From NCBI GenBank assembly GCA_002688105.1, contig NZBQ01000016.1, positions 30,851-94,850 on the forward strand: a DNA stretch of 64,000 nucleotides. Direction: 5' to 3'. The DNA comes from Dehalococcoidales bacterium. GTDB taxonomy: Bacteria > Chloroflexota > Dehalococcoidia > Dehalococcoidales > GCA-2688105. The translations under genes and the position numbers were made by a program. Shown piece after piece: positions 1 to 64,000 of the stretch (the stretch's first letter is position 1; every line of letters starts with the position of its first letter). The notes beneath the pieces were generated by a model that saw nothing but the letters and a program-made list of their open reading frames with translations, did no database searches and had not been told where the DNA came from.

Positions 1-875
1 TTTTTCAGTTCCATCCTACCGCTCTACGCCTGCCCGGGGTAACCCCGTTCCTCATATCCGAAGCGGTCAGGGGTGAAGGCGGGATACTGCGCAATGTAAA
101 TGGCCACCGCTTCATGCCTGACTATACGCCAGAGGCTGACCTGGCACCACGAGACGTAGTAGCTCGCAGTATACTGTACGAGATGAAAAAAACAGGCTCA
201 GACCGGGTTTTCATTGACGCTACCCACCTACCACCCCACATTACTACTACCCGGTTTCCTCATATATACCGGTTCTGCCTTGACCATGGCCTGAATATTA
301 CCAAAGGCCTGATACCGGTGGCACCAGCCGCCCATTATATGATAGGTGGTATAAAGACCGATAACTGGGGGGAAACTAACATAGCTGGATTATTCGCCGT
401 TGGTGAAACCGCCAGCACCGGCGTCCACGGGGCAAATCGGCTCGCCTCAAACTCGTTGATTGAAGCGCTGGTATTTGGCAGAAGAATTATTGAAAAAACC
501 AGAGAGAGAGCCAAGGGAAAAGCGCCTGCTGCCAGCCTAGGCACCGAGGTTCACCACTCGCTGAGCCAAAGGCAGGTGCCTAAGGTAATACCGACACTTA
601 ACCTCTCAGCGCTGCAACAACTGCTCTGGGATAAGGTAGGCATTCTACGCGACCAGCAAAACCTGACCAAAGCAGCCGATACTCTGGCTGCCTGGCAAAA
701 ATCGCTAGTTCCACCTACCGACCGTCCCTCCTACGAGCTAAATAACCTGGTGCTGACCGGACGATTAGTAACTGAGGCCGCTCTCCTCCGGAAGGAAAGC
801 CACGGCGCCCACTTCCGCTCCGACTTCCCCCAAAGCTCACCTCAATGGCAACACCACATTATGTTTACCAGGTAG
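1..875 (+). CDS. nadB: L-aspartate oxidase, C-terminal part (5' end outside window)
   Basis: The frame is open from base 3. The translation FQFHPTAL..FLISEAVRGEGGIL..RFM, then HGANRLASNSL and ESHGAHFRSDFP, is typical of NadB. The ORF-track start at 114 is only the first internal Met. Confidence 0.85.
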   Translation, partial: FQFHPTALRLPGVTPFLISEAVRGEGGILRNVNGHRFMPDYTPEADLAPRDVVARSILYEMKKTGSDRVFIDATHLPPHITTTRFPHIYRFCLDHGLNITKGLIPVAPAAHYMIGGIKTDNWGETNIAGLFAVGETASTGVHGANRLASNSLIEALVFGRRIIEKTRERAKGKAPAASLGTEVHHSLSQRQVPKVIPTLNLSALQQLLWDKVGILRDQQNLTKAADTLAAWQKSLVPPTDRPSYELNNLVLTGRLVTEAALLRKESHGAHFRSDFPQSSPQWQHHIMFTR

Positions 876-925
876 AAACACAAGTCCCAGGTGGAAGTAA
901 AACGAGAATACAGGGGGTGAGGTAG

Positions 926-1810
926 ATGACTGAACCTAAACTTTCCCAAGAACAGATTAATAACATTATAGACCTTGCCTTAACTGAGGATGTAAGTCAC
1001 GATGATGTTACCAGTCAGGCACTAATACCACCCGAACTCGAAGGACAGGCCTCCATACTGGTTAAGGCAAAAGGGGTATTGGCTGGTGTTGAAGTAGCCA
1101 GGAAGGTATTTCTCCGGGTCGATCCGTCACTGAAGGTTAAGGTGCTCATCAAAGACGGAAGCAAGGTCCAGCCCGAGGATATAGTGGCCACTGTTTTCGG
1201 CAGTGTCGCCAGCATTCTCAAAGCCGAGCGGGTAGTGCTCAATTTCCTAAGCCGGCTCAGCGGCACTGCTTCCCAGACTGCCCGGTACGTAGCTAAAACG
1301 CATGGACTTGAGGTCAATATTACCGATACCCGCAAGACCACGCCGGGCTTAAGGTTACTGGAAAAGCAGGCGGTGCGCTCAGGTGGCGGACAAAACCACC
1401 GCTTTCACCTGGGCGACGGCATCCTGATTAAGGACAACCACCTGGTAGCGCTGTGCGCCCTGGGTATGAGCTTGAAGGAAATCGTTGCCAAAGCTAAAAA
1501 GAATGCCCGCCGGGGCTTAAAGGTCGAGGTAGAGGTCAACACTCCCGAGGAAGCTTTAGACGCCGCCGAGGCTGGAGCTGATATCATCATGCTGGATAAT
1601 ATGAGCCCCGATGAAATGCGCCGCGTGATGAGCCTACTTCCCGGTCAGGTGATGGTGGAAGCCTCGGGAGGTATTACCCTGGCTAATGTCCACACTGTTG
1701 CCGAAACCGGGACTAACTTCATCTCGGTGGGAGCTCTCACTCACTCCTCAACAGCCCTAGACATCAGCCTCGAGCTTGAGCCGAAGTCAATCAAACTCAA
1801 ACTAATCTAA
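926..1810 (+). CDS. nadC: Nicotinate-nucleotide pyrophosphorylase (quinolinate phosphoribosyltransferase)
   Basis: 294 aa with the TRKTTPGLR and IKDNH motifs. It follows nadB directly and has a GGGGGTGAGG RBS upstream. Confidence 0.9.
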   Translation: MTEPKLSQEQINNIIDLALTEDVSHDDVTSQALIPPELEGQASILVKAKGVLAGVEVARKVFLRVDPSLKVKVLIKDGSKVQPEDIVATVFGSVASILKAERVVLNFLSRLSGTASQTARYVAKTHGLEVNITDTRKTTPGLRLLEKQAVRSGGGQNHRFHLGDGILIKDNHLVALCALGMSLKEIVAKAKKNARRGLKVEVEVNTPEEALDAAEAGADIIMLDNMSPDEMRRVMSLLPGQVMVEASGGITLANVHTVAETGTNFISVGALTHSSTALDISLELEPKSIKLKLI

Positions 1811-1867
1811 ACTACCTCAGTTGGGGCAAACCTATAGGCTACAAGAACCTATGTTAGCGGGGAATGC

Positions 1868-2054
1868 CTAGCTTCCAAGGTTTACCTGCCTCCGGTGAGA
1901 GACCTTCCGGAAAACCAGAAAGGGAACGACAACCACCAGAACCAATATAGAAATCCACTGGGCCTGATTGAGAGACAGGAAAACCGTATTGCTGTCCAGC
2001 CCGCAGGGAGAAAAGAAAGAAGCGCCCAACAGAATAAAGAATAAGATATTGTAG
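1868..2054 (-). pseudogene. lgt: Remnant of the prolipoprotein diacylglyceryl transferase C-terminus, frameshifted with no N-terminal part
   Basis: The minus-strand translation gives YLILYSVGRFFLF in one frame and DSNTVFLSLNQAQWISILVLVVVVPFLVFRK-stop in another. This resembles the Lgt C-terminus (Y..LYG..RF..EF.R...S.GQ..S). There is no start codon, and only about 65 of about 260 aa are present. Confidence 0.35.
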
Positions 2055-2090
2055 CGGTTATTCCAATCTACCTAATGCACCGGACATCTG

Positions 2091-2792
2091 TCAAGCTGTA
2101 AAAAGGCCACCGATAAATCCGGTTTGCCACATTATAAAAAGGCCAAAGGCTATGCTGATAATGCCAGCTACCCCTTGAACCCACAGATTCAACCGGAGGG
2201 AAAGCCCAGCAGTAAGCCTAAAGGGAAGGCTAATAAGCCCGCTGAAAAGCAGCATGCCTAAGATAGAACCTGCACCGAAGAGCAGGAGAAAGAAGAGTCC
2301 TTGAGCTACCGAGGACATAGTGTTAAGAGCCAGCACCGTGAGCATCCCACTCCCCGCCAGACCGTGAACCATCCCTATGAGCAGGGGTCTTCTGATGTGC
2401 TGGTGACCATGGTCTGGAGTTTCATTATGGGAATGACTATGGAGGTGATACCTATCCCCATGCTGGTGCCAGTGGACATGGTCTCTACCCGCCACCAGCT
2501 GCCTTATAAGGGGTACCCCCAATATAACGAGGATTACCCCGACAACGAATTCCATGGACAGGGCCATCTTATCGGGAATAGCAAGTTTGAAAACCAGCAC
2601 CCCAAAGCCGACAGCGAAAAGGGTAAGGGTGTGACCTATGCCCCAGCTTAAACCTACTAGCGCGGCACGATGGAAATTTCGACTGCGGCTAACAATAGTC
2701 GTTACCGCCACAATATGATCAGCATCCAGAGCATGTTTAATTCCCAGCAAAAAGCCAAAAAACATGCTGGTCAATATGGTCGCTTCTGGCAT
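2091..2792 (-). CDS. NiCoT-family nickel/cobalt transporter (HoxN/NixA-like)
   Basis: A polytopic membrane protein carrying the NiCoT signature HALDADHI and a His-rich loop (HVHWHQHGDRYHLHSHSHNETPDHGHQH). Confidence 0.8.
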   Translation of the reverse strand: MPEATILTSMFFGFLLGIKHALDADHIVAVTTIVSRSRNFHRAALVGLSWGIGHTLTLFAVGFGVLVFKLAIPDKMALSMEFVVGVILVILGVPLIRQLVAGRDHVHWHQHGDRYHLHSHSHNETPDHGHQHIRRPLLIGMVHGLAGSGMLTVLALNTMSSVAQGLFFLLLFGAGSILGMLLFSGLISLPFRLTAGLSLRLNLWVQGVAGIISIAFGLFIMWQTGFIGGLFTA

Positions 2793-2867
2793 ATCTCTTC
2801 CTCTAACTTCTTGTTTGACTCTTTTACTGCTGCTATGCCACTCTGATTTTCAACAATTTAATGCAAC

Positions 2868-2881
2868 TGCAATTGATTGCA
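2868..2881. promoter_or_regulatory. Putative Fur-family operator (6-2-6 palindrome TGCAAT-TG-ATTGCA) upstream of the NiCoT gene
   Basis: A perfect inverted repeat lies in the CooT-NiCoT spacer. A related site, TGCACTTAATTGCA, lies upstream of the Fur-family gene. Confidence 0.3.
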
Positions 2882-2934
2882 CTTCCAAAAGGCAAAATTA
2901 AAAGCCGTCAGGCAATTATAAATTATGTAGCGAC

Positions 2935-3129
2935 TTAAGGCTCCAGATTTTTCAGGATGATGCTGTTGGTCACGAAATCAACCTGCTTGACAACTGCCTT
3001 TATCTCCTTTTGCTCTCCGAAAAGTGTTTTCAACAGCAGCTTATCCTTTTCAAATCCTATAGAAGCGACCTCCTCCATCAGAAGCTCTCTTTTGCCATCG
3101 GTATCAACATACGCCTTGGATAAACACAT
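2935..3129 (-). CDS. CooT-family small nickel-binding protein
   Basis: 64 aa beginning MCLSKAYV with Cys2. The overall pattern (LMEEV, LFGE.K.I, IILKN) matches the CooT/PF10133 family as I remember it. Confidence 0.6.
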   Translation of the reverse strand: MCLSKAYVDTDGKRELLMEEVASIGFEKDKLLLKTLFGEQKEIKAVVKQVDFVTNSIILKNLEP

Positions 3130-3133
3130 TTCC

Positions 3134-3343
3134 TCACTCCCCCAATTTCTTCAAGGCTCGAGACAAGGATTTGGTGGCTTTATCCATCTCCTGAGCTGCC
3201 TGTAACAGCTCGGCACCGACTTCGACCTCTCCCAATGCCTTTGCCTGGTCTACCCACTCTCTAAACTCCTGGCTATGCTTCTCGTTATGCTCAATCCAAT
3301 AGTTTAACAGTACCCTGAGTTTAGCTCTTACCTTATCACCCAT
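3134..3343 (-). CDS. Hypothetical small helical protein in the nickel module
   Basis: A 69-aa ORF spaced 4 nt from the CooT gene. It is predicted all-helical (LLNYWIEHNEKHSQEFREW). I do not recognise a family. Confidence 0.45.
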   Translation of the reverse strand: MGDKVRAKLRVLLNYWIEHNEKHSQEFREWVDQAKALGEVEVGAELLQAAQEMDKATKSLSRALKKLGE

Positions 3344-3369
3344 AACATTTACCTCGAAGTTGATACAAT

Positions 3370-3852
3370 TTATTCACTACAATTAGCACAGCGACCAAAA
3401 ATAGCCATGTGCTTCAAGTCAGCGCTGAAATTATACCGGTGAAGCAAAACATCCTCGAGACGAGCCAGGACTGATTCATCAAGGTTAATCACCACCCCAC
3501 ATTCAGTACAAACCAGGTGGTGATGGTGCCCCTTCTCCGCCGGATGATACCTAAGCCGACCATCCCCCAGGTCAGTCTCAGTTACCAGCCCCAGTCTCTT
3601 GAGCAATTCCAGAGTGCGATAGACGGTTGAGATGTTGACATAGGGATATTTAGCCGCTACCTGAGCATAGATTTCCTCAGCGCTAATATGGCCACCGCCA
3701 CCCTCAATAACCGATAGAATCATCATCCGCTGAGGCGTCAGCCGATATCCCTGCTCACTCAACCTACTGACTATCTTTCCGGACGGCTTCACATGACTAC
3801 CACCTAATTTAAACGCTGGATTCATTATACGACAACAAAAATCTTTTTGCAA
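3370..3852 (-). CDS. Fur-family metalloregulator (Nur/Zur/Fur-like)
   Basis: It has a winged-helix part (LTPQRMMILSVIE..ISTVYRTLELL), HHHHLVCTECG and a C-terminal CANC. The true start is probably the internal Met at 3825 (MNPAF..), because the operator-like site lies at 3864-3877. Confidence 0.85.
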   Translation of the reverse strand: MQKDFCCRIMNPAFKLGGSHVKPSGKIVSRLSEQGYRLTPQRMMILSVIEGGGGHISAEEIYAQVAAKYPYVNISTVYRTLELLKRLGLVTETDLGDGRLRYHPAEKGHHHHLVCTECGVVINLDESVLARLEDVLLHRYNFSADLKHMAIFGRCANCSE

Positions 3853-3863
3853 GCCTTTGTAGT

Positions 3864-3877
3864 TGCACTTAATTGCA
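3864..3877. promoter_or_regulatory. Putative autoregulatory operator of the Fur-family gene
   Basis: TGCACTTAATTGCA has the same 6-2-6 architecture and half-site as 2868-2881. Confidence 0.3.
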
Positions 3878-3896
3878 ATAAAAGGTTTTTTTAAAC

Positions 3897-4340
3897 TTAT
3901 TCCCGGCTATCCAGCATTATGGTTGCCGGACCATCGTTGTGGATTTCTACCTGCATATACTGCTGAAAGCGCCCGGTTGCCACCTTCAATCCGGTGGCAT
4001 GAGCCTGCTCCACAAACTGCTCAAACAGCTGCTCTGCCTGAGCCGGTGGTGCTGCCTCAACAAAACTGGGACGACGTCCCTTCCTGGTATCAGCCAGAAG
4101 GGTAAACTGGCTTACCAGCAATAACTCACCCTTAACCTCCAGAGCCGAAAGGTTAAACTTACCCTCTTTGTCGGCAAAAATGCGCAGATTGGCTGTCTTT
4201 TGTGCCAGAAACTGCGCGTCTTTTTCGGTATCCCCTTGGGCTACGCCGACAAAAACCACCAGTCCCGGCCCTATCCTGCCCACTACCTTACCGGCAACAC
4301 TAACCGAGGCGCCGGTGACTCGCTGTAGCAGCGCCTTCAC
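3897..4340 (-). CDS. dtd: D-aminoacyl-tRNA deacylase
   Basis: 147 aa with the SQFTL and NDGPAT motifs over a full-length Dtd pattern. Confidence 0.9.
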   Translation of the reverse strand: MKALLQRVTGASVSVAGKVVGRIGPGLVVFVGVAQGDTEKDAQFLAQKTANLRIFADKEGKFNLSALEVKGELLLVSQFTLLADTRKGRRPSFVEAAPPAQAEQLFEQFVEQAHATGLKVATGRFQQYMQVEIHNDGPATIMLDSRE

Positions 4341-4582
4341 CCCGGCTTCTCCTTCTTCGTTTTCTTGTCAGGTGGGCTTCCCCCGGCTTTCTTACTATCA
4401 CTAACACCACGACTATCAGTTATATAGAATCCGCTCCCTCTAAAGATAACGGGAGTAGAGTGAATGACACGGCGTGCTTTTCCCTGACATTTAGGGCACA
4501 TAGCTACCGGCTCTTCATTAAACCTCTGCTTCCTGTCGAAATAAAAATGACAATCACCACATTCGTACTCATAGGTAGGCAC
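4337..4582 (-). CDS. FmdB-family zinc-ribbon protein
   Basis: Begins MPTYEYEC.DC ... CPKC, which is the CxxC_CxxC_SSSS pattern. It overlaps the dtd start by 4 nt. Confidence 0.8.
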   Translation of the reverse strand: MPTYEYECGDCHFYFDRKQRFNEEPVAMCPKCQGKARRVIHSTPVIFRGSGFYITDSRGVSDSKKAGGSPPDKKTKKEKPG

Positions 4583-4832
4583 AACTTCACCTCATAAAAG
4601 CTTTCTCAACATTTTACAACAATATCTTTTATCCAGGCAAATTAAAAATTGCCTTTTAGGCTCACCGCATCCTAGACATATCAGTGAAAAAGGGGTAACA
4701 TTAAACAAATGATAAAAAGTTTAATGGGAAGTAGATAATATGCGTTTAGCAGTTATCACTTTAGGTACTGCCAGGAAAAAGAAGCACTGAGCCGGATACG
4801 CCAGTGCTTCGTAATTTTAAGGAGGTATAGTT

Positions 4833-5096
4833 ATGCAGTCCAGCCTAATTGGGAAAATCGAAAAGGCTAATCGCTATGCCCAAGAGACAGAGCGAATTAC
4901 CGTCACTGAGTTTTCAGTTAATTTCCGAGGAGAGCATGACAACTATACCACTGGATACCAAGACGGCAAGTGGCACTGCTCCTGCCACTTTTTCTCAAGC
5001 TGGAGGGTCTGCAGCCATACTATAGCCATGGAGAAAATCCTGGGTAATATGCTACCCAAGGAGGCTCTGACTATCCAATACAGCACTTCCCCATAA
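4833..5096 (+). CDS. SWIM zinc-finger domain protein
   Basis: CSCHFFSSWRVCSH matches CxCxnCxH. An AGGAGG RBS lies 6 nt upstream. Confidence 0.6.
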   Translation: MQSSLIGKIEKANRYAQETERITVTEFSVNFRGEHDNYTTGYQDGKWHCSCHFFSSWRVCSHTIAMEKILGNMLPKEALTIQYSTSP

Positions 5097-5098
5097 GC

Positions 5099-6463
5099 CT
5101 ACTTATCAACCTCACTCTTTAATCTTCCCTTAATAAGCGGCTCATTTACCGCTTCCATGGTCTCCCCGACCACAAACAGGGAGCCGGTAGCACAGATGAG
5201 ATCTCGAACCCCGGCTATGTTCAGCGCCATCGACAGAGCTTCAGGGACAGCCTCCGCTACCCAAGCTTCTATGCCATGTTTGCCAAATTCAGCTACAATC
5301 AGTGATGGCGCCATCGCCCGGGGATGGCAGGTACGAGTGGCAATCACCTCATCAAAAAGAGGCACTAATTCTGAGACCACACTGGCCACATCTTTATCCA
5401 ACGATGCCCCTATAACCAGAATAGCCCGCTCAAATTCAAAGTATTGCTCAAGAGACTGCCTCAACCTCCGAGCTGAATCGGGGTTATGGGCACCATCAAC
5501 CACCAGCAGGGGGTGATGGCTGAGAATCTGGAGTCGCCCCAGCCAGCCTACCTGTGCCAGACCTTTAGCGATACTGTCCCGGGAAATACCAAGTCCTTTT
5601 TCAACTAAAACCTCAAGGGCTGCCACCGCCGTAGCGGCATTGTCTAACTGGTGACGACCCAGAAACGGGATGGAAAGCTGGTAGCTATCCAATCTCCCTT
5701 TAACCCGAAATAGCTGCCGGTTAAAATCAGCGCTGAGACTCTGCCAGGTGACATCGCTACCCACCCTGACCAGCTCTGCCCCGTAAGCCAGACAGGTTTC
5801 GGATATTACCCGGGCTACATGGCTAGCCTGCGGTGAGGTCACCACTGCGCTGCCCGGCTTGATAATACCCGCCTTCTCCGCCGCAATCTCGGCCAGAGAG
5901 TTACCTAATACTTCGGTATGGTCAAAGCTAACCGAGGTGATGATACAGACCTCAGGCTGTATCACATTGGTGGCATCAAACTTTCCCCCCAGCCCTACCT
6001 CCAGTACTTGAAAATCTGCCTTCTTCAGCGCAAAGTAGGCATAGGCTAGCGTGGTTAATATCTCAAAGGTAGTCAGCCGCCCGTAGGTAGCTTTTCGGTT
6101 CACCGCCTCAATCTCAGGCTTGAGCCTTGCCACCAGAGCGGTAAATTCTTCCTCAGAGATTAATTCTCCGTCAATCCTGACCCGCTCCCTCCAGGTATGC
6201 AGATGAGGCGAGGTGTAAAGTCCGGTGGTATAACCCGAGACGGTTAGGGCCGAAGCCACCATAGCCGCCGTGCTCCCCTTGCCGTTGGTGCCGGCGATAT
6301 GGACTGACCTGGCTATCCGGTGGGGATTACCCAGCCGGGCCAGCAGTTCCTCCACCCGCCTGAGGTCATAATTAGCCGCATTATGCTCCAGCCGCGGCAC
6401 TACCTCATAGTCGGTATAGCTGGATATATAATCTACTGCCTGCTGATAAAGATTACCTGACAA
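5099..6463 (-). CDS. folC: Bifunctional folylpolyglutamate synthase / dihydrofolate synthase
   Basis: 454 aa with the Mur-ligase P-loop GTNGKGST and a FolC-type N-terminus. Confidence 0.9.
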   Translation of the reverse strand: MSGNLYQQAVDYISSYTDYEVVPRLEHNAANYDLRRVEELLARLGNPHRIARSVHIAGTNGKGSTAAMVASALTVSGYTTGLYTSPHLHTWRERVRIDGELISEEEFTALVARLKPEIEAVNRKATYGRLTTFEILTTLAYAYFALKKADFQVLEVGLGGKFDATNVIQPEVCIITSVSFDHTEVLGNSLAEIAAEKAGIIKPGSAVVTSPQASHVARVISETCLAYGAELVRVGSDVTWQSLSADFNRQLFRVKGRLDSYQLSIPFLGRHQLDNAATAVAALEVLVEKGLGISRDSIAKGLAQVGWLGRLQILSHHPLLVVDGAHNPDSARRLRQSLEQYFEFERAILVIGASLDKDVASVVSELVPLFDEVIATRTCHPRAMAPSLIVAEFGKHGIEAWVAEAVPEALSMALNIAGVRDLICATGSLFVVGETMEAVNEPLIKGRLKSEVDK

Positions 6464-6540
6464 TTTCGCCCTCCGATATCCAAAACCAATTATATCACCG
6501 CTTATTTGCCATCAACAATTAGAACCGGAGACAAGTGCAC

Positions 6541-6569
6541 TTGACGCTAACTCTAGCGACTGCTATTAT
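6541..6569 (+). promoter_or_regulatory. Sigma-70-type promoter for pyrF
   Basis: TTGACG, a 17-nt spacer, then TATTAT. It lies inside the over-extended ORF-track start of pyrF. Confidence 0.4.
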
Positions 6570-6594
6570 CAGCTTACCATCAGGGGGGCGTAAA

Positions 6595-7413
6595 GTGAAC
6601 TTTATCGAAAAGCTGACCGGCGCCACTAGGAAAAATAAGAGCCTGGTCTGTGTTGGGCTTGACACTGACCCGAACCGTATTCCGGGTAAGATAGGCATCT
6701 TTGAATTCAACCAGGCAATTGTTGAGGCTACCTCTGACCTGGTATGCGCCTACAAACTCAACTTCGCCTTCTACGAAGTCCAAGGCGACGAGGGGCTGGA
6801 TGCCCTGAAGCGCACCATTAAATTCATCCCGGATGATATACTGGTAATCGGCGATGCCAAGCGGGGCGACATCGGTAATACCTCTAAAGCTTACGCCCAG
6901 GCTATCTTCGATATTCTCAACTGTGATGCCACCACGGTAAATCCCTACCTCGGCTTCGACTCCATAGAGCCATTTATCCAATACCGTGATAAGGGGATTT
7001 TTATCCTGTGCCGGACATCAAATGCCGGGGCTATGGACTTCCAGTCTCTGCGCTGCGAGGTGGAGTCCGGCAACCGCCCGCTATTTGAGCTGGTAGCCCT
7101 AAAAGCCAAAGAGTGGAATATACACGGCAACATCGGGCTGGTGGTTGGGGCTACCTACCCTGAGGAATTAAAACTGATACGGCAGAGCCACCCCGATATG
7201 CCACTGCTGATACCGGGTATCGGTGCCCAGGGGGGAGACCTGGCCTTAACAGTTCGCTACGGGGTTGATAGTCAGGGGGAGAGGGCAATCATCAACTCGT
7301 CACGGCAAATTATATACGCCTATCCGGAAAAAGACTTCGCCCAGGCAGCGCGACGAGCCGCTACCGAACTGCGCGACCAGATTAACTATCTCCTGTCTAC
7401 CCCTGCCCCCTAA
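6595..7413 (+). CDS. pyrF: Orotidine 5'-phosphate decarboxylase (type 2)
   Basis: LVCVGLDTD, DAKRGDIGNT and IPGIGAQGG motifs. The start is placed at GTG 6595, after a G-rich RBS and downstream of the promoter. The ORF-track start is 6535. Confidence 0.85.
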   Translation: MNFIEKLTGATRKNKSLVCVGLDTDPNRIPGKIGIFEFNQAIVEATSDLVCAYKLNFAFYEVQGDEGLDALKRTIKFIPDDILVIGDAKRGDIGNTSKAYAQAIFDILNCDATTVNPYLGFDSIEPFIQYRDKGIFILCRTSNAGAMDFQSLRCEVESGNRPLFELVALKAKEWNIHGNIGLVVGATYPEELKLIRQSHPDMPLLIPGIGAQGGDLALTVRYGVDSQGERAIINSSRQIIYAYPEKDFAQAARRAATELRDQINYLLSTPAP

Positions 7414-7442
7414 CCCAATAACAGTCCCACAAGGCAAGCAGA

Positions 7443-7634
7443 ATGGTTATGGAGATAAAACTGGGTGATGTAGTTCGCCTCAAGAAGAAGCACCCCTGCG
7501 GTGGCGATGAGTGGGAGGTACTCAGGCTGGGGACGGATATCAGGATTAGATGCCTTAAGTGCCAGCACTATGTCCTCCTTAAGCGCAGTGTTTTTGATCG
7601 TAGAGTTAAAACTTTTGTTTCTCGAGGTAAGTAA
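7443..7634 (+). CDS. DUF951-family small protein
   Basis: 63 aa with LKKKHPCG....W.V.R.G.D.R..C..C. Confidence 0.65.
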   Translation: MVMEIKLGDVVRLKKKHPCGGDEWEVLRLGTDIRIRCLKCQHYVLLKRSVFDRRVKTFVSRGK

Positions 7635-8854
7635 TGACTCGTCGGATTATGCATATTGACCTGGATGCCTTCTTTGTCTCGGTAGAGCAGGTGCTAAACC
7701 CCAAGCTCCGGGGTAAACCGGTGGTAGTTGGCGGCAGACCTGACCGACGGGGTGTGGTCGCCGCCGCCTCATATGAAGCCAGAGCCTTCGGCTTACATTC
7801 CGGCATGCCACTGGCCACTGCCAGCCGCCTTTGCCCTCAAGCCATCTTTATCGAAGGCAGCTTTCCCAAGTACCGCCAAGCTTCACGAAAGTTTATGTCC
7901 ATCCTGGCTGACTTCTCACCCTTTCTGGAGCCAGTAAGCCTGGACGAGGCATATCTCGATGCCACCGGCTTCGAATCTATATACGGCTCCACTCAACAGA
8001 TGGCGGTAAAAATCAAGCAGCAGGTTAGCGACGAACTCGGGCTTTGTGCTTCAATTGGCATCGCCAGCAGCAAAATAGTCGCCAAGGTCGCCTCCGACTT
8101 ATCCAAGCCGGACGGACTGGTGGAGGTAGCCGCTGGAGATGAACGCTCCTTCCTGGCACCCTTACCTATAGCCAAACTACCCGGCGTCGGCAAAAAGACG
8201 GAGCAAATATTAAAGAGCTTGGGCATCCATGCTATAGGCAAACTATCTATTATGCCGTTGAGTGCTCTTAAAAGCCACCTTGGGGCGTCTGGTGAGCTTC
8301 TGTATCTCTACGCCAACGGCATTGATAATGGAGAGGTAGAGCCCACCACCGCCGCCAAGTCCATCAGCCGGGAAACCACCTTTGGGCAGGATACCAGGGA
8401 CCACTCCCAGCTGGAGGCAACCATGCGTTATCTCAGTGAAAGGGTGGGCAGTGAGTTACGCCAGCAAGGCAAGCCGGCCAGGTGCGTAACCTTAAAGCTC
8501 AGATACGCTGATTTCACCACCATAACCCGCCGTCACACCCTGGGGCAAGCCAGCAATACTGACCAGACTATCTTTGACACCGGGCTAAAGCTGCTAAAGA
8601 GAGTCCAAACCCAGACAAAGCAACCGATTCGCCTCATCGGCATCGGGGTATCCAGCCTGGTGGAACCGGGCCGACAACTGGATATGCTGGACTCATCAAC
8701 CGAGAGGGTAACCAGGCTAAACCGGGCTATTGACCGCATCCGCAATAAATACGGCTTTACCGCCATCCAGACCGGCCGGACGATGCGCCTAAAGGACATC
8801 TTCCCCACCGCCAAAGAAGGTTACACCCTCCACACGCCAAGCCTGTCGAGGTAG
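7634..8854 (+). CDS. dinB: DNA polymerase IV (Y-family)
   Basis: Begins MHIDLDAFFVSVEQ and contains SLDEAYLD. The ATG overlaps the previous stop (TAATG). Confidence 0.9.
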   Translation: MTRRIMHIDLDAFFVSVEQVLNPKLRGKPVVVGGRPDRRGVVAAASYEARAFGLHSGMPLATASRLCPQAIFIEGSFPKYRQASRKFMSILADFSPFLEPVSLDEAYLDATGFESIYGSTQQMAVKIKQQVSDELGLCASIGIASSKIVAKVASDLSKPDGLVEVAAGDERSFLAPLPIAKLPGVGKKTEQILKSLGIHAIGKLSIMPLSALKSHLGASGELLYLYANGIDNGEVEPTTAAKSISRETTFGQDTRDHSQLEATMRYLSERVGSELRQQGKPARCVTLKLRYADFTTITRRHTLGQASNTDQTIFDTGLKLLKRVQTQTKQPIRLIGIGVSSLVEPGRQLDMLDSSTERVTRLNRAIDRIRNKYGFTAIQTGRTMRLKDIFPTAKEGYTLHTPSLSR

Positions 8855-8997
8855 GATTACTCCACATCCAAAAGTCTTTTTCGCCGGTTATCTTCCGGAG
8901 GTCGGTTATGTTACCCAATATATACCACTTATCCGTCTCTGGGTCTAGCCCTTCTATATAGTGGTATAATATAATGAGTTACATTTAAGGGGATACT

Positions 8998-10212
8998 ATG
9001 CGGGAATGGTTTATTACTTACGGGGTATGGATATTAATTGCCGTGGTGGTGGGGTTCATCCTCTTCTACCTTCTCCGGCGCTGGGCGCCCCACATTGTAG
9101 AAAAAGTCGTGCCTAAGCAGTGGCAAGAGCAACTGAAAGGCAGCCAGAGGGTAGTCACCTGGGTCATTATAGGTATCGGCGGGGTGATACTAGCCCTGGC
9201 GGTAACTGCCGTTATTGTCTCCCGCTATGGGGTAGACGTCACACCAGCTCTGAAAACGGTAGGCGGCTGGCTCTTGGAGCACGGTGTTCCCATTCTCATC
9301 ATCATTTTGCTGTCATTTCTAACCCACCGGGTAGTTAAGGTAGCCATGCCCCGGCTAATAGAGAGGGCAATCACAATAAGAGGCAGGGGGCGCCGTGCCA
9401 AGGGAGAATTAGCCAAGAGGGCACATACACTAAGTGGTTTTCTTACTACCGCTATTGGTGCCGTCATCATAATAGTCGCTATATTCATGCTTCTTTCCGA
9501 GGTGGGTATAGACATTACCCCTCTCCTGGCTGGAGCTGGAGTTGCCGGTATCGCCTTAGGTTTTGGTGCCCAAAGCCTGATCAGAGACTTCCTCAGCGGG
9601 CTATTTATCATACTTGAGGACCAATACAGTAAAGGTGATGTGGTGCGGATTGCCGGTATCGCCGGTCTGGTGGAAGATGTCAGCCTGAGAAGAACCGTTC
9701 TCCGCGACCTTGATGGTATTGTTCACAGCATACCCAATGGCGAAGTTAAGACAGCGAGCAACTATACCAAAGAGTGGTCAAGGGTTAATCTGAACATCCC
9801 GGTAGCCTATGGTGAGGACCTTGACCGGGTGATAGAGGTCCTAAACCAGATAGGCAAAGAATTAGCCGCAGACGAAACCTTTGGTCCCATGATCATAAAA
9901 GCCCCCCAAGTGCTCAGGGTTGATAAGTTCGGAGATTCTGCCATTGAGATAAAGGTATTGGGCGATACCAAGCCGCTAAAACAGTGGGATGTAACGGGCG
10001 AACTGAGAAAGAGGGCTAAGAAAGCCTTTGATGAGGAAGGGATAGAGATTCCGTGGCCACACGTGAAGCTCTACTTTGGACAGAGCCAGCCTAATAAAGA
10101 CTTGACCTGTCCGGCTTGTTCTCATGTCAATCTTCACGGCAGTAAGTTTTGCGCCAACTGCGGTGCCAGCCTTAGCTCTCAAGCATACTCACCATCAGCA
10201 CCAGAATTATAA
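8998..10212 (+). CDS. MscS-family mechanosensitive channel with a C-terminal zinc ribbon
   Basis: TM helices plus an MscS beta-domain (GDVVRI.G..G.VEDVSLR.T.LRD.DG), with a tail CPACSHVNLHGSKFCANCG. Confidence 0.85.
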   Translation: MREWFITYGVWILIAVVVGFILFYLLRRWAPHIVEKVVPKQWQEQLKGSQRVVTWVIIGIGGVILALAVTAVIVSRYGVDVTPALKTVGGWLLEHGVPILIIILLSFLTHRVVKVAMPRLIERAITIRGRGRRAKGELAKRAHTLSGFLTTAIGAVIIIVAIFMLLSEVGIDITPLLAGAGVAGIALGFGAQSLIRDFLSGLFIILEDQYSKGDVVRIAGIAGLVEDVSLRRTVLRDLDGIVHSIPNGEVKTASNYTKEWSRVNLNIPVAYGEDLDRVIEVLNQIGKELAADETFGPMIIKAPQVLRVDKFGDSAIEIKVLGDTKPLKQWDVTGELRKRAKKAFDEEGIEIPWPHVKLYFGQSQPNKDLTCPACSHVNLHGSKFCANCGASLSSQAYSPSAPEL

Positions 10213-10309
10213 ACATATTCCAGGATTCAAGGCCTTAAAAATTATTGACAACACCTAGATTTAGGGATTAGTATTTAACGACCAACTATCATAAACAGGA
10301 GGCCAACAA

Positions 10310-10813
10310 ATATACGAGAAAATACTGGTTCCGCTGGACGGCTCAAAAGGAAGTGAAGCGATAATCCCTTACATCGTGGAGCTTGCCCCCAAGCTAAAAG
10401 CGGAGGTCCACCTCCTTCACCTATGGGAACCAGACTACTACACTATCACTGAGGAACGACTTGCCAGAATGAAATCGTCTAAAGAATCTGCTGAAGATTA
10501 CATCGGGCAGACGGCGGCTAAGCTGAAGCAGAAAGGGATAGTCGCTGAGTCTGACTTCAGGGCGTTGGACGGCGGCACCGAGGCCGATGAGATTCTCAAA
10601 GTTGCCGACGAAATCAGTGCCGATATCGTGGCTATGTCAACCCACGGCCACAGCGGTATCAAGCGCTGGGCTATGGGCAACGTCGCCGAGAAAGTTGTAC
10701 ATACGGGAAACGCGCCAGTTCTGCTGGTGAGGACACCAAAAGCTGAAAGAGAAAGGGGATATGGTGCCACTAAGGACCTGAACGAGCACATCCCCTTGCA
10801 ACATCTACATTAG
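10310..10813 (+). CDS. Universal stress protein (UspA family), apparent ATA start
   Basis: The canonical USP N-terminus YEKILVPLDGS is encoded upstream of the first canonical start (GTG 10376). AGGAGG (10297-10302) lies 7 nt before ATA 10310. A G.HG.SG motif occurs later (STHGHSGIKRW). Confidence 0.65.
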   Translation: MYEKILVPLDGSKGSEAIIPYIVELAPKLKAEVHLLHLWEPDYYTITEERLARMKSSKESAEDYIGQTAAKLKQKGIVAESDFRALDGGTEADEILKVADEISADIVAMSTHGHSGIKRWAMGNVAEKVVHTGNAPVLLVRTPKAERERGYGATKDLNEHIPLQHLH

Positions 10814-10870
10814 ACATAAAAACAGAGAGCACAGGTAGCGAGTCCGACTCTTGTCCTCTGCTCCAGGTGA

Positions 10871-10946
10871 GGCGACGTGGCCAAGTGGTTAAGGCGGCGG
10901 TCTGCAAAACCGCTATTCACCGGTTCGAATCCGGTCGTCGCCTCCA
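10871..10946 (+). tRNA. tRNA-Cys (GCA), CCA encoded
   Basis: Hand-folded cloverleaf. The acceptor is GGCGACG/CGTCGCC, the anticodon arm is GCGGT-CTGCAAA-ACCGC, and the T arm is ACCGG-TTCGAAT-CCGGT. Confidence 0.9.
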
Positions 10947-11030
10947 TTTTTTATTTTATTACAGGACACCTAGCCTCTTCTATTATCTTGAACACATAAC
11001 CCAAAAGCAGCAAAATACCGAGTGTTAATC

Positions 11031-11115
<85 letters not shown>

Positions 11116-11117
11116 GC

Positions 11118-11819
11118 TAATGTTAAGCAACTGGTAAGCAATTTCCTCAAGTCTCGACGAGAAGGGCTGTCACCTCGCACAATAGAGTTCTATAATGGTT
11201 ATCTCAGAAATGCTAACCATGTCATAGGACTCCAAGTTAACGGGCAGCATAAAGCCCAATTCCTTGATAGCCTTGTTTGCTTCTCTTAGAACTAATTGTC
11301 AATACTAACAAATCAGAGTAACGGAATTACATAACAGTCCACAGTATACTGTGAAGCTGCTTTGATGATTTTATTAAGATAATGGATATTGACATAGCCC
11401 AGAGTTACGTAAAGGTAATTGGTAAAGGACGAAAGGAAAGAATAGTTCCATTTTCCGGGATTACCAGAAGAGAATTGATTAAGTACATTAACCGCTATCG
11501 ACGGGACTTATGCGATACGGATTCGAGTTATTTATTTCCAGTAAAATATGATGGACATATTTCGGCCAACTGTATACAACAAATGATAAGGAGATTGGCT
11601 AAAAAAGTTGGATTGAAGAATGTAAAATGCCATCCTCACATATTCAGACATACTTTTGCGACCATGTTTCTGGCAAAGGGTGGCTCGCCTGTAATATTGA
11701 AGGAAATAATGGGGCATGAAAGCTTTCAAACCACTCAAAAGTATGTACATCCACAACAACAGGATTTACGGAGACAGCATATTAAGTACTCCCCAGTTGC
11801 GGACCTATTTGAAGAGTAA
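11118..11819 (+). pseudogene. Tyrosine recombinase (phage-type integrase) in two fragments, abutting tRNA-Leu
   Basis: Fragment 1 (to 11289) is a SAM-like N-domain (FLKSRREGLSPRTIEFY) with no start codon of its own. After a 92-bp gap, fragment 2 (11382-11819) carries GKGRKERIVPF, HIFRHTFAT and the catalytic-Tyr region TTQKYVH. The box I Arg region is missing. Confidence 0.75.
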
Positions 11820-11940
11820 ACTACGGTTGCACATTCTGGCTTGTTGTATAGTGGGAGGCAAGTTTCAACTTAAAGAGTGGTACAATTACTGGGGGCAGGG
11901 CAATGCTACTACCACAAGTCTGAAGCATAGGAGGAAAGAA

Positions 11941-13266
11941 ATGTCTGATTTTGATCCGCAGGTAATGAACAAAGCAGCGGAGTTGTTGCAAAACCTCATC
12001 CGGTTTGACACCACTAATCCGCCGGGTAACGAAGTACAATGTGTCAGCTATATAAATAGTCTGTTGACCGATGCTGGATTTGAAACCACCATCCTGGCTA
12101 GAGACTCGAATCGACCCAACCTGATTGCCCGTCTGAAGGGACGAGGCACGGCGGCGCCGTTGCTGCTCTACGGGCACGTGGACGTGGTCAGCACAGCCAA
12201 TCAGAGCTGGACACATCCACCATTTGAGGGAAAGATGATAGACGGCTACATCTGGGGACGAGGTGCATTAGACATGAAAGGTGGCGTAGCCATGATGCTG
12301 GCCGCTTTTCTTCGTGCCAAAGCCGAGGGCCTAACCCCAGCCGGTGATATTGTGCTGGCAATTTTGAGTGACGAGGAAACTGGTGGTGACTATGGAGCTA
12401 ACTACCTCGTAGAAAACCATGCCGAGCAGTTTGAGGGTATCCGTTATGCCATTGGGGAATTTGGCGGCTTTCCTATGTACATCGGGCAACAGAAGTTCTA
12501 TGCTATCCAAGTTGCTGACAAATGCTACTGCTGGATGAAGGTCATTCTGCGTGGGCCGGGTGGGCACGCCTCCACCCCTGTACGCAGTGGTGTTATGGCC
12601 AGACTCGCCAAGTTGCTGCAAAGCCTAGACCAGCACCGTCTGCCAGTACACGTTACCCCTGTGGCACGTCAAATGCTTGAATCAATTGCCGCAGCTATAC
12701 CTTCTCCCATGAATTCTGCCTTTCTACAACTTCTCGACCCAGCCCTGACGGACACTGTTCTGGATCAACTCGGCCTGCAGGGATTAATGTTCGATGCCAT
12801 GCTGCACAACACAGTAAATGCCACTGTTGTGCAGGGTGGGGAGAAAATCAACGTGATCCCCGGTGAAATTATCCTGAAACTGGATGGTCGCCTACTCCCA
12901 GGCTATACCTTTGATGACATGGTGGCTGAACTGCGCCCTATCATCGGGGACGACATCGAGCTGGAGATTATCCGGTACGATCCTACGATACTGGAGCCCG
13001 ACATGGGGTTATTAGACACCTTGGCAAGCATTCTACGCAAGGCCGACCCAGATGCAATTCCTGTACCTCTACTGTTGACTGCGACTACGGATGCGAAACA
13101 CTTCTCGAGGCTTGGCATTCAGACATACGGTTTCATACCCATGAACCTACCTGAGGAGTTTATCCTATTTAATCTCATCCACGCCGCTGATGAGCGAATT
13201 CCGGTAGAAGCAGTAAATTTTGGCGCTAATGCGATCTATGAAGCCTTACAGCTTTGTGGAGAATGA
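11941..13266 (+). CDS. M20-family metallopeptidase (ArgE/DapE/CPG2-like)
   Basis: LIRFDTTNPPGNE, LLLYGHVDVV, GRGALDMKGG and SDEETGG motifs. The start is ATG 11941, 6 nt after AGGAGG. The ORF-track start 11716 overlaps the integrase fragment. Confidence 0.8.
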   Translation: MSDFDPQVMNKAAELLQNLIRFDTTNPPGNEVQCVSYINSLLTDAGFETTILARDSNRPNLIARLKGRGTAAPLLLYGHVDVVSTANQSWTHPPFEGKMIDGYIWGRGALDMKGGVAMMLAAFLRAKAEGLTPAGDIVLAILSDEETGGDYGANYLVENHAEQFEGIRYAIGEFGGFPMYIGQQKFYAIQVADKCYCWMKVILRGPGGHASTPVRSGVMARLAKLLQSLDQHRLPVHVTPVARQMLESIAAAIPSPMNSAFLQLLDPALTDTVLDQLGLQGLMFDAMLHNTVNATVVQGGEKINVIPGEIILKLDGRLLPGYTFDDMVAELRPIIGDDIELEIIRYDPTILEPDMGLLDTLASILRKADPDAIPVPLLLTATTDAKHFSRLGIQTYGFIPMNLPEEFILFNLIHAADERIPVEAVNFGANAIYEALQLCGE

Positions 13267-13281
13267 TACTCTGTCTTAGCC

Positions 13282-13422
13282 TTAGCTCTTTCCAATCCTG
13301 AACATTTTAGTTCCACATGCGGGGCACACACCCTGAGTTGCGGGCCTACCATTCTTCATAGTTATGCTTCGAGCATCTTTCATTTCCCTTTTGGCCTTAC
13401 ATTTCACACAATACGCTTGCAT
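13282..13422 (-). CDS. DUF5679-like small zinc-ribbon protein (46 aa), below the ORF-track size cut-off
   Basis: MQAYCVKCKAKREMKDARSITMKNGRPATQGVCPACGTKMFRIGKS has two CxxC pairs, with a GGAGG RBS upstream. Confidence 0.65.
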   Translation of the reverse strand: MQAYCVKCKAKREMKDARSITMKNGRPATQGVCPACGTKMFRIGKS

Positions 13423-13592
13423 TTAATCTACCTCCTTTTTAGAGGAGAATAGACTATTCACAGGTAGGATGTCAATATTCTCCCCAAATTGCACCTTTGG
13501 ACGTTGTCACTCTAGTTCTTCACCAACACCACTTCCTTCTCAATGGTTGTAACTACATTCCGCACGCATAGGGTAATCCAATGTTCCTTAAG

Positions 13593-13754
13593 GTATTGAC
13601 AACTTCGTAACGATGTATGCATAGTGGATACGATTTTTAAAGCCAGAATCGACCAAAAATATTAAAGGGGGAGTATTGACAACTACAGTAACGATGTGTA
13701 CATAATGGACACGATTTTTAAAGCCAGAATCGACCAAAAATATTAAAGGGGGAG
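13593..13754 (+). repeat. Tandem duplication (80 + 82 bp) of promoter, leader and RBS upstream of the catabolic cluster
   Basis: Each copy begins GTATTGACAACT (-35 TTGACA) and ends with an identical 48 nt, CGATTTTTAAAGCCAGAATCGACCAAAAATATTAAAGGGGGAG. Only copy 2 is followed by the ATG at 13764. Confidence 0.85.
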
Positions 13755-13763
13755 TAGAGAAAA

Positions 13764-14639
13764 ATGGGAAAAATCAGCTATGTTTCGACGCCAAAACTCA
13801 ACGATTACAAGAAGCAGTTCGCGGAGCATCTCATCATGGAGCGTAAAAACGGAATCCTTCAGGTGCGCATGCACACCAACGGTGGACCCTTCAAATGGTG
13901 CTTTCAGGCGCACCAAGCGCTGGAGGAGGCTTGGTCTGTGATCGGACACGACCGTGAAAACGAGCTGCTGATCCTGACCTCCACCGATCCGTACTGGGTA
14001 GGAAAATTTGACTGCGAGGCGTTTGGGGAAACTGAGGCTAATTATACTCCGGATACACATTACGATGCACTATACCGTGGGTGCACTAAGTTAGTGGAAA
14101 ATTTCATTTTCGACATCGATATTCCCACCATCGCCGCGATCAACGGGCCTGGCCTTCACTGGGAGTTTGCATTGTTAAGCAATGTCACCCTCTGCACGCC
14201 AGACTTCGTGTTACGAGATGACCATTTCAAGGGTGGAGTTGTGCCGGGTGACGGCATGAGTCTGTGTTTACAGGGCCTGCTCGGCATCAAGCGTGCCGCC
14301 TCCATGATGTACACGTTGAAAAGCATCGATGCTAAAACCTGCCTGGACTGGGGGGTTGTAAACGAGGTCATTCCGAGGGATAAGCTCTTGGGTCGTGCCT
14401 GGGATATCGCCGAAGAAATCATGAAGCAACCTCGAGTGGTCCGTCGCCTGACGAGCCAGCTCTTGAGGCGTCCCTGGAAACGTCTCCTTGTGGATGACTT
14501 TCAGGTCCACGTTGGTCACGAGATGTATGGCTACGCCCTGTTAGATACGAGGCATCCCAACATTTTTCCGGCGATTGAAGAAACCTTCCGGGCAGAGGCA
14601 GAGGCAGGGCAAGACTCGCAGGATCAGGAAAGCCCATGA
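13764..14639 (+). CDS. Crotonase-fold protein (enoyl-CoA hydratase/isomerase family)
   Basis: 291 aa with the family layout (LILTSTDPYW.GKFD, AAINGPG..., ...GDGMS...G...A..M.). Confidence 0.7.
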   Translation: MGKISYVSTPKLNDYKKQFAEHLIMERKNGILQVRMHTNGGPFKWCFQAHQALEEAWSVIGHDRENELLILTSTDPYWVGKFDCEAFGETEANYTPDTHYDALYRGCTKLVENFIFDIDIPTIAAINGPGLHWEFALLSNVTLCTPDFVLRDDHFKGGVVPGDGMSLCLQGLLGIKRAASMMYTLKSIDAKTCLDWGVVNEVIPRDKLLGRAWDIAEEIMKQPRVVRRLTSQLLRRPWKRLLVDDFQVHVGHEMYGYALLDTRHPNIFPAIEETFRAEAEAGQDSQDQESP

Positions 14640-14715
14640 GATTGTTAGTAGTGATGACCTCCGGGGTACGAAATAGTTGTGGTGAATAGATCGTTAACAT
14701 AACATAAGGAGAGGA

Positions 14716-15576
14716 ATGAAACCTTTTGAATATTTAGCACCGAGAAGTATTTCTGAGGCATGTGCTATGCTCTCAGAACATACGGAGGAGGCAAAGTTAC
14801 TTGCTGGAGGGCAAAGTTTATTGTTTTTGCTTGAGCAGAGGCTGATTACTCTTCGACACGTTATAGATATTAAGAAACTCACCCAATTAGATTATATTAA
14901 ACGTGGACAAAATAGTTTGAAGATAGGTGCATTAACCACTCAACGTACTTTAGAACTCTCCCCATTAGTCCAAGAGAAATTTCCTATACTACGTCAGATG
15001 GAAAGAGTGGCGGCACCAATACAAGTTAGAAATTGGGGAACTATAGGAGGTAGTCTTTGTCATGCTGAACCCTCCGGAGATCTAGGCGTTGCCTTAATCG
15101 CTCTAGGAGCAAAAGTCCGGGCAGTAAGTGATAGAGGTGAGCGGGAAGAACTCTTAGAGAATTTTTTTGTTGATTATCTTGAAACTATACTTAAGCCTGA
15201 TGAGATATTAACTGAAGTTGAAGTGCCTACCTTGTTACCTCATACAGGAAGCACTTATATTAAGGAGAGTAGGATGTTTGGGGGGTTCGCTATCGTCTCT
15301 GTTGCGGTAATAGTAACCTTGAATAGAGATACGATAAGTGACGCCCGAATTGTACTAGGAGGAGTAGGCCCTACATATGTAAGGACAAGACAGGCAGAGG
15401 AATATTTGAAGGGGAAGAGGACAAAAGGAAAGTTTGAAGAAGTAGGTACGCTAGCAGCCAACGAGGTACACCCAAGTTCAGATATGGAGGGTTCCGCAGA
15501 GTATAAGTGCCATATTGCAAGGATCATTGTAAACGAGGCTGTAGTTCGATCTATTAAGCAAGCAACGTTTATGTGA
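14716..15576 (+). CDS. Molybdenum hydroxylase FAD-binding (medium, CoxM/CutM-like) subunit
   Basis: LLAGGQSL and GTIGGSLCHAEP motifs in 286 aa. There is no Cys-rich insertion of the HcrB type. Confidence 0.85.
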   Translation: MKPFEYLAPRSISEACAMLSEHTEEAKLLAGGQSLLFLLEQRLITLRHVIDIKKLTQLDYIKRGQNSLKIGALTTQRTLELSPLVQEKFPILRQMERVAAPIQVRNWGTIGGSLCHAEPSGDLGVALIALGAKVRAVSDRGEREELLENFFVDYLETILKPDEILTEVEVPTLLPHTGSTYIKESRMFGGFAIVSVAVIVTLNRDTISDARIVLGGVGPTYVRTRQAEEYLKGKRTKGKFEEVGTLAANEVHPSSDMEGSAEYKCHIARIIVNEAVVRSIKQATFM

Positions 15577-15600
15577 AAAAACAAAGGCAGGTCATTAAAA

Positions 15601-16065
15601 GTGAAACAAGAGTTTGAATTCATATTAAATGGGGAAATCTGCGATGCTTATATTGAACCATGGCACTCCTTGTTAGATCTATTACGAGAGCAGTTCGCTC
15701 TAACTGGGGCAAAATCAGCGTGTCAATCAATGACGTGTGGTGCGTGCACTGTTCTTGTTGATGGTAAAGCTGTGAGGAGTTGCTCGATACTTGCACCTCA
15801 GGTGGAAGGAAGACATGTTGTTACTATAGAAGGGTTAGGTGGGGAAGACGGATTAGATCCTCTCCAGCAGGCTTTTATAGACCACTTTGCAGTACAATGT
15901 GGCTTCTGTACGCCAGGCATGATATTGACCGCTAAAGCCTTACTAGATGAAAACCCTAATCCCACAGAGGAAGAGGTGAGAATGCACCTAACCGGGAATT
16001 TATGCCGCTGTACCGGATACGTAAAAATAGTAGAGGCGATTCTGGCGGCTAGAAAAAAGGACTGA
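15601..16065 (+). CDS. Molybdenum hydroxylase [2Fe-2S] (small, CoxS-like) subunit
   Basis: Two cluster motifs are present: CQSMTCGACTV...C and QCGFCTPGM...CRCTGY. GTG start. Confidence 0.9.
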   Translation: MKQEFEFILNGEICDAYIEPWHSLLDLLREQFALTGAKSACQSMTCGACTVLVDGKAVRSCSILAPQVEGRHVVTIEGLGGEDGLDPLQQAFIDHFAVQCGFCTPGMILTAKALLDENPNPTEEEVRMHLTGNLCRCTGYVKIVEAILAARKKD

Positions 16066-16067
16066 CA

Positions 16068-17441
16068 GTGAAAACAATTATTGAACCCTTCCGAATTAAA
16101 TCCGTTGAGCCCATTACAATAAGTAACAGAGCTGCACGGGAATATTATCTGAAAGCTGCGCATCATAATCTGTTTCTCATACATTCAAGGGATGTAATTA
16201 TAGATCTCCTCACTGATTCCGGTACTGGAGCGATGAGCAGCGAACAATGGGCAGGTATTATGCGGGGAGATGAGAGTTACGCCGGCAGTATCAGTTTTCA
16301 GAGATTTGAACGGGTAGTCCAGAATATCTGGGGGTTTGAATACATTATACCAACTCATCAGGGACGTGCTGCTGAGCGGATATTATTTTCGGTGATATGC
16401 AAACCGGGTGATATTGTACCTAATAACACTCATTTTGATACTACCCGGGCAAATGTAGAATTTCAGGGTGCTGAAGCGCTGGATATTCCTATCCCTGAGA
16501 GCAAAGTTCCTGATATGTATCATCCATTCAAAGGTAATATTGACACTGATCAACTGAAAAAAGTGATCAAAAAGAATGGCATTAAAAAAATCCCTTTGAT
16601 AATGCTGACGATTACAAACAATGCCAGAGGTGGACAGCCCGTATCCATGGAGAATATTCGAGAGACATCTGAAATAGCAAAAGAATTCGGAATTCCGCTA
16701 TATCTGGATGCATGCCGATTTGCAGAAAATGCCTGGTTTATAAAACAGCGTGAAAATAGCTACCATGATAAATCCATCAAATCAATCGTATCAGAAATGT
16801 TTTCCTATGCCGATGGATGCACCATGAGTGCAAAAAAAGATGGTATCGCCAATATTGGCGGGGTATTATGTTCTAATGACAAGGAATTAGCCAAAAAAGA
16901 AAAGGATTTGCTAATTCTTACTGAAGGCTTTCCAACATATGGAGGACTTGCAGGCAGAGACCTAGAAGCAATTGCAATCGGTCTGGGAGAAGCAATGGAT
17001 GAAGATTACCTTCAGTACAGGATTTCATCAACCCAGTATCTGGGGGAACATTTACTGAAAGCAGGGGTACCCATTTTGCAACCCCCCGGCGGGCATGCTA
17101 TTTATATTGATGCTAAAACAATGCTGCCCGATATTAAACCTGAAGAATTCCCCGGTCAATCACTGATTTGTGCATTATACAAAGAAGCAGGAATCCGCGC
17201 AACGGAAGTAGGTAGTGTGATGTTTGGTAAGAAAGATAAACAAACCGGCAAAGAAATCCAAGCAGATATGGAACTGGTTCGGTTGGCAATACCACGGCGT
17301 ACTTATACTCAAAGTCATATTGATTATGTCATTGAAGCAATTTTGCAAGTAAACGAAAGAAAGGAAAATTTACGGGGATTGAAAATGACATACCAAGCAG
17401 AGTATCTCAGGCATTTTTCAGCACAGTTCAAACCGTTGTGA
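16068..17441 (+). CDS. tnaA: Tryptophanase-type beta-eliminating lyase (tryptophan indole-lyase)
   Basis: EPFRIKSVEP, DLLTDSGTGAMS and the PLP-Lys motif MSAKKDG. HFDTT (Asp) and LRHFSAQF (His) occupy the positions that distinguish tryptophanase from tyrosine phenol-lyase. The GTG start lies 2 nt after the small-subunit stop. Confidence 0.75.
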   Translation: MKTIIEPFRIKSVEPITISNRAAREYYLKAAHHNLFLIHSRDVIIDLLTDSGTGAMSSEQWAGIMRGDESYAGSISFQRFERVVQNIWGFEYIIPTHQGRAAERILFSVICKPGDIVPNNTHFDTTRANVEFQGAEALDIPIPESKVPDMYHPFKGNIDTDQLKKVIKKNGIKKIPLIMLTITNNARGGQPVSMENIRETSEIAKEFGIPLYLDACRFAENAWFIKQRENSYHDKSIKSIVSEMFSYADGCTMSAKKDGIANIGGVLCSNDKELAKKEKDLLILTEGFPTYGGLAGRDLEAIAIGLGEAMDEDYLQYRISSTQYLGEHLLKAGVPILQPPGGHAIYIDAKTMLPDIKPEEFPGQSLICALYKEAGIRATEVGSVMFGKKDKQTGKEIQADMELVRLAIPRRTYTQSHIDYVIEAILQVNERKENLRGLKMTYQAEYLRHFSAQFKPL

Positions 17442-17610
17442 TTATTTAAAACGGAAAACGTAATGCTTGAAATGTAAAGGTAGTCGTTAACTATTTTTCA
17501 TATCTTCTCCTATTTATGTTGTAAATATTCACGTTTTATCCAAGAGGTCCAGATGGGACTCTCAAGGAAATCTGGTTATTATTTCCAGGAATTTTGAAAG
17601 GGAACGGAAA

Positions 17611-19962
17611 ATGACTGAGTATAAAGTTATTGGCAAGAGTGTACCCAGGATAGATGCCCTAGAGAAGGTCACTGGTAGGGCCAAGTATACCTCAGACATT
17701 AAAGTGCCGGGTATGCTTTACGCAAAGATAAAAGGAAGTCCCTACCCTCACGCTAGGATTATTAATATTGACACTTCTAAAGCTGAGAAATTACGTGGAG
17801 TAAAAGGAGTAGTGACAGGGAAGGATGCACCACAGAAGCTTATTGGTTCACCCCTTGCTGACATGCCATTATTGGCTAATTATGGCATCGTTCGCTATGT
17901 AGGAGAACCTGTATCTGCAGTAGCTGCAGATACTATTGAGATTGCTGAGGAAGCACTTGATCTAATAGAGGTTGATTATGAAGAGTTGCCAGCGGTATTC
18001 GATGTGGAAGAGGCATTTAGGGAAAACGCACCAGTTATAGTACACCCAAAACTAAGTGATTATGAGCGTCTAGACAAAGACTTCCCAGAGATGGCGTGTC
18101 CTATTCAATTCGAGCCCAATAGGCCTAATGTCTTCACTCATTACAAGGTTCGCCAGGGCGAAGATGTGGAGGTGGGATTCCGCGAGGCTGATCTAGTTGT
18201 GGAGAATAGGTTTGTTACAGCTAGAGTACAGCACGTTCCACTTGAGACCCTGCAATGCATTGCACAGTACGACCTTAATGGAAGCATAACGATAATGAGC
18301 ACATTACAAGGCATATACCTGGGTAAAGCAGTATTTACTAATTATTTTGATATCTCTCCCTCTAAGGTAAGGGTGATTTCCCCATATGTAGGAGGAGCTT
18401 TTGGGTGTAGGACAGGTACATCGATGCAGTGTATCGCCATACTACTAGCACGAAAAAGCTTAAGACCGGTTAAATTGGCTTTTACTCGAGACGATGATAT
18501 GACTCTCGGTTTTCATAACCCTAACTTCGTTATTTATATTAAGGATGGGGTAAGTAAAGACGGTTATTTAACAGCTAGGCATATTAAGATATTGTATGAT
18601 GGCGGGGCATATGTTGCTGAACACTCATTATCTTTTGTTGCCCAATGTTCTGAGAAAGCATTGGCAACATACCGGATTCCTGCTTTTAAATTAGACACTT
18701 ACGGAGTGTACACTAATAAGACCCCAACCATTGCTATGAGGTCCGTTGGTGGTGTACAAGTAGCTTGGGCCCTAGAGCGACAAATGGACATAATAGCAGA
18801 AAGGTTAAATATTGACCCTACAAAGCTAAGAAGGAAGAACCTGCTAAAGGAGGGAGCAATAAACCTAATTGGAGAACCTGTTAGTAGTTTTGGCGCTAAA
18901 AAATGTCTGGATCAAGTGGCAAAATGGATGGAGAAAGCTGAGAAGCCTGAGCCTGAGGCAAACAATGTGTGGAAAATAGGGAACGGGATCTCACTTGGAT
19001 CACACTTCAGCATATGTGCCCCTATCTCAACTGCAACTGTGAAGCTTTACAGCGATGGGGTTATTGAAGTGGCCTATGCAGAAGATGAGCTTGGGCAAGG
19101 TTCTATGACTGTGCTGGCTCAGATCGCTGCCGAGGAGTTTGGAGTCTCCCTAGATAAAGTTAAGGTTGTGCGTGGGGATACAGCCAGTGCTCCTGTAGGT
19201 TTGGCTTCTGTCGCCAGTAGAACTACATATTTCGCAGGAAATGCCTTAGTACGAGCATGCCAAGAGGCTAAACGGAAGATATTTGCGCTGGCAGCGCCTA
19301 TGTTAGAGATGACCGCAGAAGAACTGGAAATGAGCGAAGGAAAGGTCTATGTCAAGGGAGTGCCTGATAAGGCAATTCTTATCAGTGACCTTTTTGGTCC
19401 TACTGGGGTAGCGCATGGATTGGAGACAATGGCAGGCAGAGGGGAACACAGAGATCCATTCATTGAAGCAGACCCCGAGACAGGTCAATCAAAGAAACTA
19501 TATACTTGGCATATTTATGGAGCTTATGGTGCACAGGTAGCAGTTAATGTGCAAACAGGCAAGGTTAAGGTCTTGAAGGCGGTTGGCGCTTATGACATGG
19601 GACGGGCGATAAATCCTAAGCTGTGTGAAGGGCAGATGGAAGGTGGTTTAGGTATAGGTCTAGGTATTGCTTTAAATGAGGCACTGGAATTTGATAAAGG
19701 AGCACTACTCAACCCTAATCTTATTGATTATAAGATGGCTACTGCTATGGAATTACCCAGTGTTGAGAACACCAAATCTATAATAGCAGCAGTTCCCTGT
19801 GATAGTGGACCCTATGGAGCCAAGGGGCTTGGTGAAATGACATCTGTAACCCCTGTGGCAGCAATAACAAATGCTGTCTGTAATGCTTTGGGGATAGCGA
19901 TAAACGAGATTCCAATCACGCGGGAGAGAGTGGTAAGGGCTCTTAAAGAGGCAAGAAAATAG
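17611..19962 (+). CDS. Molybdenum hydroxylase large (molybdopterin-binding, CoxL/XdhB-like) subunit
   Basis: 783 aa with the N-terminal a/b-hammerhead pattern (GKSVPRIDALEKVTGRAKYT.D), GGAFGCR, and AKGLGEM carrying the conserved catalytic-Glu context. It lacks the CODH VAYRCSFR-type loop. Confidence 0.85.
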   Translation: MTEYKVIGKSVPRIDALEKVTGRAKYTSDIKVPGMLYAKIKGSPYPHARIINIDTSKAEKLRGVKGVVTGKDAPQKLIGSPLADMPLLANYGIVRYVGEPVSAVAADTIEIAEEALDLIEVDYEELPAVFDVEEAFRENAPVIVHPKLSDYERLDKDFPEMACPIQFEPNRPNVFTHYKVRQGEDVEVGFREADLVVENRFVTARVQHVPLETLQCIAQYDLNGSITIMSTLQGIYLGKAVFTNYFDISPSKVRVISPYVGGAFGCRTGTSMQCIAILLARKSLRPVKLAFTRDDDMTLGFHNPNFVIYIKDGVSKDGYLTARHIKILYDGGAYVAEHSLSFVAQCSEKALATYRIPAFKLDTYGVYTNKTPTIAMRSVGGVQVAWALERQMDIIAERLNIDPTKLRRKNLLKEGAINLIGEPVSSFGAKKCLDQVAKWMEKAEKPEPEANNVWKIGNGISLGSHFSICAPISTATVKLYSDGVIEVAYAEDELGQGSMTVLAQIAAEEFGVSLDKVKVVRGDTASAPVGLASVASRTTYFAGNALVRACQEAKRKIFALAAPMLEMTAEELEMSEGKVYVKGVPDKAILISDLFGPTGVAHGLETMAGRGEHRDPFIEADPETGQSKKLYTWHIYGAYGAQVAVNVQTGKVKVLKAVGAYDMGRAINPKLCEGQMEGGLGIGLGIALNEALEFDKGALLNPNLIDYKMATAMELPSVENTKSIIAAVPCDSGPYGAKGLGEMTSVTPVAAITNAVCNALGIAINEIPITRERVVRALKEARK

Positions 19963-20138
19963 AGTGGGCTCGATTAGGAACTATCTGTGATAGAACGAGA
20001 TGGTAAATAGAAGTCCCATAATTACTAGAGTGCTGTAACGCTTAATCGATGATTTAATTATGAAGGAGGGAGTTGCCTATGAAGGAAGGATAATTCTAGA
20101 TTTATTAGGTACTAATAGAAAATAGGAGGTTACGATAA

Positions 20139-21335
20139 ATGAAAAAAAGAATGTTAATGCTACTGATTGCAGTGGTAGTGGTAACGAGCTTGGTTATTGC
20201 TGGTTGTGCGGCCCCAGCACCAGTGGAGAAATCACCAATAAAGATTGGTTTTGTTACCGACTACACCGGTTTCTTGGCTATTTATGGCCCGAAATGGGTA
20301 GCAGGCTTCGACCTTGCGTTCAAAGAGATCGGATGGGAAATCGCCGGTAGGAAGATAGAGGTAATATATGAAGACGGGGCAACCGACGAGACTATTGGCC
20401 TTGAGAAGGCAAAGAAGCTAGTGGAAGGTGACGAGGTAGACATCCTATATGGACCGGTTCACTCGTCAACGGTTAATGCTATTGCCCCCTATGCTACGAA
20501 CATGAAGATACCCTATGTGTTGTGCTTGGATAATGAGGTCGTACTTGAGAAATATGAGTATGTTTTTAACCCATTAGGGACCCTGCAGCAGCACTCTTCT
20601 CACTCAGGCACATATGCCTATGAACAGGGCTGGAGGACAGCTTCAATAATAACTCTCGATATGTTGGAGGGACATCTTTTCATGGAAGGCTTCAAAACTA
20701 TGTTTGAAGGGGCTGGCGGGACAATAGTTCAGGAGCAATATACAGACATGGCCACTGTAGATTTTGGCCCCTACCTAGCGAATCTAAAGGATGTCGATGT
20801 AGTAGCGGCGTGGTATCCAGGACCAGCAGGGCCGACGTTCGTTAAGCAGTATAACGAATATGGGTTTCTCGGGAGAGTACCGCTGTTAAGTGTAGTTCCC
20901 AGCGGTTGGATTGTGCCGGTAGAATTTCTCGAGGAACTTGGTGACTTAAGTGTAGGCTTACAGAGTGCAATCATCTACAGCAACGAAATTGACACACCCG
21001 CTAACAAGGCATTCATAGAGTCATCTCTTAAGTACTATGATAAGATGCCTTACTGGGAGGAGGCTGTGGCTTACGCAAGTGCTTCAGTAATTATTGAAGC
21101 ACTAAAAGCAACCGGAGGGGATACTGATCCTGAGAAAATACGCGAAGCTATCGAAACGATGGAGATCGAAACTCCCTTTGGCTCCTTACGCTTCGTTGAT
21201 AGGCCAGCGAGGTTCGCGGCTTATCCGGGGTACATCGTAGAAGTGGATAGAGTTAATGGCGAATGGATCCACCGTATAGTCGCTGAATATGATACTCATC
21301 CGCTAGACGGGATTGCTGAATACCCACCGAAATAG
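20139..21335 (+). CDS. ABC transporter substrate-binding lipoprotein (Leu/Ile/Val-binding protein family)
   Basis: Signal peptide plus lipobox LVIAGC, with type-I periplasmic binding fold sequence features. Confidence 0.85.
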   Translation: MKKRMLMLLIAVVVVTSLVIAGCAAPAPVEKSPIKIGFVTDYTGFLAIYGPKWVAGFDLAFKEIGWEIAGRKIEVIYEDGATDETIGLEKAKKLVEGDEVDILYGPVHSSTVNAIAPYATNMKIPYVLCLDNEVVLEKYEYVFNPLGTLQQHSSHSGTYAYEQGWRTASIITLDMLEGHLFMEGFKTMFEGAGGTIVQEQYTDMATVDFGPYLANLKDVDVVAAWYPGPAGPTFVKQYNEYGFLGRVPLLSVVPSGWIVPVEFLEELGDLSVGLQSAIIYSNEIDTPANKAFIESSLKYYDKMPYWEEAVAYASASVIIEALKATGGDTDPEKIREAIETMEIETPFGSLRFVDRPARFAAYPGYIVEVDRVNGEWIHRIVAEYDTHPLDGIAEYPPK

Positions 21336-21373
21336 TGGTTGAAGATGGTCGCCACTATCCAGAGGATATGCTA

Positions 21374-21433
21374 AAGCTAGGCAGATATAAGACACTGAAA
21401 ACACATCTGCCTAGCTTTATATGTGGTTTTTTG
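21374..21433 (+). terminator. Intra-operon hairpin / partial terminator after the binding-protein gene
   Basis: A 13-bp perfect stem, AAGCTAGGCAGAT...ATCTGCCTAGCTT, followed by TATATGTGGTTTTTTG. Confidence 0.5.
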
Positions 21434-21458
21434 ATTGCTCATCTTGGGAGTCAGTGAT

Positions 21459-22316
21459 ATGGAAGTTTTGTTGATAAATATTCTGAACGGACTTTCGTTC
21501 GGATTCATAATCTTCCTTTTGGGCAGTGGTTTATCATTAGTAATGGGCGTGTTAGGAGTTTTAAACCTAGCTCATGGTGCAATGGCTATGGTGGGCGCTT
21601 ATGTGGGAATATGGATAGCCCGGGCAACAGGCAATTTCTTATTAGGTGTTCTAGGAGGGGTGGTTGTTACCGGGCTTTTGAGCTTTGCGATAGAAAGATG
21701 GTTTTTACGCCGCCGTCATGGACTCATCCTTGATCAAGCATTGCTAACTGTGGGATTTCTCTATATTGCACAAGATGTGCTTCGCTGGATATGGGGACCA
21801 CATCCTCACGCGATCGATGCTCCTTGGATTTTTTCCGGCTCTATATTCATCGGGAAGCTGGGGTTCCCTACTTATCGTCTTGCACTTATGCTTATTGGGC
21901 TAATGGTGGCGATAGCTCTATATCTATTTGTGGAGAAGACCCGGACAGGTGCTATAATTCGAGCTGGGATGGATGACAAAGAAATGATAGTAGCATTGGG
22001 TGTAGACTACCAGCGAACTGCAACCTTGGTCTTCGTTCTTGGAGCAGGCTTAGCCGCCTTTGCTGGTTTCATGGGAGCGCCGGTGTTTGGAGCATACTTG
22101 ACTCTTGGGGTTGATGCCTTGCTTTTAGCAATATTTGTGGTCATTGTTGGTGGAATGGGGTCCGTGCAGGGGGCTTTTCTTGGGGCGATGGTAATCGGCC
22201 TCTTTGATGCTTTTAGTAAAGCCTATGTTCCTGATTTTTCCTGGCATATCCTTTATATTCTTCTAATTGTCATTCTGGTCTTAAGACCAGAAGGGCTTTT
22301 AGGAAAGAGGGTTTAG
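21459..22316 (+). CDS. Branched-chain-amino-acid-type ABC permease (LivH-like)
   Basis: The MEVLLINILNGLSFG start follows a GGGAG RBS (ORF track offers TTG 21435). It is a polytopic membrane protein. Confidence 0.85.
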   Translation: MEVLLINILNGLSFGFIIFLLGSGLSLVMGVLGVLNLAHGAMAMVGAYVGIWIARATGNFLLGVLGGVVVTGLLSFAIERWFLRRRHGLILDQALLTVGFLYIAQDVLRWIWGPHPHAIDAPWIFSGSIFIGKLGFPTYRLALMLIGLMVAIALYLFVEKTRTGAIIRAGMDDKEMIVALGVDYQRTATLVFVLGAGLAAFAGFMGAPVFGAYLTLGVDALLLAIFVVIVGGMGSVQGAFLGAMVIGLFDAFSKAYVPDFSWHILYILLIVILVLRPEGLLGKRV

Positions 22317-22317
22317 A

Positions 22318-23292
22318 GTGGCAAGGCTAGTTGTCGTGAGAAAACCTTGGTTTGTGAAGTTAGCGCCTTACATTATCAGTGCTATTGTCCTTGTCATAGT
22401 ACCGGCGTTTCTTCCTACGTATGTTCAAGGTATATTCACTAAGTTCGTAATTTTTGCGATATTTGCTATGAGTTTAGACCTTCTTTTTGGGTATGCCGGA
22501 CTTTACTCTTTAGGGCACGCGGCCTTTTTCGGTGTAGGAAGCTACACGACCGGCATCTTAATACTTCGTTTTGAAATAGACAGCTTCTGGGTCATTATTG
22601 CTATTGTTGTCCTGCTAAATCTTGTTATTGGTGCTGTCTTTGGAGCTATTGCACTTCGAGCATCTGGGGTATATTTCCTTCTTCTTACTGTCGCCTTGGG
22701 ACAGTTAATTTTTGTTACTGTGTGGAAATGGTATTCAATGACGGGAGGCAATAGCGGTTTGCCGGGTATACCTCGTCCAGAACTTGGCTTTCCTTGGGCT
22801 GCTTGGGACCCGGCCGGTTATTACTATTTCGTTTTGGGTTTCTTTGTCATTTGTTTTTTCTTACTACATCGAATCGTAAATTCTAGTTTTGGGCATACTT
22901 TGAAAGGCATTCAGGCAAATGCATTTCGGATGCGACACTTGGGTTATAACGTCTGGGGCTATCAGTATATCTCCTTTATCATTGCGGCAATATTCTCGGG
23001 AATAGCTGGTATGCTATTTGCATATTATATGGGTATTGCTGTTCCATCACATGCCGGTTTGACTAGCTCTATCCTTGTATTCCTCATGGTGGTTATTGGC
23101 GGTGCCGGTACACTTTTTGGCCCCGTTATAGGAGCTGGAGTGATAGTGCTTCTAGAGTTTTTTGTAAGCTTGTTAACCCCAGAGCATTGGCCTTTGGTCC
23201 TGGGGAGCATTTTTATCGCAACCATCATGTATTTTCGTGGGGGTTTAGGTGTCCACTTGCTAAAGTTCTGGCAAAGGATAAGGTATGACTAA
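22318..23292 (+). CDS. Branched-chain-amino-acid-type ABC permease (LivM-like)
   Basis: GTG start 1 nt after the LivH-like stop. GYAGLYSLGHAAFFGVG motif. Confidence 0.85.
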   Translation: MARLVVVRKPWFVKLAPYIISAIVLVIVPAFLPTYVQGIFTKFVIFAIFAMSLDLLFGYAGLYSLGHAAFFGVGSYTTGILILRFEIDSFWVIIAIVVLLNLVIGAVFGAIALRASGVYFLLLTVALGQLIFVTVWKWYSMTGGNSGLPGIPRPELGFPWAAWDPAGYYYFVLGFFVICFFLLHRIVNSSFGHTLKGIQANAFRMRHLGYNVWGYQYISFIIAAIFSGIAGMLFAYYMGIAVPSHAGLTSSILVFLMVVIGGAGTLFGPVIGAGVIVLLEFFVSLLTPEHWPLVLGSIFIATIMYFRGGLGVHLLKFWQRIRYD

Positions 23293-24040
23293 GGAAACGT
23301 TGAAAGTTGAAAACTTGTCAAAATCTTTCGGAGGTGCCCACGTACTGGAGGGCATTTTCTTCAGCGTAAAAGCTGGAGAATGTGTAGCGATAATCGGACC
23401 CAATGGAGCAGGGAAAACCACTTTGCTGAGTTTAGTTAGTGGTGAACTCCGACCCACAAGTGGTACAATATATCTTTTTGGTCAGATGGCTACTAATCAG
23501 AGCGTACAGCGTCGCGTTCGCCTTGGGTTAGGACGCTGTTTCCAAATAAATAGCCTCTTTCATGGCCTTACGGTGCTTGACAATCTTTTGCTAGCTCTCA
23601 AAAGCTCTCAGTCTCACTATTTCCAAGTGTTTCGGCCGATGACCACTTATACCAATTTACTTGTTGAAGCTAAGCAATTACTAAAATTCATTGGCTTACA
23701 GGAGAAAAAAAACGTGCTTATCAGCGACTTGTCTTACGGCGAGCAACGGCGACTAGAAGTTGCGCTCAGTCTAGCCACAAGGCCTAAATTACTATTATTG
23801 GATGAGCCGAGTGCTGGATTATCCAGCAATGAAGAAATTACCAGCCTTATCAACATACTTAGCGGCCTTACGAAAGACATCTCAATAGTTTTCTCTGCTC
23901 ATGATATGGACCTAGTTTTCCGTCTGGCTCATCGGGTCATTGTTCTTTACTATGGACAAATAATAGCCCAAGGAACACCTGAGGAAATTCAAGTCAATCC
24001 AAAAGTTCAAGAGATTTATTTAGGCGTTCAGGAGGAGTAG
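23285..24040 (+). CDS. ABC transporter ATP-binding protein (LivG-like)
   Basis: Walker A GPNGAGKTT, signature LSYGEQRR, Walker B LLLLDEP. It overlaps the preceding gene by 8 nt. Confidence 0.9.
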   Translation: MTKETLKVENLSKSFGGAHVLEGIFFSVKAGECVAIIGPNGAGKTTLLSLVSGELRPTSGTIYLFGQMATNQSVQRRVRLGLGRCFQINSLFHGLTVLDNLLLALKSSQSHYFQVFRPMTTYTNLLVEAKQLLKFIGLQEKKNVLISDLSYGEQRRLEVALSLATRPKLLLLDEPSAGLSSNEEITSLINILSGLTKDISIVFSAHDMDLVFRLAHRVIVLYYGQIIAQGTPEEIQVNPKVQEIYLGVQEE

Positions 24041-24067
24041 TTCAGTTTTTCAATAGGTGACCTTAAC

Positions 24068-24778
24068 ATGAAGATGTTAGAGATTAATGACGTTCATACA
24101 CATTATGGAGATGCTCATGTCCTGCACGGGATTTCGCTAGATGTTGAGGAGGGTTACACCACTACCATCTTGGGCCGCAACGGAATGGGAAAAACAACGA
24201 CCATTCGCTCAATCATTGGACTTACACCCCCACGCCGTGGCTCAGTTCGTTTCAAAGGGAGGGAAATCACCAACCTTCAGCCACATCAGATTGCTCGATT
24301 GGGTATCGGGTTAGTCGCCCAGGGGCGTCACATTTTTCCTTCACTGAGTGTGAAGGAAAACCTGTCTGTAGCAGCGCGAAGTAGAGGCAAAACTGGAGAT
24401 TGGTCTTTGGGAAGGGTTTATTCCCTGTTTCCGATTTTGAAAGAACGCGCCAATCTTAAAGGTAATCTCCTTAGTGGTGGGGAACAACAAATGTTAAACA
24501 TTGGTCGGGCCCTGATGACTAATCCACAGTTGCTTCTAATGGATGAGCCGTCAGAGGGCTTGGCGCCTTTGATCATTAAAGAAATTGAGCATGTTATCAC
24601 CGAGCTTAAAAGAGAAGGCCTCTCCATCTTACTGGCAGAGCAGAATCTGCGCTTGGGTTTAAGTATGGCTGATTATGTCTACATACTAGATAGAGGTAGA
24701 ATTGTATACGAATCTGTACCTGAAGAGCTAGAAAACAACGAGGAAATCAAGGCTAAGTATCTTGGAGTGACAAGTTAG
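24068..24778 (+). CDS. ABC transporter ATP-binding protein (LivF-like)
   Basis: Walker A GRNGMGKTT, signature LSGGEQQM, Walker B LLLMDEP. Confidence 0.9.
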   Translation: MKMLEINDVHTHYGDAHVLHGISLDVEEGYTTTILGRNGMGKTTTIRSIIGLTPPRRGSVRFKGREITNLQPHQIARLGIGLVAQGRHIFPSLSVKENLSVAARSRGKTGDWSLGRVYSLFPILKERANLKGNLLSGGEQQMLNIGRALMTNPQLLLMDEPSEGLAPLIIKEIEHVITELKREGLSILLAEQNLRLGLSMADYVYILDRGRIVYESVPEELENNEEIKAKYLGVTS

Positions 24779-24827
24779 TAGTTTGCAATACTTTTATAAA
24801 TATTGAAGTAGGGAGAGCTAATCAAAA

Positions 24828-25286
24828 ATGCTAATCGAGGGAAAGTTTACTTTAAATGCACCTATTCAAAAAGTATGGGATTTTCTACTTGAGCCGGGGA
24901 CATTGGCTTCCTGTATTCCAGGGGCAGAAGAAGTCAACGCTGTTGATGACAAGACATACGAAAGTATAGTGAAGCAGAAAGTTGGGCCTATTACAGTGAA
25001 GTTTAAATTTACCACGACTTTAACGGAAATGGAACCACCAAGATATTTGAAGGCAGTTGGCAAAGGAGCCGATATCGGTAAAGCCGGGACATTTGCTCAA
25101 GAAACTTTTGTTTACCTGACCGAAATTTCCGAAGAAGAAGTGGAGGTTTCATATAAGTCCAATGTCAGCTTAGTTGGACGATTGGCCGTTTTTGGAGACC
25201 GGGTAATGCGAAGCAAATCAAAGTCGGTGGGAGAGGAGTTTACCAGAAATTTACAGGAGAAACTGAAAAGTGACCTGGCTAAATAA
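24828..25286 (+). CDS. CoxG-like SRPBCC protein (Mo-hydroxylase accessory subunit G family)
   Basis: 152 aa, MLIEGKFTLNAPIQKVWDFLLEPGTLASCIPGAE, the typical CoxG N-terminus. Confidence 0.75.
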   Translation: MLIEGKFTLNAPIQKVWDFLLEPGTLASCIPGAEEVNAVDDKTYESIVKQKVGPITVKFKFTTTLTEMEPPRYLKAVGKGADIGKAGTFAQETFVYLTEISEEEVEVSYKSNVSLVGRLAVFGDRVMRSKSKSVGEEFTRNLQEKLKSDLAK

Positions 25287-25354
25287 CGCAAGATTAATAT
25301 AATTCTGTTACAATGCTAGTAAAACTAGGTTCTGCTCTATTCCAGTATCTGTTT

Positions 25355-25837
25355 TCATAAAGAAGCGATATCCTCTTCGGCAAGGAGTTTCACTCCTTTT
25401 GCATGGAGTACCATACACGCCTTAAGCGGATCATCTACACGGAGGATAATAACTGCAAACCCTTCTTTCTTCTCAACCATAGCGTACATATATTCTACAT
25501 TCAAATGCTCTTGTGCGATTATCTCAAGCACGTCAGCCAGTCCACCCGGCTTATCGGCCACCTCAACAGCTAGGACATCTGTTTCGATAAAGTGATATTG
25601 TGCCTCGTTCAAAGCCTTCCCACATGCATCAGGATCTGCCGCAATAAGTCGTACTGTTTCAAAATCGCGAGTTCCCGCTAGAGACAACGCATGAAGGTTA
25701 ATGTCTCTATTTGCAAGGTGTCTTGCGATTTCAGCGAGACTACCGGGCCTGTTATCTAAAAAAACAGCTACCTGGCGTACCATAAATGATTTCTCGACCA
25801 TCTTTAGTACTACTCCTTCCAGTTCTTGACGGCACAT
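25355..25837 (-). CDS. Tandem ACT-domain protein
   Basis: Two ACT-like repeats (VAVFLDNRPGSLAEI.., LAVEVADKPGGLADV..). The likely start is the internal Met near 25801. Confidence 0.7.
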   Translation of the reverse strand: MCRQELEGVVLKMVEKSFMVRQVAVFLDNRPGSLAEIARHLANRDINLHALSLAGTRDFETVRLIAADPDACGKALNEAQYHFIETDVLAVEVADKPGGLADVLEIIAQEHLNVEYMYAMVEKKEGFAVIILRVDDPLKACMVLHAKGVKLLAEEDIASL

Positions 25838-25881
25838 TGAAAAGTACCATTAGACTATATCTCTTGGCGTGCAATACCCAG

Positions 25882-26829
25882 CTAGTTTCCCTTTTCAATG
25901 CTACACATGACTTTAGCCAAGGCAATCGAGTGTAACTTTTCATCTGCTTTTGCAGTCCGTGAATCAATTAATATTAGGACTTTTGCTCCTACTGCTACAT
26001 GGATCAACATTCGATTCCCATAATACTGGAGACATTTGCAAAATATATTACCAGCTTCAAGGTTTGGCATAATAATAATGTCCGCGCTCCCGGCTACAGG
26101 TGACTCAATCCCCTTAAGCCTTGTAGAGTTCATATCAATGGCGTTATCAAGGGCAAATGGTCCATCAATAACACAGTTTTCTACTGCACCGTCCTGACAC
26201 ATTTTAACTAGGGCAACGGCATCAATAGTAGACTGAAAATCAGGATGGACCTTTTCCGATCCTGAAAGGAGTGCAACCTTTGGCTTCCTTATTCCCAAAC
26301 CGTGTGCAACCGCTACTGCATTTTGGATGATTTCGAGTTTCTGCCTTATCCCCGGTGAAATATTGATACCTCCATCACTTACCAGCACAAGTTGGTGCCC
26401 ATGTCTCTTCTTATCCTCATACACCGCTACATCACTCAGCAAGCCTCTTCTAAGATCACTAGGTGAGCTGAGAACTACCTGGAGGAACTTTGAGGTAACA
26501 ACACCTCCCTTCATCAATATGTCTGCGCGTCCTGACTTCGCAACGTCTGTAGCTGCAGCGACTGCCCTTTGTGGATCCTTTTCGTGAATAATCTCAAAGT
26601 CTTTTGGATTGACCTCGAGTCCGTGAAGCATGGTAGTAATCCAATAACGGTCCCCCGCAAGAATAGGTACTGCGACGCCTAGTTCTTTTGCCTTGACTAC
26701 CGCTTTTAGTGTCTCTTGTTCGTCTGCAACCACAACAGAAACATATTTAAGGTCACCCTTTTGAGCCGTATTCAGCAACTCTTTGAAGTTTTTTATCATT
26801 TCTAGAAGCCTCCCTGGAGATACTAACAC
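25882..26829 (-). CDS. Phosphate acyltransferase (phosphate butyryl/acetyltransferase family)
   Basis: Pta/Ptb-fold pattern (ADEQETLKAV..A.ELG, VSDGGIN, PNLEAGNI). The likely start is MIKNF at 26799. Confidence 0.75.
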   Translation of the reverse strand: MLVSPGRLLEMIKNFKELLNTAQKGDLKYVSVVVADEQETLKAVVKAKELGVAVPILAGDRYWITTMLHGLEVNPKDFEIIHEKDPQRAVAAATDVAKSGRADILMKGGVVTSKFLQVVLSSPSDLRRGLLSDVAVYEDKKRHGHQLVLVSDGGINISPGIRQKLEIIQNAVAVAHGLGIRKPKVALLSGSEKVHPDFQSTIDAVALVKMCQDGAVENCVIDGPFALDNAIDMNSTRLKGIESPVAGSADIIIMPNLEAGNIFCKCLQYYGNRMLIHVAVGAKVLILIDSRTAKADEKLHSIALAKVMCSIEKGN

Positions 26830-27023
26830 ATTCAGTGATCAGCGAATCCTATCCTGCCTGCTCATAAGCCATGGTGACATTCTACCACACTAATAGGCTA
26901 TGACCTGACCCCAGTAATCAGTCCATCTTTAAAGTTAGTCCCATCGACACAATTGCTTATATTGTGACATCAGTAGTGATCAATTGAATTTGTAAGAGTT
27001 TAGCAGGTCTTACGTATAAATTA

Positions 27024-27053
27024 TTGACAACCGGGTCTTAAGTGTGGTAATAT
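27024..27053 (+). promoter_or_regulatory. Strong sigma-70-type promoter inside the relic
   Basis: TTGACA, an 18-nt spacer, then the extended -10 TGgTAATAT. Confidence 0.5.
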
Positions 27054-27202
27054 ACATAAAAGCCCTGAAAAGGGCTTTCGGTGTTTCTAGATAGGTTGTC
27101 AACCTGATTTTTCAAGCAATGTCAACCTGATTGTTTAAAAACTGAATAGATTTTGGGCCGGTCCCAGCTTCAAAAATTGGCCGGAATTTAAAAATGTGAC
27201 AA

Positions 27203-27249
27203 CCTGACTTTTAATCAGGGTGTCACAGGTTCGAGACCTGTACGGCCTA
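27203..27249 (+). other. 3' portion of a tRNA-Lys(UUU) (anticodon arm to discriminator); candidate att-site relic
   Basis: CCTGA-CTTTTAA-TCAGG, GTGTC, ACAGG-TTCGAGA-CCTGT, ACGGCCT-A. It is close to bacterial tRNA-Lys(UUU) from the anticodon stem onward. The upstream sequence has no D arm and only a 5-bp acceptor partner. Confidence 0.6.
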
Positions 27250-27264
27250 CACTCTCAGAAGACC

Positions 27265-27283
27265 ATCCCCGCCGGGGATTTTT
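27265..27283 (+). terminator. Small hairpin plus T-run after the tRNA-Lys-like segment
   Basis: ATCCCC-GCC-GGGGAT followed by TTTT. Confidence 0.4.
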
Positions 27284-27287
27284 CAAT

Positions 27288-27332
27288 AAAATCAGGGTGT
27301 CAAGACACTAGGTCAACCGACACCCTGATTTT
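27288..27332. repeat. Perfect 14-bp inverted repeat (AAAATCAGGGTGTC / GACACCCTGATTTT) with a 17-nt loop
   Basis: Read directly from the sequence. The arms carry the AATCAGGGTGTC motif that also occurs in the tRNA-Lys-like segment. It could act as a bidirectional terminator. Confidence 0.6.
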
Positions 27333-27524
27333 ATTGTTTCGAGAAGTAAAAGTCAAAAGTACCTATACAGATTATTTTTGCTAAGAGGTTGTGTTCGTAG
27401 GACGGGGAGATTGAGTAGAGTCGAACTATACCTGAAACAAGGATGCTATGCTTTGTTTAGTCCGGTTCCAGTCTAACATTATAACTGGACTCCTTTTTGG
27501 GGGGCAGGTCATTTCCATCTAATA

Positions 27525-29318
27525 TTAGACAACTATGCTTAATAGCTCGTATCTATCCCCATCTAAAAGCACCAAGCCCTTGGTGCTAATCTTAAGTAAA
27601 GGCATGGTGCACATGGTCACGAACTCCAGGTTCGTCTGTGGTGCAATTAAAGTGCAACCCATTTCTCGCCACGCTTTCATTAGATTGTCCTGAGCCTTGA
27701 CCATCTCATCGAAAGGCAAGTCGGCCACCAGGCCATTCAACGGTGTTGGCAATGTTGCCACAAGCTTCCCCTGCCGAACAGCAGTAAAACCTCCATCCAT
27801 CTTAACTGTCTCGTTTGCCGCTACAGCCATATCTTCATCTGAAGCTCCGACGAGCACGATGTTCTCATTGAACACGTTTGCCGTCATCCCAATACACCCT
27901 TCACGAATATTGAAACCTTTGATAAAAGCCACACCGATCTCACCGGTTCCAAAGATTCTATCTATCATAGCAATCTTGTTAATCCCTTGGCTGGGGTCTG
28001 CCTGAATCTCACCGTTGACAACAGGTAGCGTCTCATGTGCCTCCAGTGCTTCCATTGTTCCATCTCGTGTGGTTATCACTCGTGCATTAACAGTTGGCCC
28101 AGCACCTGCTGGTGCCGGTACGCGGAAGTCCTCGGCTTTCAGAACACGGCTAATATTCATTGTTCCGTAGAGCCATTTTGGATACTCTGGTTGTTTTAAC
28201 TGTCTGGTAAGCTTACCATCCTCCACCCATACTTCTCCATTTGCAATAACCTTTGAGATTTGGAAATCAACCAGGTGTTCGACGAGCAGGATGTCGGCAT
28301 ACCTACCGGGCGCAATGATTCCCATGTCATGGTTAACTCGGAAGAACTCTGCCGGCTGTATCGTTGTCATCTGGATAGCCTTTATCGGATCCAATCCGTT
28401 CTTGATAGCTGTGCGTACTGAGTCGGCCAGATTACCACCTATGAGAGCGTCCGGGGTGAGTACATCGGTACATAGCACGCAGGTGCGCGAGGCGTGACCA
28501 CGCTGTGTGACCATTGGAAGAAGTTGCCGGGCATCATTGCACGCGCTGCCCTCTCGAACCACGATTTGCAGTCCAAGTTGAGTCTGGCGAATCGCCTCTT
28601 CAAGTAACACAACCTCGTGATTATTCAACGGGCCAGAAGCTATCCACCCATTCAAACCGCGTTCATCGTGCATCCAAGCGCCGTGGCCAGTGGGAACCTT
28701 ACCCTGGCGCAGACATTCCTCAAGTAACCGTAGGAGTCCTCGATCGCGACGCTCCCGCTGTAGTATCAGGTCGTAGCCAACCTCTTCAAGCCCTTTGGTT
28801 TCAGGCCAATTGAGAGCCTCAAACAAGTCTTCAATGGTTGGCACATTAGGTGATGGTGGGAAACCTAAGCAACGATTCTGGGAGTAACAGAGGGTGGGTA
28901 CAAGGAAGATCGGCTTTACCGGAGTCAGCAGCACTTCATCTAGAAAAAACCGAACAGCCTTGATGCCATTCACGATGGCATGTCCATAGAAACCATCTGC
29001 AAAAGCTGTAGTTCCATGCAAGAGCCTACAGGCAGCGAAGACCGTCGAATTGGTGTAGGTATGCCACTGGTGTGTGTGAGGGTCGACAAGACCCGGCACC
29101 AGAAACTGCCCCCCTGCATCTATAACCTTGGTTTTTGGACCAACCGTATACTCAATGTCTCCTAGTGCGGCGATACGAGAATCTTTGATAGCTATACCGT
29201 CAGTCTGGATGCCCCCTGTATGCACGTTAACTATCTGACCGTTAATAATCACTGTGTCTGCAGATTCATACCCCATAGCTACGTCTATGAGGGATTCACG
29301 CTCAAGCTTTACTGCCAT
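27525..29318 (-). CDS. Adenine-deaminase-family amidohydrolase (divergent)
   Basis: 597 aa with an Ade-like layout (GGQFLVPGLVDPHTH...LLHGTT) and an Ade-type C-terminal domain. The motif after HxH is QWH rather than the IES I recall in Ade. Confidence 0.55.
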   Translation of the reverse strand: MAVKLERESLIDVAMGYESADTVIINGQIVNVHTGGIQTDGIAIKDSRIAALGDIEYTVGPKTKVIDAGGQFLVPGLVDPHTHQWHTYTNSTVFAACRLLHGTTAFADGFYGHAIVNGIKAVRFFLDEVLLTPVKPIFLVPTLCYSQNRCLGFPPSPNVPTIEDLFEALNWPETKGLEEVGYDLILQRERRDRGLLRLLEECLRQGKVPTGHGAWMHDERGLNGWIASGPLNNHEVVLLEEAIRQTQLGLQIVVREGSACNDARQLLPMVTQRGHASRTCVLCTDVLTPDALIGGNLADSVRTAIKNGLDPIKAIQMTTIQPAEFFRVNHDMGIIAPGRYADILLVEHLVDFQISKVIANGEVWVEDGKLTRQLKQPEYPKWLYGTMNISRVLKAEDFRVPAPAGAGPTVNARVITTRDGTMEALEAHETLPVVNGEIQADPSQGINKIAMIDRIFGTGEIGVAFIKGFNIREGCIGMTANVFNENIVLVGASDEDMAVAANETVKMDGGFTAVRQGKLVATLPTPLNGLVADLPFDEMVKAQDNLMKAWREMGCTLIAPQTNLEFVTMCTMPLLKISTKGLVLLDGDRYELLSIVV

Positions 29319-29770
29319 TTCTCACCTCCATTTCGTTTAGTTTTTGTAATTTCTACTATAGTAGGTGCCATATTACACCATAGTGTGCATCGTCAGCAAT
29401 ATTGGCACAACTCAGCAATCGGCAGTATAAGTAGTTGGGCGGTCTTTGTCAAGGGGTCCAAGTTTATTGAACATTCAGCCAGAATGTGTAGCATGAAAAA
29501 GGTTCAGACATCGTCAATTAATGAAGATAAAAAGGTGCGCTAAATTCCACGCCTGAAGGCTAGTCGTGAAACTCTGAGATAAAAAAGGAAATATTCTTAC
29601 TTTGCATAAGTTATCTCCTCAACTATTTGACTTTCTTCCTTTAAGCATTTCGCTTGGTTAGATAGTCCCTCATCTTTTGCCCCACCGGGGATGACTCAGC
29701 CAACTTTAGCAGTTTATTTAAGTCCTCGTCTTGGTCAAGACTTACCACCGATACCTCCCCAAGCATTATC

Positions 29771-30718
29771 TCACCACTCCTTCCTCTTTATCACCTCACG
29801 AACCGCCTGCTCAATGTCCTTAGCCGTGAGGCCGTATCTCTGTAGAAGTTCAGCGGGCTTGCCTGATTGGGCATAGGTATCTTTAATCGCTACCATCTCC
29901 ATCGGCACCGGACGGTGTCTGGCTACCACTCGGGCAATGATACTCCCCAGTCCGCCATGCTCCAGGTGCTCCTCAGCGGTAACAATAGCCCCGGTCTCAG
30001 TGGCTGCCTTAATAACGGACACCTCGTCAACAGGTTTGAGGGTAGGCATATTCAATACGCGGCAGTCTATACCTTCCCTCGCCAGGTTATTAGCGGCTTC
30101 AACGGCAGCGGTTACCATAGTACCAATAGCCATAATAGTTGCCCTTTTCCCCGACCTCATGGTTACCGCCTTACCCAGATTAAAGCGGTAATCCTCATTA
30201 TAGACCAGCGGTAATTTAGGACGGGGTAGCCTGATGTAGAATGGCCCCCGGGTGGCAGCCGCCACTCTTACTGCCTGAGCGGTCTCAATGGCATCAGCCG
30301 GAACGATAACAGTAAAACCAGGTAGTGAACCAACCAGGGACAGGTCTTCAATGGACTGATGTGAGGCACCATCCTCGCCAACACTGATACCACAGTGAGT
30401 AGCCACCAGCTTAACATTAAACCCCGGCTGAGCGATAGACATACGAATCTGGTCAAAACAGCGACCGAGCACGAAGACGGCAAAGGTGCTGGCAAAGGGT
30501 ATTTTGCCTGAAGCGGCTAGCCCGGCAGCAATGCCCACCATATTCTGCTCAGCGATACCACAGTCAAAGAAGCGATTGGGAAACTCTCTGGCGAAGAAAC
30601 AGGTCATCGTTGACCGTGACAGGTCGGCATCCAGCACCACAATATCCGAATTCTCCTTACCCAGTTCAACCAGGGTTTTGCCATAGGTTTCCCTCAGGGA
30701 AACTTCCTGCCCGGGCAT
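29771..30718 (-). CDS. Transketolase, C-terminal (pyrimidine-binding) subunit
   Basis: FFDCGIAEQNMVGIAAGLA and SHQSIEDL motifs, 315 aa. Confidence 0.9.
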   Translation of the reverse strand: MPGQEVSLRETYGKTLVELGKENSDIVVLDADLSRSTMTCFFAREFPNRFFDCGIAEQNMVGIAAGLAASGKIPFASTFAVFVLGRCFDQIRMSIAQPGFNVKLVATHCGISVGEDGASHQSIEDLSLVGSLPGFTVIVPADAIETAQAVRVAAATRGPFYIRLPRPKLPLVYNEDYRFNLGKAVTMRSGKRATIMAIGTMVTAAVEAANNLAREGIDCRVLNMPTLKPVDEVSVIKAATETGAIVTAEEHLEHGGLGSIIARVVARHRPVPMEMVAIKDTYAQSGKPAELLQRYGLTAKDIEQAVREVIKRKEW

Positions 30719-30720
30719 GG

Positions 30721-31659
30721 CTACTCCAGCTCCTTCAGGGCTATTTCTACTTCCTCAGCATTGGGAGCCTTACCGTGAAAATCGGGATTATTCTCCATAA
30801 AGCTGACCCCTTTGCCCTTGATAGTATGGGCGATGATGGCCACCGGTTGCCCCTTAACCAGTTTTGCCCGGTCAAAGGCTTGAGTAAGCTGGGCAAGGTC
30901 GTGACCATCAACCTCAATAACCCGCCAGCCAAAAGCCTGCCATTTCTTAGCAAAGGGTTCAAGATTCATTACCTCACGGTTCCAGCCATCAATCTGCTGT
31001 CCGTTGTTATCAACAATTACCACCAAGTTATCCAGCTTAAAGTGAGCGGCGGCCATAGCCCCCTCCCACACCTGCCCCTCATCACACTCACCATCACCCA
31101 GTAGCACATATACCCTATACTTTCGCGAGTCGAGCCGACCGGCCAGGGCAGCGCCGATAGCAAAAGATAATCCCTGCCCCAGAGTACCGGCGGTCATCTC
31201 CACTCCCGGGGTAAGCAAACAGTCAGTGTGACCCTGAAGACGAGTATTGAATCGTCTTAATGAGGTTAGCTCATCTACCGGGAAATACCCACACTCAGCC
31301 AGAGTGGCATAAAGCAGGGGAGCAGCGTGCCCCTTACTGAGAATGAACCTGTCCCGGTCTGACCAACAGGAATCTGACGGTTTATGCTTAAGTACCCAGA
31401 AATAAAGGGCGGTAACAATCTCCACGGCTGATAAGGAGCCGCCGGGGTGACCACTACCTGCCCTGCCTGTCATCGAAATAATATGGCGGCGTAGCCTCTT
31501 AGCTATAGCCTCCATTTCCTTCACTGACAATTTTCTAGTTTCGGCTACTGGTGACGAAAAAGCCTCGGCGCTCACATTATCTGCCGAGGCTTTTGGTAAT
31601 GAATTTCCCATTTCAGATAGCAACATCAATACTCCTGTATCTAGTTGATTATACAACAA
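30721..31659 (-). CDS. Transketolase, N-terminal (TPP-binding) subunit
   Basis: GSGHPGGSLS and GDGECDEGQVWEA motifs. The true start is probably an internal Met, because the N-terminal ~40 aa look like read-through. Confidence 0.9.
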   Translation of the reverse strand: MLYNQLDTGVLMLLSEMGNSLPKASADNVSAEAFSSPVAETRKLSVKEMEAIAKRLRRHIISMTGRAGSGHPGGSLSAVEIVTALYFWVLKHKPSDSCWSDRDRFILSKGHAAPLLYATLAECGYFPVDELTSLRRFNTRLQGHTDCLLTPGVEMTAGTLGQGLSFAIGAALAGRLDSRKYRVYVLLGDGECDEGQVWEGAMAAAHFKLDNLVVIVDNNGQQIDGWNREVMNLEPFAKKWQAFGWRVIEVDGHDLAQLTQAFDRAKLVKGQPVAIIAHTIKGKGVSFMENNPDFHGKAPNAEEVEIALKELE

Positions 31660-31761
31660 CTGAGATAATCAAGTCTATAAATAGTCTATCCGCCATACCG
31701 AATTGATTTTCCCATCCATCTCTGCTTAAATATGTAGTGTCTAGTAAGGAGAAGAAGACAA

Positions 31762-32427
31762 ATGACAGACCTAACATTACAAGTTACCAAAAGAGATATA
31801 TTGGGTAAGAAGGTAAGGTTTTTACGCCGTCAGGACATCACCCCCGCCCACCTCTTCGGACACGGTCTTGAGTCACTATCACTACAATGTGACACTGATG
31901 AACTTCAGCGTATTATCGCCCAGGCGGGAACGACCAGGCTCATCAACCTCAAGATTGACGCCGACAAGCAACCAAGGAGCGTATTCATCCGGGAAATTCA
32001 AAGGGAAATCGTAAAAGGACAATTGCTCCATGTCGACTTCTACCAAGTACGAAAGACGGAAAAGATAAAGGCGGATATTCCCATTGTCCTGGTTGGTGAA
32101 GCCCCCGCCATGAGTTTAAAGGGACGTATACTAACCCATACTCTCAACAGTCTGAGCATCGAGTGTCTGCCGGATAAGCTGCCGCCTCAGATAGAGGTTG
32201 ACCTGAGTCCTCTGGAAGAGCTAGAGCAGGCAATACATGTCAGGGACATCACCCTTAGCCCGGATATTACCGTCTTTACCGACCCTGACCAGGTAGTGGC
32301 TAAGGTTAGTGAAGCCCGGGTTATAGAGGAGGTAGTAGCTGAGGTTGAGGTGGAAGCCGAAGAGGAAGTTGAGGCAACAGCCAAGGAGGAAGCTGCTGAA
32401 GAGCCAGAACAGCAGCCACAGCCGTGA
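31762..32427 (+). CDS. rplY: Ribosomal protein L25 / general stress protein Ctc with an acidic tail
   Basis: The R..GK...R..R..G..PA..YG pattern, followed by a Glu/Ala-rich C-terminus. Confidence 0.85.
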   Translation: MTDLTLQVTKRDILGKKVRFLRRQDITPAHLFGHGLESLSLQCDTDELQRIIAQAGTTRLINLKIDADKQPRSVFIREIQREIVKGQLLHVDFYQVRKTEKIKADIPIVLVGEAPAMSLKGRILTHTLNSLSIECLPDKLPPQIEVDLSPLEELEQAIHVRDITLSPDITVFTDPDQVVAKVSEARVIEEVVAEVEVEAEEEVEATAKEEAAEEPEQQPQP

Positions 32428-32444
32428 TAAAAGGCTGATGTGCA

Positions 32445-33299
32445 ATGATTATTGATTTTCACACCCATGTGTTTCCACCACAGATAAAGAAAAACCGCAG
32501 TAAGTATGTTGGTGATGACCCCTGCTTCGCTATCATCTACTCCGACCCCAAAGCCAAACTGGCTACTGCCGACGAACTCATTACCAGCATGGATGAAGAT
32601 GGCGTTGATATCTCGGTCCTTGTTAATCATGGGTGGACCACACACGAGCTATGTGTTGAAACCAATGACTATATCTTAGAGTCAATAGCCCGCTACCCCA
32701 ACCGTCTGATAGGCTTTTGCAGTGTCCAGCCAAACTCCTATGAAGCCGCCATAGCTGAGATAGAGCGCTGCGCCAAAGGCGGGGCAAGAGGAGTTGGTGA
32801 GATGAGGCCGGATATGCAATTATTCGACCTCCGGGATGAGGTGATAATGAAGCCCCTGGCTGAGGTAATAGCCAAGCACAAGCTACTTCTACTCACCCAC
32901 GCTTCGGAGCCAGTAGGTCATGAATATAGGGGCAAGGGAAGTATTACTCCAGATATGCTTTACCCCCTCATTACCAGCTTCCCTGATTTAACCATAGTCT
33001 GTGCCCATTGGGGGGGTGGTTTACCCTTCTATGCGCTAATGCCTGAGGTAAAACAGGCAATGACCAATGTCTTTTTTGATACCGCAGCCTCACCTCTGCT
33101 ATATAGCCCTGAGGTATATAATCAGGTTATCCAGCTCGTCGGTGCTGACAAGATTCTCTTCGGCAGTGACTATCCCTTGCTGACACCGGGACGACTGCTC
33201 AAAGAGATCGGTTCTCTGAATTTGGCTGAGGCAACCAAGAGCCTGATTCTATCTGATAACGCCCGGAGGCTGCTGGGTATTAAAGGTGAGCCGGGTTGA
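32445..33299 (+). CDS. Amidohydrolase-2 family metal-dependent hydrolase
   Basis: MIIDFHTHVFPP start and a TIM-barrel hydrolase pattern (HWGGG, GSDYP). Confidence 0.7.
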   Translation: MIIDFHTHVFPPQIKKNRSKYVGDDPCFAIIYSDPKAKLATADELITSMDEDGVDISVLVNHGWTTHELCVETNDYILESIARYPNRLIGFCSVQPNSYEAAIAEIERCAKGGARGVGEMRPDMQLFDLRDEVIMKPLAEVIAKHKLLLLTHASEPVGHEYRGKGSITPDMLYPLITSFPDLTIVCAHWGGGLPFYALMPEVKQAMTNVFFDTAASPLLYSPEVYNQVIQLVGADKILFGSDYPLLTPGRLLKEIGSLNLAEATKSLILSDNARRLLGIKGEPG

Positions 33300-33302
33300 G
33301 CT

Positions 33303-33905
33303 ATGGAGCAAGCTCGCTCTTTTATTGCCATTGAACTACCAGATGAGTTAAAAACAGGGCTTTCCCGGTTACAAGCTCAGCTGAAAACGGTCAATATGCC
33401 TTGGGTGAAGTGGGTTAATCCGGATAGTATTCACCTGACACTAAAGTTCCTGGGCAATGTAGCCATAGATAGGACCGATGAAATAACCGGGGCAATAGAG
33501 ACGGCTACCCGGGGAATATCCCCCTTCGTCCTACAGGTCAAGACCCCGGGTGTTTTCCCCAACTTGAGGCGGGTCCAAGTAGTCTGGGTGGGGATAGGCG
33601 GAGAGGTAGATAAGCTAAACCGGCTTCAGCAACAAATTGAGTCTAATCTAGCTCAGTTGGGTTTTGCCCCTGAGTCACGCTCATTTACACCCCACCTGAC
33701 CCTGGCTCGACTGAGCGACCGGGCATCACCAGACGAACGACAGAGATTTGGACAGCTTATTGCCGACACCAGATTTGAAGAAGCTTATACCGTTAAAGTG
33801 GGCGCTATCAACTTAATGAAAAGTCAGCTAACCAGAGAAGGCGCCATTCACCGTCGAATTAGCTCAGTAGAACTAAAGAAGCCCTTGTCAACAGCCACCA
33901 GTTAG
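33303..33905 (+). CDS. thpR: RNA 2',3'-cyclic phosphodiesterase (2'-5' RNA ligase family)
   Basis: Two HxT motifs: IHLTLKFLG and PHLTLARL. Confidence 0.85.
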   Translation: MEQARSFIAIELPDELKTGLSRLQAQLKTVNMPWVKWVNPDSIHLTLKFLGNVAIDRTDEITGAIETATRGISPFVLQVKTPGVFPNLRRVQVVWVGIGGEVDKLNRLQQQIESNLAQLGFAPESRSFTPHLTLARLSDRASPDERQRFGQLIADTRFEEAYTVKVGAINLMKSQLTREGAIHRRISSVELKKPLSTATS

Positions 33906-34162
33906 TGTATACTACAAATGATTCAAATTCGGTTGGGAGGTGGAACTCCGTGGAACAATGCTGTTTTCCCAAATGCCTGAAGTGCAACACTGGCGACTTA
34001 GTGCCCCTATCTGATTTTGGCAGTCAAGGGGCAGATATTCTTTACAAAGCGTGGGTTTGCACCAATCCTGATTGCGGTTTTAACCTGAAAATCAGGAATG
34101 GTGATGTCTATCTTAACGAACCCATTTTGAGCGGGACGTCCCCAGGTGGCCGCTCCCGCTAA
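33905..34162 (+). CDS. Hypothetical zinc-ribbon protein
   Basis: CLKC....CTNPDC. A more likely start is GTG 33949, after a GGGAGG RBS. Confidence 0.4.
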   Translation: MYTTNDSNSVGRWNSVEQCCFPKCLKCNTGDLVPLSDFGSQGADILYKAWVCTNPDCGFNLKIRNGDVYLNEPILSGTSPGGRSR

Positions 34163-34189
34163 ATAGCGGTTTACCCTGAAGCTTCTAGA

Positions 34190-34459
34190 TTGCAGGGGAT
34201 GAATGTGCTTCCTCAAGTAGCCAAACTCAATGGGATAGCACTTGACCTTTTGTTTCCCCGGCGGTGTGTAGGCTGCGGAAAGGAGGAGAATTTTATCTGC
34301 TCCTCCTGCCGTCGCTCGCTATCTCGGATTATGCCCCCGCTCTGTCCCCACTGCGGCAAACCCCGGCCCGGCGGCATACTGTGCCCTGGCTGTGTTAGCT
34401 GGCAGGCGGAGATAGGCGACATTCGCTCCCCATTTCGATTTGACGGAGTTTCGTTATAG
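34190..34459 (+). pseudogene. comF: ComF-family protein, N-terminal zinc-finger part only (phosphoribosyltransferase domain missing)
   Basis: LDLLFPRRCVGCG...CSSC...LCPHCG...CPGC...RSPFRFDG is the ComFC N-terminus. The reading frame stops 22 nt before an IS end. Confidence 0.65.
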
Positions 34460-34481
34460 CGAATAGGTAAAGCCCCCACGA

Positions 34482-34680
34482 TGACGTCAGATGTCAATAG
34501 TGGACACGAAACCTTTCATGCTGCCAGTAAACCTGCATAGTATCTCTGCTCATAGGCCACAGGTGATAGGAAACCAAGTCTTGGCTGCAAGCGCTGCCGA
34601 TTATAGAATATCTCAATATACTCTGTGATGTCTCGTATCGCCTACTGCCTGGTTCTATACCGGCGGTGGTAAGCTGTCAA
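34482..34680 (-). mobile_element. IS3-family remnant: terminal inverted repeat plus the last ~50 codons of the transposase
   Basis: The minus-strand translation is ..TRQ*AIRDITEYIEIFYNRQRLQPRLGFLSPVAYEQ.., an rve-type C-terminus with an internal stop. The terminus TGACGTCAGATGTCAATAGTGGACACG resembles the IS3 IR (TGA-N11-AATAGTGGACAC). Confidence 0.65.
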
Positions 34681-34824
34681 AAAGGCAACTGCTTATCCAG
34701 CATAAATAGAGCTATTATAAAAGCAAAAGAGTATTCCATAGAGAATATAAGGGTAATAAGGATAATTTGGATACTAAAATGCTCCTTAACTGCTGACATT
34801 GGCGGTAAATAATTATTGATTGAG

Positions 34825-34853
34825 TTGCGAGATAGGCTAACCTGCGCTATTAT
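34825..34853 (+). promoter_or_regulatory. groESL promoter
   Basis: TTGCGA, a 17-nt spacer, then TATTAT, lying 8 nt upstream of CIRCE. Confidence 0.55.
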
Positions 34854-34860
34854 GTAGTAG

Positions 34861-34887
34861 TTAGCACTCTCAGGGGGAGAGTGCTAA
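34861..34887 (+). promoter_or_regulatory. CIRCE operator (HrcA binding site)
   Basis: TTAGCACTC-N9-GAGTGCTAA is a perfect match to the consensus. Confidence 0.92.
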
Positions 34888-34929
34888 TACATTGAACCTG
34901 CGTCAATTGAACTGGAAAGGAGGACTGAT

Positions 34930-35226
34930 ATGGCGCTTAAGATTCAACCCCTGGCAGACCGCTTAGTAGTCAAGCCCATTGAAAGGGAGGAGGTAACCAA
35001 GGGAGGCATTGTTCTGCCCGATACCGTCAAGGAGAAACCCCAGGAGGGCAAGGTCCTGGCGGCTGGTCCGGGCAGGCTGTCTGAAGACGGGAAACGGATA
35101 GCTATGGATGTTAAAGTGGGTGATATAGTGATTTACGCTAAGTATGGAGGCTCCGAAATTAAGATTGATGATGAGGAGCTGATAATTCTGCGTGAGAGCG
35201 ACATTTTGGCAAAGAAAACTAAATAA
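34930..35226 (+). CDS. groES: Co-chaperonin GroES
   Basis: 98 aa, [30 protein letters not shown]. Confidence 0.95.
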
Positions 35227-35239
35227 CAAGTCAGGTTAG

Positions 35240-36901
<1,662 letters not shown>

Positions 36902-36924
36902 CCTCTCACACTGGTATGGTGGCT

Positions 36925-36960
36925 AAAATAGCCGTGGTCCTCGGGCCACGGCTATTTTTT
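36925..36960 (+). terminator. Rho-independent terminator of groESL
   Basis: AAAATAGCCGTGG...CCACGGCTATTTTTT. Confidence 0.8.
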
Positions 36961-36989
36961 ATAGGTGCCTTGCTTTTGGTGGGGTGTTT

Positions 36990-37062
36990 AAGAGGGGCTT
37001 TGCCCCTCTTATAAAAAACAATCCCCCCTCTCCTTCGAAGGAGAGGGGGTCAGGGGGTGAGG
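36990..37062. repeat. Composite hairpin (REP-like) element, copy A (inverted relative to B and C)
   Basis: Module 1 is AAGAGGGGC-TTT-GCCCCTCTT. Module 2 is CCCCCCTCTCC-TTCGAA-GGAGAGGGGG, followed by GGGGGTGAGG. Confidence 0.75.
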
Positions 37063-37075
37063 TAGATAAACTATC

Positions 37076-38368
37076 TCACAGCTTCAGCAGCTCTTCCAGA
37101 GACTCAGAACTGACAACCGGACCAACCACTGCCAGGCGGAGCTGGCTGCCTACCATGAGTTCCCGGGCTAACTGCTTGAGTTCCTCAGCGGTGATAGCCT
37201 CAATAATGGATATTACCTGGTCAACACTAAGAATTCGTTCCGAGAGAACCTCCTGTCCCCCCACCCACCCGGCAACATTGCGGCTATCTTCCATTCGCAG
37301 TAGCAGACGTCCCTTTGACAGTTCCTTTGCCTTGGACAGCTCAGTCTCAGGGACTTGTTCCTTTAGTTTAGCAAGCTGCTCCAGGATAGCCTTAATGGCT
37401 GTTTTCAGGTTCTTCGGTTCCACCCCGGCATAGACAGTAACCGAGCCAGAGTCAAGGAAGTGCTCGGCATAGCTCTGAATACTGTAGGCAAGCCCCAGCT
37501 TATCACGAATTTCAGCAAACAGGCGGCTGCTCATCCCTCCCCCCAGGATGATATTAAGCAGGTCAACGGTGAAGCGCCGGGGGTGGAGCAGTGATAAGCC
37601 GGGCAGCGCCAGGCAGAGGTGGGCTTGTTCTATGTCCCGGGTCTCAACCTGCAGTCGCTGAGCCAGTTCCGGCTTATAAGCCAAACATCCGGGACGCTCC
37701 GGCTGGCTAGTCCAGTCACCCAGAGCCTGACTGACGGCGGCTAATACCTCATCATGCTGGATATTACCGGCAACGGCAACCACCGAATTACCGGGTAGAT
37801 ATTGACTTTGAAGGTAGCCAAGCATCCGGTCTCCGGTGATGGCAGACACTGATTCCTTGCTGCCAGCTACGTCCCGTCCCAGGGGATGATTAGGCCATAG
37901 CAGGTCATCAATGAGTATATTAACCCACTGCGATGGGGAATCCTTGCCCATTTTAATCTCTTCAATGATAACCCGTCGTTCTTTTTCTATCTCTGGCGGG
38001 TCAAACCGGGAATGGAGCAGCATATCTGTCAGCACATCCAGGGCTAGTGGGAAATGGGACTGAGCAACCTTACACCAGTAGACGGTTAATTCTTTGTCGG
38101 TGCCACCATTGAGAATTCCACCCACGCCTTCTATTGCTTCCGAAATCTCCCTAGCAGTTGGTCGTTGCTGAGTGCCTTTGAAGCACAGATGCTCAATAAA
38201 ATGGGAAATACCTGCCTCGGACTCAGTCTCGTATCGGGAGCCAACCCCAACAAAGATACCAATACATACCGAGTGGGTGTGAGGCATATTAGCCGTGACA
38301 AGGCGCAACCCGTTATCCAGGGTAGTCTTTTGATACAATACTTTCCCTCCAGCTTGATGGTAAGTCAT
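37076..38368 (-). CDS. M16-family zinc peptidase (insulinase/pitrilysin-like)
   Basis: The inverted zinc motif HFIEHLCFKGT (HxxEH), 430 aa. Confidence 0.85.
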   Translation of the reverse strand: MTYHQAGGKVLYQKTTLDNGLRLVTANMPHTHSVCIGIFVGVGSRYETESEAGISHFIEHLCFKGTQQRPTAREISEAIEGVGGILNGGTDKELTVYWCKVAQSHFPLALDVLTDMLLHSRFDPPEIEKERRVIIEEIKMGKDSPSQWVNILIDDLLWPNHPLGRDVAGSKESVSAITGDRMLGYLQSQYLPGNSVVAVAGNIQHDEVLAAVSQALGDWTSQPERPGCLAYKPELAQRLQVETRDIEQAHLCLALPGLSLLHPRRFTVDLLNIILGGGMSSRLFAEIRDKLGLAYSIQSYAEHFLDSGSVTVYAGVEPKNLKTAIKAILEQLAKLKEQVPETELSKAKELSKGRLLLRMEDSRNVAGWVGGQEVLSERILSVDQVISIIEAITAEELKQLARELMVGSQLRLAVVGPVVSSESLEELLKL

Positions 38369-38425
38369 TATTCTAACCCTATTCCTAAACAGGTGTCAAT
38401 TTATGACTTTGAGATTGTTTACCAA

Positions 38426-38499
38426 CCCCTCACCCTTTATCTCTCTCCCCTTATGCAGGGGAGAGAGAGGAGAATTTCTTAAAGGGGCTTCGCCCCTTT
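38426..38499. repeat. Composite hairpin (REP-like) element, copy B
   Basis: CCCCTCACCC.., then CTCTCTCCCC-TTATGCA-GGGGAGAGAG, then AAAGGGGC-TTC-GCCCCTTT. Confidence 0.7.
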
Positions 38500-38594
38500 A
38501 AATCCCCTGGGCAAACAGCCTCAGTTAACCTTGCAGCATAAAGAATAGACAGTATCGGTTGATTTATTCTGGAGAGTATGCTAACCTTTGGCTG

Positions 38595-38872
38595 GAAAAG
38601 CAATGACGGAGAAGAGTAAGAGGATAACGAGCACCTAGCGAGTCTGGTAAGGTGAAAGCAGATGTGCTTGCCCCCTGAAAATCCCTCCCGAGCTACCAAC
38701 CGAACCGTAGTTTATAAATGAGACGACTTAGTAGGCTTGGTCGGGTGCGCCAGCCGTTATCACTGGCAATGGCATGATGATATGCCTTAAACGAGTGCTC
38801 CCACCTGAGGTGGGGGAAATAGGGTGGTACCACGGGTTTGATAAATCTCGTCCCTAAAGGGCGGGATTTTTT
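38595..38872 (+). promoter_or_regulatory. T-box riboswitch leader (Ile) controlling ileS, including its terminator (38845-38872)
   Basis: Stem I elements are present (AATGA..AGAGTA K-turn region, AGCGAGTC, GGTGAAAG distal loop). The T-box sequence is AAATAGGGTGGTACCACGG. The terminator stem ATCTCG(T)CCC-TAAA-GGGCGGGAT is followed by TTTTT. The candidate specifier is ATC at 38681-38683. Confidence 0.85.
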
Positions 38873-38894
38873 AATATAGAAAGGTTTTTTTATC

Positions 38895-41800
38895 ATGTTT
38901 CGTCCGGTGGATAGCAAGGTGAATTTCCCCCAGGTTGAGGAGAACATACTCAGCCTGTGGAGAAATAACCGTACCTTTGAGCGGAGTGTAGCTAATCGCC
39001 AGGGGGCTTCTCGCTTCGTACTCTATGAGGGACCACCTACCGCTAACGGCAGTCCGGGTATCCATCATGTACTGGCTAGAGTATTCAAGGATGCTATACC
39101 CCGTTATAAGGCAATGAAGGGCGATTATACTCCACGCATTGCCGGCTGGGATACGCATGGACTGCCTATCGAACTGGAGGTAGAGAAGCAACTGGGACTT
39201 TCCAGCAAGACAGACATTGAAAAGTTTGGTATTGATAAATTTAACGCTCGCTGCCGGGAGAGTGTCTTTGGCTACCTGAAAGAGTGGGAGGCGATGACCG
39301 AGCGCATCGGCTTCTGGGTTGACTTAAAACACCCCTATATCACTATGAATAATAGCTACATTGAGACCGTCTGGTGGGCAATGAAGCAGATGTGGGACAA
39401 AGGACTGGTTTATCAGGGCTACAAGGTTACCCCCCACTGCTCCCGTTGCGGCACCTCCTTGAGCTCCCACGAGGTCGCCCTGGGCTATGAGAACAATGTT
39501 GAAGACCCTTCGGTCTATATCAAGTTTAAGATTGTGGAAGACCAGCGATGTGCCCTTCCCATAGATAAGCCTACCTATCTGCTGACCTGGACGACTACTC
39601 CCTGGACGCTGCCAGGGAATACGGCTTTAGCAGTGGCGGCTGATGCTGAATATGCCGTGGCCGAAGGGGATAGCGAGTATCTCATTCTGGCTGATGTCCT
39701 GCTTGGGGTGGTGGGGATTGACGGCTACAAGGTGGTGGGGAAGGTGATGGGGAGAGACCTCGTAGATACAAAATATGAGCCACTATTTAATCCGCATAAG
39801 TACGGGGTGGAAGTCAGGTGCCCTATAGTGGTTAAAGATGCGAGTGGACAATTACACTGGGAACCCCCAGGTATGGGGCCACCGAGAGTCGAGCATGTAA
39901 GTGATCCCTTGAAGTACCCAGTCATTGCGGCTGATTTTGTATCTATGGAGGAAGGAACAGGGATTGTGCATGTTGCCCCTGCCTTTGGTGAGGTTGACTT
40001 TAATGCTCAATTTGATAATCCCTTGTGCTTTGTCCAACCTGTAGATTTACAGGGCATCATTACCGGCACCTATCCTTTCTCGGGTAAGTTTGTTAAAGAG
40101 GCTGACCCTCTTATTCTGGATGACCTGAAGTCAAGGGGGCTGCTCTTCCGCAGTGAAAAAATCAGGCATACCTATCCCTTCTGCTGGCGCTGTGAAGCAC
40201 CCCTGCTCTACTATGCCAAGCAGACCTGGTATATCAGGACGACCGCCGTCAAGGAAACCCTTATCGCCGGGAACGATGAGATAAACTGGTATCCCGAGCA
40301 CATCAAATACGGACGCTTCGGTGACTGGCTGGAGAATAATGTTGACTGGGCATTTTCCCGAGAGCGCTACTGGGGAACGCCGCTGCCGATATGGTGCTGT
40401 GAATCCTGTGGCGAACTCGATTGTATCAGCAGTGTGGAGGAGTTAAAAAATAAGACCGGGTTCTCCGGGTTAAAAGAGCCTCTGGACTTACACCGTCCCT
40501 TTGTTGACGAAGTAACCTATAACTGCCCCAAGTGTAAAGCTGAGATGAGGCGAGTGCCCGAGGTAATTGACTGCTGGTTTGATTCGGGCGCTATGCCCGT
40601 AGCCCAGTGGCATTACCCGTTTGAGAATGATACCTTGCTTGAGGACGGGCGATTCCCGGCTGATTATATCTGTGAAGCCGTTGACCAGACCCGAGGCTGG
40701 TTCTACAGCCTGCACGCCATATCTACCCTGCTGTTTAATCGTCTCTGCTTCAGGAATGTTATTTGCCTGGGGCACATTCTTGATGCCAAAGGGGAGAAAA
40801 TGAGCAAGGCCAAGGGGAACGTGGTTGAGCCATGGGCAGTGATTAATAAGTACGGGGCTGATGCCCTGCGCTGGTACTGCCTGACCGCCTCGCCACCGGG
40901 TAATGTGCGCCGTTTTTCAGAAAAACTGGTGGCTGAGATAACCCGCCGCTTTTTACTGACGCTGTGGAATACCTATTCCTTTTTTGTTATCTACGCCAAT
41001 ATAGACCAGTTCACTCCCGGTGCCGAAGGAACTCCGTCTGAGCCGTCGGAACTTGATAAGTGGGTCATCTCCGAGCTTAACCAGCTTATCGTTGATGTCG
41101 ATACGGCTCTGGGCGGCTATAACCCGACGGAGGCAGGGAGAAAGATAGAGAACTTTATCAATGACCTTTCCAACTGGTATGTGCGGCGGAGCCGCCGGCG
41201 GTTCTGGAAGAGCGAGAATGATGCCGATAAACTGTCGGCATATAACACCCTCTATGAGTGTCTGGTTACGCTATCCAAGCTGCTGGCGCCGTTTACTCCG
41301 TTCCTGGCTGAGGAGCTATATCAAAACCTGGTTGTCTCAGCCTTTCCCGAGGCTCCAGACAGCGTGCACATGACTGATTTTCCCGTGGCAGATAAGGCTA
41401 GAATTGATAAGCAGTTGGCAACTGAGACCCGGCTGGTAATTAAAATATCAAGTCTGGGGCGAGCCGCCCGAAGTCAGGCCGGCATCAAGGTGCGCCAGCC
41501 TTTAGCCAAGGTCATGGTCAAAGTGCCAACTCGAGAGCAGAGAAGCCTAGTCAAACTGGAACCTCAAATTCTGGAAGAACTTAATGTAAAAAAACTTGAA
41601 CTAGTTGGCAGTGCGGCTGAACTCGATAAATCAGGTTATGAAGTTAGCTCGGAGGGAAGCCTGGAAGTGGCCATCCCCACCGAAATTTCTCCCGAACTGG
41701 CGGCCGAAGGAACAGCGCGAGAGATAGTGCACAGAATCCAGACCATGCGCCGCTCGGCTGGTTTTGATATTGCCGACTATATCGTTACTTATTACCAGGG

Positions 41801-41963
41801 TGAGCCCTCTATGAAGCAGGTAATGGAGGATTTTGCTGACTACATTAAGCAGGAAACACTATCCCATAAGCTTATTGCAGGGGTTCCCGAAAAGGGTTTA
41901 TTTAGGGAAAGCTATAAGCTGGGCGGCTATGATATATTACTGGGGGTAGCCAAACTAAACTGA
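38895..41963 (+). CDS. ileS: Isoleucine--tRNA ligase (long, type-2-like form)
   Basis: 1022 aa with the HIGH-type motif (PGIHHVLARV), KMSKS (GEKMSKAKGN) and zinc-binding CxxC pairs. Confidence 0.95.
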   Translation: MFRPVDSKVNFPQVEENILSLWRNNRTFERSVANRQGASRFVLYEGPPTANGSPGIHHVLARVFKDAIPRYKAMKGDYTPRIAGWDTHGLPIELEVEKQLGLSSKTDIEKFGIDKFNARCRESVFGYLKEWEAMTERIGFWVDLKHPYITMNNSYIETVWWAMKQMWDKGLVYQGYKVTPHCSRCGTSLSSHEVALGYENNVEDPSVYIKFKIVEDQRCALPIDKPTYLLTWTTTPWTLPGNTALAVAADAEYAVAEGDSEYLILADVLLGVVGIDGYKVVGKVMGRDLVDTKYEPLFNPHKYGVEVRCPIVVKDASGQLHWEPPGMGPPRVEHVSDPLKYPVIAADFVSMEEGTGIVHVAPAFGEVDFNAQFDNPLCFVQPVDLQGIITGTYPFSGKFVKEADPLILDDLKSRGLLFRSEKIRHTYPFCWRCEAPLLYYAKQTWYIRTTAVKETLIAGNDEINWYPEHIKYGRFGDWLENNVDWAFSRERYWGTPLPIWCCESCGELDCISSVEELKNKTGFSGLKEPLDLHRPFVDEVTYNCPKCKAEMRRVPEVIDCWFDSGAMPVAQWHYPFENDTLLEDGRFPADYICEAVDQTRGWFYSLHAISTLLFNRLCFRNVICLGHILDAKGEKMSKAKGNVVEPWAVINKYGADALRWYCLTASPPGNVRRFSEKLVAEITRRFLLTLWNTYSFFVIYANIDQFTPGAEGTPSEPSELDKWVISELNQLIVDVDTALGGYNPTEAGRKIENFINDLSNWYVRRSRRRFWKSENDADKLSAYNTLYECLVTLSKLLAPFTPFLAEELYQNLVVSAFPEAPDSVHMTDFPVADKARIDKQLATETRLVIKISSLGRAARSQAGIKVRQPLAKVMVKVPTREQRSLVKLEPQILEELNVKKLELVGSAAELDKSGYEVSSEGSLEVAIPTEISPELAAEGTAREIVHRIQTMRRSAGFDIADYIVTYYQGEPSMKQVMEDFADYIKQETLSHKLIAGVPEKGLFRESYKLGGYDILLGVAKLN

Positions 41964-41964
41964 C

Positions 41965-43098
41965 TTAGAATGGCGGCGGGCTTTCGGCAAGGGTAACATA
42001 AGTAATGCTTTGAGTATCACCCCGCCAGAAGGTTATTTTTACCTCCTGCCCAATCTGGAAGGCATGGACTGCCTGCCTTAATTCCTCAACGTTGGTCATT
42101 TCCTCATCTTCAAGAGCGATAATAACGTCCCCGGGTTCTAAGCCGGCTTCAACCGCCGGACTATCTGGGGTTACTCCTCTAACCAGAACCCCCTTATCTA
42201 CACCCAGGCGGAAATAAGCCGCTACCGACTCATCTACAGTGAACAGTCCTTCTACCCCCAGCCAGGGACGAACCACGTAACCAGTTCTAACCAGTTCCTC
42301 AATAATCGGCGCCACCGTATGGATACTCATGGCATAGCCCATGCCCTCCACACCAACCTCAGCAATCTTAACGCTGGTGATACCAACTACCTCTCCCGCC
42401 ATATTCACCAACGGTCCACCGCTATTCCCCGGATTAATGGCCGCATCGGTTTGCATAAGGTCATATAGGGTTTGCCCGGCGGATACCGGTATAGAAATCC
42501 CCAGACCGCTAATAATCCCGGTGGTAGCACCTATCCCCATACCTAACGAATTACCGATAACTACCACCCACTCACCGACTCTCAATTGGGAGGAATCACC
42601 TATATTGGCTTCAGGCAGATTACTGGCATTAATCTTAACTACCGCCAGGTCAGTGAGATGGTCGGTGCGTACTGCCTCAGCGGGAAAAGTCCGGCCGTCA
42701 TCCAGGGTCACATCGATGTTCTCCGCTCCCTGCACCACATGGTTGTTGGTCACGATAAGCCCGTCTTCATCTACAATCCACCCTGAACCAGCGCCCTCCT
42801 GGGTAAAGGAGCCGGTGAAAACATTGTAGCCGGGAACCTTAGTGTTAATAGCCACTACTGAAGGCTTAACCGTAGCTACCATCTCAGCAATATCGGGTAA
42901 TACTGCGGCATTACCATTTATAGCTGGCAGAGAAAAGTCAGGGTCAATGGGGGTAATGGTGGGAGGAGCCGGTGGACTTGGCGCTGGACTTGGTGACGGT
43001 AAAATCTCTATCTCAGGTAATACACAGCTAGTGCCTAGAAACAGAGATACAAGTATGATAAAACAGGCTAATAGATATTTTACATTTACCCTTTTCAT
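41965..43098 (-). CDS. HtrA/DegP-family serine protease with a PDZ domain, lipoprotein-type signal
   Basis: Catalytic GNSGGPL, TNNHVV (His), a lipobox-like LGTSC, and a C-terminal PDZ domain. Confidence 0.85.
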   Translation of the reverse strand: MKRVNVKYLLACFIILVSLFLGTSCVLPEIEILPSPSPAPSPPAPPTITPIDPDFSLPAINGNAAVLPDIAEMVATVKPSVVAINTKVPGYNVFTGSFTQEGAGSGWIVDEDGLIVTNNHVVQGAENIDVTLDDGRTFPAEAVRTDHLTDLAVVKINASNLPEANIGDSSQLRVGEWVVVIGNSLGMGIGATTGIISGLGISIPVSAGQTLYDLMQTDAAINPGNSGGPLVNMAGEVVGITSVKIAEVGVEGMGYAMSIHTVAPIIEELVRTGYVVRPWLGVEGLFTVDESVAAYFRLGVDKGVLVRGVTPDSPAVEAGLEPGDVIIALEDEEMTNVEELRQAVHAFQIGQEVKITFWRGDTQSITYVTLAESPPPF

Positions 43099-43209
43099 TA
43101 TTTTTTATTCTAACACCCTGGCCAAATTATCTCAAGAATAAGCAATCTCAAAGACAAAGGACCGGGTTTTACCCCAGCCCCTCATCTCACTATATTCCAG
43201 GCTATATAA

Positions 43210-43525
43210 CTATGCCCCGGGTACCTCGGGCAGTGAAGTCAGCGCTTCTTTTACCTTCTCCGCGGGGTACTCATAATCCTGGAGTTTACCGGAGAGATAC
43301 TCATCATAGGCAGCCAGGTCGAAATGTCCGTGTCCACTATGAGCCAGTAGTATGGTTTTTGGCTCGCCAGTCTCCTTACACCTAAGAGCCTCATCAATAG
43401 TCGCTTTGATAGCGTGGTTTGTCTCCGGGGCACTGAGAATACCCTCAGTGCGGACAAAGGTTACCCCGGCTTTGAAGGTAGCCAGTTGGTGCTCGGCTCT
43501 GGCTTCAACCAGACCTTGACCTGCC
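43210..43525 (-). pseudogene. C-terminal ~105 codons of a TrpB2-type (tryptophan synthase beta-like) gene; 5' three-quarters missing
   Basis: The minus-strand frame reads GLVEARAEHQLATFKAGVTFVRTEGILSAPETNHAIKATIDEAL..ILLAHSGHGHFDLAAYDEYL..stop. It contains no Met and ends exactly at the IS-type terminal repeat. Confidence 0.6.
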
Positions 43526-43564
43526 CCCCAAAAAGGAGTCCAGTTATAATGTTAGTCCAATCCT
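43518..43564 (+). repeat. IS-type terminal repeat, copy 3 (solo)
   Basis: TGACCTGCCCCCCAAAAAGGAGTCCAGTTATAATGTTAGTCCAATCC. About 40 nt are identical to the reverse complement of 27472-27511, and about 74% match 26901-26946. Confidence 0.55.
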
Positions 43565-43721
43565 AACCTCCACTCCCATCCTCAACACCAACCCCCAAAT
43601 CCAAAAACAGCCCCTCAAATTTCCAAAGCATAAGTAAGCTTGCTGTTACATTTAAATTGCATGTATACAATATTTCAGTTATCAAATCTATGGCAAAAGT
43701 GTTATAATTTAGCCAAATTAG

Positions 43722-44969
43722 ATGGCTAAAAGAAGGGTAGTCGTAACTGGATTGGGGGCAGTAACCCCCCTGGGAACAGGGGTGGAGAAAAGCTGGCAAT
43801 CTCTGTGCCAGGGGAAATCTGGTATTGGCATGATAACCAGATTTGATACTAGCGATTTTAAGACCAAAATTGCCGGCGAGGTGAATGACCTTAACCCGTT
43901 AGATTTTATTAACCGGAAACTGGTAAGAAGGTTTGACCGCTTTACTCATTTTGCACTGGCGGCAGCCCACATGGCAGTGGAGGATTCCGGACTGACCATC
44001 AACCCGAGTGATGCTGACCGGGTGGGGGTGGTAATAGCCACTGCTGCCTGTGGAATAGAAAGTTTGATAAAAAATCATGAGTTATTACTTTTCGGAGAGC
44101 GCCACCGGATTTCCCCCTTCTTTATTCCCAGCTTTCCGGGTAATATGCCAGCGGGACAGGTCGCCATCCAGTGTGGGGCTAAGGGACCGAACCTCTGCCC
44201 GGTAACTGCCTGTGCCGCCGGGACGCATGCCATTGGTGAGGCCGCCAGGATTATTCAGCGAGGTGATGCTGAGGTGATAATTACTGGTGGGACTGACTCG
44301 GCGGTTAGCCCACTTATCTTCGCCGGGCTGGATGCCGGAGGCTTCACCTCCCCCAAGAGTAATGAGCCGGAGAAGGCCAGCCGTCCCTTCGATAAAGACC
44401 GCGATGGCTTCGTCTCCAGTGAGGGCAGCGGCATTATCATTCTGGAAGAGCTGGAGTTTGCCCTGAATAGAGAAGCCAAAATTTATGCCGAGGTGCTGGG
44501 CTACGGTCGTAACTGTGACGCCTATCATATAGTAGCCCCGGACCCTGAGGGTGAAGGTGCTGCCAAGTGTATGCAACTAGCGCTCACGGATGCCGCTATT
44601 ACGGCGGATAAGATTGATTATATTAATGCTCACGGCACATCAACGGTGCTGAATGACTTAACTGAAACCAAGGCAATAAAGAAGGTTTTTCAGGGGCTGA
44701 GCCATAAGATACCGATAAGCGCTAATAAATCAATGATAGGTCATCTATGGGGTGCGGCCGGGACCGTAGAGGCAATATTTAGCATCCTGACTATTACCCA
44801 TGGCATCATCCCGCCAACCATCAACTATGAGACCCCAGACCCCGAGTGTGACCTTGATTATGTGCCTAATGTAGCCAGGAAAGCTAAGGTAAGGGCTGCC
44901 TTGTCCAATTCCTTTGGTATCGGCAGTACAAACGGCTGCATAATCTTTGGGCATTTCCCTCCACAGTAA
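43722..44969 (+). CDS. fabF: 3-oxoacyl-ACP synthase II
   Basis: Cys-His-His triad contexts (ACAAGTHAIG, NAHGTST, GHLWGAAG), 415 aa. Confidence 0.9.
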   Translation: MAKRRVVVTGLGAVTPLGTGVEKSWQSLCQGKSGIGMITRFDTSDFKTKIAGEVNDLNPLDFINRKLVRRFDRFTHFALAAAHMAVEDSGLTINPSDADRVGVVIATAACGIESLIKNHELLLFGERHRISPFFIPSFPGNMPAGQVAIQCGAKGPNLCPVTACAAGTHAIGEAARIIQRGDAEVIITGGTDSAVSPLIFAGLDAGGFTSPKSNEPEKASRPFDKDRDGFVSSEGSGIIILEELEFALNREAKIYAEVLGYGRNCDAYHIVAPDPEGEGAAKCMQLALTDAAITADKIDYINAHGTSTVLNDLTETKAIKKVFQGLSHKIPISANKSMIGHLWGAAGTVEAIFSILTITHGIIPPTINYETPDPECDLDYVPNVARKAKVRAALSNSFGIGSTNGCIIFGHFPPQ

Positions 44970-45066
44970 AGCCGCTGTTTCTTGTAATCCCACTTGCAAT
45001 GTAGAGAAATGTAGGCTATGATTCTACATAGAGAAACTAGGTATTGCCATAAGAGAGGTAATTTAG

Positions 45067-45402
45067 ATGCCCCAAGGGCGTGAGTTAATGAAAGGCAATG
45101 TCGATTCCTTACTCCTCTGCCTGATGGGTCAGCAGCCGATGTATGGTTACCAAATCATTAAGGAACTTGAGAAAAGGAGTCAAGGTTACTTCAAGTTTAA
45201 GGAGGGCACTCTTTATCCGGCACTCCATCGCCTAGAAAGAGCTGGCTTAATCCAGGGTAAGTGGCAGCTGCTGTCCAGTGGACAGCAGCGAAAGTATTAC
45301 CATATTACTGATAAAGGCCTGGCTACCTTGGTAGAGAAAAGAGGCCAATGGCTGGATTTCTTATTTGCTATGAACCTGATTATTCAGCCGTCACGTGGTT
45401 GA
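45067..45402 (+). CDS. PadR-family transcriptional regulator
   Basis: YGYQIIKELE...GTLYPALHRLERAGLI. Confidence 0.9.
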   Translation: MPQGRELMKGNVDSLLLCLMGQQPMYGYQIIKELEKRSQGYFKFKEGTLYPALHRLERAGLIQGKWQLLSSGQQRKYYHITDKGLATLVEKRGQWLDFLFAMNLIIQPSRG

Positions 45403-45416
45403 TATGAAGTAAGGAG

Positions 45417-46361
45417 ATGACCACTACCTTAAGTCATTACTTAGATGATGTTAGAGATAACCTGAGACTTGACCTCTCAACGGAGAGGGAAGTCATAAGT
45501 GAGCTTGAGATGCACATTGAGGATAGACTACAGGAGATGAGGCAAGCCGGGCTATCAGAGGAAGAAGCCGCTAATAGGTGCCTGAAACTCCTGGGCTCAG
45601 CCAAGTCGGTGGCTCATCAGATATATGAAGCTCACAGTCAGGGTAGCTGGAGACAAGCACTATTAGCCTCAATGCCACACCTGCTTTTTGCCCTATTGTT
45701 TGCTCTGAATTGGTGGCAGGGTATTAGCTGGCTATCAATCATGCTGGTCCTAGTCCTCAGTATGGCAGTCTACGGCTGGTGGCATGGTAAACCAACCTGG
45801 CTCTTTCCGTGGCTGGGTTATTCCTTGCTGCCGGTAGCGGCGGCTGGCATTCTTCTACTCTATCTACCTAAAGGATGGTCGTGGTTAGCGATAGTCCTCT
45901 ATATCCCGCTGGCTTTACGGTTAGTATATTCCATTATAGTTCATACCATAAAGAGAGACTGGTTATATAGCTCTCTAATGCTGCTCCCGATACCTATCAT
46001 CATCGGCTGGTTTTTAGCTGCGGATTTGGGAGGGAGATTTCCTGAGTTTAGCCTGCAACGCCTGCAATATTTTGCTCCCTGGATTGGGCTAAGCTTTTTA
46101 GCTTTAGCGACAGCGGTGACTACCTTCATCCGTTTGAGACAGCGTCGCTTAAAGATAGCCATATTAGTGGCATCAGGACTGCTAACCCTGACCATGGTGG
46201 CCTACTATACAGATGGCAGACTTGGGCTGACTGCCCTTTCAGTACTAATCCTAATGATGCTGGGGCTTTTCTTAAGCCCGGCGCTGGTAGAAAGAAAGCT
46301 AAGAAAAAGAAGGGTGATAACGAGAGAGGTCAGTGACGCAAAAGGTAGCCGTTATTACTGA
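45417..46361 (+). CDS. PadR-associated integral membrane protein
   Basis: An N-terminal soluble helix (HYLDDVRDNL..EREVISELEMHIEDRL) typical of genes downstream of padR, followed by about 6 TM helices. Confidence 0.55.
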   Translation: MTTTLSHYLDDVRDNLRLDLSTEREVISELEMHIEDRLQEMRQAGLSEEEAANRCLKLLGSAKSVAHQIYEAHSQGSWRQALLASMPHLLFALLFALNWWQGISWLSIMLVLVLSMAVYGWWHGKPTWLFPWLGYSLLPVAAAGILLLYLPKGWSWLAIVLYIPLALRLVYSIIVHTIKRDWLYSSLMLLPIPIIIGWFLAADLGGRFPEFSLQRLQYFAPWIGLSFLALATAVTTFIRLRQRRLKIAILVASGLLTLTMVAYYTDGRLGLTALSVLILMMLGLFLSPALVERKLRKRRVITREVSDAKGSRYY

Positions 46362-46952
46362 TAGCATATCCTGCCTGACACCAGACATGGTGAAGCAATG
46401 CCAGATGCAGATATTACCCATTAATCTCTATTTCGGAGACAAGGTCTATAGAGATGGGATAGACATAACCCCAACTGAAGCCTATGAGCTATTCCAAAAG
46501 AACCCAAAATATTTCGCTACCTCGGCACCTTCACCTATGGAATGCCTGGAAGCCTACCGCAGAGCAAGCAAGCCCAAAATATCCTCTGCATCACCGTCTC
46601 CTCCAAACTGAGCATGGTGTATGAAAGCAGCCTGCTAGCCAAGGAGGAAGCTAAAACTGAGCTTCCGGGGATAACTATTGAGGTGTTGAACTCCCACACC
46701 GCTACCGCCGCCGAGGGGAAGAGTCTGGCTAAGGTGAGTAAAGCTGCCGGGGAAATAAGAGACAAAGGGGGGCAAAGCTCGGTACACGTTGCCGTGATGC
46801 ACGCCTATGTCCAGGAGGAAGCCGAAAGGCTAAAGAAGCGGGTCTCATCAGAATTCAATTGCGCCGAACTATGGATTTCTGAGTTTAGCCCGGTAATGGG
46901 CTATGCCTGCGACACCGGAACCCTAGGGCTGGCTTTTTACGGCGATGAGTAG
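46333..46952 (+). pseudogene. DegV-family gene, frameshifted and internally deleted
   Basis: Two overlapping ORFs (46333-46611 and 46542-46952) together align to the intact paralog downstream. The frame changes near 46563-46580, and about 80 codons from the middle are absent. Confidence 0.75.
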
Positions 46953-46969
46953 AGAAGGGCTGGATTTCC

Positions 46970-47833
46970 ATGGTTAAGAAAGTAGCCATTGTGACAGATA
47001 CCACTGCCTGCATTCCCCAAGAGCAGGCGGAGAAGTATAGTATTGAAGTGGTGCCGGTAAATTTTATTTTTGGAGATAAGGTCTATCGGGATGGGATAGA
47101 CATGAGCCCCACCGAGTTTTACACACGCCTCAGGAAGGTGAAGAAGCTTCCTACTACTTCAGGCTCTTTACCCGACCCCTTCCTTGAAGCTTACCATAAA
47201 GCCAGCCAGAGAGCGGCTAGTATTCTCTGTATCACCCCACCGGCCAAACTCAGCGGAATGTCCAATTCAGCCCGGCTGGCGAAGGAGACGGCAAAAGAGG
47301 CTCTCCCCGATGTAGCTATAGAGGTGCTTGATTGTGGGACGGCCGCCGCCGCCCAGGGACTTGTGGTTCTGGCAGCAGCCAGAGCGGCGGCTCAGGGGAA
47401 AAATTTAACCGGGGTAATTGAAACGGCCAAGGGTGTGATGCAACGGGTAAATCTATTTGCCACACTGGATACCCTTTACTATCTGGTCAAAGGGGGCCGT
47501 GTACATAAAGCCGCTGCCCTAACCAGCTCGCTGCTCAGGATTAAGCCTATTTTCACCATTACTGGCGGTGACGCTCAACCTGTCACCAATGCCAGAACTA
47601 TGCGGGGTGCCATACATCGCATATTAAAGATAATGAAAGAGAAAGTAGTTAAGGGGCAGCCGCTTCATGTGGCGGTGATGCACGCTGACGCTCTGGATAA
47701 AGCCGCCGACCTCAGCAACCGTATTCCCTCCCAGTTCGACTGTGAAGAAATATTTATCACTGAATTTACCCCGGTGATGGGGGTTCACACCGGGCCGGGA
47801 CTAATCGGGGTCGCTTTTTATAGCGGGGATTAA
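46970..47833 (+). CDS. DegV-family fatty-acid-binding protein
   Basis: 287 aa, VAIVTDTTACIP...YRDGIDM, full-length DegV pattern. Confidence 0.9.
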   Translation: MVKKVAIVTDTTACIPQEQAEKYSIEVVPVNFIFGDKVYRDGIDMSPTEFYTRLRKVKKLPTTSGSLPDPFLEAYHKASQRAASILCITPPAKLSGMSNSARLAKETAKEALPDVAIEVLDCGTAAAAQGLVVLAAARAAAQGKNLTGVIETAKGVMQRVNLFATLDTLYYLVKGGRVHKAAALTSSLLRIKPIFTITGGDAQPVTNARTMRGAIHRILKIMKEKVVKGQPLHVAVMHADALDKAADLSNRIPSQFDCEEIFITEFTPVMGVHTGPGLIGVAFYSGD

Positions 47834-47876
47834 GAAATACCTAGCAAAATGAAGGGAAACATCTTATAATCAGGGT

Positions 47877-48464
47877 ATGGAACATACCCAGCTTGCTTCC
47901 GAGGTACAGCGGCTGACTGAGAGCCTGGAGCAGCTTCCTGAGCCAGTGGTCAAGCCGGCGTTTATCGTAGTCAGCGGCCTGCCCGGCACCGGGAAATCCT
48001 ACTTCTGCAGCCAATTAGCCCAGCGACTGCCATTGGTAATTCTGGAAAGTGACGCCCTGCGCAAGGTCCTTTTCCCATCGCCAAACTATAGCCCGCCGGA
48101 AAGCGCGCACCTTTTCCAAACTATTCACCGGCTCATTGAACGGTTACTCAAAAGAGGAATCCCCCTTATTTTAGATGCTACCAACCTGTCAGAGCGGGAG
48201 CGTGAACATCTTTATCGTATCGCTGACCGTCTAGATGCCAAGTTAATTCTGGTGCGAGTTGAAGCACCACCTGAGGTAGTACAAGAGCGGCTTAAAGCCA
48301 GGCAAGAAGAAGTAAATCTGGTGAATAAATCGGACGCCGACTGGGCAGTATACCAGAAGATGAAATCATCGGTTCAGAAAATACGGCACAACCATTACGC
48401 GGTGGATACTTCCCGAGATATCACCCCCGTCCTGGACAAAATTGTGAGAGAGGTGAGACGTTAA
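47877..48464 (+). CDS. P-loop kinase-like ATPase (AAA_33 / zeta-toxin-like fold)
   Basis: Walker A GLPGTGKS, 195 aa. Substrate unknown. Confidence 0.6.
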   Translation: MEHTQLASEVQRLTESLEQLPEPVVKPAFIVVSGLPGTGKSYFCSQLAQRLPLVILESDALRKVLFPSPNYSPPESAHLFQTIHRLIERLLKRGIPLILDATNLSEREREHLYRIADRLDAKLILVRVEAPPEVVQERLKARQEEVNLVNKSDADWAVYQKMKSSVQKIRHNHYAVDTSRDITPVLDKIVREVRR

Positions 48465-48488
48465 AGAACGATTATCATTCTCTATCAT

Positions 48489-48564
48489 CCTCACCCCCTT
48501 AATCCCCCTCTCCTTCAAAGGAGAGGGGGAGGTGAGAGGTTTTGAAGGGGCGAAGCCCCTTCAA
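48489..48564. repeat. Composite hairpin (REP-like) element, copy C
   Basis: CCTCACCCCC..CCCCCTCTCC-TTCAAA-GGAGAGGGGG..AGGTGAGAGG, then TTGAAGGGGC-GAA-GCCCCTTCAA. Confidence 0.75.
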
Positions 48565-48619
48565 TCTACCCTAATAAACGACCTCCCATCTGGTAGATGG
48601 AGGCGAAAGGAGACATAGG

Positions 48620-50134
48620 ATGGAGATTAAGACCGTAGTCAGTGATATTGATAAAATTAAAGCTGGTGCTATCATCGTCAACTTCTTTGAGGAGATGAAA
48701 CACCTTGATGGCGATATAGCTACTGTAGACAAGGCTCTGGATGGGGCTATTTCTCAACTTATCAGCCAGGGTGAGATTAAGGGTAAACTCAACGAGATTA
48801 CTATTATTCACAGCCAGGGTAAGCTCCCAGCTGACCGGGTGGCAGTGGCTGGCCTGGGTAAACAGCCAGAGCTAACTCAGGATAAAGTTCGTGGAGCCGT
48901 AGCTGAGACCTGCCGACAGCTACGACAGAAAGGCGTAGACAGTGTCGCTACCGCTGCTCAGGGGGCAGGGATAGCCGGTATAAGTCTGGAGACGGCGGTT
49001 CAAGCCGTAACTGAGGGTGTCCTGCTTGGCACCTACACCTTTCGCCGACATATAACCAAGGTAGCCGAGCATGGTGAGATGAAGCAGTTCTTGATAGTAA
49101 CCAGCCACAAGACAGAGCTATCCAGCCTGGAGAAAGGATGCTACAAAGGCAGGATATTAGCTGAGGCAACCAACCTGGCTCGTGATATGGTCAATGAACC
49201 CGCCAACTATATGACACCCGGTCATATGGCGGATACGGCAACAAAACTGGCTGAAACCCACGGACTTGAAATTAGTGTTCTGGAGCGGGAACAGATGCAG
49301 GAGTTAGGCATGGGAGCACTGTTAGGAGTGACTCAGGGAAGCCGGCAACCGCCTAAATTTATCATTCTCCGTTACCAAGGCAGTCATTCTGCCGAAATTG
49401 ATATGGCCTTGGTAGGCAAGGGGATAACCTTCGATGCCGGGGGTATTTCCATAAAGCCTTCAGAGAAAATGGAGGAAATGAAAGGAGATATGGCAGGAGG
49501 GGCGGCAGTTATAGCGGCTATGGGCGCCCTTGCTCAACTCAAGCCGAAAATTAATGCCATGGCGGCTATTCCCTGTGCCGAAAATCTGCCCGATAGCAAG
49601 GCTATAAAGCCGGGTGACATCCTGGCCGCCATCAATGGTAAGACCATCGAGATTATCTCCACCGATGCTGAGGGACGCCTCATCTTAGCCGATGCTTTAG
49701 GCTATGCCAATAAGCTTGGCGCCAAACTTATGGTTGATGTGGCTACCCTCACCGGAGCCTGTAGGGCAGCTTTAGGTACAGTCTGTAGCGGTGTATTTGG
49801 GAATAATCAGGGACTGGTGGATAAGACAATTGCGGCTGGGGCTGAAGCCGGGGAGCTTATCTGGCAGATGCCGATGTTTGAACAATATAAGGAGCAAAAT
49901 AAGAGTGATGTAGCCGATATTAAGAATGTCGGCGGTCGATACGGAGGGGCGATTACGGCGGCTCAGTTCCTAGCCGAATTCGTTGGTGATACCCCCTGGG
50001 TTCATCTGGACATTGCCGGCACCAGCCTGAGCGACAAGGAGCAAAACTATCTGGTTAAAGGAGCTACCGGGGTGCCGGTTCGCACCCTGGTAAACCTTGC
50101 CCTGTCTCTTGCCCAAGAGGAAAAAGGGAGGTGA
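48620..50134 (+). CDS. pepA: Leucyl aminopeptidase (M17)
   Basis: GKGITFDAGG, MKGDMAGGAA and STDAEGRL motifs. Confidence 0.9.
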   Translation: MEIKTVVSDIDKIKAGAIIVNFFEEMKHLDGDIATVDKALDGAISQLISQGEIKGKLNEITIIHSQGKLPADRVAVAGLGKQPELTQDKVRGAVAETCRQLRQKGVDSVATAAQGAGIAGISLETAVQAVTEGVLLGTYTFRRHITKVAEHGEMKQFLIVTSHKTELSSLEKGCYKGRILAEATNLARDMVNEPANYMTPGHMADTATKLAETHGLEISVLEREQMQELGMGALLGVTQGSRQPPKFIILRYQGSHSAEIDMALVGKGITFDAGGISIKPSEKMEEMKGDMAGGAAVIAAMGALAQLKPKINAMAAIPCAENLPDSKAIKPGDILAAINGKTIEIISTDAEGRLILADALGYANKLGAKLMVDVATLTGACRAALGTVCSGVFGNNQGLVDKTIAAGAEAGELIWQMPMFEQYKEQNKSDVADIKNVGGRYGGAITAAQFLAEFVGDTPWVHLDIAGTSLSDKEQNYLVKGATGVPVRTLVNLALSLAQEEKGR

Positions 50135-50137
50135 GAC

Positions 50138-50683
50138 ATGAAGATTTTAGTTCCACTGGCAGAGGGATTTGAAGAGATCGAATTCTCTACCATCGTTGAT
50201 ATTCTGAGGCGAGCCGGGATGGAGGTTACCGTCGCCGGATTAACAGAAGGTGCCATTAGTGGAGCCCATAGTGTCAGGGTAACGCCTGATACCCTGATAG
50301 ATGAGATGAGTGCCGATGATTTTGATGTCATTGTCCTTCCCGGTGGCAACCCGGGCTATACCAACCTGGGGAATAGTGAAAAGGTGTTAAAACTGGTAAG
50401 AGACATGCATAATAGGAATAAGTATGTCACCGCCATATGTGCCGCTCCATCGGTGCTGGCTAAGGCAGGCGTAATTCAGGGTAAAAGGGCTACTATATTT
50501 CCCGGGATGGAAGATACCCTGACCGGAGCGCAACACAGTAAGGATAGAGTTGTTATTGACGGCAGGATTATCACCAGCCAGGGACCGGGGACAGCGATGG
50601 AGTTCGCCATTAAACTGGCCGAGGTCTTGGCGGGCAAGAATAGGGCTGAGGAAGTAGCCCAGGGAGTCCTGACCAAACTCTAG
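50138..50683 (+). CDS. DJ-1/PfpI-family protein
   Basis: 181 aa with the nucleophile elbow AICAAP. Confidence 0.85.
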   Translation: MKILVPLAEGFEEIEFSTIVDILRRAGMEVTVAGLTEGAISGAHSVRVTPDTLIDEMSADDFDVIVLPGGNPGYTNLGNSEKVLKLVRDMHNRNKYVTAICAAPSVLAKAGVIQGKRATIFPGMEDTLTGAQHSKDRVVIDGRIITSQGPGTAMEFAIKLAEVLAGKNRAEEVAQGVLTKL

Positions 50684-50809
50684 CTCTAAAATCAGCACTG
50701 TGGCAGCAAACAATCACTACCCTTTACTTTATGAGACAAAAGGTGATATAATAGGTACAATTTTTATACGGTAATACCGAATTAACCGAAAGACATCAGA
50801 GAGGTTAAT

Positions 50810-52381
50810 GTGAAAATACTTTTAGTTAACCCGCAGTTTCCGGACACCTTCTGGAGTTTCCGACACGCCCTAAAATTCATCTCTAAAAAGGCGAGCTTCC
50901 CTCCCCTGGGTCTATTGACTGTAGCCGCCATGCTTCCCGAGGAGTGGGAGAAAAAACTGGTAGATATGAATGCCACCACCCTGACCGATACAGACATTAA
51001 ATGGGCTGATTATGTGTTAATCGGGGCTATGGTGGTACAGCAAAAATCAGCCCTTGAGGTTATTGACCGCTGCAGTAAACTCGATGCCAAGATTGTGGCT
51101 GGCGGTCCCTATTTTACCGTCGCCCACTCAGTAAACACCGAGTTTGAAAATGTAGACCATCTGGTACTTGATGAGGCTGAAACCACACTCCCGCCCTTCT
51201 TGGAAGACTTAGAGAAGGGGTGCGCCAAACCTATCTATACGTCTACGGAACGACCAGATATAGCCAAAACCCCTATCCCGCTATGGTCACTTATCGACCG
51301 GACAAAATACTCGTCACTAAATATTCAGTATTCCCGAGGCTGCCCCTTCAACTGTGAATTCTGTGATATTATTATCCTGAATGGGCATATGCCGCGAACC
51401 AAGACTAAAGAACAGATGCTAGCCGAACTGGAGGCGATATACGAGCAGGGTTGGCGGGGTGGCATGTTCATTGTTGATGATAATTTTATTGGCAATAAGA
51501 GGAAGTTAAAGGCAGAAATCTTACCAGCTATAATTCAATGGATGAAGGAGAGAAAATACCCGTTTATATTTCTTACCGAAGTATCCTTAAACCTTGCCGA
51601 TGATGAAGAGTTAATGCATTTGATGATCGAGGCGGGGTTTGACACGGTATTTATTGGCATTGAAAGTCCCCATGAAGAAAGCCTGACGGAGTGTAACAAG
51701 ATTCCAAATAAGACCCGTGATTTAGCAGCTTCGGTTAAGAAAATCCAAAACCACGGCTTTCATGTGCTGGGAGGATTCATTGTCGGTTTTGATAGTGACC
51801 CGCTTTCCATCTTTAAAAGCCAAATCAATTTCATTCAAAAGAGCGGAATCGTCACGGCAATGGTCGGATTACTAATCGCCCCCCCTAAAACTAGGCTCTA
51901 CAAGCGTCTGGAAAAGGAGAACCGCATATTGCCGGGTGGCTCCGGCGACAATACCGACTTTTCCATAAACTTCATTCCTAAAATGAACTACGAAGTCCTC
52001 GTTAATGGCTATAAGCACATACTGGATACCATCTATTCACCCAAGCAGTATTGCGAACGAATTGGGACTTTTCTAAAGGAATATAAACCTCACCGGAAAA
52101 GACGAGCCACACTCCAGTTTTGCTATGTTCTGGCATTTTTTAAATCTTTATGGATTTTGGGCGTCAAGGAAAAGGGAAGATGGTATTACTGGAAACTACT
52201 AACTTTGACCTTGTTGAAGCATCCTAAGGCTTTTCCTTTATCAGTAACGTTTGCCATCCAGGCATTCCATTTCCGCAAGGTATTTGAGAAATTCAGTAAT
52301 ATATCAGTCAAGGACATGCCGGGGATAACCAAGAAAATTAACGAGACGGAAGAACTAACCGCTGGAAGTGATGCTGGCTAA
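50810..52381 (+). CDS. B12-binding-domain radical SAM protein
   Basis: An N-terminal B12-like domain, then SRGCPFNCEFCD (CxxxCxxC). GTG start. Confidence 0.8.
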   Translation: MKILLVNPQFPDTFWSFRHALKFISKKASFPPLGLLTVAAMLPEEWEKKLVDMNATTLTDTDIKWADYVLIGAMVVQQKSALEVIDRCSKLDAKIVAGGPYFTVAHSVNTEFENVDHLVLDEAETTLPPFLEDLEKGCAKPIYTSTERPDIAKTPIPLWSLIDRTKYSSLNIQYSRGCPFNCEFCDIIILNGHMPRTKTKEQMLAELEAIYEQGWRGGMFIVDDNFIGNKRKLKAEILPAIIQWMKERKYPFIFLTEVSLNLADDEELMHLMIEAGFDTVFIGIESPHEESLTECNKIPNKTRDLAASVKKIQNHGFHVLGGFIVGFDSDPLSIFKSQINFIQKSGIVTAMVGLLIAPPKTRLYKRLEKENRILPGGSGDNTDFSINFIPKMNYEVLVNGYKHILDTIYSPKQYCERIGTFLKEYKPHRKRRATLQFCYVLAFFKSLWILGVKEKGRWYYWKLLTLTLLKHPKAFPLSVTFAIQAFHFRKVFEKFSNISVKDMPGITKKINETEELTAGSDAG

Positions 52382-52572
52382 GAAACATCAGGGTTTTCCG
52401 ATATTCTCTTCGTCTATATTAACCGGTCCTGTCACAATCGGCTCTATCACTACTTCTCCAGTTCGGTATTCTGTAAAGGGCACAAAACAACATCTTGCCC
52501 GCTATCAAGATAATGCGGGAGTTATGGCCGAGGGCTAAATAGTCAAATAGCCAGCTTAACCGGGCTATTACT

Positions 52573-52794
52573 TCATTCCAGCAGTTGCCTCAATTTTATG
52601 GCGCATGCCGACAAAATAAAGCAAACAACACCTGCGGCGAAAATACCGGCTATTACTACCATCTCCATTGGCGGCAGGCCAATCCAGACGATGGTGCCGA
52701 TATAGCCAAGAACCGCGAACACCACCCCTATCCAGCCTAAGATGAAAAGAATACAGACAGTAATTGATGATAAGGCTTTAAATACCTCTGGCAT
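52573..52794 (-). CDS. Hypothetical small membrane protein (2 TM)
   Basis: 73 aa with two hydrophobic spans and a GGAGG-like RBS. I do not recognise a family. Confidence 0.4.
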   Translation of the reverse strand: MPEVFKALSSITVCILFILGWIGVVFAVLGYIGTIVWIGLPPMEMVVIAGIFAAGVVCFILSACAIKLRQLLE

Positions 52795-52877
52795 TTCACT
52801 AACCTCCTTTCCAGCTTTACTTCACAATGTCTATTTTAGCACTACTTGTCAATACCCTTTAGCTGGTTAAAATTAGC

Positions 52878-53351
52878 TCAGAATTTATCCTTTAGTTTTC
52901 CGTAGGTTTCAGCCAGGGCTTCAGGAATTACCCTTACTTCAGCCAGCACCGGCATAAAGTTGGTGTCACCCTGCCAGCGGGGTACCACGTGGCTATGAAC
53001 ATGTTCATCTATGCCGGCTCCGGCTACCTTCCCCATGTTTATGCCGATATTAAAACCGCCGGGGTTAAAAGCCTGTTTCAGAACATTGACACTCTGCCTA
53101 ACTATAGCAAAGTGTTCGTGGAGCTCTTCATCAGTCAGGTCCCCCAGACTAGCTACGTGCCGGTAGGGAGCTATCATCAAATGCCCCGGGTTATAGGGAT
53201 AGGCATTCAGAATGACGAAGTTCTTGTCTCCCCGATACACGATGTAATTCGTAGCATCGCTGTTTTGTCCGGGTTTCTCACATAAGATGCACCCCTCCGA
53301 CTTTTCACTCCGGATGTACTCCATACGCCACGGCGCCCAAATTTGCTCCAT
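52878..53351 (-). CDS. HIT-family nucleotide hydrolase/transferase
   Basis: Histidine triad HVHSHVVPR and N-terminal WAPWRMEYI. Confidence 0.85.
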   Translation of the reverse strand: MEQIWAPWRMEYIRSEKSEGCILCEKPGQNSDATNYIVYRGDKNFVILNAYPYNPGHLMIAPYRHVASLGDLTDEELHEHFAIVRQSVNVLKQAFNPGGFNIGINMGKVAGAGIDEHVHSHVVPRWQGDTNFMPVLAEVRVIPEALAETYGKLKDKF

Positions 53352-53437
53352 ACCATTCTCCTTGCCAGTCGTTCAGTGCTATTTTAGTCGGCTATTCACT
53401 AGTCGTCAAAGGGCTGTCAGGTATAATTGTAAAAAAT

Positions 53438-54247
53438 ATGGCTATGCTCTATAGTAACATAGTTATGCATACTCAAAGTCAGTCAGATGATACCATAACC
53501 TTTCTGGGGACGGGCGGCGCCAGATTTATGATTACCACCCAGATTTTAGCCTCGGGGGGCTTATGGCTGAACCTGAGTGGCACGGAGATACTTATTGACC
53601 CCGGGCCAGGCTGTATAGTCCAAGCCACCAAAAGGAAGCTAAGAGCCGATAAGCTCAGTGCTATTATTCTGTCGCACCGTCACCTTGACCATGCGGCAGA
53701 TGTCAACATTATGGTTGAGGCGATGACCCGGGGTGGATTCAAGCAGCACGGCTGGCTTTTGGCTCCGGCTGATGCCCTGAACACCGAACCGGTTATCTTC
53801 TCATACCTGAGAAGCTACCTGGAAGGCGTTGAGATACTGGAGGAAGGTAAGTCCTACTCCATAGGCAATGTCACCTTTACCACCCCAATTCGGCACATAC
53901 ACCCGGTAGAAACCTACGGCATGCGGTTTACCACCGCCGAGCATACCTTCTCCTATATTGCCGACACCCGCTATTTTGAGGGCCTGCGCCACAGCTATGA
54001 CAGTGAACTGCTGATTATCAATGTAGTCTTTGTAGAGCCTCGCCCTCCGGTTGACCACCTATCATTGCCTGATGCCGAGAGCATTATTACTGAAATAAAG
54101 CCCAAGGTCGCCATCCTGACCCATTTTGGTATGACTATATGGCAGGCAAAACCAGGGGAGATAGCCCGGAGGCTGTCCCAGGAAACCGGGGTCAGGGTGC
54201 TCGCCGCCCGGGATGGCATGAGGTTTGAGATGTCACAACTGGACTAG
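53438..54247 (+). CDS. MBL-fold metallo-hydrolase
   Basis: LSHRHLDH (HxHxDH). The last 4 codons and the stop lie inside the solo IS-type repeat. Confidence 0.75.
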   Translation: MAMLYSNIVMHTQSQSDDTITFLGTGGARFMITTQILASGGLWLNLSGTEILIDPGPGCIVQATKRKLRADKLSAIILSHRHLDHAADVNIMVEAMTRGGFKQHGWLLAPADALNTEPVIFSYLRSYLEGVEILEEGKSYSIGNVTFTTPIRHIHPVETYGMRFTTAEHTFSYIADTRYFEGLRHSYDSELLIINVVFVEPRPPVDHLSLPDAESIITEIKPKVAILTHFGMTIWQAKPGEIARRLSQETGVRVLAARDGMRFEMSQLD

Positions 54248-54265
54248 TTTTTGGGGGGCAGGTCA
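54237..54265 (-). repeat. IS-type terminal repeat, copy 4 (29-nt solo remnant)
   Basis: The reverse complement TGACCTGCCCCCCAAAAACTAGTCCAGTT matches the first 29 nt of the 43518 copy at 27 positions. Confidence 0.5.
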
Positions 54266-54508
54266 GGGCAGATAGGTACATATGTCGAGAGCAATGCCCA
54301 ATATGCCCCTTGGCACATTCACGATTTTTTGGATAGTGCTGCCCCTTGGTTAATTGCTCACGCTAAAATATTAGGAGGGAGAGTAGTTACTTTTGAAACA
54401 TCAGCACCCAACTCTAAAAAAGTGAAAATTCCAGATATAGCTGAAAAATTTGGTGTCAATTGTATATCTCTGTGGGGCATGCTAAACGAATTGAAGGCTC
54501 ATTTCTAA
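54251..54508 (+). pseudogene. DUF4411 (PIN-like) protein, C-terminal half only
   Basis: DSAAPWLIAHAKILGGRVVTFE...KVKIPDIAEKFGVNCISLWGMLNELKAHF matches the DUF4411 C-terminus. The apparent TTG start is inside the IS-type repeat. Confidence 0.55.
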
Positions 54509-54632
54509 AACACTTATCATCAATAGGAAGTCATCGTCAATTTAACTTACCAACCACCGAGCAAAACTCCCCAAACTAAATGTTGGTTTATTCCTCCAGC
54601 TTAAGCTATAATGGGCACTCTGGGGGAATGAA

Positions 54633-56492
54633 TTGACCCATCTCAATGACGATATACTGCATCAGGTTACCAAGCCCGCCCGTTATACCGGTGGCGAGTG
54701 GGACAGCGTAGTCAAAGACTGGGACAAAACCAATATCAGGATTGCCCTGGCTTACCCCGATTTATACGAAATAGGCATGTCCAACCTGGCCTTGCCTATC
54801 CTCTATGACCTGCTCAACCGCCAACCAGATGTTCTTGCCGAAAGGGTCTATGCCCCCTGGGTAGATATGGGAGCCGTAATGCAGACCAAGGGCATCCCCC
54901 TGTTTAGCCTTGAGTCCAGGCGCCCCCTAAAAGATTTTGATATTATTGGTTTCTCATTAGGCTATGAACTTACCTACACCAATGTACTGAATATGCTTCA
55001 CTTAGCCCAGATACCAGTCCTCGCCTCAGAGAGAGAAGATTGCCATCCCATAGTGATTGCCGGGGGCACCTGTGTTCTCAACCCGGAGCCTATGGCTGAC
55101 TTTATTGACTTCTCTGTCATCGGGGATGGTGAAGAGGTTTTGCTTGAACTACTTGATAGCTTCCGGGACTGGAAACGGCAGGGCAAGGGAGCCCCAAGAA
55201 AAGAGCTCTTCTGCCAGGTAGCTACTATCCCCGGCGTTTATGTGCCCGGCCTGTATCAAGTGGAATATAAGGCTGATGGTCTGTTCCAAAGCATTACCCC
55301 CACGGTAGCTCAGGCTAAATCCACCATTAAGCGGCGCATAGTAGACAAGCTCCCACCCCCGGTCACCAAACCGGTAGTCCCTTACACTGAGGTAATCCAT
55401 GACCGCGGGGCGATAGAGATTCAGCGTGGCTGCAGTCGTGGCTGCCGCTTTTGCCAAGCAGGAATCATATACCGTCCGGTGCGCGAGCGCCCCCAGGAAG
55501 AAGTGATACCGACAGTTGGGGAGCTTATTACCAACTGCGGCTATGACGAGGTCTCTTTAGTCTCACTAAGCACCAGCGACTACTCCCACATTGATGAGCT
55601 GGTAGCTAACCTCCTATCCCACCGCTATCGTCACCATAACCTCGCCCTGTCGCTACCCAGTATCCGTGTTGACAGCTCCTCCGTAAGGCTGGTGGACTCT
55701 CTCCCTTCCCGTAGAAAGACGGGACTCACCTTCGCCCCGGAGGCAGGCAGCGAAAGGCTACGGCAAATCATCAATAAGAGCATCCCTGAAGAGGAATTAC
55801 TGAAAACAGCGGCTACCGCCTTTGATAGAGGCTGGACAAACCTTAAGCTATATTTTATGCTCGGTTTGCCGGCAGAAACCACTGACGATATAGAGGGCAT
55901 TATCCAGTTAATAAACAAGGTCAACGCTCTAGGCAAAAAAACCAAAGGGAAAAGGCCCCAGATAAGGGTCAGCCTGACCACCTTTATCCCCAAACCACAT
56001 ACGCCTTTTCAGTGGGTAGCCCAGGAGGGGGAACCGGAGCTAAACTCCAAGCAAGAGCTTCTTAAACAGGGATTACACCGCAAAGGAATTAGGCTATCCT
56101 GGACAGACCCTAAAGTCAGCCAGCTGGAGGCGATACTCTCACGAGGGGATAGGCGACTAGGTAAGGTTATCTATCGTGCCTGGCAACTAGGCTCAACCTT
56201 TGATGCCTGGAGCGAACACTTTAACTATGAAAATTGGCTTCAGGCCTTTACGGAGGCTGGACTTGAGCCTGACTTCTACCATCAGCGGGAGCGCCCCATA
56301 GATGAACCCCTACCCTGGGCCCATATTGATGTGGGGGTAACCACAGCCTTCCTCAAGCGAGAATATAAGAAAGCTCTGGCCGGCAGAGAAACCCATGACT
56401 GCTGCTTTGAAGCCTGTAATGTCTGTGGACTAGAACGCTGGCAGCCACAGTGTCGGCAAAAGCACCAGGAACTCATTCAAAGCAAGCGATAG
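54633..56492 (+). CDS. Radical SAM protein, TIGR03960-like (B12-binding-like N-domain)
   Basis: [13 protein letters not shown]-terminus and [14 protein letters not shown] (CxxxCxxC). TTG start. Confidence 0.8.
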
Positions 56493-58911
56493 CCACTACC
56501 CCATCACCCTCAGCAAGTCTCATCAGCCTCACCCCCTGAGTGCTCCTGCCCTGAATGCTAATCCCCTTTGTGGGGTCTTTTTCCTTCACCGGGGTGCGGG
56601 TAATGATGCCATCAGCCGATACAATCATTAGCTGCTGAGTTTTAGAAACCACCTTGGCAGCCACCACCCCGTCCGTTTTTTCAATAAGCTTAAAGGTCCT
56701 TACTCCACTGCCAGCACGATGCTGTCGTGGATAGTCGCTAACCGGGGTGAGCTTACCAAAGCCCCCTGAAGTAACTACTAAAATGAAGGCATCCGGGGAG
56801 CTAATATCCATACTGACTACCTGATCATCAGACGCCAGGCGGATACCACACACCCCGCCACTGGTTCTGGAACTAGCCCTTAACTCAGACACGATGAATC
56901 TGATTGACTGCCCTCTCTGGGTCACCAATATGACATCATCCTGGTCGACGGCTAAACCGGCTGCCACCAACTCATCGCCCTCCTCCAAGTCCATGGCAAT
57001 AAGACCGCTACTTCGCACTACGGCAAACTTATCCACCGCCGTCTTTTTTATCTCCCCGCGGCAAGTAGCCATCATTAAGTAGGCGCCAGGCCCAAAATCA
57101 GCCACGGCCACCATAGCCGTGACCCTCTCATCCTCAGCCACCGGGAAAAGATTAATCAGCGCCGTCCCTTTAGCCAGCCGGGAGCTATCGGGTGGGATTT
57201 CATAACACTTAAGGCGGAACACCTTACCCCGGCTGGTGAAGAACAGCAGGTTATCATGGGTATCAGTTACCACCAGGAGTCTGGCGGCGTCTCTCTCCCT
57301 GGTGGTCATGCCAATAATACCCCTGCCCCCTCGGTGCTGCAGCTTGTAAGCCTGTGAGAGAACCCGTTTAACAAAACCTCTATTGGTGACAGTCACCACT
57401 ACCCTTTGATGGGGGATAAGGTCTTCCTCATGAAATTCCATCATCTCTTGCTCACTTATCTCGGTTCGCCGTGGGTCGCCATATTTTGACTTCAGTTTCT
57501 CCACTTCTTCCTTTACCAGTAATAGAATCCTCCGGCGACTTGCCAGCAGGCCTTCCAAATAGGCTATGGTTTTGACTACCTCGGCATACTCATCATATAT
57601 CTTACGCCGCTCTAAATTAGCCAGCCGGCGTAACTGCATATCAAGAATGGCCTGCGCTTGGGCCTGGGATAGACCAAAGCCAGTCATGAGGTTCCGGCGA
57701 GCCGCCTCAGCCGTTTCCGATTTTCGGATAGTAGCAATCGCCTTATCTATATTATCCAGAGCAATTTTAAAACCTTCCAGAATATGAGCCCTCGCCTTAG
57801 CCGCTTTCAGCTCAAACCGGGAACGCCGAGTAACCACCTCACGGCGAAAATCTATATAATACTGAAGTGCCTCTTTAAGGCTAATTACCCTGGGCTGACC
57901 ATCAACCAGAGCCAACATGTTAATGAAGAAAGCCGACTGCATTGAGGTATATTTATACAGGTTATTGAGCACCTGCCTCGGCTGAGCTTCGCTCCTTAGC
58001 TCAATGACAACGCGCATACCCTGACGGTCAGACTCATCACGCAGCTCACTGATACCACCAATCTTCTTCTCCCTGACCAGTTCGGCTATCTTCTCCACCA
58101 GAGCCGCCTTGTTCGTCTGATAAGGAAGCTCAGTAATCATAATTCGATGGGGACCATCTCCCGAAGCGTCTCCCAGATGAGCCTTGGCTCTAACTACTAC
58201 CCGGCCGTGTCCGGTAGCATAGGCGCTCTTAATCCCCTCCCGTCCCAGGATAATGCCGGCGGTGGGAAAATCAGGGCCTTTAACAAACTGGATAAGCTCG
58301 TCAACGGTGGCTTTAGGATTATCAATAAGATAAGAGATAGCTTCGCAGACCTCGCCCAGGTTGTGAGGGGGAATATTGGTTGCCATTCCCACTGCAATTC
58401 CAGCACTACCATTAAGCAATAGATTGGGGAACCGAGTGGGCAGAACCACCGGCTCCTGAAGGCTATCATCAAAGTTAGGCATAAAGCTGACCGTATCCTT
58501 ATCAATGTCAAGCAACATCTGTTCAGCAATGGACGCCAGACGAGCCTCGGTATAGCGCATCGCTGCCGGAGGGTCATTATCTACACTGCCAAAGTTGCCC
58601 TGCCCATCAATCAAAACATACCGCATAGAGAAATCCTGTGCCATGCGCACCATTGCATCGTAAACAGAGGTGTCGCCATGAGGGTGATACTTACCTAACA
58701 CCTCACCAACAATACGAGCACTCTTCTTATGAGCGCTGGCATGAGTTATCCCCATACCATTCATGGCATAAAGAATACGCCGATGCACCGGCTTTAACCC
58801 ATCCCGCACATCGGGCAAAGCCCGAGAAACGATAACGCTCATCGCATAGTCAAGATAAGAGCTCCTCATCTCATCTTCTACGTTTACCGGCTTCACTTTA
58901 CCTAAAACCAT
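56473..58911 (-). CDS. gyrA: DNA gyrase subunit A
   Basis: 812 aa with the active-site [10 protein letters not shown], a QRDR-like region ([11 protein letters not shown]), and a C-terminal beta-pinwheel. Confidence 0.97.
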
Positions 58912-58926
58912 ATCCAGCTAAACCTC

Positions 58927-59739
58927 CTATTCCTCATTATCCTGCTTATAATCGTCGCTAGGTTCCCTAGGCAATAATTCTACCCCATCTTCACTTATAA
59001 TAGTATAGCCAACCTCTTCCATCACTCCCTCCGCTTCTTCCCTCTCTCGCCTAAATATTCTATCACTAACTTGCGGACGAGCCCCCTCTAAACCCCTTGA
59101 AGGAAATGAGAGGCGTCCCGCCTGACCGGGGTCCTGATACTCCTCCTTAATAATAATAACCATCATATCATCGGTCGAGCGGATGATAGCCGCAATATAC
59201 TCATTGCCCCCCCACATTAATCTAACCAGTCGCTGCCCATGCTTGGGTTCGACCTGCCCCAGATACTCTCCACAGCCGTTCTTAGCGATTAAATTAGACC
59301 CATCTATCTCCAAATATACCTTATCGCCAGCCACCATTCTAACCAGCACCTCTGGGGGAGCCAAGCGGTAAAGGTTAACTATCCCAGCCTTACCCGTTTC
59401 CTCGATAAAATGCTGAGGTTCTACCTTCTGGGATTTACCCTCTGAACCAACCTCCGCTCCCTCTAAACGGGATAAACGCTGAAGATTCTTCTGGGCAATG
59501 ACGCTATAAGGGTCGAGTTCTATAGCCCGGTGGTAGGCTTCCTTGGACCGGGAATACTCTCCCAGCTCCATATAGGCTCTACCCAAACGATTATAGGCAT
59601 CGACATCGTTAGGAAAGCTCTCTACTAAACTCTTATTAGCCGCTACCGCCTCCTGCCACCGACCCTGCATAGCTAAGGCTATAGCCTCTTTACTGCGCTG
59701 TCTTATTAATCTTGCCTGTTCCTCTTCCTGGTATACCAT
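58927..59739 (-). CDS. TPR-repeat protein with an uncharacterised C-terminal domain
   Basis: Two to three TPR units (AYNRLGRAYMELGEY..A...Y..AIELDP), 270 aa. Confidence 0.55.
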   Translation of the reverse strand: MVYQEEEQARLIRQRSKEAIALAMQGRWQEAVAANKSLVESFPNDVDAYNRLGRAYMELGEYSRSKEAYHRAIELDPYSVIAQKNLQRLSRLEGAEVGSEGKSQKVEPQHFIEETGKAGIVNLYRLAPPEVLVRMVAGDKVYLEIDGSNLIAKNGCGEYLGQVEPKHGQRLVRLMWGGNEYIAAIIRSTDDMMVIIIKEEYQDPGQAGRLSFPSRGLEGARPQVSDRIFRREREEAEGVMEEVGYTIISEDGVELLPREPSDDYKQDNEE

Positions 59740-59762
59740 CCTCTATACCATCCACAATTAAT

Positions 59763-60983
59763 CTATTCAGGTATTTCCAGTTCCAACGCCCGGTGCAAGG
59801 CACGAACCGCCTTCTTAACCTCGGTGTCACTGATGATGCAGGTTATCCTTATCTCTGAGGTAGTAATAAGCTGGATATTTATGTCCAGCTCACTGAGTGC
59901 CCCAAACATCCTGGCCGCATAGCCGGGGGTATTCTGCATGCCGGTGCCAATAATACTAATCTTGCCTAATCTGGAATCGCTGACGCATTCTCTGGCACCA
60001 ATTGACTTGGCGATGGGTTCCACTACCTCCATTGCCTTGGTCAAGTCGCTTTTAGCCACGGTAAAGGTCAGGTCAGTAATATTATCAATACTGGCGTTCT
60101 GAACAATGGTATCTACACTGACACCGGCTCTAGCTAACGGTTGGAAAATTGCCGCCGAAATGCCCGGCCGGTCAGGAACGCCAACCATGGTAACCTTAGC
60201 CACATCAAGGTCATGAGCTATACCCCTCACCTTATTTCGCACTTCCATAGACGCCCCTCCATGAATTAATGTTCCCGGACTTTGAGTAAAGCTGGAGGCT
60301 ACTAGGATAGGAATATTAAATAGTGCTCCCAGCTCAACCGCCCGATTGTGCATCACCCCAGCCCCATAGCTAGCCATCTCCAGCATTTCATCGTAGCCAA
60401 TCTCGGCGAGCTTCTGGGCTTCAGGTACCAGGCGCGGGTCGGCAGTATAGACACCCTCAACATCCGTATATATCTGGCATATCTCAGCCCCCAGGCTAGC
60501 CGACAGAGCCACCGCCGTAGTATCGGAACCACCCCGCCCCAGGGTGGTTATATCCATCTCATCGGTAATACCCTGGAAGCCAGCCACAATACCAATATTC
60601 CCCTTCTCCAGCTCCCTGACCACCCGCTTGGATTCAACCGCTAGAATTCGAGCCTGACTATAAGTGGCATCAGTCCGTATACCCGCCTGAGCACCGCTCA
60701 GGCTAATCGCCTCATACCCCATATTCTTGAGCGCCATGGCCAGCAAAGCCATAGACATTTGCTCACCGGTGGAGAGCAGGGCATCGAACTCCCGCAAGTC
60801 AGGACGGTCGGTAATCTCCAAAGCCTTCCCAATTAAATAATTGGTGGTATCCCCCATCGCCGAGACCACCACCACCACCTGCTTACCCTCATCTCTGGTG
60901 GCAGCTATGCGCTGAGCTACATTCTTAATCTTCCCCGCATCCGCCACCGATGAGCCGCCATATTTTTGCACGATTAAAGCCAC
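59763..60983 (-). CDS. Aspartate kinase (monofunctional, ACT-domain C-terminus)
   Basis: [22 protein letters not shown], and tandem ACT domains. Confidence 0.9.
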
Positions 60984-60990
60984 TTACTTC

Positions 60991-62178
60991 CTAACCCCTT
61001 ATCAGTTGGCTCATAATATTATAACCCGGGTCAATAAACAAGCCCGTTTTGGCTGCCTCGGACTCGGTAAATCTCCTGGCTCCGTTAGCGGTAAATCCGG
61101 CTCCCCACAGCATAAAAGGCACCGGCTCATCATTATGAGTATAAAGCTGAATCGGGGTGGGGTGGTCGGGCATAACCAGTACCCGAAAGGAATCACCTCG
61201 CCAGGAGTGGAGCTGGCTGATAATCTCCCGGTCTACCCTCTGGATAGCCTCTACCTTAGCATCAATTAAGCCAGCATGACCGGCTTCATCGGCCGCCTCA
61301 ATATGGATGACCACCAAATCATGTTCTTGAAGTGCCGCCAAGGCCCCGGCTGCCTGTGCGGTGAAATCATTATCCAGTCCGTCGGTTACTCCCGGTATAT
61401 CCAGTACTGTCATCCCCATCATTTGAGCCAAGCCCCGAAGAACATCCACCGCAGATGTCATCGCCGCGCTGAGCCCATAAACCTGCTTGAAAGCTGGCAG
61501 GTCAGGCACCGGGCCGCTGCTCCAGAAAAGCCATATCATATTTGCTGGCTTATCGCCACGAGCCCTCCGCTTTATGTTCACCGGGTGGTCCCGAAGCACA
61601 GCCGCTGAACGTAATATCAGGTCTCGTAACAGCTCGCTTCCCGGGCCGGTGGGCAGAAACTCATCAATCGACTCGCCATGGATATCGGTCGTTTGAGTGC
61701 AAGTGGCCAGCAGTGTATCCTCCCGCCCCCTGATTTTACAGATATGTCGGTAGCTGACGCCGGGATAAAAGTGGATGTCATCATTACCCAGTTTTTCATT
61801 TAAAACTGCAATAAGCTGGTGGGTCTCCTCAGTACTGATATGTCCGGCACTGTAGTCCATTAACTTTCCATCTACAACCGTCACTAAACTGCAACGGAAA
61901 GCGGCCTCTCCTTCATCAATAGTAACCCCCATACTCCTGGCTTCTATCGCCGCCCGACCCCGGTGGTGGACCTCCGGGTCGTAACCAAGCACTGCCAGAC
62001 AGGCGTTGCCGCTAGATGGTTCCATCCCCGGTGGCACGGTACGGGCAATCCCGAGAGTGCCTTCTTCAGCCATAGCCTCCAGGTTTGGAGTATGGGCAAG
62101 CTCCAGGCAGGTCTGACCGTCCCGCTCAGGCAGCGGCAAACCGGCAGCACCGTCAATGATCAGAACACAATACTTCAT
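60991..62178 (-). CDS. Cofactor-independent phosphoglycerate mutase homolog (archaeal ApgM type; proposed homoserine kinase family)
   Basis: MKYCVLIIDGAAGLP...TPNLEAMA, and DEAGHAG metal-site context. Confidence 0.8.
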   Translation of the reverse strand: MKYCVLIIDGAAGLPLPERDGQTCLELAHTPNLEAMAEEGTLGIARTVPPGMEPSSGNACLAVLGYDPEVHHRGRAAIEARSMGVTIDEGEAAFRCSLVTVVDGKLMDYSAGHISTEETHQLIAVLNEKLGNDDIHFYPGVSYRHICKIRGREDTLLATCTQTTDIHGESIDEFLPTGPGSELLRDLILRSAAVLRDHPVNIKRRARGDKPANMIWLFWSSGPVPDLPAFKQVYGLSAAMTSAVDVLRGLAQMMGMTVLDIPGVTDGLDNDFTAQAAGALAALQEHDLVVIHIEAADEAGHAGLIDAKVEAIQRVDREIISQLHSWRGDSFRVLVMPDHPTPIQLYTHNDEPVPFMLWGAGFTANGARRFTESEAAKTGLFIDPGYNIMSQLIRG

Positions 62179-62229
62179 TTAGTCATCCGTCCTTGCTTAA
62201 GAAGTAAAATCCACCTATAATATCGTTAT

Positions 62230-62307
62230 CGGGGCGTAGCGCAGTTTGGTTAGCGCGCCGCGTTCGGGACGCGGAGGTCGGCGGTTCAAATCCGCCCGCC
62301 CCGACCA
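62230..62307 (+). tRNA. tRNA-Pro (CGG), CCA encoded
   Basis: The acceptor is CGGGGCG/CGCCCCG, the anticodon arm is CCGCG-TTCGGGA-CGCGG, and the T arm is GGCGG-TTCAAAT-CCGCC. Confidence 0.9.
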
Positions 62308-62313
62308 ATGGCT

Positions 62314-63135
62314 TCAGCCCCCTACCTCCTTCTTGGCCTCTTCCCACAGGGTATTTTGCTCGTCAAAAGAAAGCTTTCCCAGGTTAATGCCACGCTGGCG
62401 GCAGACCCCCTCCATATGAGTGAAGCGACAGTAAAACCGCTGGTTTGCCTGCCTCAGCGCCGCCTCCAAATCAATCCCCAGCCGGCGAGCAATGTTAGCC
62501 AGGGTAAATAACAAATCGCCAAATTCCTGGGCTCTCCGCTCCTGGCTATCGGCTTGCTTAAACTCTTTAACCTCCTCAGCCAGCTTATCAATAACGCCGT
62601 CAATATCTTCCCAATCAAAGCCAATCTGTGCCACCCGACGCTGAATCTCCTGACTGTAGCTTAAGGCGGGCATATGCTCAGGCACACTGGCCAGCATAGA
62701 GATATCAGTCCCCCTCTCTTTCTCCTTAAGCGTCTCCCAGTTAAACAGCACCTCATCAACATCCTTCACCTCCACGGAGCCAAAGACATGGGGGTGGCGA
62801 CGAATCAGCTTGTTATTGATGCTACTTATCACATCGCCCACCTCAAATTCACCAGCTTCAGCGGCAATCTGGCTATGGAGAGCCACCTGCATCAGCAGGT
62901 CGCCCAGCTCTTCACAAAGCTTCTCTGAATCCCCTTCATCAAGGGAGTGTAATGCCTCATAACACTCTTCCAGCAGGTTTTCCCGTAGCGAGGCATGGGT
63001 CTGTTTCCTGTCCCAGGGACAGCCACCAGGGGCTCTGAGCCTGGCGACAATGTCAACCAAGGTAGCAAACTGATTTAGATTCTGAGGCAAAGACAAAACA
63101 ACCTCCTTAACCGTCCCTAAAAGATTATTATACAA
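62314..63135 (-). CDS. mazG: Nucleoside triphosphate pyrophosphohydrolase MazG
   Basis: CPWDRKQTH and two EExxE-type MazG repeats (EELGDLL, QEFGDLLF). Confidence 0.88.
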   Translation of the reverse strand: MYNNLLGTVKEVVLSLPQNLNQFATLVDIVARLRAPGGCPWDRKQTHASLRENLLEECYEALHSLDEGDSEKLCEELGDLLMQVALHSQIAAEAGEFEVGDVISSINNKLIRRHPHVFGSVEVKDVDEVLFNWETLKEKERGTDISMLASVPEHMPALSYSQEIQRRVAQIGFDWEDIDGVIDKLAEEVKEFKQADSQERRAQEFGDLLFTLANIARRLGIDLEAALRQANQRFYCRFTHMEGVCRQRGINLGKLSFDEQNTLWEEAKKEVGG

Positions 63136-63164
63136 GAATGAGAAAATATAACAAAAGCCAGCTT

Positions 63165-64000
63165 TTAAGTCAAGGGCAATATCGAGCCGATAAACTGCCT
63201 CTGCCCTCTTAAAAACTCGGCAGATGGCATAGCCCGCTTCCCCTCCAGTTGAACCTTTAATACCCCCAAAATCCCGTCCCCCGCCCCAATGCCAAAGGCG
63301 ACCTCTGTCCCCTCCATGCCCACTACCTGCCCTGCCTCACGGGCTTTTCCCCGGGGAAGTGGCTCAGCCTCAATAATTTTAAGCTGCTTCCCGCGCCATC
63401 GGGTAAAACACCCCGGCCAGGGGTAGTAAGCACGCACCCGCCGCCATATGTCCACCGCCGACATCTGCCAGTCAATCTCACCCTCTCCCTTAGAGATAGT
63501 AGCCGAATAGGTAGCTTCAGCTTCATTCTGAGGCTGGGGAGTAATCTCACCCCTTGACCAACGAGGTAAGACATCAAGAAGCATCTGCGCCCCTAACAAG
63601 GACAACTTCCGGGTAAGCGAGCCGGTAGTATCCTGACGGGAAATTGGAATCTGCGCCCTGGATAATACCGGTCCGGTATCCAGACCCTTATCCATCGACA
63701 TGACACTTACCCCAGTAAACTCATCGCCAGCCAGAATAGCGGCTGCCACCGGCGAGGCACCACGAAACCTGGGCAGCAGAGACGGATGAATATTAATACA
63801 CCCGTAGCTGGGGATATCTAAAATTGACTGCGGCAGAATTTGACCAAAGGCAGCCACCGCAATAACATCGGGATGAAAGCCAGCCAGCTGTTCCGCTACT
63901 GCCGCCCCCTTCAAACTAACCGGCTGCACCACGGGCAGCTTCCAAGCCAGTGTTGCCTTTTTTACCGGTGAGGCAGCCAGGGAACGTCCCCTGCCTACCG
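63165..64000 (-). CDS. fmt: Methionyl-tRNA formyltransferase (5' end outside window)
   Basis: The frame stays open to base 64000 (..VGRGRSLAASPVKKATLAWKLPVVQP..). It contains INIHPSLLPRFRGASP. Confidence 0.9.
   Translation of the reverse strand, partial: VGRGRSLAASPVKKATLAWKLPVVQPVSLKGAAVAEQLAGFHPDVIAVAAFGQILPQSILDIPSYGCINIHPSLLPRFRGASPVAAAILAGDEFTGVSVMSMDKGLDTGPVLSRAQIPISRQDTTGSLTRKLSLLGAQMLLDVLPRWSRGEITPQPQNEAEATYSATISKGEGEIDWQMSAVDIWRRVRAYYPWPGCFTRWRGKQLKIIEAEPLPRGKAREAGQVVGMEGTEVAFGIGAGDGILGVLKVQLEGKRAMPSAEFLRGQRQFIGSILPLT

Follow-up and report, generated by a model that had tools for sequence, protein, structure and literature searches.

The region between positions 11116 and 27511 is probably an immobilised composite genomic island that conserves the remnants of two integrative elements, each specific for a different tRNA. 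Positions refer to the window, i.e., the whole stretch of 64 kb that was analyzed, which belongs to the genome of a marine Dehalococcoidales. The island is of an ordinary kind, with a history more layered than the one proposed in the initial annotation of this DNA. Two different integrase remnants are found one after the other next to an intact tRNA-Leu(UAA) gene, both belonging to families that are associated with tRNA genes, the far end has the anatomy of an attachment site, and most of what lies between is of foreign composition. The same scar was found in every near-identical strain contig.

Two integrase remnants next to tRNA-Leu(UAA)

The left end of the island contains the following features:

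10871-10946, + strand: tRNA-Cys (ARAGORN)
11031..11115, + strand: intact tRNA-Leu(UAA), the left anchor (ARAGORN; Rfam tRNA model, 57 bits)
11116..11289, + strand: intX pseudogene of about 55 codons, a fragment of the N-terminal SAM-like core-binding domain (identity to homologues)
11290..11372: AT-rich filler (about 30% GC), the fusion junction of the two integrase remnants (limits of homology)
11373..11819, + strand: intC pseudogene, last 149 codons (Pfam PF00589, protein and nucleotide identity)

As already pointed out in the initial annotation, an integrase-like frame starts at the very end of tRNA-Leu (11115/11116) without a start codon. The frame is open back into the tRNA gene, has no ATG or GTG after it and stops at 11287-11289. 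The gap of 92 nt that separates the two integrase ORFs (11290-11381) was also seen correctly, as was the lack of the box I arginine: the second ORF, which opens at a fortuitous ATG (11382-11819), matches only positions 48-171 of the 172 of the Pfam Phage_integrase domain and retains the HxxR and H...Y residues. However, these are not the pieces of one broken gene but two unrelated pseudogenes, intX (N-terminal) and intC (C-terminal), the homology to intX stopping near 11280 and that to intC beginning at 11373.

The intX fragment is 57–69% identical to four homologues (P0121, P0242, P0243 and P0244), the longer members of the family carrying a Phage_integrase domain. Its identity to IntA, the first recombinase of the tRNA-Lys module described below, is only 33%, even though the N-termini of IntA are conserved far above this value among elements whose IntC is 70–78% identical to that of the window. 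In three cases (P0243, P0246 and P0248) the ORF runs through tRNA-Leu(UAA) into intX, and P0243 also spans a tRNA-Cys(GCA), i.e., the same tRNA-Cys, tRNA-Leu, intX layout found in the window. Since the intX family normally follows tRNA-Leu(UAA), the adjacency of this tRNA and an integrase is natural, and the end of tRNA-Leu(UAA) is an attL-type junction for this family of elements. The integrase adjoining an intact tRNA, typical of such islands, is therefore intX, here as a pseudogene directly 3′ of the tRNA, which contradicts the previous proposal of a deletion fusing the tRNA-Leu end to the integrase of a tRNA-Lys element. The remnant lies 15 nt from tRNA-Leu compared to 54–72 nt in the homologues, so that a further small deletion is needed.

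The second remnant belongs to a Chloroflexota family that targets tRNA-Lys, and only the last 149 codons of its IntC-type recombinase are left. The fragment is 90% identical to residues 188-332 of P0001 (the C-terminal 145 aa) and falls within a 90% cluster containing full-length proteins of 328–354 aa. At the nucleotide level, 11373-11850 is 76–79% identical to two loci of other Chloroflexota (L021 and L023), in which intact intA-orfB-intC modules are located 129–132 nt 3′ of an intact tRNA-Lys(ttt). In L042, L049 and L050 the recombinase genes come directly after an element-borne 3′ half of tRNA-Lys, a terminator and two short motifs. In the intact family, a copied 3′ half of tRNA-Lys is thus followed by the terminator, two TGTCAACCTGATT motifs, intA, orfB and intC, in this order, and the core is the anticodon stem-loop. 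Starting at CTGA|CTTTTAA, L049 shares 99.98% identity with L050, and the DNA to the left differs between the two; the element is thus mobile, and its border lies at the core. Both IntA and IntC are tyrosine recombinases of the Xer-like type and have the RHRY residues. OrfB is an HTH and coiled-coil protein without sequence similarity to tyrosine recombinases (hhalign against an integrase alignment gave a probability of 0.3%). No fourth conserved gene was seen in the module, and no primase or helicase was called beside it in L021, L023, L042 and L049. This family of two-recombinase elements seems not to have been described before. In the window there is neither intA nor orfB upstream of intC, the homology to the module starting only at 11373. 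The loss of the integrase 5′ end suggested previously is real in that 187 codons of intC are gone, but the tRNA, the P′ arm, intA and orfB of this element are missing as well.

Right end, composition and cargo

At the opposite end of the island we found a complex of short features with the core and accessory motifs of the tRNA-Lys elements:

27059-27078, + strand: terminator-like hairpin (identity to related elements)
27097-27109 and 27120-27132, + strand: two direct copies of TGTCAACCTGATT
27197..27225, + strand: core-type site TGACAACCTGA-CTTTTAA-TCAGGGTGTCA (sequence reading)
27202..27250, + strand: tRNA-Lys(UUU) 3′ half, spanning anticodon stem to discriminator base, attR-type (identity, Rfam)
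27265-27279, + strand: intrinsic-terminator-like hairpin with a T run
27284-27301 / 27319-27336, + strand: perfect 18-bp hairpin with copies of the core half-site AATCAGGGTGTC as its arms
27473..27511: repeat of 39 nt marking the island's right edge, which matches the reverse complement of 43517-43555 with 100% identity

The copy of the 3′ part of tRNA-Lys(UUU) reported at 27203-27249 turned out to be exact and extends over 27202-27250 on the + strand. These 49 nt are 100% identical to part of the intact tRNA-Lys(ttt) of L023 (7245-7293) and 96% identical to L021, and a match of this kind to the 3′ part of tRNA-Lys appeared in 0 of 100 shuffles. With the Rfam tRNA model, 27178-27249 obtains 31.6 bits (the gathering score is 29), and a tRNA-like fold lacking the D arm can be drawn across 27179-27247. 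The 64-kb window contains no intact tRNA-Lys, nor any repeat of the tRNA-Leu 3′ end beyond chance, the latter in agreement with the inspection by eye. Instead of a direct repeat pair of attL and attR derived from the same tRNA, the far end has the tRNA-Lys half. Its core consists of two inverted half-sites of 11 bp (10/11 complementary) around the 7-nt anticodon loop CTTTTAA, which would be the overlap region where the crossover takes place.

The segment 27059..27132 corresponds to the accessory block located before intA in intact elements (85–95% identity to L021 7260-7306, L023 7369-7411 and L042 9949-9985, the TGTCAACCTGATT pair being also present in L049 and L050), and we interpret it either as a set of arm-type sites or as what is left of a second copy that collapsed. 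The tRNA-Lys 3′ half, the core and the paired TGTCAACCTGATT are therefore found together at 27059-27336, which, along with the tie of the intC family to tRNA-Lys(UUU), supports the earlier suggestion of an origin in a tRNA-Lys-targeting element. However, their arrangement differs: the two-motif block is left of the core in the window and right of it in the intact elements, something that counts against the model. L042 has in an unrelated context (5099-5231) a segment with 89.6% identity to the block 27208-27339, which hence may be element DNA rather than native flank. In that case, the junction between island and chromosome lies 90–260 nt to the right of the tRNA-Lys fragment. At no locus were both ends of one intact element recovered, so that the attL/attR model rests on the left ends and on the array of fragments in L042. 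Given the shared core and accessory motifs, it is reasonable to take 27202-27250, as was done before, for the displaced attR-type fragment of a now immobile island. The right border proposed at 27511 agrees with the closest relative (L029, 95% identical), whose homology begins at 27512, next to dnaX.

The genes carried by the island are:

11941..13266, + strand: M20/ArgE-DapE-family peptidase, GC 0.514, GC3 0.54, host-like (annotation, composition)
13282..13422, - strand: DUF5679 zinc-ribbon protein, 46 aa (identity to the L042 and L031 copies)
13593..13756, + strand: tandem duplication of 2 x 81 nt in the promoter/RBS region upstream of the next gene (92% matches)
13764..14639, + strand: enoyl-CoA hydratase/crotonase-family protein (ECH), GC 0.527, GC3 0.63, host-like (annotation, composition)
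14716..26829: low-GC cargo block, genes with GC 0.41–0.47 and GC3 0.32–0.47 (Pfam, NCBIfam, composition), made up of the eight entries below (Pfam/NCBIfam)
14716-15576: Mo-hydroxylase FAD subunit
15601-16065: 2Fe-2S subunit
16068-17441: tryptophanase/tyrosine-phenol-lyase-family lyase
17611-19962: Mo subunit
20139-24778: Liv-type ABC transporter
24828-25286: CoxG
25355-25837, - strand: ACT-pair protein
25882-26829, - strand: phosphate butyryltransferase

The AT-rich character of the stretch between 14.7 and 27.5 kb, noticed before by eye, was confirmed by computation. The GC content of 14701-27511 is 43.4%, compared to 50.7% in the left flank and 50.0% in the right one, and the tetranucleotide distance to the remaining window is approximately twice as large in the interval of 10 to 28 kb. 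The GC3 of the genes in 14716-26829 contrasts with the 0.54 ± 0.036 of the genes outside. The island thus shows in GC, GC3 and tetranucleotides the atypical composition of tRNA-anchored islands, and its cargo is a foreign catabolic gene cluster. The exceptions are M20 and ECH, host-like in both GC and GC3, which make the island a compositional mosaic and indicate that the element may not have brought in all of the cargo. The DUF5679 protein is 81% identical in amino acids to that encoded directly 3′ of the L042 integrase, and its gene is 78% identical in nucleotides to a copy in L031 located 1.3 kb from the adenine deaminase gene. The cargo would have arrived together with the tRNA-Lys element.

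History of the locus and alternative explanations

A live element would recombine site-specifically within the anticodon loop CTTTTAA, between the 11-bp inverted half-sites of the anticodon stem, giving the tRNA a new 3′ half and displacing the old one to its far end. The order of events that we propose begins with two islands in tandem and in the same orientation. The left one would have targeted tRNA-Leu(UAA), and only the ca. 55 codons of intX after the intact tRNA would be left of it. The right one, of the Chloroflexota family targeting tRNA-Lys(UUU), would be the source of everything from intC codon 188 onward, i.e., the rest of intC, M20, DUF5679, ECH, the 12-kb low-GC cluster and the attR-type end (27059-27336). 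A deletion from about codon 57 of intX to codon 187 of intC would have taken the rest of the tRNA-Leu element with its attR, and the tRNA-Lys attL, P′ arm, intA, orfB and 5′ part of intC, leaving the 92-nt AT-rich filler at the junction and an island no longer able to excise. All the parts are on the + strand, and their order is the one that a deletion between tandem islands would produce. Such a deletion also removes a tRNA-Lys(UUU) gene and would be viable only with a second copy elsewhere in the genome.

This last point bears on a different scenario, in which the same two elements were never adjacent and were brought together by a larger rearrangement between distant islands, one contributing its left end and the other its right part. 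A translocation, a large deletion or inter-island recombination could have done this, as could the integration of the tRNA-Lys element within the tRNA-Leu element, nested in a tRNA-Lys-like secondary site, and an intact tRNA-Lys and the reciprocal junction would be found elsewhere in the genome. In favor of this scenario, tRNA-Lys(UUU) is expected to be essential, the fragment-terminator-hairpin block looks itself mobile, and tycheposons are known to cause island-confined rearrangements in Prochlorococcus (10.1101/2020.12.28.424599). The comparison with relatives points in the same direction. There was no clean empty site among them, synteny breaking at 10.18 kb (after MscS) and at 27.51 kb in every relative found. 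The island is absent beside the adenine deaminase gene (L029, L030 and L031) and beside MscS (L045-L047 and L052), in all cases with synteny broken on both sides. MscS is followed by DUF1015 in a relative with 94% identity and by genes starting with Aminotran_4-PlsY in those with 75–88%, and adenine deaminase by dnaX in the 95% relative and by DUF5679 in a 77% one. Larger rearrangements have therefore occurred at this locus. However, the shared orientation of all the parts is exactly what would result from a simple deletion (after an inversion one of them would be flipped), no reciprocal junction was seen and more steps are required than for a deletion, so that we regard this scenario as unlikely, although deserving some weight.

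There are two other explanations. One of them, that of the initial annotation, takes a single element inserted in a tRNA-Lys gene right after tRNA-Leu, with one deletion fusing the tRNA-Leu end into its only int and the 92-nt gap as an internal scar of that gene. The orientation of all the parts, the tRNA-Lys fragment at the far end and the tRNA-Lys association of the C-terminal fragment's family would fit. Nevertheless, it is highly improbable, because the N-terminal piece (33% to IntA) does not align to the N-terminus of IntC and is 57–69% identical to a separate family following tRNA-Leu(UAA), one relative having even the Cys-Leu-intX layout, and because the tRNA-Lys module contains not one int but two recombinase genes and orfB. 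It also seems rather improbable that this is not one island at all, the low-GC Cox/TnaA/Liv/Ptb operon having been acquired separately or being long-resident, and the integrase and tRNA scars being unrelated and old. The mosaic composition (low-GC integrase remnants, host-like M20 and ECH, low-GC cluster), the lack of an intact element with this cargo among those found and the DUF5679 of L031, without the cluster, would favor such a view. Yet the intC 3′ end, DUF5679, cargo and att block follow the order of the family (L042, L049 and L050), the step in composition stops at the att block and the synteny break (27511/27512), and two integrase remnants and an att complex surrounding by coincidence the one strongly atypical 12-kb segment of the window are hardly to be expected.

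Relationship to known elements

As a composite of two tRNA-specific elements, the island can be compared with the classical tRNA-targeting islands and integrative (mobilisable) elements, which use a tyrosine integrase and cross over in the anticodon loop; tRNA integration sites have reportedly been classified. Shared traits are the integrase beside an intact tRNA, the element-borne tRNA 3′ half with a displaced 3′ fragment at the far end, the atypical cargo composition, the immobilisation by decay of int and the tandem accretion leaving several fragments, as in L042. Unlike them, the ends come from two different elements and tRNAs, without a matching direct repeat pair, and the tRNA-Lys family has two recombinase genes and an HTH/coiled-coil gene rather than int (with or without xis). 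Within the same class, Dehalococcoidia, the ssrA-targeted genomic islands of Dehalococcoides mccartyi are said to show a similar tandem site-specific accretion at a small-RNA gene with direct-repeat remnants, although the target is reportedly tmRNA instead of tRNA-Lys or tRNA-Leu, the recombinases are different and the cargo consists of rdh genes.

The tycheposons of Prochlorococcus and other marine bacteria (bioRxiv 10.1101/2020.12.28.424599) are likewise marine, cargo-carrying, tRNA-specific tyrosine-recombinase elements, with each integrase clade tied to one tRNA, partial tRNAs inside islands, and island remodelling and rearrangements. The differences are the two-recombinase module, beside which no replication module (primase/helicase) was seen, and the host phylum. 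Multi-recombinase elements are known as SE (intA-tfp-intB-srap), GInt (ginABCD), RIT (ritABC) and Tn554 (tnpABC), of which SE and GInt have been reported only from Gamma- and Betaproteobacteria (PMC10214605, PMC5385486). Like in them, two catalytic tyrosine recombinases share an operon at the element's left end, with a non-catalytic protein between or beside them, cargo downstream and site-specific insertion. However, OrfB shows in its sequence no similarity to tyrosine recombinases, which Tfp, GinC and RitB do have, and no fourth gene like srap or ginD of SE and GInt was seen. The three adjacent tyrosine recombinase genes of RIT are not present, the middle orfB giving only HTH and coiled-coil signals. 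In contrast to all four groups, the target of the tRNA-Lys element is the anticodon loop of a tRNA, which is reconstituted.

Two integrase remnants behind tRNA-Leu(UAA)

The left end of the island (11116-27511) carries two tRNA genes, identified with ARAGORN, followed by the remains of integrase genes:

10871-10946, forward strand, tRNA-Cys(gca)
11031-11115, forward strand, tRNA-Leu(taa)
11116-11289, N-terminal integrase piece
11281-11372, filler between the two integrase remnants (about 92 nt, 30% GC)
11373-11819, C-terminal integrase piece

The frame from 11116 is open upstream into the tRNA and closes at a stop codon at 11287-11289, with neither ATG nor GTG past the tRNA, in agreement with the initial annotation, which had described an integrase-like frame starting without a start codon at the 3' end of tRNA-Leu. 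That 3' end, of which no repeat had been seen by eye, is not repeated above chance in the window, a weak candidate near the right end being at chance level. After a gap of 92 nt, the second ORF (11382-11819) keeps the HxxR and H...Y residues and matches positions 48-171 of 172 of Pfam Phage_integrase; as the match starts only at position 48, the box I Arg is absent, so that both the gap and the missing box I region noticed before were confirmed.

The assumption that these pieces derive from one broken gene did not hold. Pfam gave no match to the N-terminal piece alone, even at E=10, and its identity was settled only through homologue searches. A word-index search retrieved one homologue (P0121, 57% identical and itself truncated), and an exhaustive search of representatives 63, with identities of up to 69%. 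The longer members of this family, intX, have a Phage_integrase domain with box I present, and several are ORFs extended by gene callers through upstream tRNA genes. The translation of one of them, P0243, runs through tRNA-Cys(GCA), a spacer, tRNA-Leu(UAA), 60 nt and the integrase, i.e., the Cys-Leu-intX layout of the window is also found in this one relative, and P0248 and P0246 likewise translate tRNA-Leu(UAA), recognizable by GACTTAAAATC and by a GGGTTCGAGTCCC...CGGCACCA end. Because these ORFs read through tRNA-Leu(UAA) into the integrase, the intX family is tied to this tRNA. The spacer between tRNA-Leu and intX is 54-72 nt in the homologues versus 15 nt in the window, where the start codon is gone.

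The best homologues of the C-terminal piece were full-length Chloroflexota proteins (322-346 aa), here called IntC. With one of them, P0001, it shares 90% identity over residues 188-332, and it falls into a 90% cluster with full-length members. The closest of these (P0306, P0309, P0311 and P0317), with identities to the piece of at least 90%, come from contigs of 12-23 kb. No alignment was obtained between the N-terminal piece and the N-terminus of IntC, and the piece was only 33% identical to IntA, the partner integrase of IntC. Elements whose IntC shares 70-78% identity with the window copy have well-conserved IntA N-termini, which rules out the N-terminal piece as the cognate IntA. Judging from these homologies, the scarred integrase consists of two fused pseudogenes with separate origins, since one piece belongs to intX, unlike IntC and IntA, and the other to intC. 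Two adjoining integrase ORF pieces need not, then, be one broken gene.

An element family associated with tRNA-Lys(UUU)

In four comparison contigs (L021, L023, L049 and L050) intC is the third gene of a module, behind intA (329-332 aa, Xer-like) and orfB (439-455 aa), and the nucleotide homology of the window to this module extends from 11373 to about 30 nt past the stop codon. In alignments both IntA and IntC have the R...HxxR...H...Y residues. OrfB has an HTH at the N-terminus and coiled-coil signals; that it might be a third, divergent tyrosine recombinase, as in RIT or Tfp, was discarded, all searches for recombinase similarity (Pfam, NCBIfam, PHROGs, PDB profile search and hhalign) being negative. 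In L021 and L023 the module starts 129-132 nt past an intact tRNA-Lys(ttt), and the interval between tRNA and intA contains a terminator hairpin as well as two TGTCAACCTGATT motifs in direct orientation, spaced by 23 nt. The elements in L049 (35) and L050 (1180), with V4R, amidase and epimerase genes as cargo, are 99.98% identical over 5.2 kb, are preceded by the tRNA-Lys 3' half only, and the sequences of the two contigs separate precisely left of CTGA|CTTTTAA. Since the two contigs share the element but part at this point, the element carries the tRNA 3' half, has its left border in the anticodon loop and has moved recently. Their two left flanks are different and neither is a tRNA 5' half, which suggests insertion at secondary sites, or a circular or tandem junction.

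A similar anatomy was found at the right end of the island:

27059-27078, terminator-like hairpin
27097-27132, two exact TGTCAACCTGATT motifs
27197-27225, core site, TGACAACCTGA-CTTTTAA-TCAGGGTGTCA
27202-27250, 3' half of tRNA-Lys
27265-27279, terminator
27284-27336, perfect 18-bp hairpin whose arms are copies of the half-site
27473-27511, 39-nt exact repeat

The tRNA-Lys(UUU) 3' copy previously noticed here proved to be 100% identical, over 27202-27250, to the corresponding half of a complete tRNA-Lys(ttt) in another Chloroflexota contig, and 27178-27249 exceeds the gathering score of the Rfam tRNA model. In the core site two 11-bp inverted half-sites (10/11 complementary) surround the 7-nt anticodon loop, the left one departing from the tRNA (GAGCACCTGA) and being similar to the accessory motif; from this anatomy and the L049/L050 border we infer that crossover takes place inside CTTTTAA. 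The hairpin and motifs to the left (27059-27132) are 85-95% identical to the block ahead of intA in intact elements. The segment 27208-27339 may be element DNA, i.e., the arm of an older element rather than native tRNA-Lys flank, because a block 89.6% identical to it recurs in an unrelated context in contig L042. The 39-nt repeat lies at the island edge, directly 3' to the stop codon of the adenine deaminase gene, and has an inverted, intergenic copy 16 kb away (43517-43555); homology to the closest relative bearing the deaminase (L029, 95% aa) starts just past it, at 27512. An inverted repeat bracketing the cargo (11867-11902 and 26901-26936, 26/36) was dismissed as chance, Markov shuffles reaching 24-26. 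In six independent assemblies (L013, L014, L016-L019) the contigs end at 27187-27294, in a stretch of some 100 nt at the tRNA-Lys fragment and hairpin, a hint that the population is heterogeneous here or that repeats made the assembly graph branch; L014 stops at the hairpin in a palindromic artefact.

In L042 only one integrase, which is intA-like, follows this block of fragment, terminator and motifs. The contig also contains a complete tRNA-Lys and at least three more units of arm, CTTTTAA and tRNA-Lys 3' half on both strands (tRNA-Lys/arm units at 2608-2649, 5099-5370, 6745-7020 and 9690-10000). This looks like the outcome expected from serial integration, with tandem accretion plus inversion. 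Two sequence variants of the tRNA-Lys 3' half coexist in this contig, and the T-stem of the element-borne halves covaries between variants (ACAGG/CCTGT versus GCAGG/CCTGC; window 27226-27243, L021 7160-7177, L050 1202-1219), as would fit selection for restoring a functional tRNA upon integration.

Taken jointly, these data can tentatively be read to mean that the intC remnant marks a family of undescribed Chloroflexota integrative elements in which Xer-like IntA and IntC flank an HTH/coiled-coil protein, and which would target the anticodon stem-loop of tRNA-Lys(UUU) and bring their own tRNA 3' half with a covarying T-stem. A limited literature search found no description of the module, and IMG/VR contained neither an IntC relative nor the paired-motif pattern. 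The module resembles SE, GInt, RIT and Tn554 (PMC10214605, PMC5385486) in having several recombinases; sequence comparison did not find their defining features in it. If the reading is true, the family would parallel the multi-recombinase SE/GInt/Tn554 elements, with a tRNA as its target and in hosts other than Proteobacteria and Firmicutes, and the tRNA-Lys family and tRNA-Leu intX elements may jointly shape the catabolic islands of abundant marine Dehalococcoidia in the manner of tycheposons. For the tRNA-Lys lineage a precise core site and accessory motifs are now defined and open to in vitro tests.

History of the island

In kind the island is a known and ordinary one, a tRNA-anchored genomic island in decay, with a composite history and a source element family that is possibly undescribed; its ecological parallel is the tycheposons of Prochlorococcus (10.1101/2020.12.28.424599). 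The observations of the initial annotation stand, and its interpretation in part only. The co-orientation and order of all parts are most simply explained if a tRNA-Leu island with intX was once in tandem with a tRNA-Lys island that carried intA-orfB-intC and the cargo. A deletion from about codon 57 of intX to codon 187 of intC would then have taken everything between, and a further small loss would have removed the intX start. As seen from 64 kb of sequence, a larger rearrangement or a nested integration may alternatively have joined two distant islands; the broken synteny speaks for this, and so does tRNA-Lys(UUU), which is expected to be essential. The search for an empty site (adenine deaminase protein against genome and metagenome contigs, plus MscS homologue contexts) did provide relatives, but no clean empty site, and synteny was broken on both sides. 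In the 94% relative, MscS is followed by DUF1015 and next by the tRNA-Cys region; in the 75-88% relatives it is followed by Aminotran_4, PlsY, aldolase, LexA, S20 and RelA, none of them present in the window. Beside the adenine deaminase gene there is dnaX in L029, other genes in L030, and in L031 (77%) a DUF5679 gene, a homologue of 13279-13497, together with a decayed DUF gene.

Under the tandem-plus-deletion history, the origin of the 12-kb amino-acid/aromatic catabolic and transport cluster in this genome would be explained, and also its present fixation, the same island and scar being found in all near-identical Tara strain contigs. More broadly, the island shows that uncultured marine Dehalococcoidales have at least two tRNA-specific integrase lineages building and eroding islands.

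Several variations were seen nearby. Synteny with L045, L046, L047 and L052 is lost within the last ~30 nt of MscS (10180-10212), which has 404 aa in the window versus 393-395 aa in relatives and whose downstream neighbour varies with relatedness (Usp, DUF1015 or Aminotran_4). At a second breakpoint, 7646, L004, L006, L007 and L009 diverge leftward. L008 (ERZ27286875, 3383-3776) matches the window through tRNA-Cys and the tRNA-Leu 5' half to GGACTTAAAATCC (window 11031-11071) and departs from it within the tRNA-Leu anticodon loop; the 353 nt beyond that point are unrelated and include the start of a new ORF, the tRNA not being reconstituted. A group I intron was rejected there, as Rfam gave no match; the contig may be a strain variant, an anticodon-loop recombination junction or a chimera. 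A REP-like, hairpin-rich intergenic repeat family (..CCCCCTCTCCTTCGAAGGAGAGGGGG..) is multi-copy in this genome and relatives (window 36993-37068 and 48483-48560; L047 8307-8362, 9832-9880 and 16850-16928; L046 11-75).

Composition and cargo

The AT-rich stretch from 14.7 to 27.5 kb, earlier judged by eye, was borne out by computation: in a window of 48.7% GC, 14701-27511 has 43.4% versus 50.7% and 50.0% in the flanks, and the tetranucleotide distance from the remaining window sequence climbs from about 11-14 to 23-27. Gene by gene, GC3 is 0.32-0.47 in 14716-26829 versus 0.54 +/- 0.036 outside. The M20 peptidase gene (11941-13266) and the enoyl-CoA hydratase-family gene ECH (13764-14639) are host-like in composition. 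The cargo genes of the low-GC block are, in order:

1, FAD subunit of a three-subunit molybdenum hydroxylase (xanthine-dehydrogenase/4-hydroxybenzoyl-CoA-reductase family)
2, 2Fe-2S subunit of the same hydroxylase
3, tryptophanase/tyrosine-phenol-lyase-family gene (NF009709, 695 bits)
4, Mo subunit of the same hydroxylase
5-8, Liv-type ABC transporter; CoxG; ACT-pair protein; phosphate butyryltransferase

Within 14716-19962 the lyase-family gene thus separates the 2Fe-2S from the molybdopterin subunit gene, and lyase and hydroxylase together suggest that their reactions are coupled in one pathway, acting on an aromatic amino acid or on the indole or phenol formed from it. The DUF5679 zinc-ribbon gene (13282-13422) has a homologue (81% aa identity) directly behind the integrase of L042, which argues that it is part of the element backbone. 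Directly upstream of ECH, an 81-nt tandem duplication (13593-13756, 92% identity) covers a promoter-like and RBS region and is present in all strain contigs.

What the first reader, a model, noticed from the sequence alone, without database searches (positions are those of the whole stretch)
13764..25286. Molybdenum hydroxylase cluster with an embedded tryptophanase and a dedicated ABC importer: candidate uncharacterised Trp/indole catabolic module
The sequence shows eleven same-strand genes with short gaps or overlaps. In order they are a crotonase-fold protein, a Mo-hydroxylase FAD subunit, a 2Fe-2S subunit, tryptophanase, the Mo large subunit, a Liv-type binding protein, two permeases, two ATPases, and CoxG. 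The order M-S-[lyase]-L is unusual because a PLP beta-eliminating lyase sits between the small and large subunits of a xanthine-oxidase-family enzyme. Its GTG start is only 2 nt after the small-subunit stop. Established knowledge: tryptophanase releases indole, pyruvate and ammonia. Xanthine-oxidase-family enzymes hydroxylate N-heterocycles with water-derived oxygen. Anaerobic indole degradation has been described physiologically as proceeding through oxindole, and to my knowledge the genes are poorly defined. Inference: the ABC system imports tryptophan or a related aromatic amino acid, the lyase generates indole, and the MSL enzyme hydroxylates it. An alternative is that the MSL enzyme is a purine/xanthine dehydrogenase working with the adenine-deaminase-like gene at 27525-29318.
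Basis: partly seen in the sequence, partly recalled or inferred. Interest (0 to 1): 0.78.

Follow-up and report, generated by a model that had tools for sequence, protein, structure and literature searches.

The report
Tryptophanase gene inside a molybdenum-hydroxylase operon
A marine Dehalococcoidia genome carries what looks like a horizontally acquired gene block in which a genuine tryptophanase sits between the subunit genes of a molybdenum hydroxylase, next to an ABC importer; this may be a tryptophan-to-indole-to-oxindole route, but the link is unproven and the arrangement was found in one species only.

Summary

Refinements:
- **Lyase:** it is a tryptophan indole-lyase, not the tyrosine phenol-lyase NCBI names. 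Its specificity positions read D124/F288/T379/V381/H449.
- **"Crotonase":** it is a homolog of the CoA-independent 6-oxocamphor/beta-diketone hydrolases, with all remembered catalytic residues conserved.
- **Binding protein:** it matches aromatic-acid binders (141 bits), not LivJ-type amino-acid binders (about 40 bits).
- **Large subunit:** it reaches no characterised family cut-off. It is not a xanthine dehydrogenase, 4-hydroxybenzoyl-CoA reductase or CO dehydrogenase.

Genes 14716-26829 form a low-GC3 block (0.32-0.47, against 0.48-0.64 elsewhere). tRNA genes and an integrase fragment lie upstream and a tRNA-like element downstream. The hydrolase gene lies outside the block.

M-S-lyase-L occurs only in this Tara Oceans species. 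The nearest large-subunit relative (58%) and the nearest lyases (83-71%) lack the pairing.

Best reading (about 0.4): tryptophan or an indolic acid is imported, cleaved to indole, and the indole is hydroxylated. Main rival (about 0.33): the lyase is a co-expressed passenger. The purine alternative is rejected.

The parts
10871..11115 (+). tRNA-Cys (10871-10946) and tRNA-Leu(UAA) (11031-11115). A typical integration hotspot upstream of the region.
   Evidence: ARAGORN; Rfam tRNA at 69.9 and 57.1 bits.
11382..11819 (+). Integrase remnant: 145 aa, covering only the C-terminal catalytic part of a tyrosine recombinase. GC3 is 0.37.
   Evidence: Pfam Phage_integrase, profile positions 48-171 of 172; GC3.
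13596..13763 (+). Promoter-like region plus 5' leader plus Shine-Dalgarno site of the hydrolase gene, present as an 81-bp tandem duplication (13607-13682 and 13688-13763, 91% identical).
   Evidence: the repeat finder family D1; TTGACA-18-CATAGT promoter-like site at 13596-13625. Strain L100 has a single copy.
13764..14639 (+). Crotonase-superfamily beta-diketone (retro-Claisen C-C) hydrolase homolog of the 6-oxocamphor hydrolase (OCH) / Anabaena beta-diketone hydrolase (ABDH) type. It has host-like composition (GC3 0.63).
   Evidence: PDB 1o8u at 142 bits and 2j5g at 135 bits, against 61 bits or less for enoyl-CoA hydratases. The equivalents of OCH H122, H145, D154 and E244 are all conserved. 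No NCBIfam cut-off is reached.
14716..15576 (+). FAD-binding medium subunit (M) of a xanthine-oxidase-family molybdenum hydroxylase. First gene of the low-GC3 block.
   Evidence: Pfam FAD_binding_5 + CO_deh_flav_C. It has only 3 Cys, so it lacks the [4Fe-4S] insertion of HcrB. GC3 is 0.32.
15601..16065 (+). Small subunit (S) with two [2Fe-2S] clusters.
   Evidence: Pfam Fer2_2/Fer2. Both motifs are present: C41-x4-C46-x2-C49-x11-C61 and C100-x2-C103-x31-C135-x-C137.
16068..17441 (+). Tryptophan indole-lyase (tryptophanase, PLP-dependent), embedded between S and L.
   Evidence: Pfam Beta_elim_lyase. NCBIfam subfamily PRK13238 'tryptophanase' at 695.6 bits against a cut-off of 285. Specificity positions are D124/F288/T379/V381/H449. 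Catalytic Y71, K257, D214, N185 and the PRR motif are present.
17442..17610 (+). AT-rich 169-nt spacer between the lyase and L. It has no convincing terminator, promoter or stable structure.
   Evidence: No site was listed here by the scan. Fold z-score is -0.26. It is conserved in strain L098 with 4 substitutions.
17611..19962 (+). Molybdopterin-binding large subunit (L), specificity unassigned.
   Evidence: Pfam Ald_Xan_dh_C + MoCoBD_1 + MoCoBD_2. The best NCBIfam matches are all far below their cut-offs. The best PDB match is 4-HBCR alpha, 1rm6, at 360 bits. Q207 and E742 are present. The active-site loops FGCRT and IAMRSVGG are atypical for the clade.
20139..21335 (+). Lipoprotein substrate-binding protein of a HAAT-family ABC importer. 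It is closest to aromatic-acid binders.
   Evidence: Pfam Peripla_BP_6. PDB 4ey3, 4zpj, 4evs and 4f06 score 141-123 bits; amino-acid binders score about 40 bits. The signal peptide has a lipobox, IAGC.
21435..23292 (+). Two ABC permeases (21435/21459-22316 and 22318-23292).
   Evidence: Pfam BPD_transp_2 twice; called gene start.
23285..24778 (+). Two ABC ATPases (23285-24040 and 24068-24778).
   Evidence: Pfam ABC_tran, BCA_ABC_TP_C.
24828..25286 (+). CoxG-like SRPBCC protein, an accessory of xanthine-oxidase-family enzymes.
   Evidence: Pfam COXG at 73 bits.
25355..26829 (-). ACT-domain protein (25355-25837) and a phosphate butyryl/acetyl-transferase-like protein (25882-26829). They share the low GC3 of the block and were probably transferred with it. 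They are not part of the + strand operon.
   Evidence: Pfam ACT_8, PTA_PTB. NCBIfam PRK05805 at 296 bits against a cut-off of 399. GC3 0.38-0.39.
27178..27249 (+). Degenerate tRNA-like element at the right edge of the low-GC3 block, embedded in an array of short repeats.
   Evidence: Rfam tRNA at 31.6 bits against a gathering score of 29. ARAGORN does not call it. Repeats and an 18-bp perfect inverted repeat lie at 27284-27336.

Best explanation
A roughly 12.6-kb gene block (14716 to about 27300) sits in a marine mesopelagic Dehalococcoidia genome. I infer that it was acquired horizontally. It encodes a two-enzyme partial-oxidation route. A lipoprotein-anchored ABC system imports tryptophan or a closely related indolic or aromatic acid. 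This step is inferred, and the ligand is unknown. The embedded PLP enzyme is a true tryptophan indole-lyase and releases indole, pyruvate and ammonia. Its identity is shown by its residues; its activity is inferred. The FAD / 2x[2Fe-2S] / molybdenum (M-S-L) enzyme then hydroxylates the indole heterocycle with water-derived oxygen, most likely at C2 to give oxindole, and passes two electrons towards the membrane with help from CoxG. This last step is inferred and the substrate is not shown. Placing the lyase between S and L, 2 nt after the S stop, ties production of the toxic product to the enzyme that removes it. The upstream beta-diketone hydrolase gene has host-like composition. It probably supplies the promoter but is not explained by this route.
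For: - **Lyase identity.** The five positions that separate indole-lyases from phenol-lyases (PMC5805759) read D/F/T/V/H here. E. coli tryptophanase has D/F/V/I/H and the phenol-lyase has T/M/M/R/F. Of the 120 closest homologs, 84 read DFVIH, and T379 or V381 variants also occur among them. The catalytic residues are intact.
- **Physical coupling.** There are 2 nt between the S stop and the lyase GTG, with a Shine-Dalgarno motif inside S. No terminator or promoter consensus lies in the 169-nt spacer before L. The order is kept in strains about 2-3% divergent, with all genes intact.
- **Shared composition.** M, S, lyase, L, the ABC genes and CoxG all have GC3 of 0.32-0.47, against 0.48-0.64 for the host genes. 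This fits the lyase and the M-S-L genes having travelled as one unit.
- **Few catalytic genes.** The lyase and the M-S-L enzyme are the only clearly catabolic enzymes in the block, apart from a divergent phosphotransacylase-like gene on the other strand.
- **The molybdenum enzyme looks functional and unassigned.** It keeps the Gln/Glu catalytic pair and both Fe-S motifs. It belongs to no characterised specificity group.
- **Physiological precedent.** Anaerobic indole degradation starts with C2 hydroxylation to oxindole using water-derived oxygen. The genes were called a 'black box' in a 2018 review, and oxindole accumulates as an end product under some conditions (PMC6221969).
- **Pairing with a transporter is normal.** Tryptophanase genes are commonly paired with a dedicated transporter, for example in D. 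hafniense (PMC3306737).
Against: - The binding protein resembles aromatic-acid binders at about 28-30% identity, not amino-acid binders.
- The arrangement was found in one species only. The closest large-subunit relative (58%, L007) sits in an L-S-M-L cluster without a lyase. The closest lyases (83, 72 and 71%) are stand-alone genes. None of 82 related M-S-L loci has a lyase within 10 kb. The junction pattern found only this species among 241 million metagenome records.
- The window holds no isatin or anthranilate pathway genes and no XdhC-like maturation gene.
- Nothing in the large-subunit sequence identifies indole as its substrate.
- The electron-rich pyrrole ring is not a classical xanthine-oxidase-family substrate (my own chemical knowledge).
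- The adjacent beta-diketone hydrolase has no role in this scheme.
Confidence: 0.4

Rival explanations
1. Passenger model. M-S-L, the ABC importer and CoxG form a self-contained dehydrogenase module for an imported aromatic or N-heteroaromatic carboxylic acid. The tryptophanase gene was inserted between S and L by recombination. It is co-expressed but metabolically independent: general tryptophan, cysteine or serine catabolism, or nitrogen scavenging.
For: The binding protein is closest to benzoate-derivative binders (PMC3223731). The nearest large-subunit relative (58%) lies in a cluster with UbiD, amidohydrolases, an OYE-type reductase, a CN-hydrolase and a similar ABC system. That is a heteroaromatic-acid catabolic context, and it has no lyase. 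Close lyase homologs are stand-alone genes in unrelated phyla; the closest (83% aa, 77% nt, with homology confined to the coding sequence) is in a low-GC organism carrying a type IX secretion (T9SS) marker. The junctions are asymmetric: 2 nt before the lyase and a 169-nt AT-rich spacer after it. This looks like an insertion scar. The arrangement is restricted to a single lineage.
Against: An insertion that splits the subunit genes of a heterotrimer, yet stays intact and tightly coupled in all sampled strains, suggests selection for co-expression. The lyase's composition is indistinguishable from that of M, S and L. The block has no other enzyme that would carry an aromatic-acid pathway further.
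Confidence: 0.33
2. Ring-cleavage model. The M-S-L enzyme works with the upstream beta-diketone hydrolase. The molybdenum enzyme hydrates or hydroxylates and then dehydrogenates a cyclic enone or a 4-oxo-heterocycle, producing a 1,3-dicarbonyl compound. The crotonase-type hydrolase then opens the ring by a retro-Claisen reaction, without O2. The substrate would be an imported carboxylated alicyclic or heterocyclic compound. The lyase is incidental.
For: The hydrolase is a strong OCH/ABDH homolog with all remembered catalytic residues. It lies 76 nt upstream of M with no terminator-like structure between them, and it carries the only good promoter-like sites. There is precedent: a xanthine-oxidase-family 1-testosterone dehydrogenase that makes a cyclic 1,3-diketone is clustered with a ring-A beta-diketone hydrolase in anaerobic steroid degraders. 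The gene for cyclohexane-1,3-dione hydrolase is still unknown (PMC11780191). A homolog of the hydrolase in another Chloroflexi contig sits among polyphenol-type genes (AhtL-like molybdenum enzymes, SDR, 3HCDH).
Against: The hydrolase gene has host-like GC3 (0.63), while M-S-L has 0.32-0.39. The adjacency therefore looks secondary. None of the three hydrolase-homolog contexts inspected has a xanthine-oxidase-family neighbour. None of 82 related M-S-L loci has this hydrolase. The model gives the lyase no role.
Confidence: 0.12
3. Purine model. The M-S-L enzyme is a xanthine/purine dehydrogenase cooperating with the adenine-deaminase-like gene at 27525-29318.
For: Only generic family resemblance: XdhA-type NCBIfam models score 485 and 482 bits. 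An Adenine_deam_C protein lies 2.2 kb away.
Against: All xanthine dehydrogenase equivalog cut-offs are missed by wide margins: 485 against 780, 482 against 916, 418 against 784, and 262 against 850. The residue after the GGxFGxK/R motif is T268. Bovine XDH has the substrate-binding Glu802 there (the bovine numbering is from memory). The Arg880-equivalent position appears to be Q345 (mapping from memory). The deaminase-like gene is on the opposite strand, outside the low-GC3 block (GC3 0.50), beyond the tRNA-like element. It also misses its own family cut-off (294 against 472.5).
Confidence: 0.03

Closest known systems
Tryptophanase operons with a dedicated tryptophan transporter (E. coli tnaCAB; D. 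hafniense tnaA plus permease)
   Same: A bona fide tryptophan indole-lyase (specificity residues, PLP lysine) is encoded next to an uptake system (PMC3306737).
   Different: There is no TnaB/Mtr-type permease. The transporter is a five-component HAAT-family ABC system whose binding protein resembles aromatic-acid binders. The lyase is embedded inside a molybdenum-hydroxylase operon. No Rfam family matched the region and no TnaC-like leader was identified, although leader peptides were not searched for specifically.
Three-subunit xanthine-oxidase-family molybdenum hydroxylases of bacteria (quinoline 2-oxidoreductase, nicotinate and nicotine/ketone dehydrogenases, CoxMSL with CoxG)
   Same: The M (FAD), S (2x[2Fe-2S]) and L (molybdopterin) subunits, the catalytic Gln/Glu pair and the CoxG accessory are all present.
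   Different: The usually contiguous subunit genes are interrupted by an unrelated PLP enzyme. The large subunit meets no characterised family threshold. Its active-site loops (FGCRT, IAMRSVGG, one-residue insertion) differ even from its relatives at about 50% identity.
4-Hydroxybenzoyl-CoA reductase (Thauera aromatica HcrCAB, PDB 1rm6)
   Same: It is the best solved-structure match for the large subunit (360 bits). The two share the FGxRT and AMR motifs in two active-site loops.
   Different: TIGR03194 scores 518 against a cut-off of 994.55. The FAD subunit lacks the Cys-rich [4Fe-4S] insertion (3 Cys in 286 aa). The cluster has no CoA ligase.
Xanthine-oxidase-family 1-testosterone dehydrogenase plus steroid ring-A beta-diketone hydrolase (anaerobic 2,3-seco pathway; PMC11780191)
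   Same: A xanthine-oxidase-family molybdenum enzyme is encoded next to a C-C-cleaving beta-diketone hydrolase, which would allow O2-independent ring opening.
   Different: The hydrolase here belongs to the crotonase superfamily (OCH type), not the amidohydrolase-2 family. The two genes differ in composition. There are no CoA-ligase or beta-oxidation genes. The organism is a Dehalococcoidia member, not a denitrifying proteobacterium.
6-Oxocamphor hydrolase (Rhodococcus, 1o8u) and Anabaena beta-diketone hydrolase (2j5g)
   Same: The window protein aligns over about 240 residues at 142 and 135 bits. The equivalents of H122, H145, D154 and E244 are conserved.
   Different: It is 291 aa with N- and C-terminal extensions. 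Identity is only moderate (not computed) and the substrate is unknown.
Rhodopseudomonas palustris aromatic-acid ABC binding proteins (RPA0668/HbaE, RPA0985; PDB 4evq, 4evs, 4ey3, 4f06)
   Same: They are the best structural-database matches of the binding protein. They belong to the same Peripla_BP_6 fold and the same five-component transporter type (ligands per PMC3223731). The assignment of PDB codes to proteins is from memory.
   Different: Identity is only about 28-30% and the ligand is untested. The protein here is anchored as a lipoprotein.
Anaerobic indoleacetate (iaa) cluster of Aromatoleum/Azoarcus
   Same: From memory of Ebenau-Jehle et al. 2012: a xanthine-oxidase-family dehydrogenase was proposed to hydroxylate the indole C2 of indoleacetate, and the cluster includes a periplasmic binding protein and ABC components. 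The binding protein IaaM is confirmed in PMC8360864.
   Different: The window has no CoA ligase, mutase, acyl-CoA dehydrogenase or hydantoinase-like genes. The iaa cluster has no tryptophanase. I could not verify the molybdenum-enzyme step in the papers available here.

Membership tests
Tryptophan indole-lyase (tryptophanase, EC 4.1.99.1) | Beta-eliminating-lyase fold with the PLP lysine and catalytic Tyr/Asp/Asn/Arg | tested here: met
   Pfam PF01212 at 286 bits. The equivalents of Y71, K257, D214, N185 and the PRR motif are present in alignments to TPL and to tryptophanase 8sij.
Tryptophan indole-lyase (tryptophanase, EC 4.1.99.1) | The five indole-pocket residues that differ from the phenol-lyase: Asp137, Phe304, Val394, Ile396, His463 (E. 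coli numbering; PMC5805759) | tested here: met
   The window has D124, F288, T379, V381 and H449. D, F and H are identical to the E. coli tryptophanase, V381 is a conservative hydrophobic replacement of Ile396, and T379 is a small residue that also occurs in 15 of 120 clade members.
Tryptophan indole-lyase (tryptophanase, EC 4.1.99.1) | Curated NCBIfam thresholds | tested here: inconclusive
   The subfamily model PRK13238 'tryptophanase' passes (695.6 against 285). The equivalog models do not: TIGR02617 scores 525 against 825.8 and NF053783 scores 579 against 750.
Tryptophan indole-lyase (tryptophanase, EC 4.1.99.1) | Indole release from L-tryptophan | not testable with these tools
   This needs an enzyme assay.
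Tyrosine phenol-lyase (EC 4.1.99.2; NCBI's name for this protein) | Thr124, Met288, Met379, Arg381, Phe448 (C. freundii numbering) | tested here: not met
   None of the five is present. In particular the essential Arg381 is Val. TIGR02618 scores 566 against 720.7.
Xanthine-oxidase-family molybdenum hydroxylase (M-S-L heterotrimer) | The full set of subunit domains, two [2Fe-2S] Cys motifs, the Gln that contacts the Mo=O group, and the catalytic Glu | tested here: met
   Pfam. Cys motifs in S. Q207 in RVQHVPLE and E742 in GAKGLGE, both conserved across the clade.
Xanthine dehydrogenase | Equivalog score, and the substrate-binding Glu802 and Arg880 (bovine numbering, from memory) | tested here: not met
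   NCBIfam scores are 485 against 780, 482 against 916, 418 against 784 and 262 against 850. T268 stands at the Glu802 position and Q345 at the presumed Arg880 position.
4-Hydroxybenzoyl-CoA reductase | Equivalog scores for all three subunits, and a [4Fe-4S]-binding insertion in the FAD subunit | tested here: not met
   Alpha scores 518 against 994.55, beta 82 against 404.55 and gamma 176 against 257.8. The FAD subunit is 286 aa with 3 Cys and no insertion.
Aerobic CO dehydrogenase (form I CoxL) | Active-site loop VAYRCSFR with the Cu-binding Cys | tested here: not met
   The window loop is IAMRSVGG. TIGR02416 scores 321 against 991.
6-Oxocamphor hydrolase / beta-diketone hydrolase subgroup of the crotonase superfamily | Closer to OCH/ABDH than to CoA-dependent crotonases; conserved His122, the His145/Asp154 dyad and Glu244 (residue roles from memory of the OCH structural papers) | tested here: met
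   142 and 135 bits against 61 or less. All four residues align identically. Every enoyl-CoA hydratase NCBIfam model is far below its cut-off.
6-Oxocamphor hydrolase / beta-diketone hydrolase subgroup of the crotonase superfamily | Retro-Claisen cleavage of a beta-diketone without CoA | not testable with these tools
   This needs an enzyme assay.
HAAT (Liv-type) ABC importer for amino acids | One binding protein, two permeases and two ATPases | tested here: met
   Pfam.
HAAT (Liv-type) ABC importer for amino acids | A binding protein of the amino-acid-binding kind | tested here: inconclusive
   The best solved relatives bind benzoate derivatives (141-123 bits). Amino-acid binders score about 35-56 bits. 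At about 28-30% identity the ligand cannot be read off.
Genomic island (horizontally acquired block) | A compositional break, tRNA adjacency and recombinase remnants | tested here: met
   GC3 of the 12 block genes is 0.32-0.47, against 0.48-0.64 for every other gene except the integrase fragment, with no overlap. tRNA-Cys, tRNA-Leu and the integrase fragment lie upstream. A tRNA-like element and repeats lie downstream. No flanking direct repeats (att sites) were found.

The most novel reading that the evidence does not exclude
The M-S-L enzyme is the long-sought water-dependent indole C2-hydroxylase (indole to oxindole). The block is then a portable 'import, cleave, hydroxylate' unit. It would let an oligotrophic Dehalococcoidia member from the deep or low-oxygen ocean take pyruvate, ammonia and two respiratory electrons from tryptophan while detoxifying indole. 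It would also give the first gene-level handle on O2-independent indole oxidation.
Probability: 0.28. Interest if true: 0.78.

Novelty: new variant of a known kind. Interest (0 to 1): 0.55.

Why it matters
Oxygen-independent indole degradation has been known physiologically since the 1980s. It runs from indole through oxindole and isatin to anthranilate. A 2018 review still called its genes a 'black box' (PMC6221969). My searches of the open literature found no paper that links a tryptophanase to a molybdenum hydroxylase.

This block offers a small, clonable candidate: three subunit genes and a lyase. It makes the question directly testable. It would also show how a dark-ocean Chloroflexi member could partly oxidise an amino acid.

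Even if the link fails, three results stand:
- A database annotation is corrected (tryptophanase, not tyrosine phenol-lyase).
- The 'enoyl-CoA hydratase' is identified as a CoA-independent beta-diketone hydrolase homolog.
- A rare case is documented in which an unrelated gene is inserted between the subunit genes of a heterotrimeric enzyme and kept there.

Tried and rejected
- **GTDB scan with an alignment of 32 large-subunit sequences.** It did not return the window's own species. It therefore served only as a negative co-occurrence sample.
- **tRNA-Leu or tRNA-Cys 3' ends as att repeats at the right edge of the block.** No match. The right-edge tRNA-like element is unrelated to both tRNAs.
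- **dN/dS between strains.** There are too few substitutions (5-52 per gene) to say more than that the genes are intact, with ratios of 0.1-0.5.
- **Riboswitch or leader search with Rfam at E <= 1 across 10500-30000.** Only tRNAs were found. There is no Moco riboswitch and no T-box.
- **Folding of the two critical spacers.** Neither is more structured than shuffled controls.
- **Homology of the lyase flanks to the flanks of the closest lyase, L010.** None. Similarity stops at the coding sequence.
- **Plasmid collection search with the large subunit.** Identity was 39% or less and the names were generic.
- **Enoyl-CoA hydratase, and with it a CoA-thioester pathway.** Rejected after the PDB comparison.
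- **4-Hydroxybenzoyl-CoA reductase with a phenol-lyase (tyrosine to phenol).** Considered because NCBI names the lyase a tyrosine phenol-lyase and 4-HBCR is the best PDB hit. Rejected on residues and on the missing Fe-S insertion.
- **The 2012 anaerobic indoleacetate paper.** I could not retrieve it, so that comparison rests on memory.

Full report
**Observation.** Their Pfam domains match the description. In order they are:
- a crotonase-fold protein (ECH_1)
- an FAD subunit (FAD_binding_5 + CO_deh_flav_C)
- a 2x[2Fe-2S] subunit (Fer2_2)
- a beta-eliminating lyase
- a molybdopterin large subunit (Ald_Xan_dh_C + MoCoBD_1/2)
- a Peripla_BP_6 binding protein
- two BPD_transp_2 permeases
- two ABC ATPases
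- a COXG protein

The lyase GTG (16068) follows the small-subunit TGA (16063-16065) by 2 nt. An AAGGA motif sits inside the end of the small-subunit gene. The other gaps are 76, 24, 169, 176, 99, 1, -8, 27 and 49 nt. The exact lyase protein occurs on 18 contigs read. These come from ENA and Logan assemblies. Tara-labelled member sequences appear in the cluster look-up. NCBI assigns the sequence to a 'Dehalococcoidales bacterium' MAG (MAF85559.1). Fragments carry the labels TARA_037_MES and TARA_039_MES. By my memory those are mesopelagic stations in the Arabian Sea oxygen-minimum region.

**The lyase.** NCBI calls it tyrosine phenol-lyase, while JGI uses both names for members of its clade. 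NCBIfam places it in the 'tryptophanase' subfamily (695.6 bits against a cut-off of 285) but below every equivalog cut-off. It scores equally against solved phenol-lyases and a solved tryptophanase (491 bits each).

The residue test decides the matter. Five pocket positions separate the two enzymes (PMC5805759).

| Enzyme | Pocket residues |
|---|---|
| E. coli tryptophanase | Asp137, Phe304, Val394, Ile396, His463 |
| Phenol-lyase | Thr124, Met288, Met379, Arg381, Phe448 |
| Window protein | D124, F288, T379, V381, H449 |

The phenol-lyase base Arg381 is therefore absent, and the indole-NH-binding Asp and the His are present. Among its 120 closest homologs, 84 read DFVIH, and the T and V variants recur. 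The catalytic Tyr, Lys, Asp, Asn and Arg are intact. It is a tryptophan indole-lyase.

**The 'crotonase'.** Its best solved relatives are 6-oxocamphor hydrolase (142 bits) and the Anabaena beta-diketone hydrolase (135 bits). True enoyl-CoA hydratases reach at most 61 bits. The OCH residues H122, H145, D154 and E244 all align with identical residues. The H122A mutant entry 1szo confirms the numbering. This is the CoA-independent, C-C-cleaving (retro-Claisen) branch of the superfamily (Grogan et al. 2001, as cited in PMC11780191). Its homologs at 55-70% identity sit in unrelated contexts, none next to a xanthine-oxidase-family gene. One Chloroflexi context holds AhtL-like molybdenum enzymes, an SDR and a 3-hydroxyacyl-CoA dehydrogenase-like gene. 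That fits a role in cleaving cyclic diketones.

**The molybdenum enzyme.**
- The small subunit has both [2Fe-2S] motifs.
- The FAD subunit has only three cysteines, so it lacks the [4Fe-4S] insertion of 4-hydroxybenzoyl-CoA reductase.
- The large subunit keeps the Gln (Q207) and the catalytic Glu (E742).
- It reaches no curated family threshold: 4-HBCR alpha 518 against 995, XdhA 485 against 780, CoxL 321 against 991, PaoC 287 against 1180.
- Its best solved match is 4-HBCR alpha (360 bits), followed by CO dehydrogenases (273 bits or less).
- In two active-site loops it reads GGAFGCRT and IAMRSVGG, where the clade consensus is GGxFGGK and GAFRGFG. It also carries a one-residue insertion shared only with its closest relative.
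- The positions that I remember as Glu802 and Arg880 of bovine xanthine dehydrogenase are T268 and Q345.

So the enzyme is a functional-looking hydroxylase of unassigned specificity. It is not a xanthine dehydrogenase, 4-HBCR or CO dehydrogenase.

**The transporter.** The binding protein has a lipoprotein signal (lipobox IAGC). Its best solved relatives are 4ey3, 4evs and 4f06 (141-123 bits) and a Sphaerobacter protein (140 bits). LivJ-type and other amino-acid binders score about 35-56 bits. By my memory 4evs and 4evq are RPA0985 and RPA0668, which bind 4-hydroxybenzoate and benzoate. The same study found that most 'branched-chain amino acid' annotated binders do not bind such amino acids (PMC3223731). 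At about 28-30% identity the ligand is open. There is no positive evidence for tryptophan.

**Composition and setting.** The twelve genes from 14716 to 26829 have GC3 of 0.32-0.47. They are M, S, lyase, L, the five ABC genes, CoxG and, on the other strand, an ACT protein and a phosphotransacylase-like protein. Every other gene in the window has 0.48-0.64, except a 145-aa integrase fragment at 0.37. The hydrolase gene (0.63) and the upstream M20 peptidase (0.54) are host-like.

Upstream lie tRNA-Cys, tRNA-Leu and the integrase remnant. At the right edge lies a tRNA-like element that Rfam scores just above threshold (31.6 against 29) and ARAGORN does not call. It sits among short repeats and an 18-bp perfect palindrome. 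The rest of the window is housekeeping: nadC, fur, folC-like, groEL, ileS, fabF, gyrA and others. It holds no Moco maturation genes and no isatin or anthranilate genes.

I infer a horizontally acquired block inserted next to the resident hydrolase gene. No att repeats were found, so this rests on composition and context.

**How widespread is M-S-lyase-L?**
- In a collection of 5.8 billion protein clusters, the large subunit has its own species cluster (97-100%). The next relative is at 58%, and then there are many at about 50%.
- The 58% relative sits in an L-S-M-L cluster with UbiD, amidohydrolases, an OYE-type reductase, a CN-hydrolase and a similar ABC system. There is no lyase. A 49% relative likewise has none.
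- The lyase has its own cluster. After that come an 83% homolog in a low-GC organism carrying a type IX secretion (T9SS) marker, and 72% and 71% homologs. All three are stand-alone genes. The homology to the 83% homolog (77% nt) stops at the coding sequence.
- None of the 80 GTDB loci encoding relatives at 32-43%, nor either of the two loci above, has a lyase or the hydrolase within 10 kb.
- A degenerate DNA pattern spanned the junction, from CRCTGY of the small subunit, across 170-231 nt, to DSGTxAMSxxQWA of the lyase. It found the window itself. Among 241 million metagenome records it found only two contigs, both 98-100% identical to the window.
- Two strains about 2-3% divergent keep the order with all genes intact.

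The arrangement is real, stable within the species, and so far unique to it. The pattern test covers only tight junctions and QWAG-type lyases.

**Transcription.** The only good sigma-70-like site near the cluster lies upstream of the hydrolase gene (TTGACA-18-CATAGT at 13596). It sits within an 81-bp unit that is tandemly duplicated in this strain and single in strain L100. No terminator-like or promoter-like site falls in the 76-nt, 2-nt or 169-nt junctions. Neither spacer folds better than shuffled sequence. Co-transcription from the hydrolase promoter through at least L is therefore plausible but not shown. The consensus used may not apply to Chloroflexi.

**Interpretation.** Three readings remain.

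(a) Coupled route. Tryptophan or an indolic acid is imported, the lyase makes indole, and the molybdenum enzyme hydroxylates it.
- In favour: the verified identity of the lyase; its position inside the subunit genes; the composition it shares with M, S and L; the small number of catabolic genes in the block; and the known physiology of anaerobic C2 hydroxylation to oxindole, whose genes are unknown (PMC6221969).
- Against: the binding protein's affinities; restriction to a single lineage; the absence of downstream genes; and the lack of any sequence evidence for indole as the substrate.

(b) Passenger model. The molybdenum enzyme and the ABC system handle an aromatic or heteroaromatic acid, and the lyase is an insertion that happens to be co-expressed. 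This is supported by the relatives' contexts, by the asymmetric junctions (2 nt against a 169-nt AT-rich spacer) and by the binding protein.

(c) Ring-cleavage model. The molybdenum enzyme makes a cyclic 1,3-dicarbonyl compound for the adjacent beta-diketone hydrolase. The clustered 1-testosterone dehydrogenase and ring-A hydrolase of anaerobic steroid degraders are a precedent (PMC11780191). The compositional break between the two genes and the lack of co-occurrence elsewhere weaken it.

I weight these about 0.40, 0.33 and 0.12. The purine alternative gets 0.03, and the remainder is left for unknowns.

**Novelty.** Each component is a member of a known family. The combination was not found in any related locus I examined. 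It was also absent from the open literature I searched. No paper among those held combined tryptophanase, molybdopterin and oxindole, and my other searches gave nothing relevant. I class it as a new variant of a known kind. Its value is as a compact, testable candidate for the oxygen-independent indole hydroxylase.

Noticed in passing
window 13607-13763: An 81-bp unit holding the promoter-like site, the 5' leader and the Shine-Dalgarno site of the hydrolase gene is tandemly duplicated (91% identity between copies). This holds in the window and in contigs L001-L004. The 98%-identical strain L100 has a single, more divergent copy. The duplication is therefore a strain-level polymorphism that could raise or alter expression of the whole operon.
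   Followed up: partly
window 27096-27336: A degenerate tRNA-like element lies at 27178-27249 (Rfam 31.6 bits; not called by ARAGORN). It has a possible UUU anticodon and an aberrant D-arm. It sits in an array of TGTCAACCTGATTTT-like repeats next to an 18-bp perfect inverted repeat (27284-27301 / 27319-27336). It may be a relic attachment site or a regulatory array at the edge of the low-GC3 block.
   Followed up: partly
window 11382-11819 (and 11716-13266): A truncated tyrosine-recombinase gene (only the C-terminal 145 aa, GC3 0.37) lies directly after tRNA-Cys and tRNA-Leu. The long ORF of the M20 peptidase overlaps it; gene callers start the peptidase at 11941. Two host-like genes separate this remnant from the low-GC3 block, which suggests more than one integration or rearrangement event.
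   Followed up: partly
window 25355-26829 (- strand): An ACT-pair protein and a phosphate butyryl/acetyl-transferase-like protein (296 bits against a cut-off of 399) share the foreign composition of the block. No acyl kinase is nearby. Their role is unknown. They could link to pyruvate or acyl-CoA use.
   Followed up: no
window 27525-29318 (- strand): An adenine-deaminase-like amidohydrolase (Adenine_deam_C domain) scores well below the adenine deaminase equivalog cut-off (294 against 472.5). It may have a different substrate. Its composition is host-like and it lies outside the block.
   Followed up: partly
window 29771-31659 (- strand): Transketolase is encoded as two separate ORFs, an N-terminal half (30721-31659) and a C-terminal half (29771-30718), 2 nt apart. 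In the organism with the closest lyase homolog (L010), a full-length transketolase directly follows the lyase. This is probably coincidence.
   Followed up: no
window 46542-47833: A 136-aa DegV fragment lies immediately upstream of a full-length DegV gene. It may be a duplicated or decayed copy.
   Followed up: no
window 13282-13422 (- strand): A small 46-aa DUF5679 gene was called on the opposite strand between the M20 peptidase and the hydrolase promoter region (seen in the gene calls for L001-L004).
   Followed up: no
L007 (ERZ25039515 contig_77210) 250-19800: The closest large-subunit relative lies in a large candidate N-heteroaromatic-acid catabolic cluster. It holds UbiD, Amidohydro_2, a cyclic amidase-like gene, an OYE plus Pyr_redox_2 reductase, a CN-hydrolase, two large-subunit paralogs with S and M, a HAAT ABC system and a PreA-like Fe-S flavoenzyme. 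The cluster is itself uncharacterised.
   Followed up: no
L096 / L097 (Chloroflexi contigs): A 60% homolog of the beta-diketone hydrolase sits between a 3-hydroxyacyl-CoA-dehydrogenase-like gene, an SDR, a cupin and two AhtL-like (transhydroxylase-type) molybdopterin enzymes. This is a candidate anaerobic polyphenol or cyclic-diketone cleavage cluster.
   Followed up: no

Follow-up and report, generated by a model that had tools for sequence, protein, structure and literature searches.

Two probable solo ends of IS3-family insertion sequences around a putative tRNA-Lys attachment-site scar in a Dehalococcoidales genome

Insertion sequences (IS) of the IS3 family, solo IS ends and islands bounded by 3' fragments of tRNA genes are all well described. 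IS3-family elements possess terminal inverted repeats of 20-40 bp with a 5'-TG start and cause a direct target duplication of 3-5 bp. MITEs and mobile insertion cassettes are short, lack a transposase and are bounded by IS-like inverted repeats. Among integrative elements, lambda-type sites use a distinct arm-type sequence, and CIMEs, known from work on streptococcal ICEs, are cis-mobilisable remnants that are flanked by att sites and lack recombination genes. In Dehalococcoides, islands are described that have tRNA 3' fragments as direct repeats, with tRNA-Lys among their sites (PMC2764846; for sublocation classes it refers to Williams 2002).

We analysed 64,000 nucleotides of a Dehalococcoidales genome, in the following called the window, with regard to positions 26901-27511. 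These 611 bp had been proposed to be a single relic element bounded by inverted repeats and situated between island cargo and core genome. The position was confirmed: the GC content is 0.447 across 11903-26900 and approximately 0.50-0.52 in the core, thus the stretch is found where a low-GC island ends on the right. The unity of the element was not maintained, as the interior is an attachment-site junction and the two halves have different relatives. Most likely the 611 bp are a mosaic and not a single element, neither a MITE nor a deleted IS. We assign a probability of roughly 80 % to the reading that 26901-27511 represents two independent IS3 solo ends around the attR scar of a tRNA-Lys-targeting island. 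Among the three alternatives of the original prediction, two independent solo ends is the one retained, while a MITE and an internally deleted IS are disfavored. The stretch would then be ordinary genome wreckage of kinds already known; the IS and the integrative-island family seen here are undescribed members of these kinds.

The centre of the stretch would be an attR, left by recombination between an island and a tRNA-Lys(UUU) gene in the region of the anticodon stem, and a XerC/D-like tyrosine integrase would have driven the integration. From left to right, this putative attR would comprise the island arm, the 48-nt tRNA-Lys piece as crossover segment and the original chromosomal downstream region. 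The island arm would have brought a promoter that faces outward, a 5' hairpin and the half-site TGTCAACCTGATT as two direct repeats, and the chromosomal part a terminator and a conserved palindrome made of the same half-site. Two different IS3-family elements would have inserted nearby at different times, one on the island side and one on the chromosomal side, and the later deletion of each IS body would have left a stub of 47 nt on the left and of 56 nt on the right. The crossover segment between them assigns the left stub to island DNA and the right stub to chromosomal DNA. Because the tips of both stubs happen to point outward from the junction, the pair mimics the inverted termini of a small element. 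The stretch itself is unable to transpose, since a transposase is absent and the two ends do not originate from one IS. Sequence characters of an attR were present, namely an exact copy of the tRNA 3' part, flank matches on both sides and repeated half-sites; an attL was not visible.

The attachment core, 27202..27249 on the plus strand, is the 48-nt 3' part of tRNA-Lys(UUU); it begins immediately ahead of the anticodon stem and ends with the discriminator base. It is 100 % identical to related intact genes, in agreement with the tRNA-Lys 3' fragment of the original prediction. A metagenome scan with one IUPAC pattern that covered both the IS end and the tRNA piece revealed the exact tRNA segment in at least 93 loci. 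Among the matches listed, these 93 loci comprised 38 intact tRNA genes, 37 of them called Lys-UUU, and 55 displaced 3' fragments, on the left of which foreign sequences of several kinds are attached. The 55 displaced fragments characterize the tRNA-Lys gene as a heavily used integration hot spot. Neither the tRNA piece nor the IS end had a match in viral contigs. Five independent same-strain assemblies break at 27187-27294, as expected if the tRNA sequence is repeated elsewhere. The Rfam tRNA model scored 27178-27249 at 31.6 bits (gathering score 29), and ARAGORN made no tRNA call for the fragment. A full-length tRNA-like RNA was considered and rejected: among the 12 arm loci listed only the window and L024 reached the threshold, so the tRNA likeness over the 71 positions of the Rfam hit is not a conserved property. 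The score of the hit originates from the authentic 3' portion.

To the right of the core follows the native downstream region B' (27250..27455, plus strand) with a terminator at 27265-27283 and a hairpin at 27284-27336. This hairpin includes the conserved palindrome 27290-27330, which reads ATCAGGGTGTC - 17 nt - GACACCCTGAT. The segment with terminator and palindrome, 27250-27340, matches the DNA downstream of intact tRNA-Lys genes in at least 11 loci, and the palindrome is placed 41-43 nt after the tRNA in at least 27 loci as well as in the window. A further part of approximately 120 nt is shared with the metagenomic locus L077.

To the left of the core lies the element-side arm P(a), 26948..27201 on the plus strand. 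Homology to other loci starts at about 26951, just past the left stub, with a conserved box at 26951-26968, and amounts to 80-86 % identity with the arms at 11 other tRNA-Lys junctions among the matches listed. The geometry is fixed across the loci: the 13-mer GGCCGATTCCAGC (27156-27168 in the window, 48 nt before the core) is located at -48 and two motifs at -106 and -83. The consensus-like promoter noticed earlier is present as TTGACA-18-TAATAT at 27024-27053; its -35 hexamer is invariant in the arms and its -10 is extended by an upstream TG. Of the two hairpins noticed earlier, both exist, the second one being that of the downstream region. The first, the 5' hairpin at 27059-27078, folds in all 11 arm homologues listed with -11.6 to -20.6 kcal/mol on different stem sequences. 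An RNAalifold analysis of the arm alignment yielded no convincing global structure (covariation term -0.82), and only the 5' hairpin was structurally conserved. The interior has no open reading frame beyond 54 amino acids (27220-27384, GTG start), and this one, which covers the tRNA piece, the terminator and the palindrome, lacks a Pfam match, in line with the earlier description. What had been left as unexplained contents, from the promoter and the tRNA piece to the hairpins and the repeated motif, belongs to the ordinary parts of attachment sites. For annotation, this means that the promoter, hairpins, pseudo-tRNA and repeats require no new gene or RNA family.

The 13-nt motif had been counted six times. 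The degenerate consensus TGWCAMCCTGAYT has five exact matches in the window, all within this region, where 0.03 are expected by chance, and a partial sixth copy is present at 27319. Two copies are direct repeats in the arm (27097-27109 and 27120-27132), 23 nt apart; another direct copy abuts the core (27197-27209) and has its inverted partner at 27213. In the core the layout is TGTCAACCTGA | CTTTTAA | TCAGGGTGTCA, and the motif equals the left half of the core. A partner arm was detected in at least nine loci after an intact tRNA-Lys. In order, it contains the inverted 13-mer GCTGGAATCGGCC overlapping a terminator, copies of TGTCAACCTGAtT, a ribosome binding site (RBS) and the ATG of an integrase. 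Among the matches listed, TGTCAACCTGAtT occurs as a pair spaced by 23-24 nt in seven of nine partner arms and as a single copy in two. This motif pair just upstream of the integrase ATG is the reason to read the 13-nt motif as an integrase site. All six copies are thus best read as putative integrase half-sites, two in the element arm, two flanking the anticodon loop and two forming the palindrome. The tyrosine recombinase of the partner arm, with a size of about 330 amino acids, has Phage_integrase and SAM-like domains and is devoid of a separate arm-binding domain. The repetition of core half-sites in both arms fits such an enzyme and differs from lambda-type sites, as the arms here repeat the core half-site.

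A DEDD transposase gene 200 nt from the arm in L100 prompted the idea that the arm is the non-coding end of an IS110-family element with a bridge RNA. This idea was rejected: none of the other arm loci listed had such a gene, no 5' half of the tRNA was present at a second boundary, and the counterpart of the arm is that of a tyrosine integrase.

The likeness to the tRNA-targeting tyrosine-integrase islands of Dehalococcoides (PMC2764846) includes the tRNA 3' fragment at the distal boundary, the low GC content, the crossover from the anticodon stem and an integrase remnant inside the island. Here, however, the intact tRNA-Lys of an attL is absent from the window, and the left side abuts tRNA-Leu. 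The integrase remnant, 145 amino acids and N-terminally truncated (11382-11819), adjoins this tRNA-Leu, is the only one in the window and has 34 % identity to the integrases of the arm family. The lack of an intact tRNA-Lys and of a working integrase in the window, together with the position of the remnant by tRNA-Leu and its 34 % identity, indicates a rearranged island. A tRNA-Cys/Leu/Lys cluster that could explain the missing attL showed no consistent synteny in relatives. The right neighbour of the stretch is an adenine deaminase gene (27525-29318, minus strand), whose product is 100 % identical to a protein of a Dehalococcoidales MAG at NCBI. Its closest homologues (71-76 % identity), among them P0003, P0007 and P0010 (71-75 %), had no shared neighbourhood in the search for an empty site. 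No protein record was found for the 315-aa ORF version of PTA_PTB. With CIMEs, the locus shares an att site with a full element arm and the lack of a working integrase nearby, but it holds one att junction only and there is nothing to excise. The locus presents a clean att-site anatomy for uncultured marine/sediment Dehalococcoidia. Near-identical contigs are present in several Tara Oceans assemblies, and the Dehalococcoidales MAG is marine.

The ends of the stretch were found letter by letter as quoted in the original prediction, the left one from 26901 onward and the right one, read as its reverse complement, from 27511. They are related, inverted and IS3-like: both start with TGACCTG and align with identity in 29 of 39 columns and one gap. 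Shuffling of the left end did not reach the observed score in any of 20,000 trials (best 22 versus 28). In the window, the 12-mer TGACCTGVCCCC has exactly four occurrences: 26901 and 43517 on the plus strand and 27511 and 54265 on the minus strand. The right stub (27456..27511, minus strand, tip at 27511, lost body to the left) is a solo left inverted repeat (IRL) with part of the orfA leader. An identical solo IRL is present at 43517..43557 on the plus strand, 165 bp upstream of a fabF-like gene; the identity is 39/39 to 43517-43555. A partial IRL of 29 nt at 54237..54265 on the minus strand, which overlaps the stop codon of a metallo-beta-lactamase-fold gene, matches the right end at 27 of 29 positions. 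The left end was identical to the copy at 43517 in 35 of 46 positions, which agrees with the 35 of 47 reported before for 43518.

The exact 39-nt right end was recovered from at least 16 metagenomic loci in the IUPAC scan, and among the matches listed an RBS and an orfA start follow this IRL in 13 of the 16. Two complete elements carry it, L043 (1211 bp) and L135 (1209 bp), each with orfA and an orfB in the -1 frame. The right stub equals their IRL in 39 of 39 positions, and the identity to L135 is 91 % over 56 nt. OrfB of L043 scored 246 bits on the NCBIfam IS3 model NF033516 (cut-off 160), and elements of this type have Pfam matches to HTH_Tnp_1, rve (DDE) and rve_3. The TGACCTGCCCCC ends and the orfA sequence may be IS407-group-like. 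The right inverted repeat (IRR) of L043 and L135, TGACCTGCCCCCATAAAGGATACCAC..., compares to the left end of the stretch with 27-28 positions (alignment score over 39 nt). The right end is thus a true IRL, and the left end is not its natural partner. A full-length element, as sought for the relic, thus exists for the right end, with an IRR that differs from the left end of the stretch.

The left stub (26901..26947, plus strand, tip at 26901, lost body to the right) is a solo terminal inverted repeat with the signature CCCCAGTAAT. A degenerate pattern of 27 positions fitting this end was run on a species-representative genome collection (596 Gb) and matched nine loci, all of them IS3-type left ends of Chloroflexota. 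Approximately 25 nt further inward these loci have an RBS and an orfA start (M-x-R-K-x-x-T-P-E-Q-...) or remnants thereof, which identifies the matches as left ends of IS. The best match of the left stub was the IRL of L011 (33/38). Scores were 27-33 against IRLs and 23-28 against IRRs, and the composition is mixed: GTCCA is IRL-like, while TTTAAAGTTAG and the inner GTTAGTCC resemble some IRRs. By similarity, the left stub appears to be an IS3-family end, with no firm assignment to either IRL or IRR. Among the matches listed from the genome collection and the metagenomes, no full-length IS with a left-type end was recovered. Compared with the IS3 family in general, the locus shares the TG-initiated, imperfect terminal inverted repeats of about 40 bp and, with the right stub, the IRL of 1.2-kb orfA/orfB elements; it differs in that only the terminal 47 and 56 nt are left, in stubs of different subtypes, with neither transposase nor target duplication.

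Separate histories of the two stubs become apparent from related loci. In L077, an intact tRNA-Lys is followed by DNA collinear with the window through the palindrome, over about 120 nt beyond it and on into an IS stub. The junction between this stub and the downstream region is the same as in the window; a degenerate IRL copy follows, and the sequences are unrelated beyond the tip. The sequence of L077 upstream of the tRNA covers 21 nt only. It follows that the right stub, together with its deletion junction, occurs beside a tRNA-Lys with an intact 5' half and in the absence of the island arm. On the other side, none of the 11 other arm loci listed had the left stub at the arm position, and in L030 the arm is abutted, 70 nt further inward, by another stub, which is of IRR type. 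A stub of this type is also present in L033, approximately where the right stub lies in the window. For the reading as two independent stubs, an inconvenient circumstance is that two of the five stubs in the window are only 611 bp apart with their tips outward, which has a probability of about 0.05 by a rough estimate under uniform placement. Solo stubs are common in this IS family, with five in the window and many in related loci, and the zones beside the att site have been hit repeatedly by IS in the relatives L030 and L033, which softens this improbability.

The fifth stub, of IRR type, is located outside of the 611 bp at 11865..11902 on the minus strand with its tip at 11902. It leads to a reading that refines the two-stub explanation and does not contradict it, and that we consider possible, somewhat short of probable: this stub and the left stub may be the remains of two copies of one IS, or of one IS on a circular donor, that bracketed and delivered a low-GC cargo of 15 kb between the integrase and the island arm, the left end of the 611 bp then being the boundary of the cargo insertion. 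The tips at 11902 and 26901 both abut the cargo 11903-26900, and both stubs have CCCCAGTAAT in common. By our own count, TGCCCTGCCCCCAGTAATTGTACCAC... of the 11902 stub is identical in 31 of 38 positions to the IRR of L065, which is attached to the 3' end of an orfB. An M20 peptidase gene has its true start, with an RBS, at a distance of 40 nt from the tip at 11902. In the subtype with both ends known, IRL and IRR share AAAGGA after the C run and differ in GTCCA versus TACCA; AGTAAT..GTCCA in the left stub and AGTAAT..TACCA in the 11902 stub fit this pattern, of which there are few examples. However, a full-length IS of the subtype was not recovered, so that the pairing depends on the shared 10-mer, the flanks are not duplicated, and the first 1.6 kb of the cargo have a core-like GC content of 0.499.

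A non-autonomous, IS3-derived MITE or mobile insertion cassette, mobilised by a transposase in trans and carrying the att-site DNA as passenger, is a very improbable source of the 611 bp. The stretch has the appearance of such a unit, with its small size, significantly similar TG-initiated inverted termini whose tips are the outer boundaries, and the lack of a transposase. The family does include internally deleted IS copies (L019, 271 bp; L014 and L017, 876 bp). Yet blastn and tblastx of the 611 bp against three full-length IS elements gave matches at the tips only (47 nt left, 56 nt right), without similarity of the interior to IS bodies. The interior is a contiguous att junction, collinear with loci that lack the ends, and judging by L077 the right end is either older than the left half or independent of it. 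Of 39 positions, 10 differ between the two ends, and the right end has a known cognate IRR, which is a different one. A target duplication is absent, as was already noted (flanks GGCTA| and |TTTCC); this is a weak criterion, for it is also absent around the full-length metagenomic copies L043 and L135. A second copy of the 611-bp unit was found neither in the window nor in the 142 loci listed nor in the same-strain contigs, which is weak evidence. Same-strain contigs continue from the right flank across the boundary and end only at the tRNA piece, which argues against a multi-copy unit. Compared with MITEs, the locus thus has a single copy as far as visible, non-cognate ends and an in-place integration junction as interior. 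As a caution for other genomes, facing IS stubs may pass for a MITE, their separate histories being visible only via related loci. That the stretch is one IS3-family copy which lost its transposase genes by internal deletion is the least credible reading and already contradicted, since about 500 bp are homologous to the att-site DNA of other loci and nothing IS-like exists beyond the tips, even though in L019 such a deletion fused the first 13 codons of orfA to the 3' end of orfB.

Within the two-stub reading, the orphan promoter of the arm may still give rise to a short RNA ending at the tRNA terminator. A more specific function, that the island arm is one half of an RNA switch coupling integrase expression to excision, appears unlikely. 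In the excised circle the arms would be joined, and a transcript from the arm promoter would pair the two 13-mers; the pairing would block the terminator, so that transcription could proceed to the integrase gene. With the island integrated, the terminator would fold and the integrase would be off. The window would have kept only the orphan first half. The substitutions in the 13-mer retained pairing in five of eight types, with P=0.006 against all substitutions and no significance against a transitions-only null (estimate ~0.3). In the partner arm the inverted 13-mer overlaps the 5' half of the terminator just before the integrase gene. Folding of chimeric arm-core-arm transcripts predicted a long-range helix in four of six combinations, and transcripts of the tRNA plus the partner arm were predicted to fold as a cloverleaf and a terminator.

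One tRNA-Lys(UUU) sequence is a hot spot of integration among the matches listed from the metagenome scan (loci L023-L142). Displaced tRNA-Lys 3' fragments occurred in 55 of the 93 loci, and the left-hand sequence joined to them was foreign and of several distinct kinds (among the matches listed). Several distinct integrase-proximal arms among the matches listed at these loci carried their own tandem arm-type repeats, e.g., GCTAACATTTTGCTAACATT. A palindrome of the form ATCAGGGTGTC-17 nt-GACACCCTGAT was located 41-43 nt past the tRNA-Lys in the window (27290-27330) and in 27 related loci among the matches listed, including L033, L061, L077 and L100. In this set the loop was as conserved as the arms, and in a sole case among the matches listed, L101, the 17-nt loop was inverted. 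By sequence, the arms of the palindrome at 27290-27330 are a putative integrase half-site.

In locus L100, oriented with the tRNA piece on the plus strand, an IS110-family (DEDD) transposase gene lies on the minus strand at about 10809-12077. Some 200 nt separate it from the island arm, the element-side arm of the integrative element family. The bridge-RNA element suggested by this gene was rejected, as no such gene was present at the other arm loci among the matches listed. A 434-aa integrase ORF with an Arm-DNA-bind_4 domain in locus L079 (651-1955, minus strand) crosses the tRNA-Lys core segment and stops within the adjacent arm, thus its C-terminus would differ after recombination. This course across the core may be an artefact of ORF calling. 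The window itself contains an N-terminally truncated tyrosine integrase gene (11382-11819, plus strand; 145 aa, Phage_integrase positions 48-171) directly after tRNA-Cys and tRNA-Leu (11031-11115). Judged by eye, 11128-11283 is a possible N-terminal integrase fragment; Pfam gave no support for such a fragment there.

Between the truncated integrase gene and an M20 peptidase gene, a fifth IS3-family end stub of the IRR type was located (11865-11902, minus strand), sharing CCCCAGTAAT with the left stub at the tRNA-Lys scar (26901-26947). The tips of these two stubs bracket a 15-kb low-GC cargo. The IRL terminating the right stub (27456-27511) has two further solo copies. The copy at 43517-43557 (plus strand) precedes a fabF-like gene by 165 bp, and the copy at 54237-54265 (minus strand) provides a metallo-beta-lactamase-fold gene with its final codons and stop. 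Both point inward, enclosing 10.7 kb of core-like genes.

A small Cys-rich ORF of 46 aa, MQAYCVKCKAKREMKDARSITMKNGRPATQGVCPACGTKMFRIGKS (13279-13419, minus strand), may be island-borne. Six relatives had it near tRNA-Lys loci with 75-81 % DNA identity (among the matches listed), although not always at the same place or on the same strand. An 81-bp unit is present twice in tandem at 13593-13756 (92 % identity between the copies), upstream of an ORF starting at 13764. Both copies contain a promoter-like box of the TTGACA type and an RBS-like box, GGGGGA. The intergenic stretch 34477-34674 had about 83-85 % identity to loci L078 and L057 (tblastx, both strands) and no Rfam match at the gathering threshold. 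A T-box leader (38594-38858, plus strand; Rfam, 105.8 bits) is situated upstream of a 1022-aa ORF (38895-41963).
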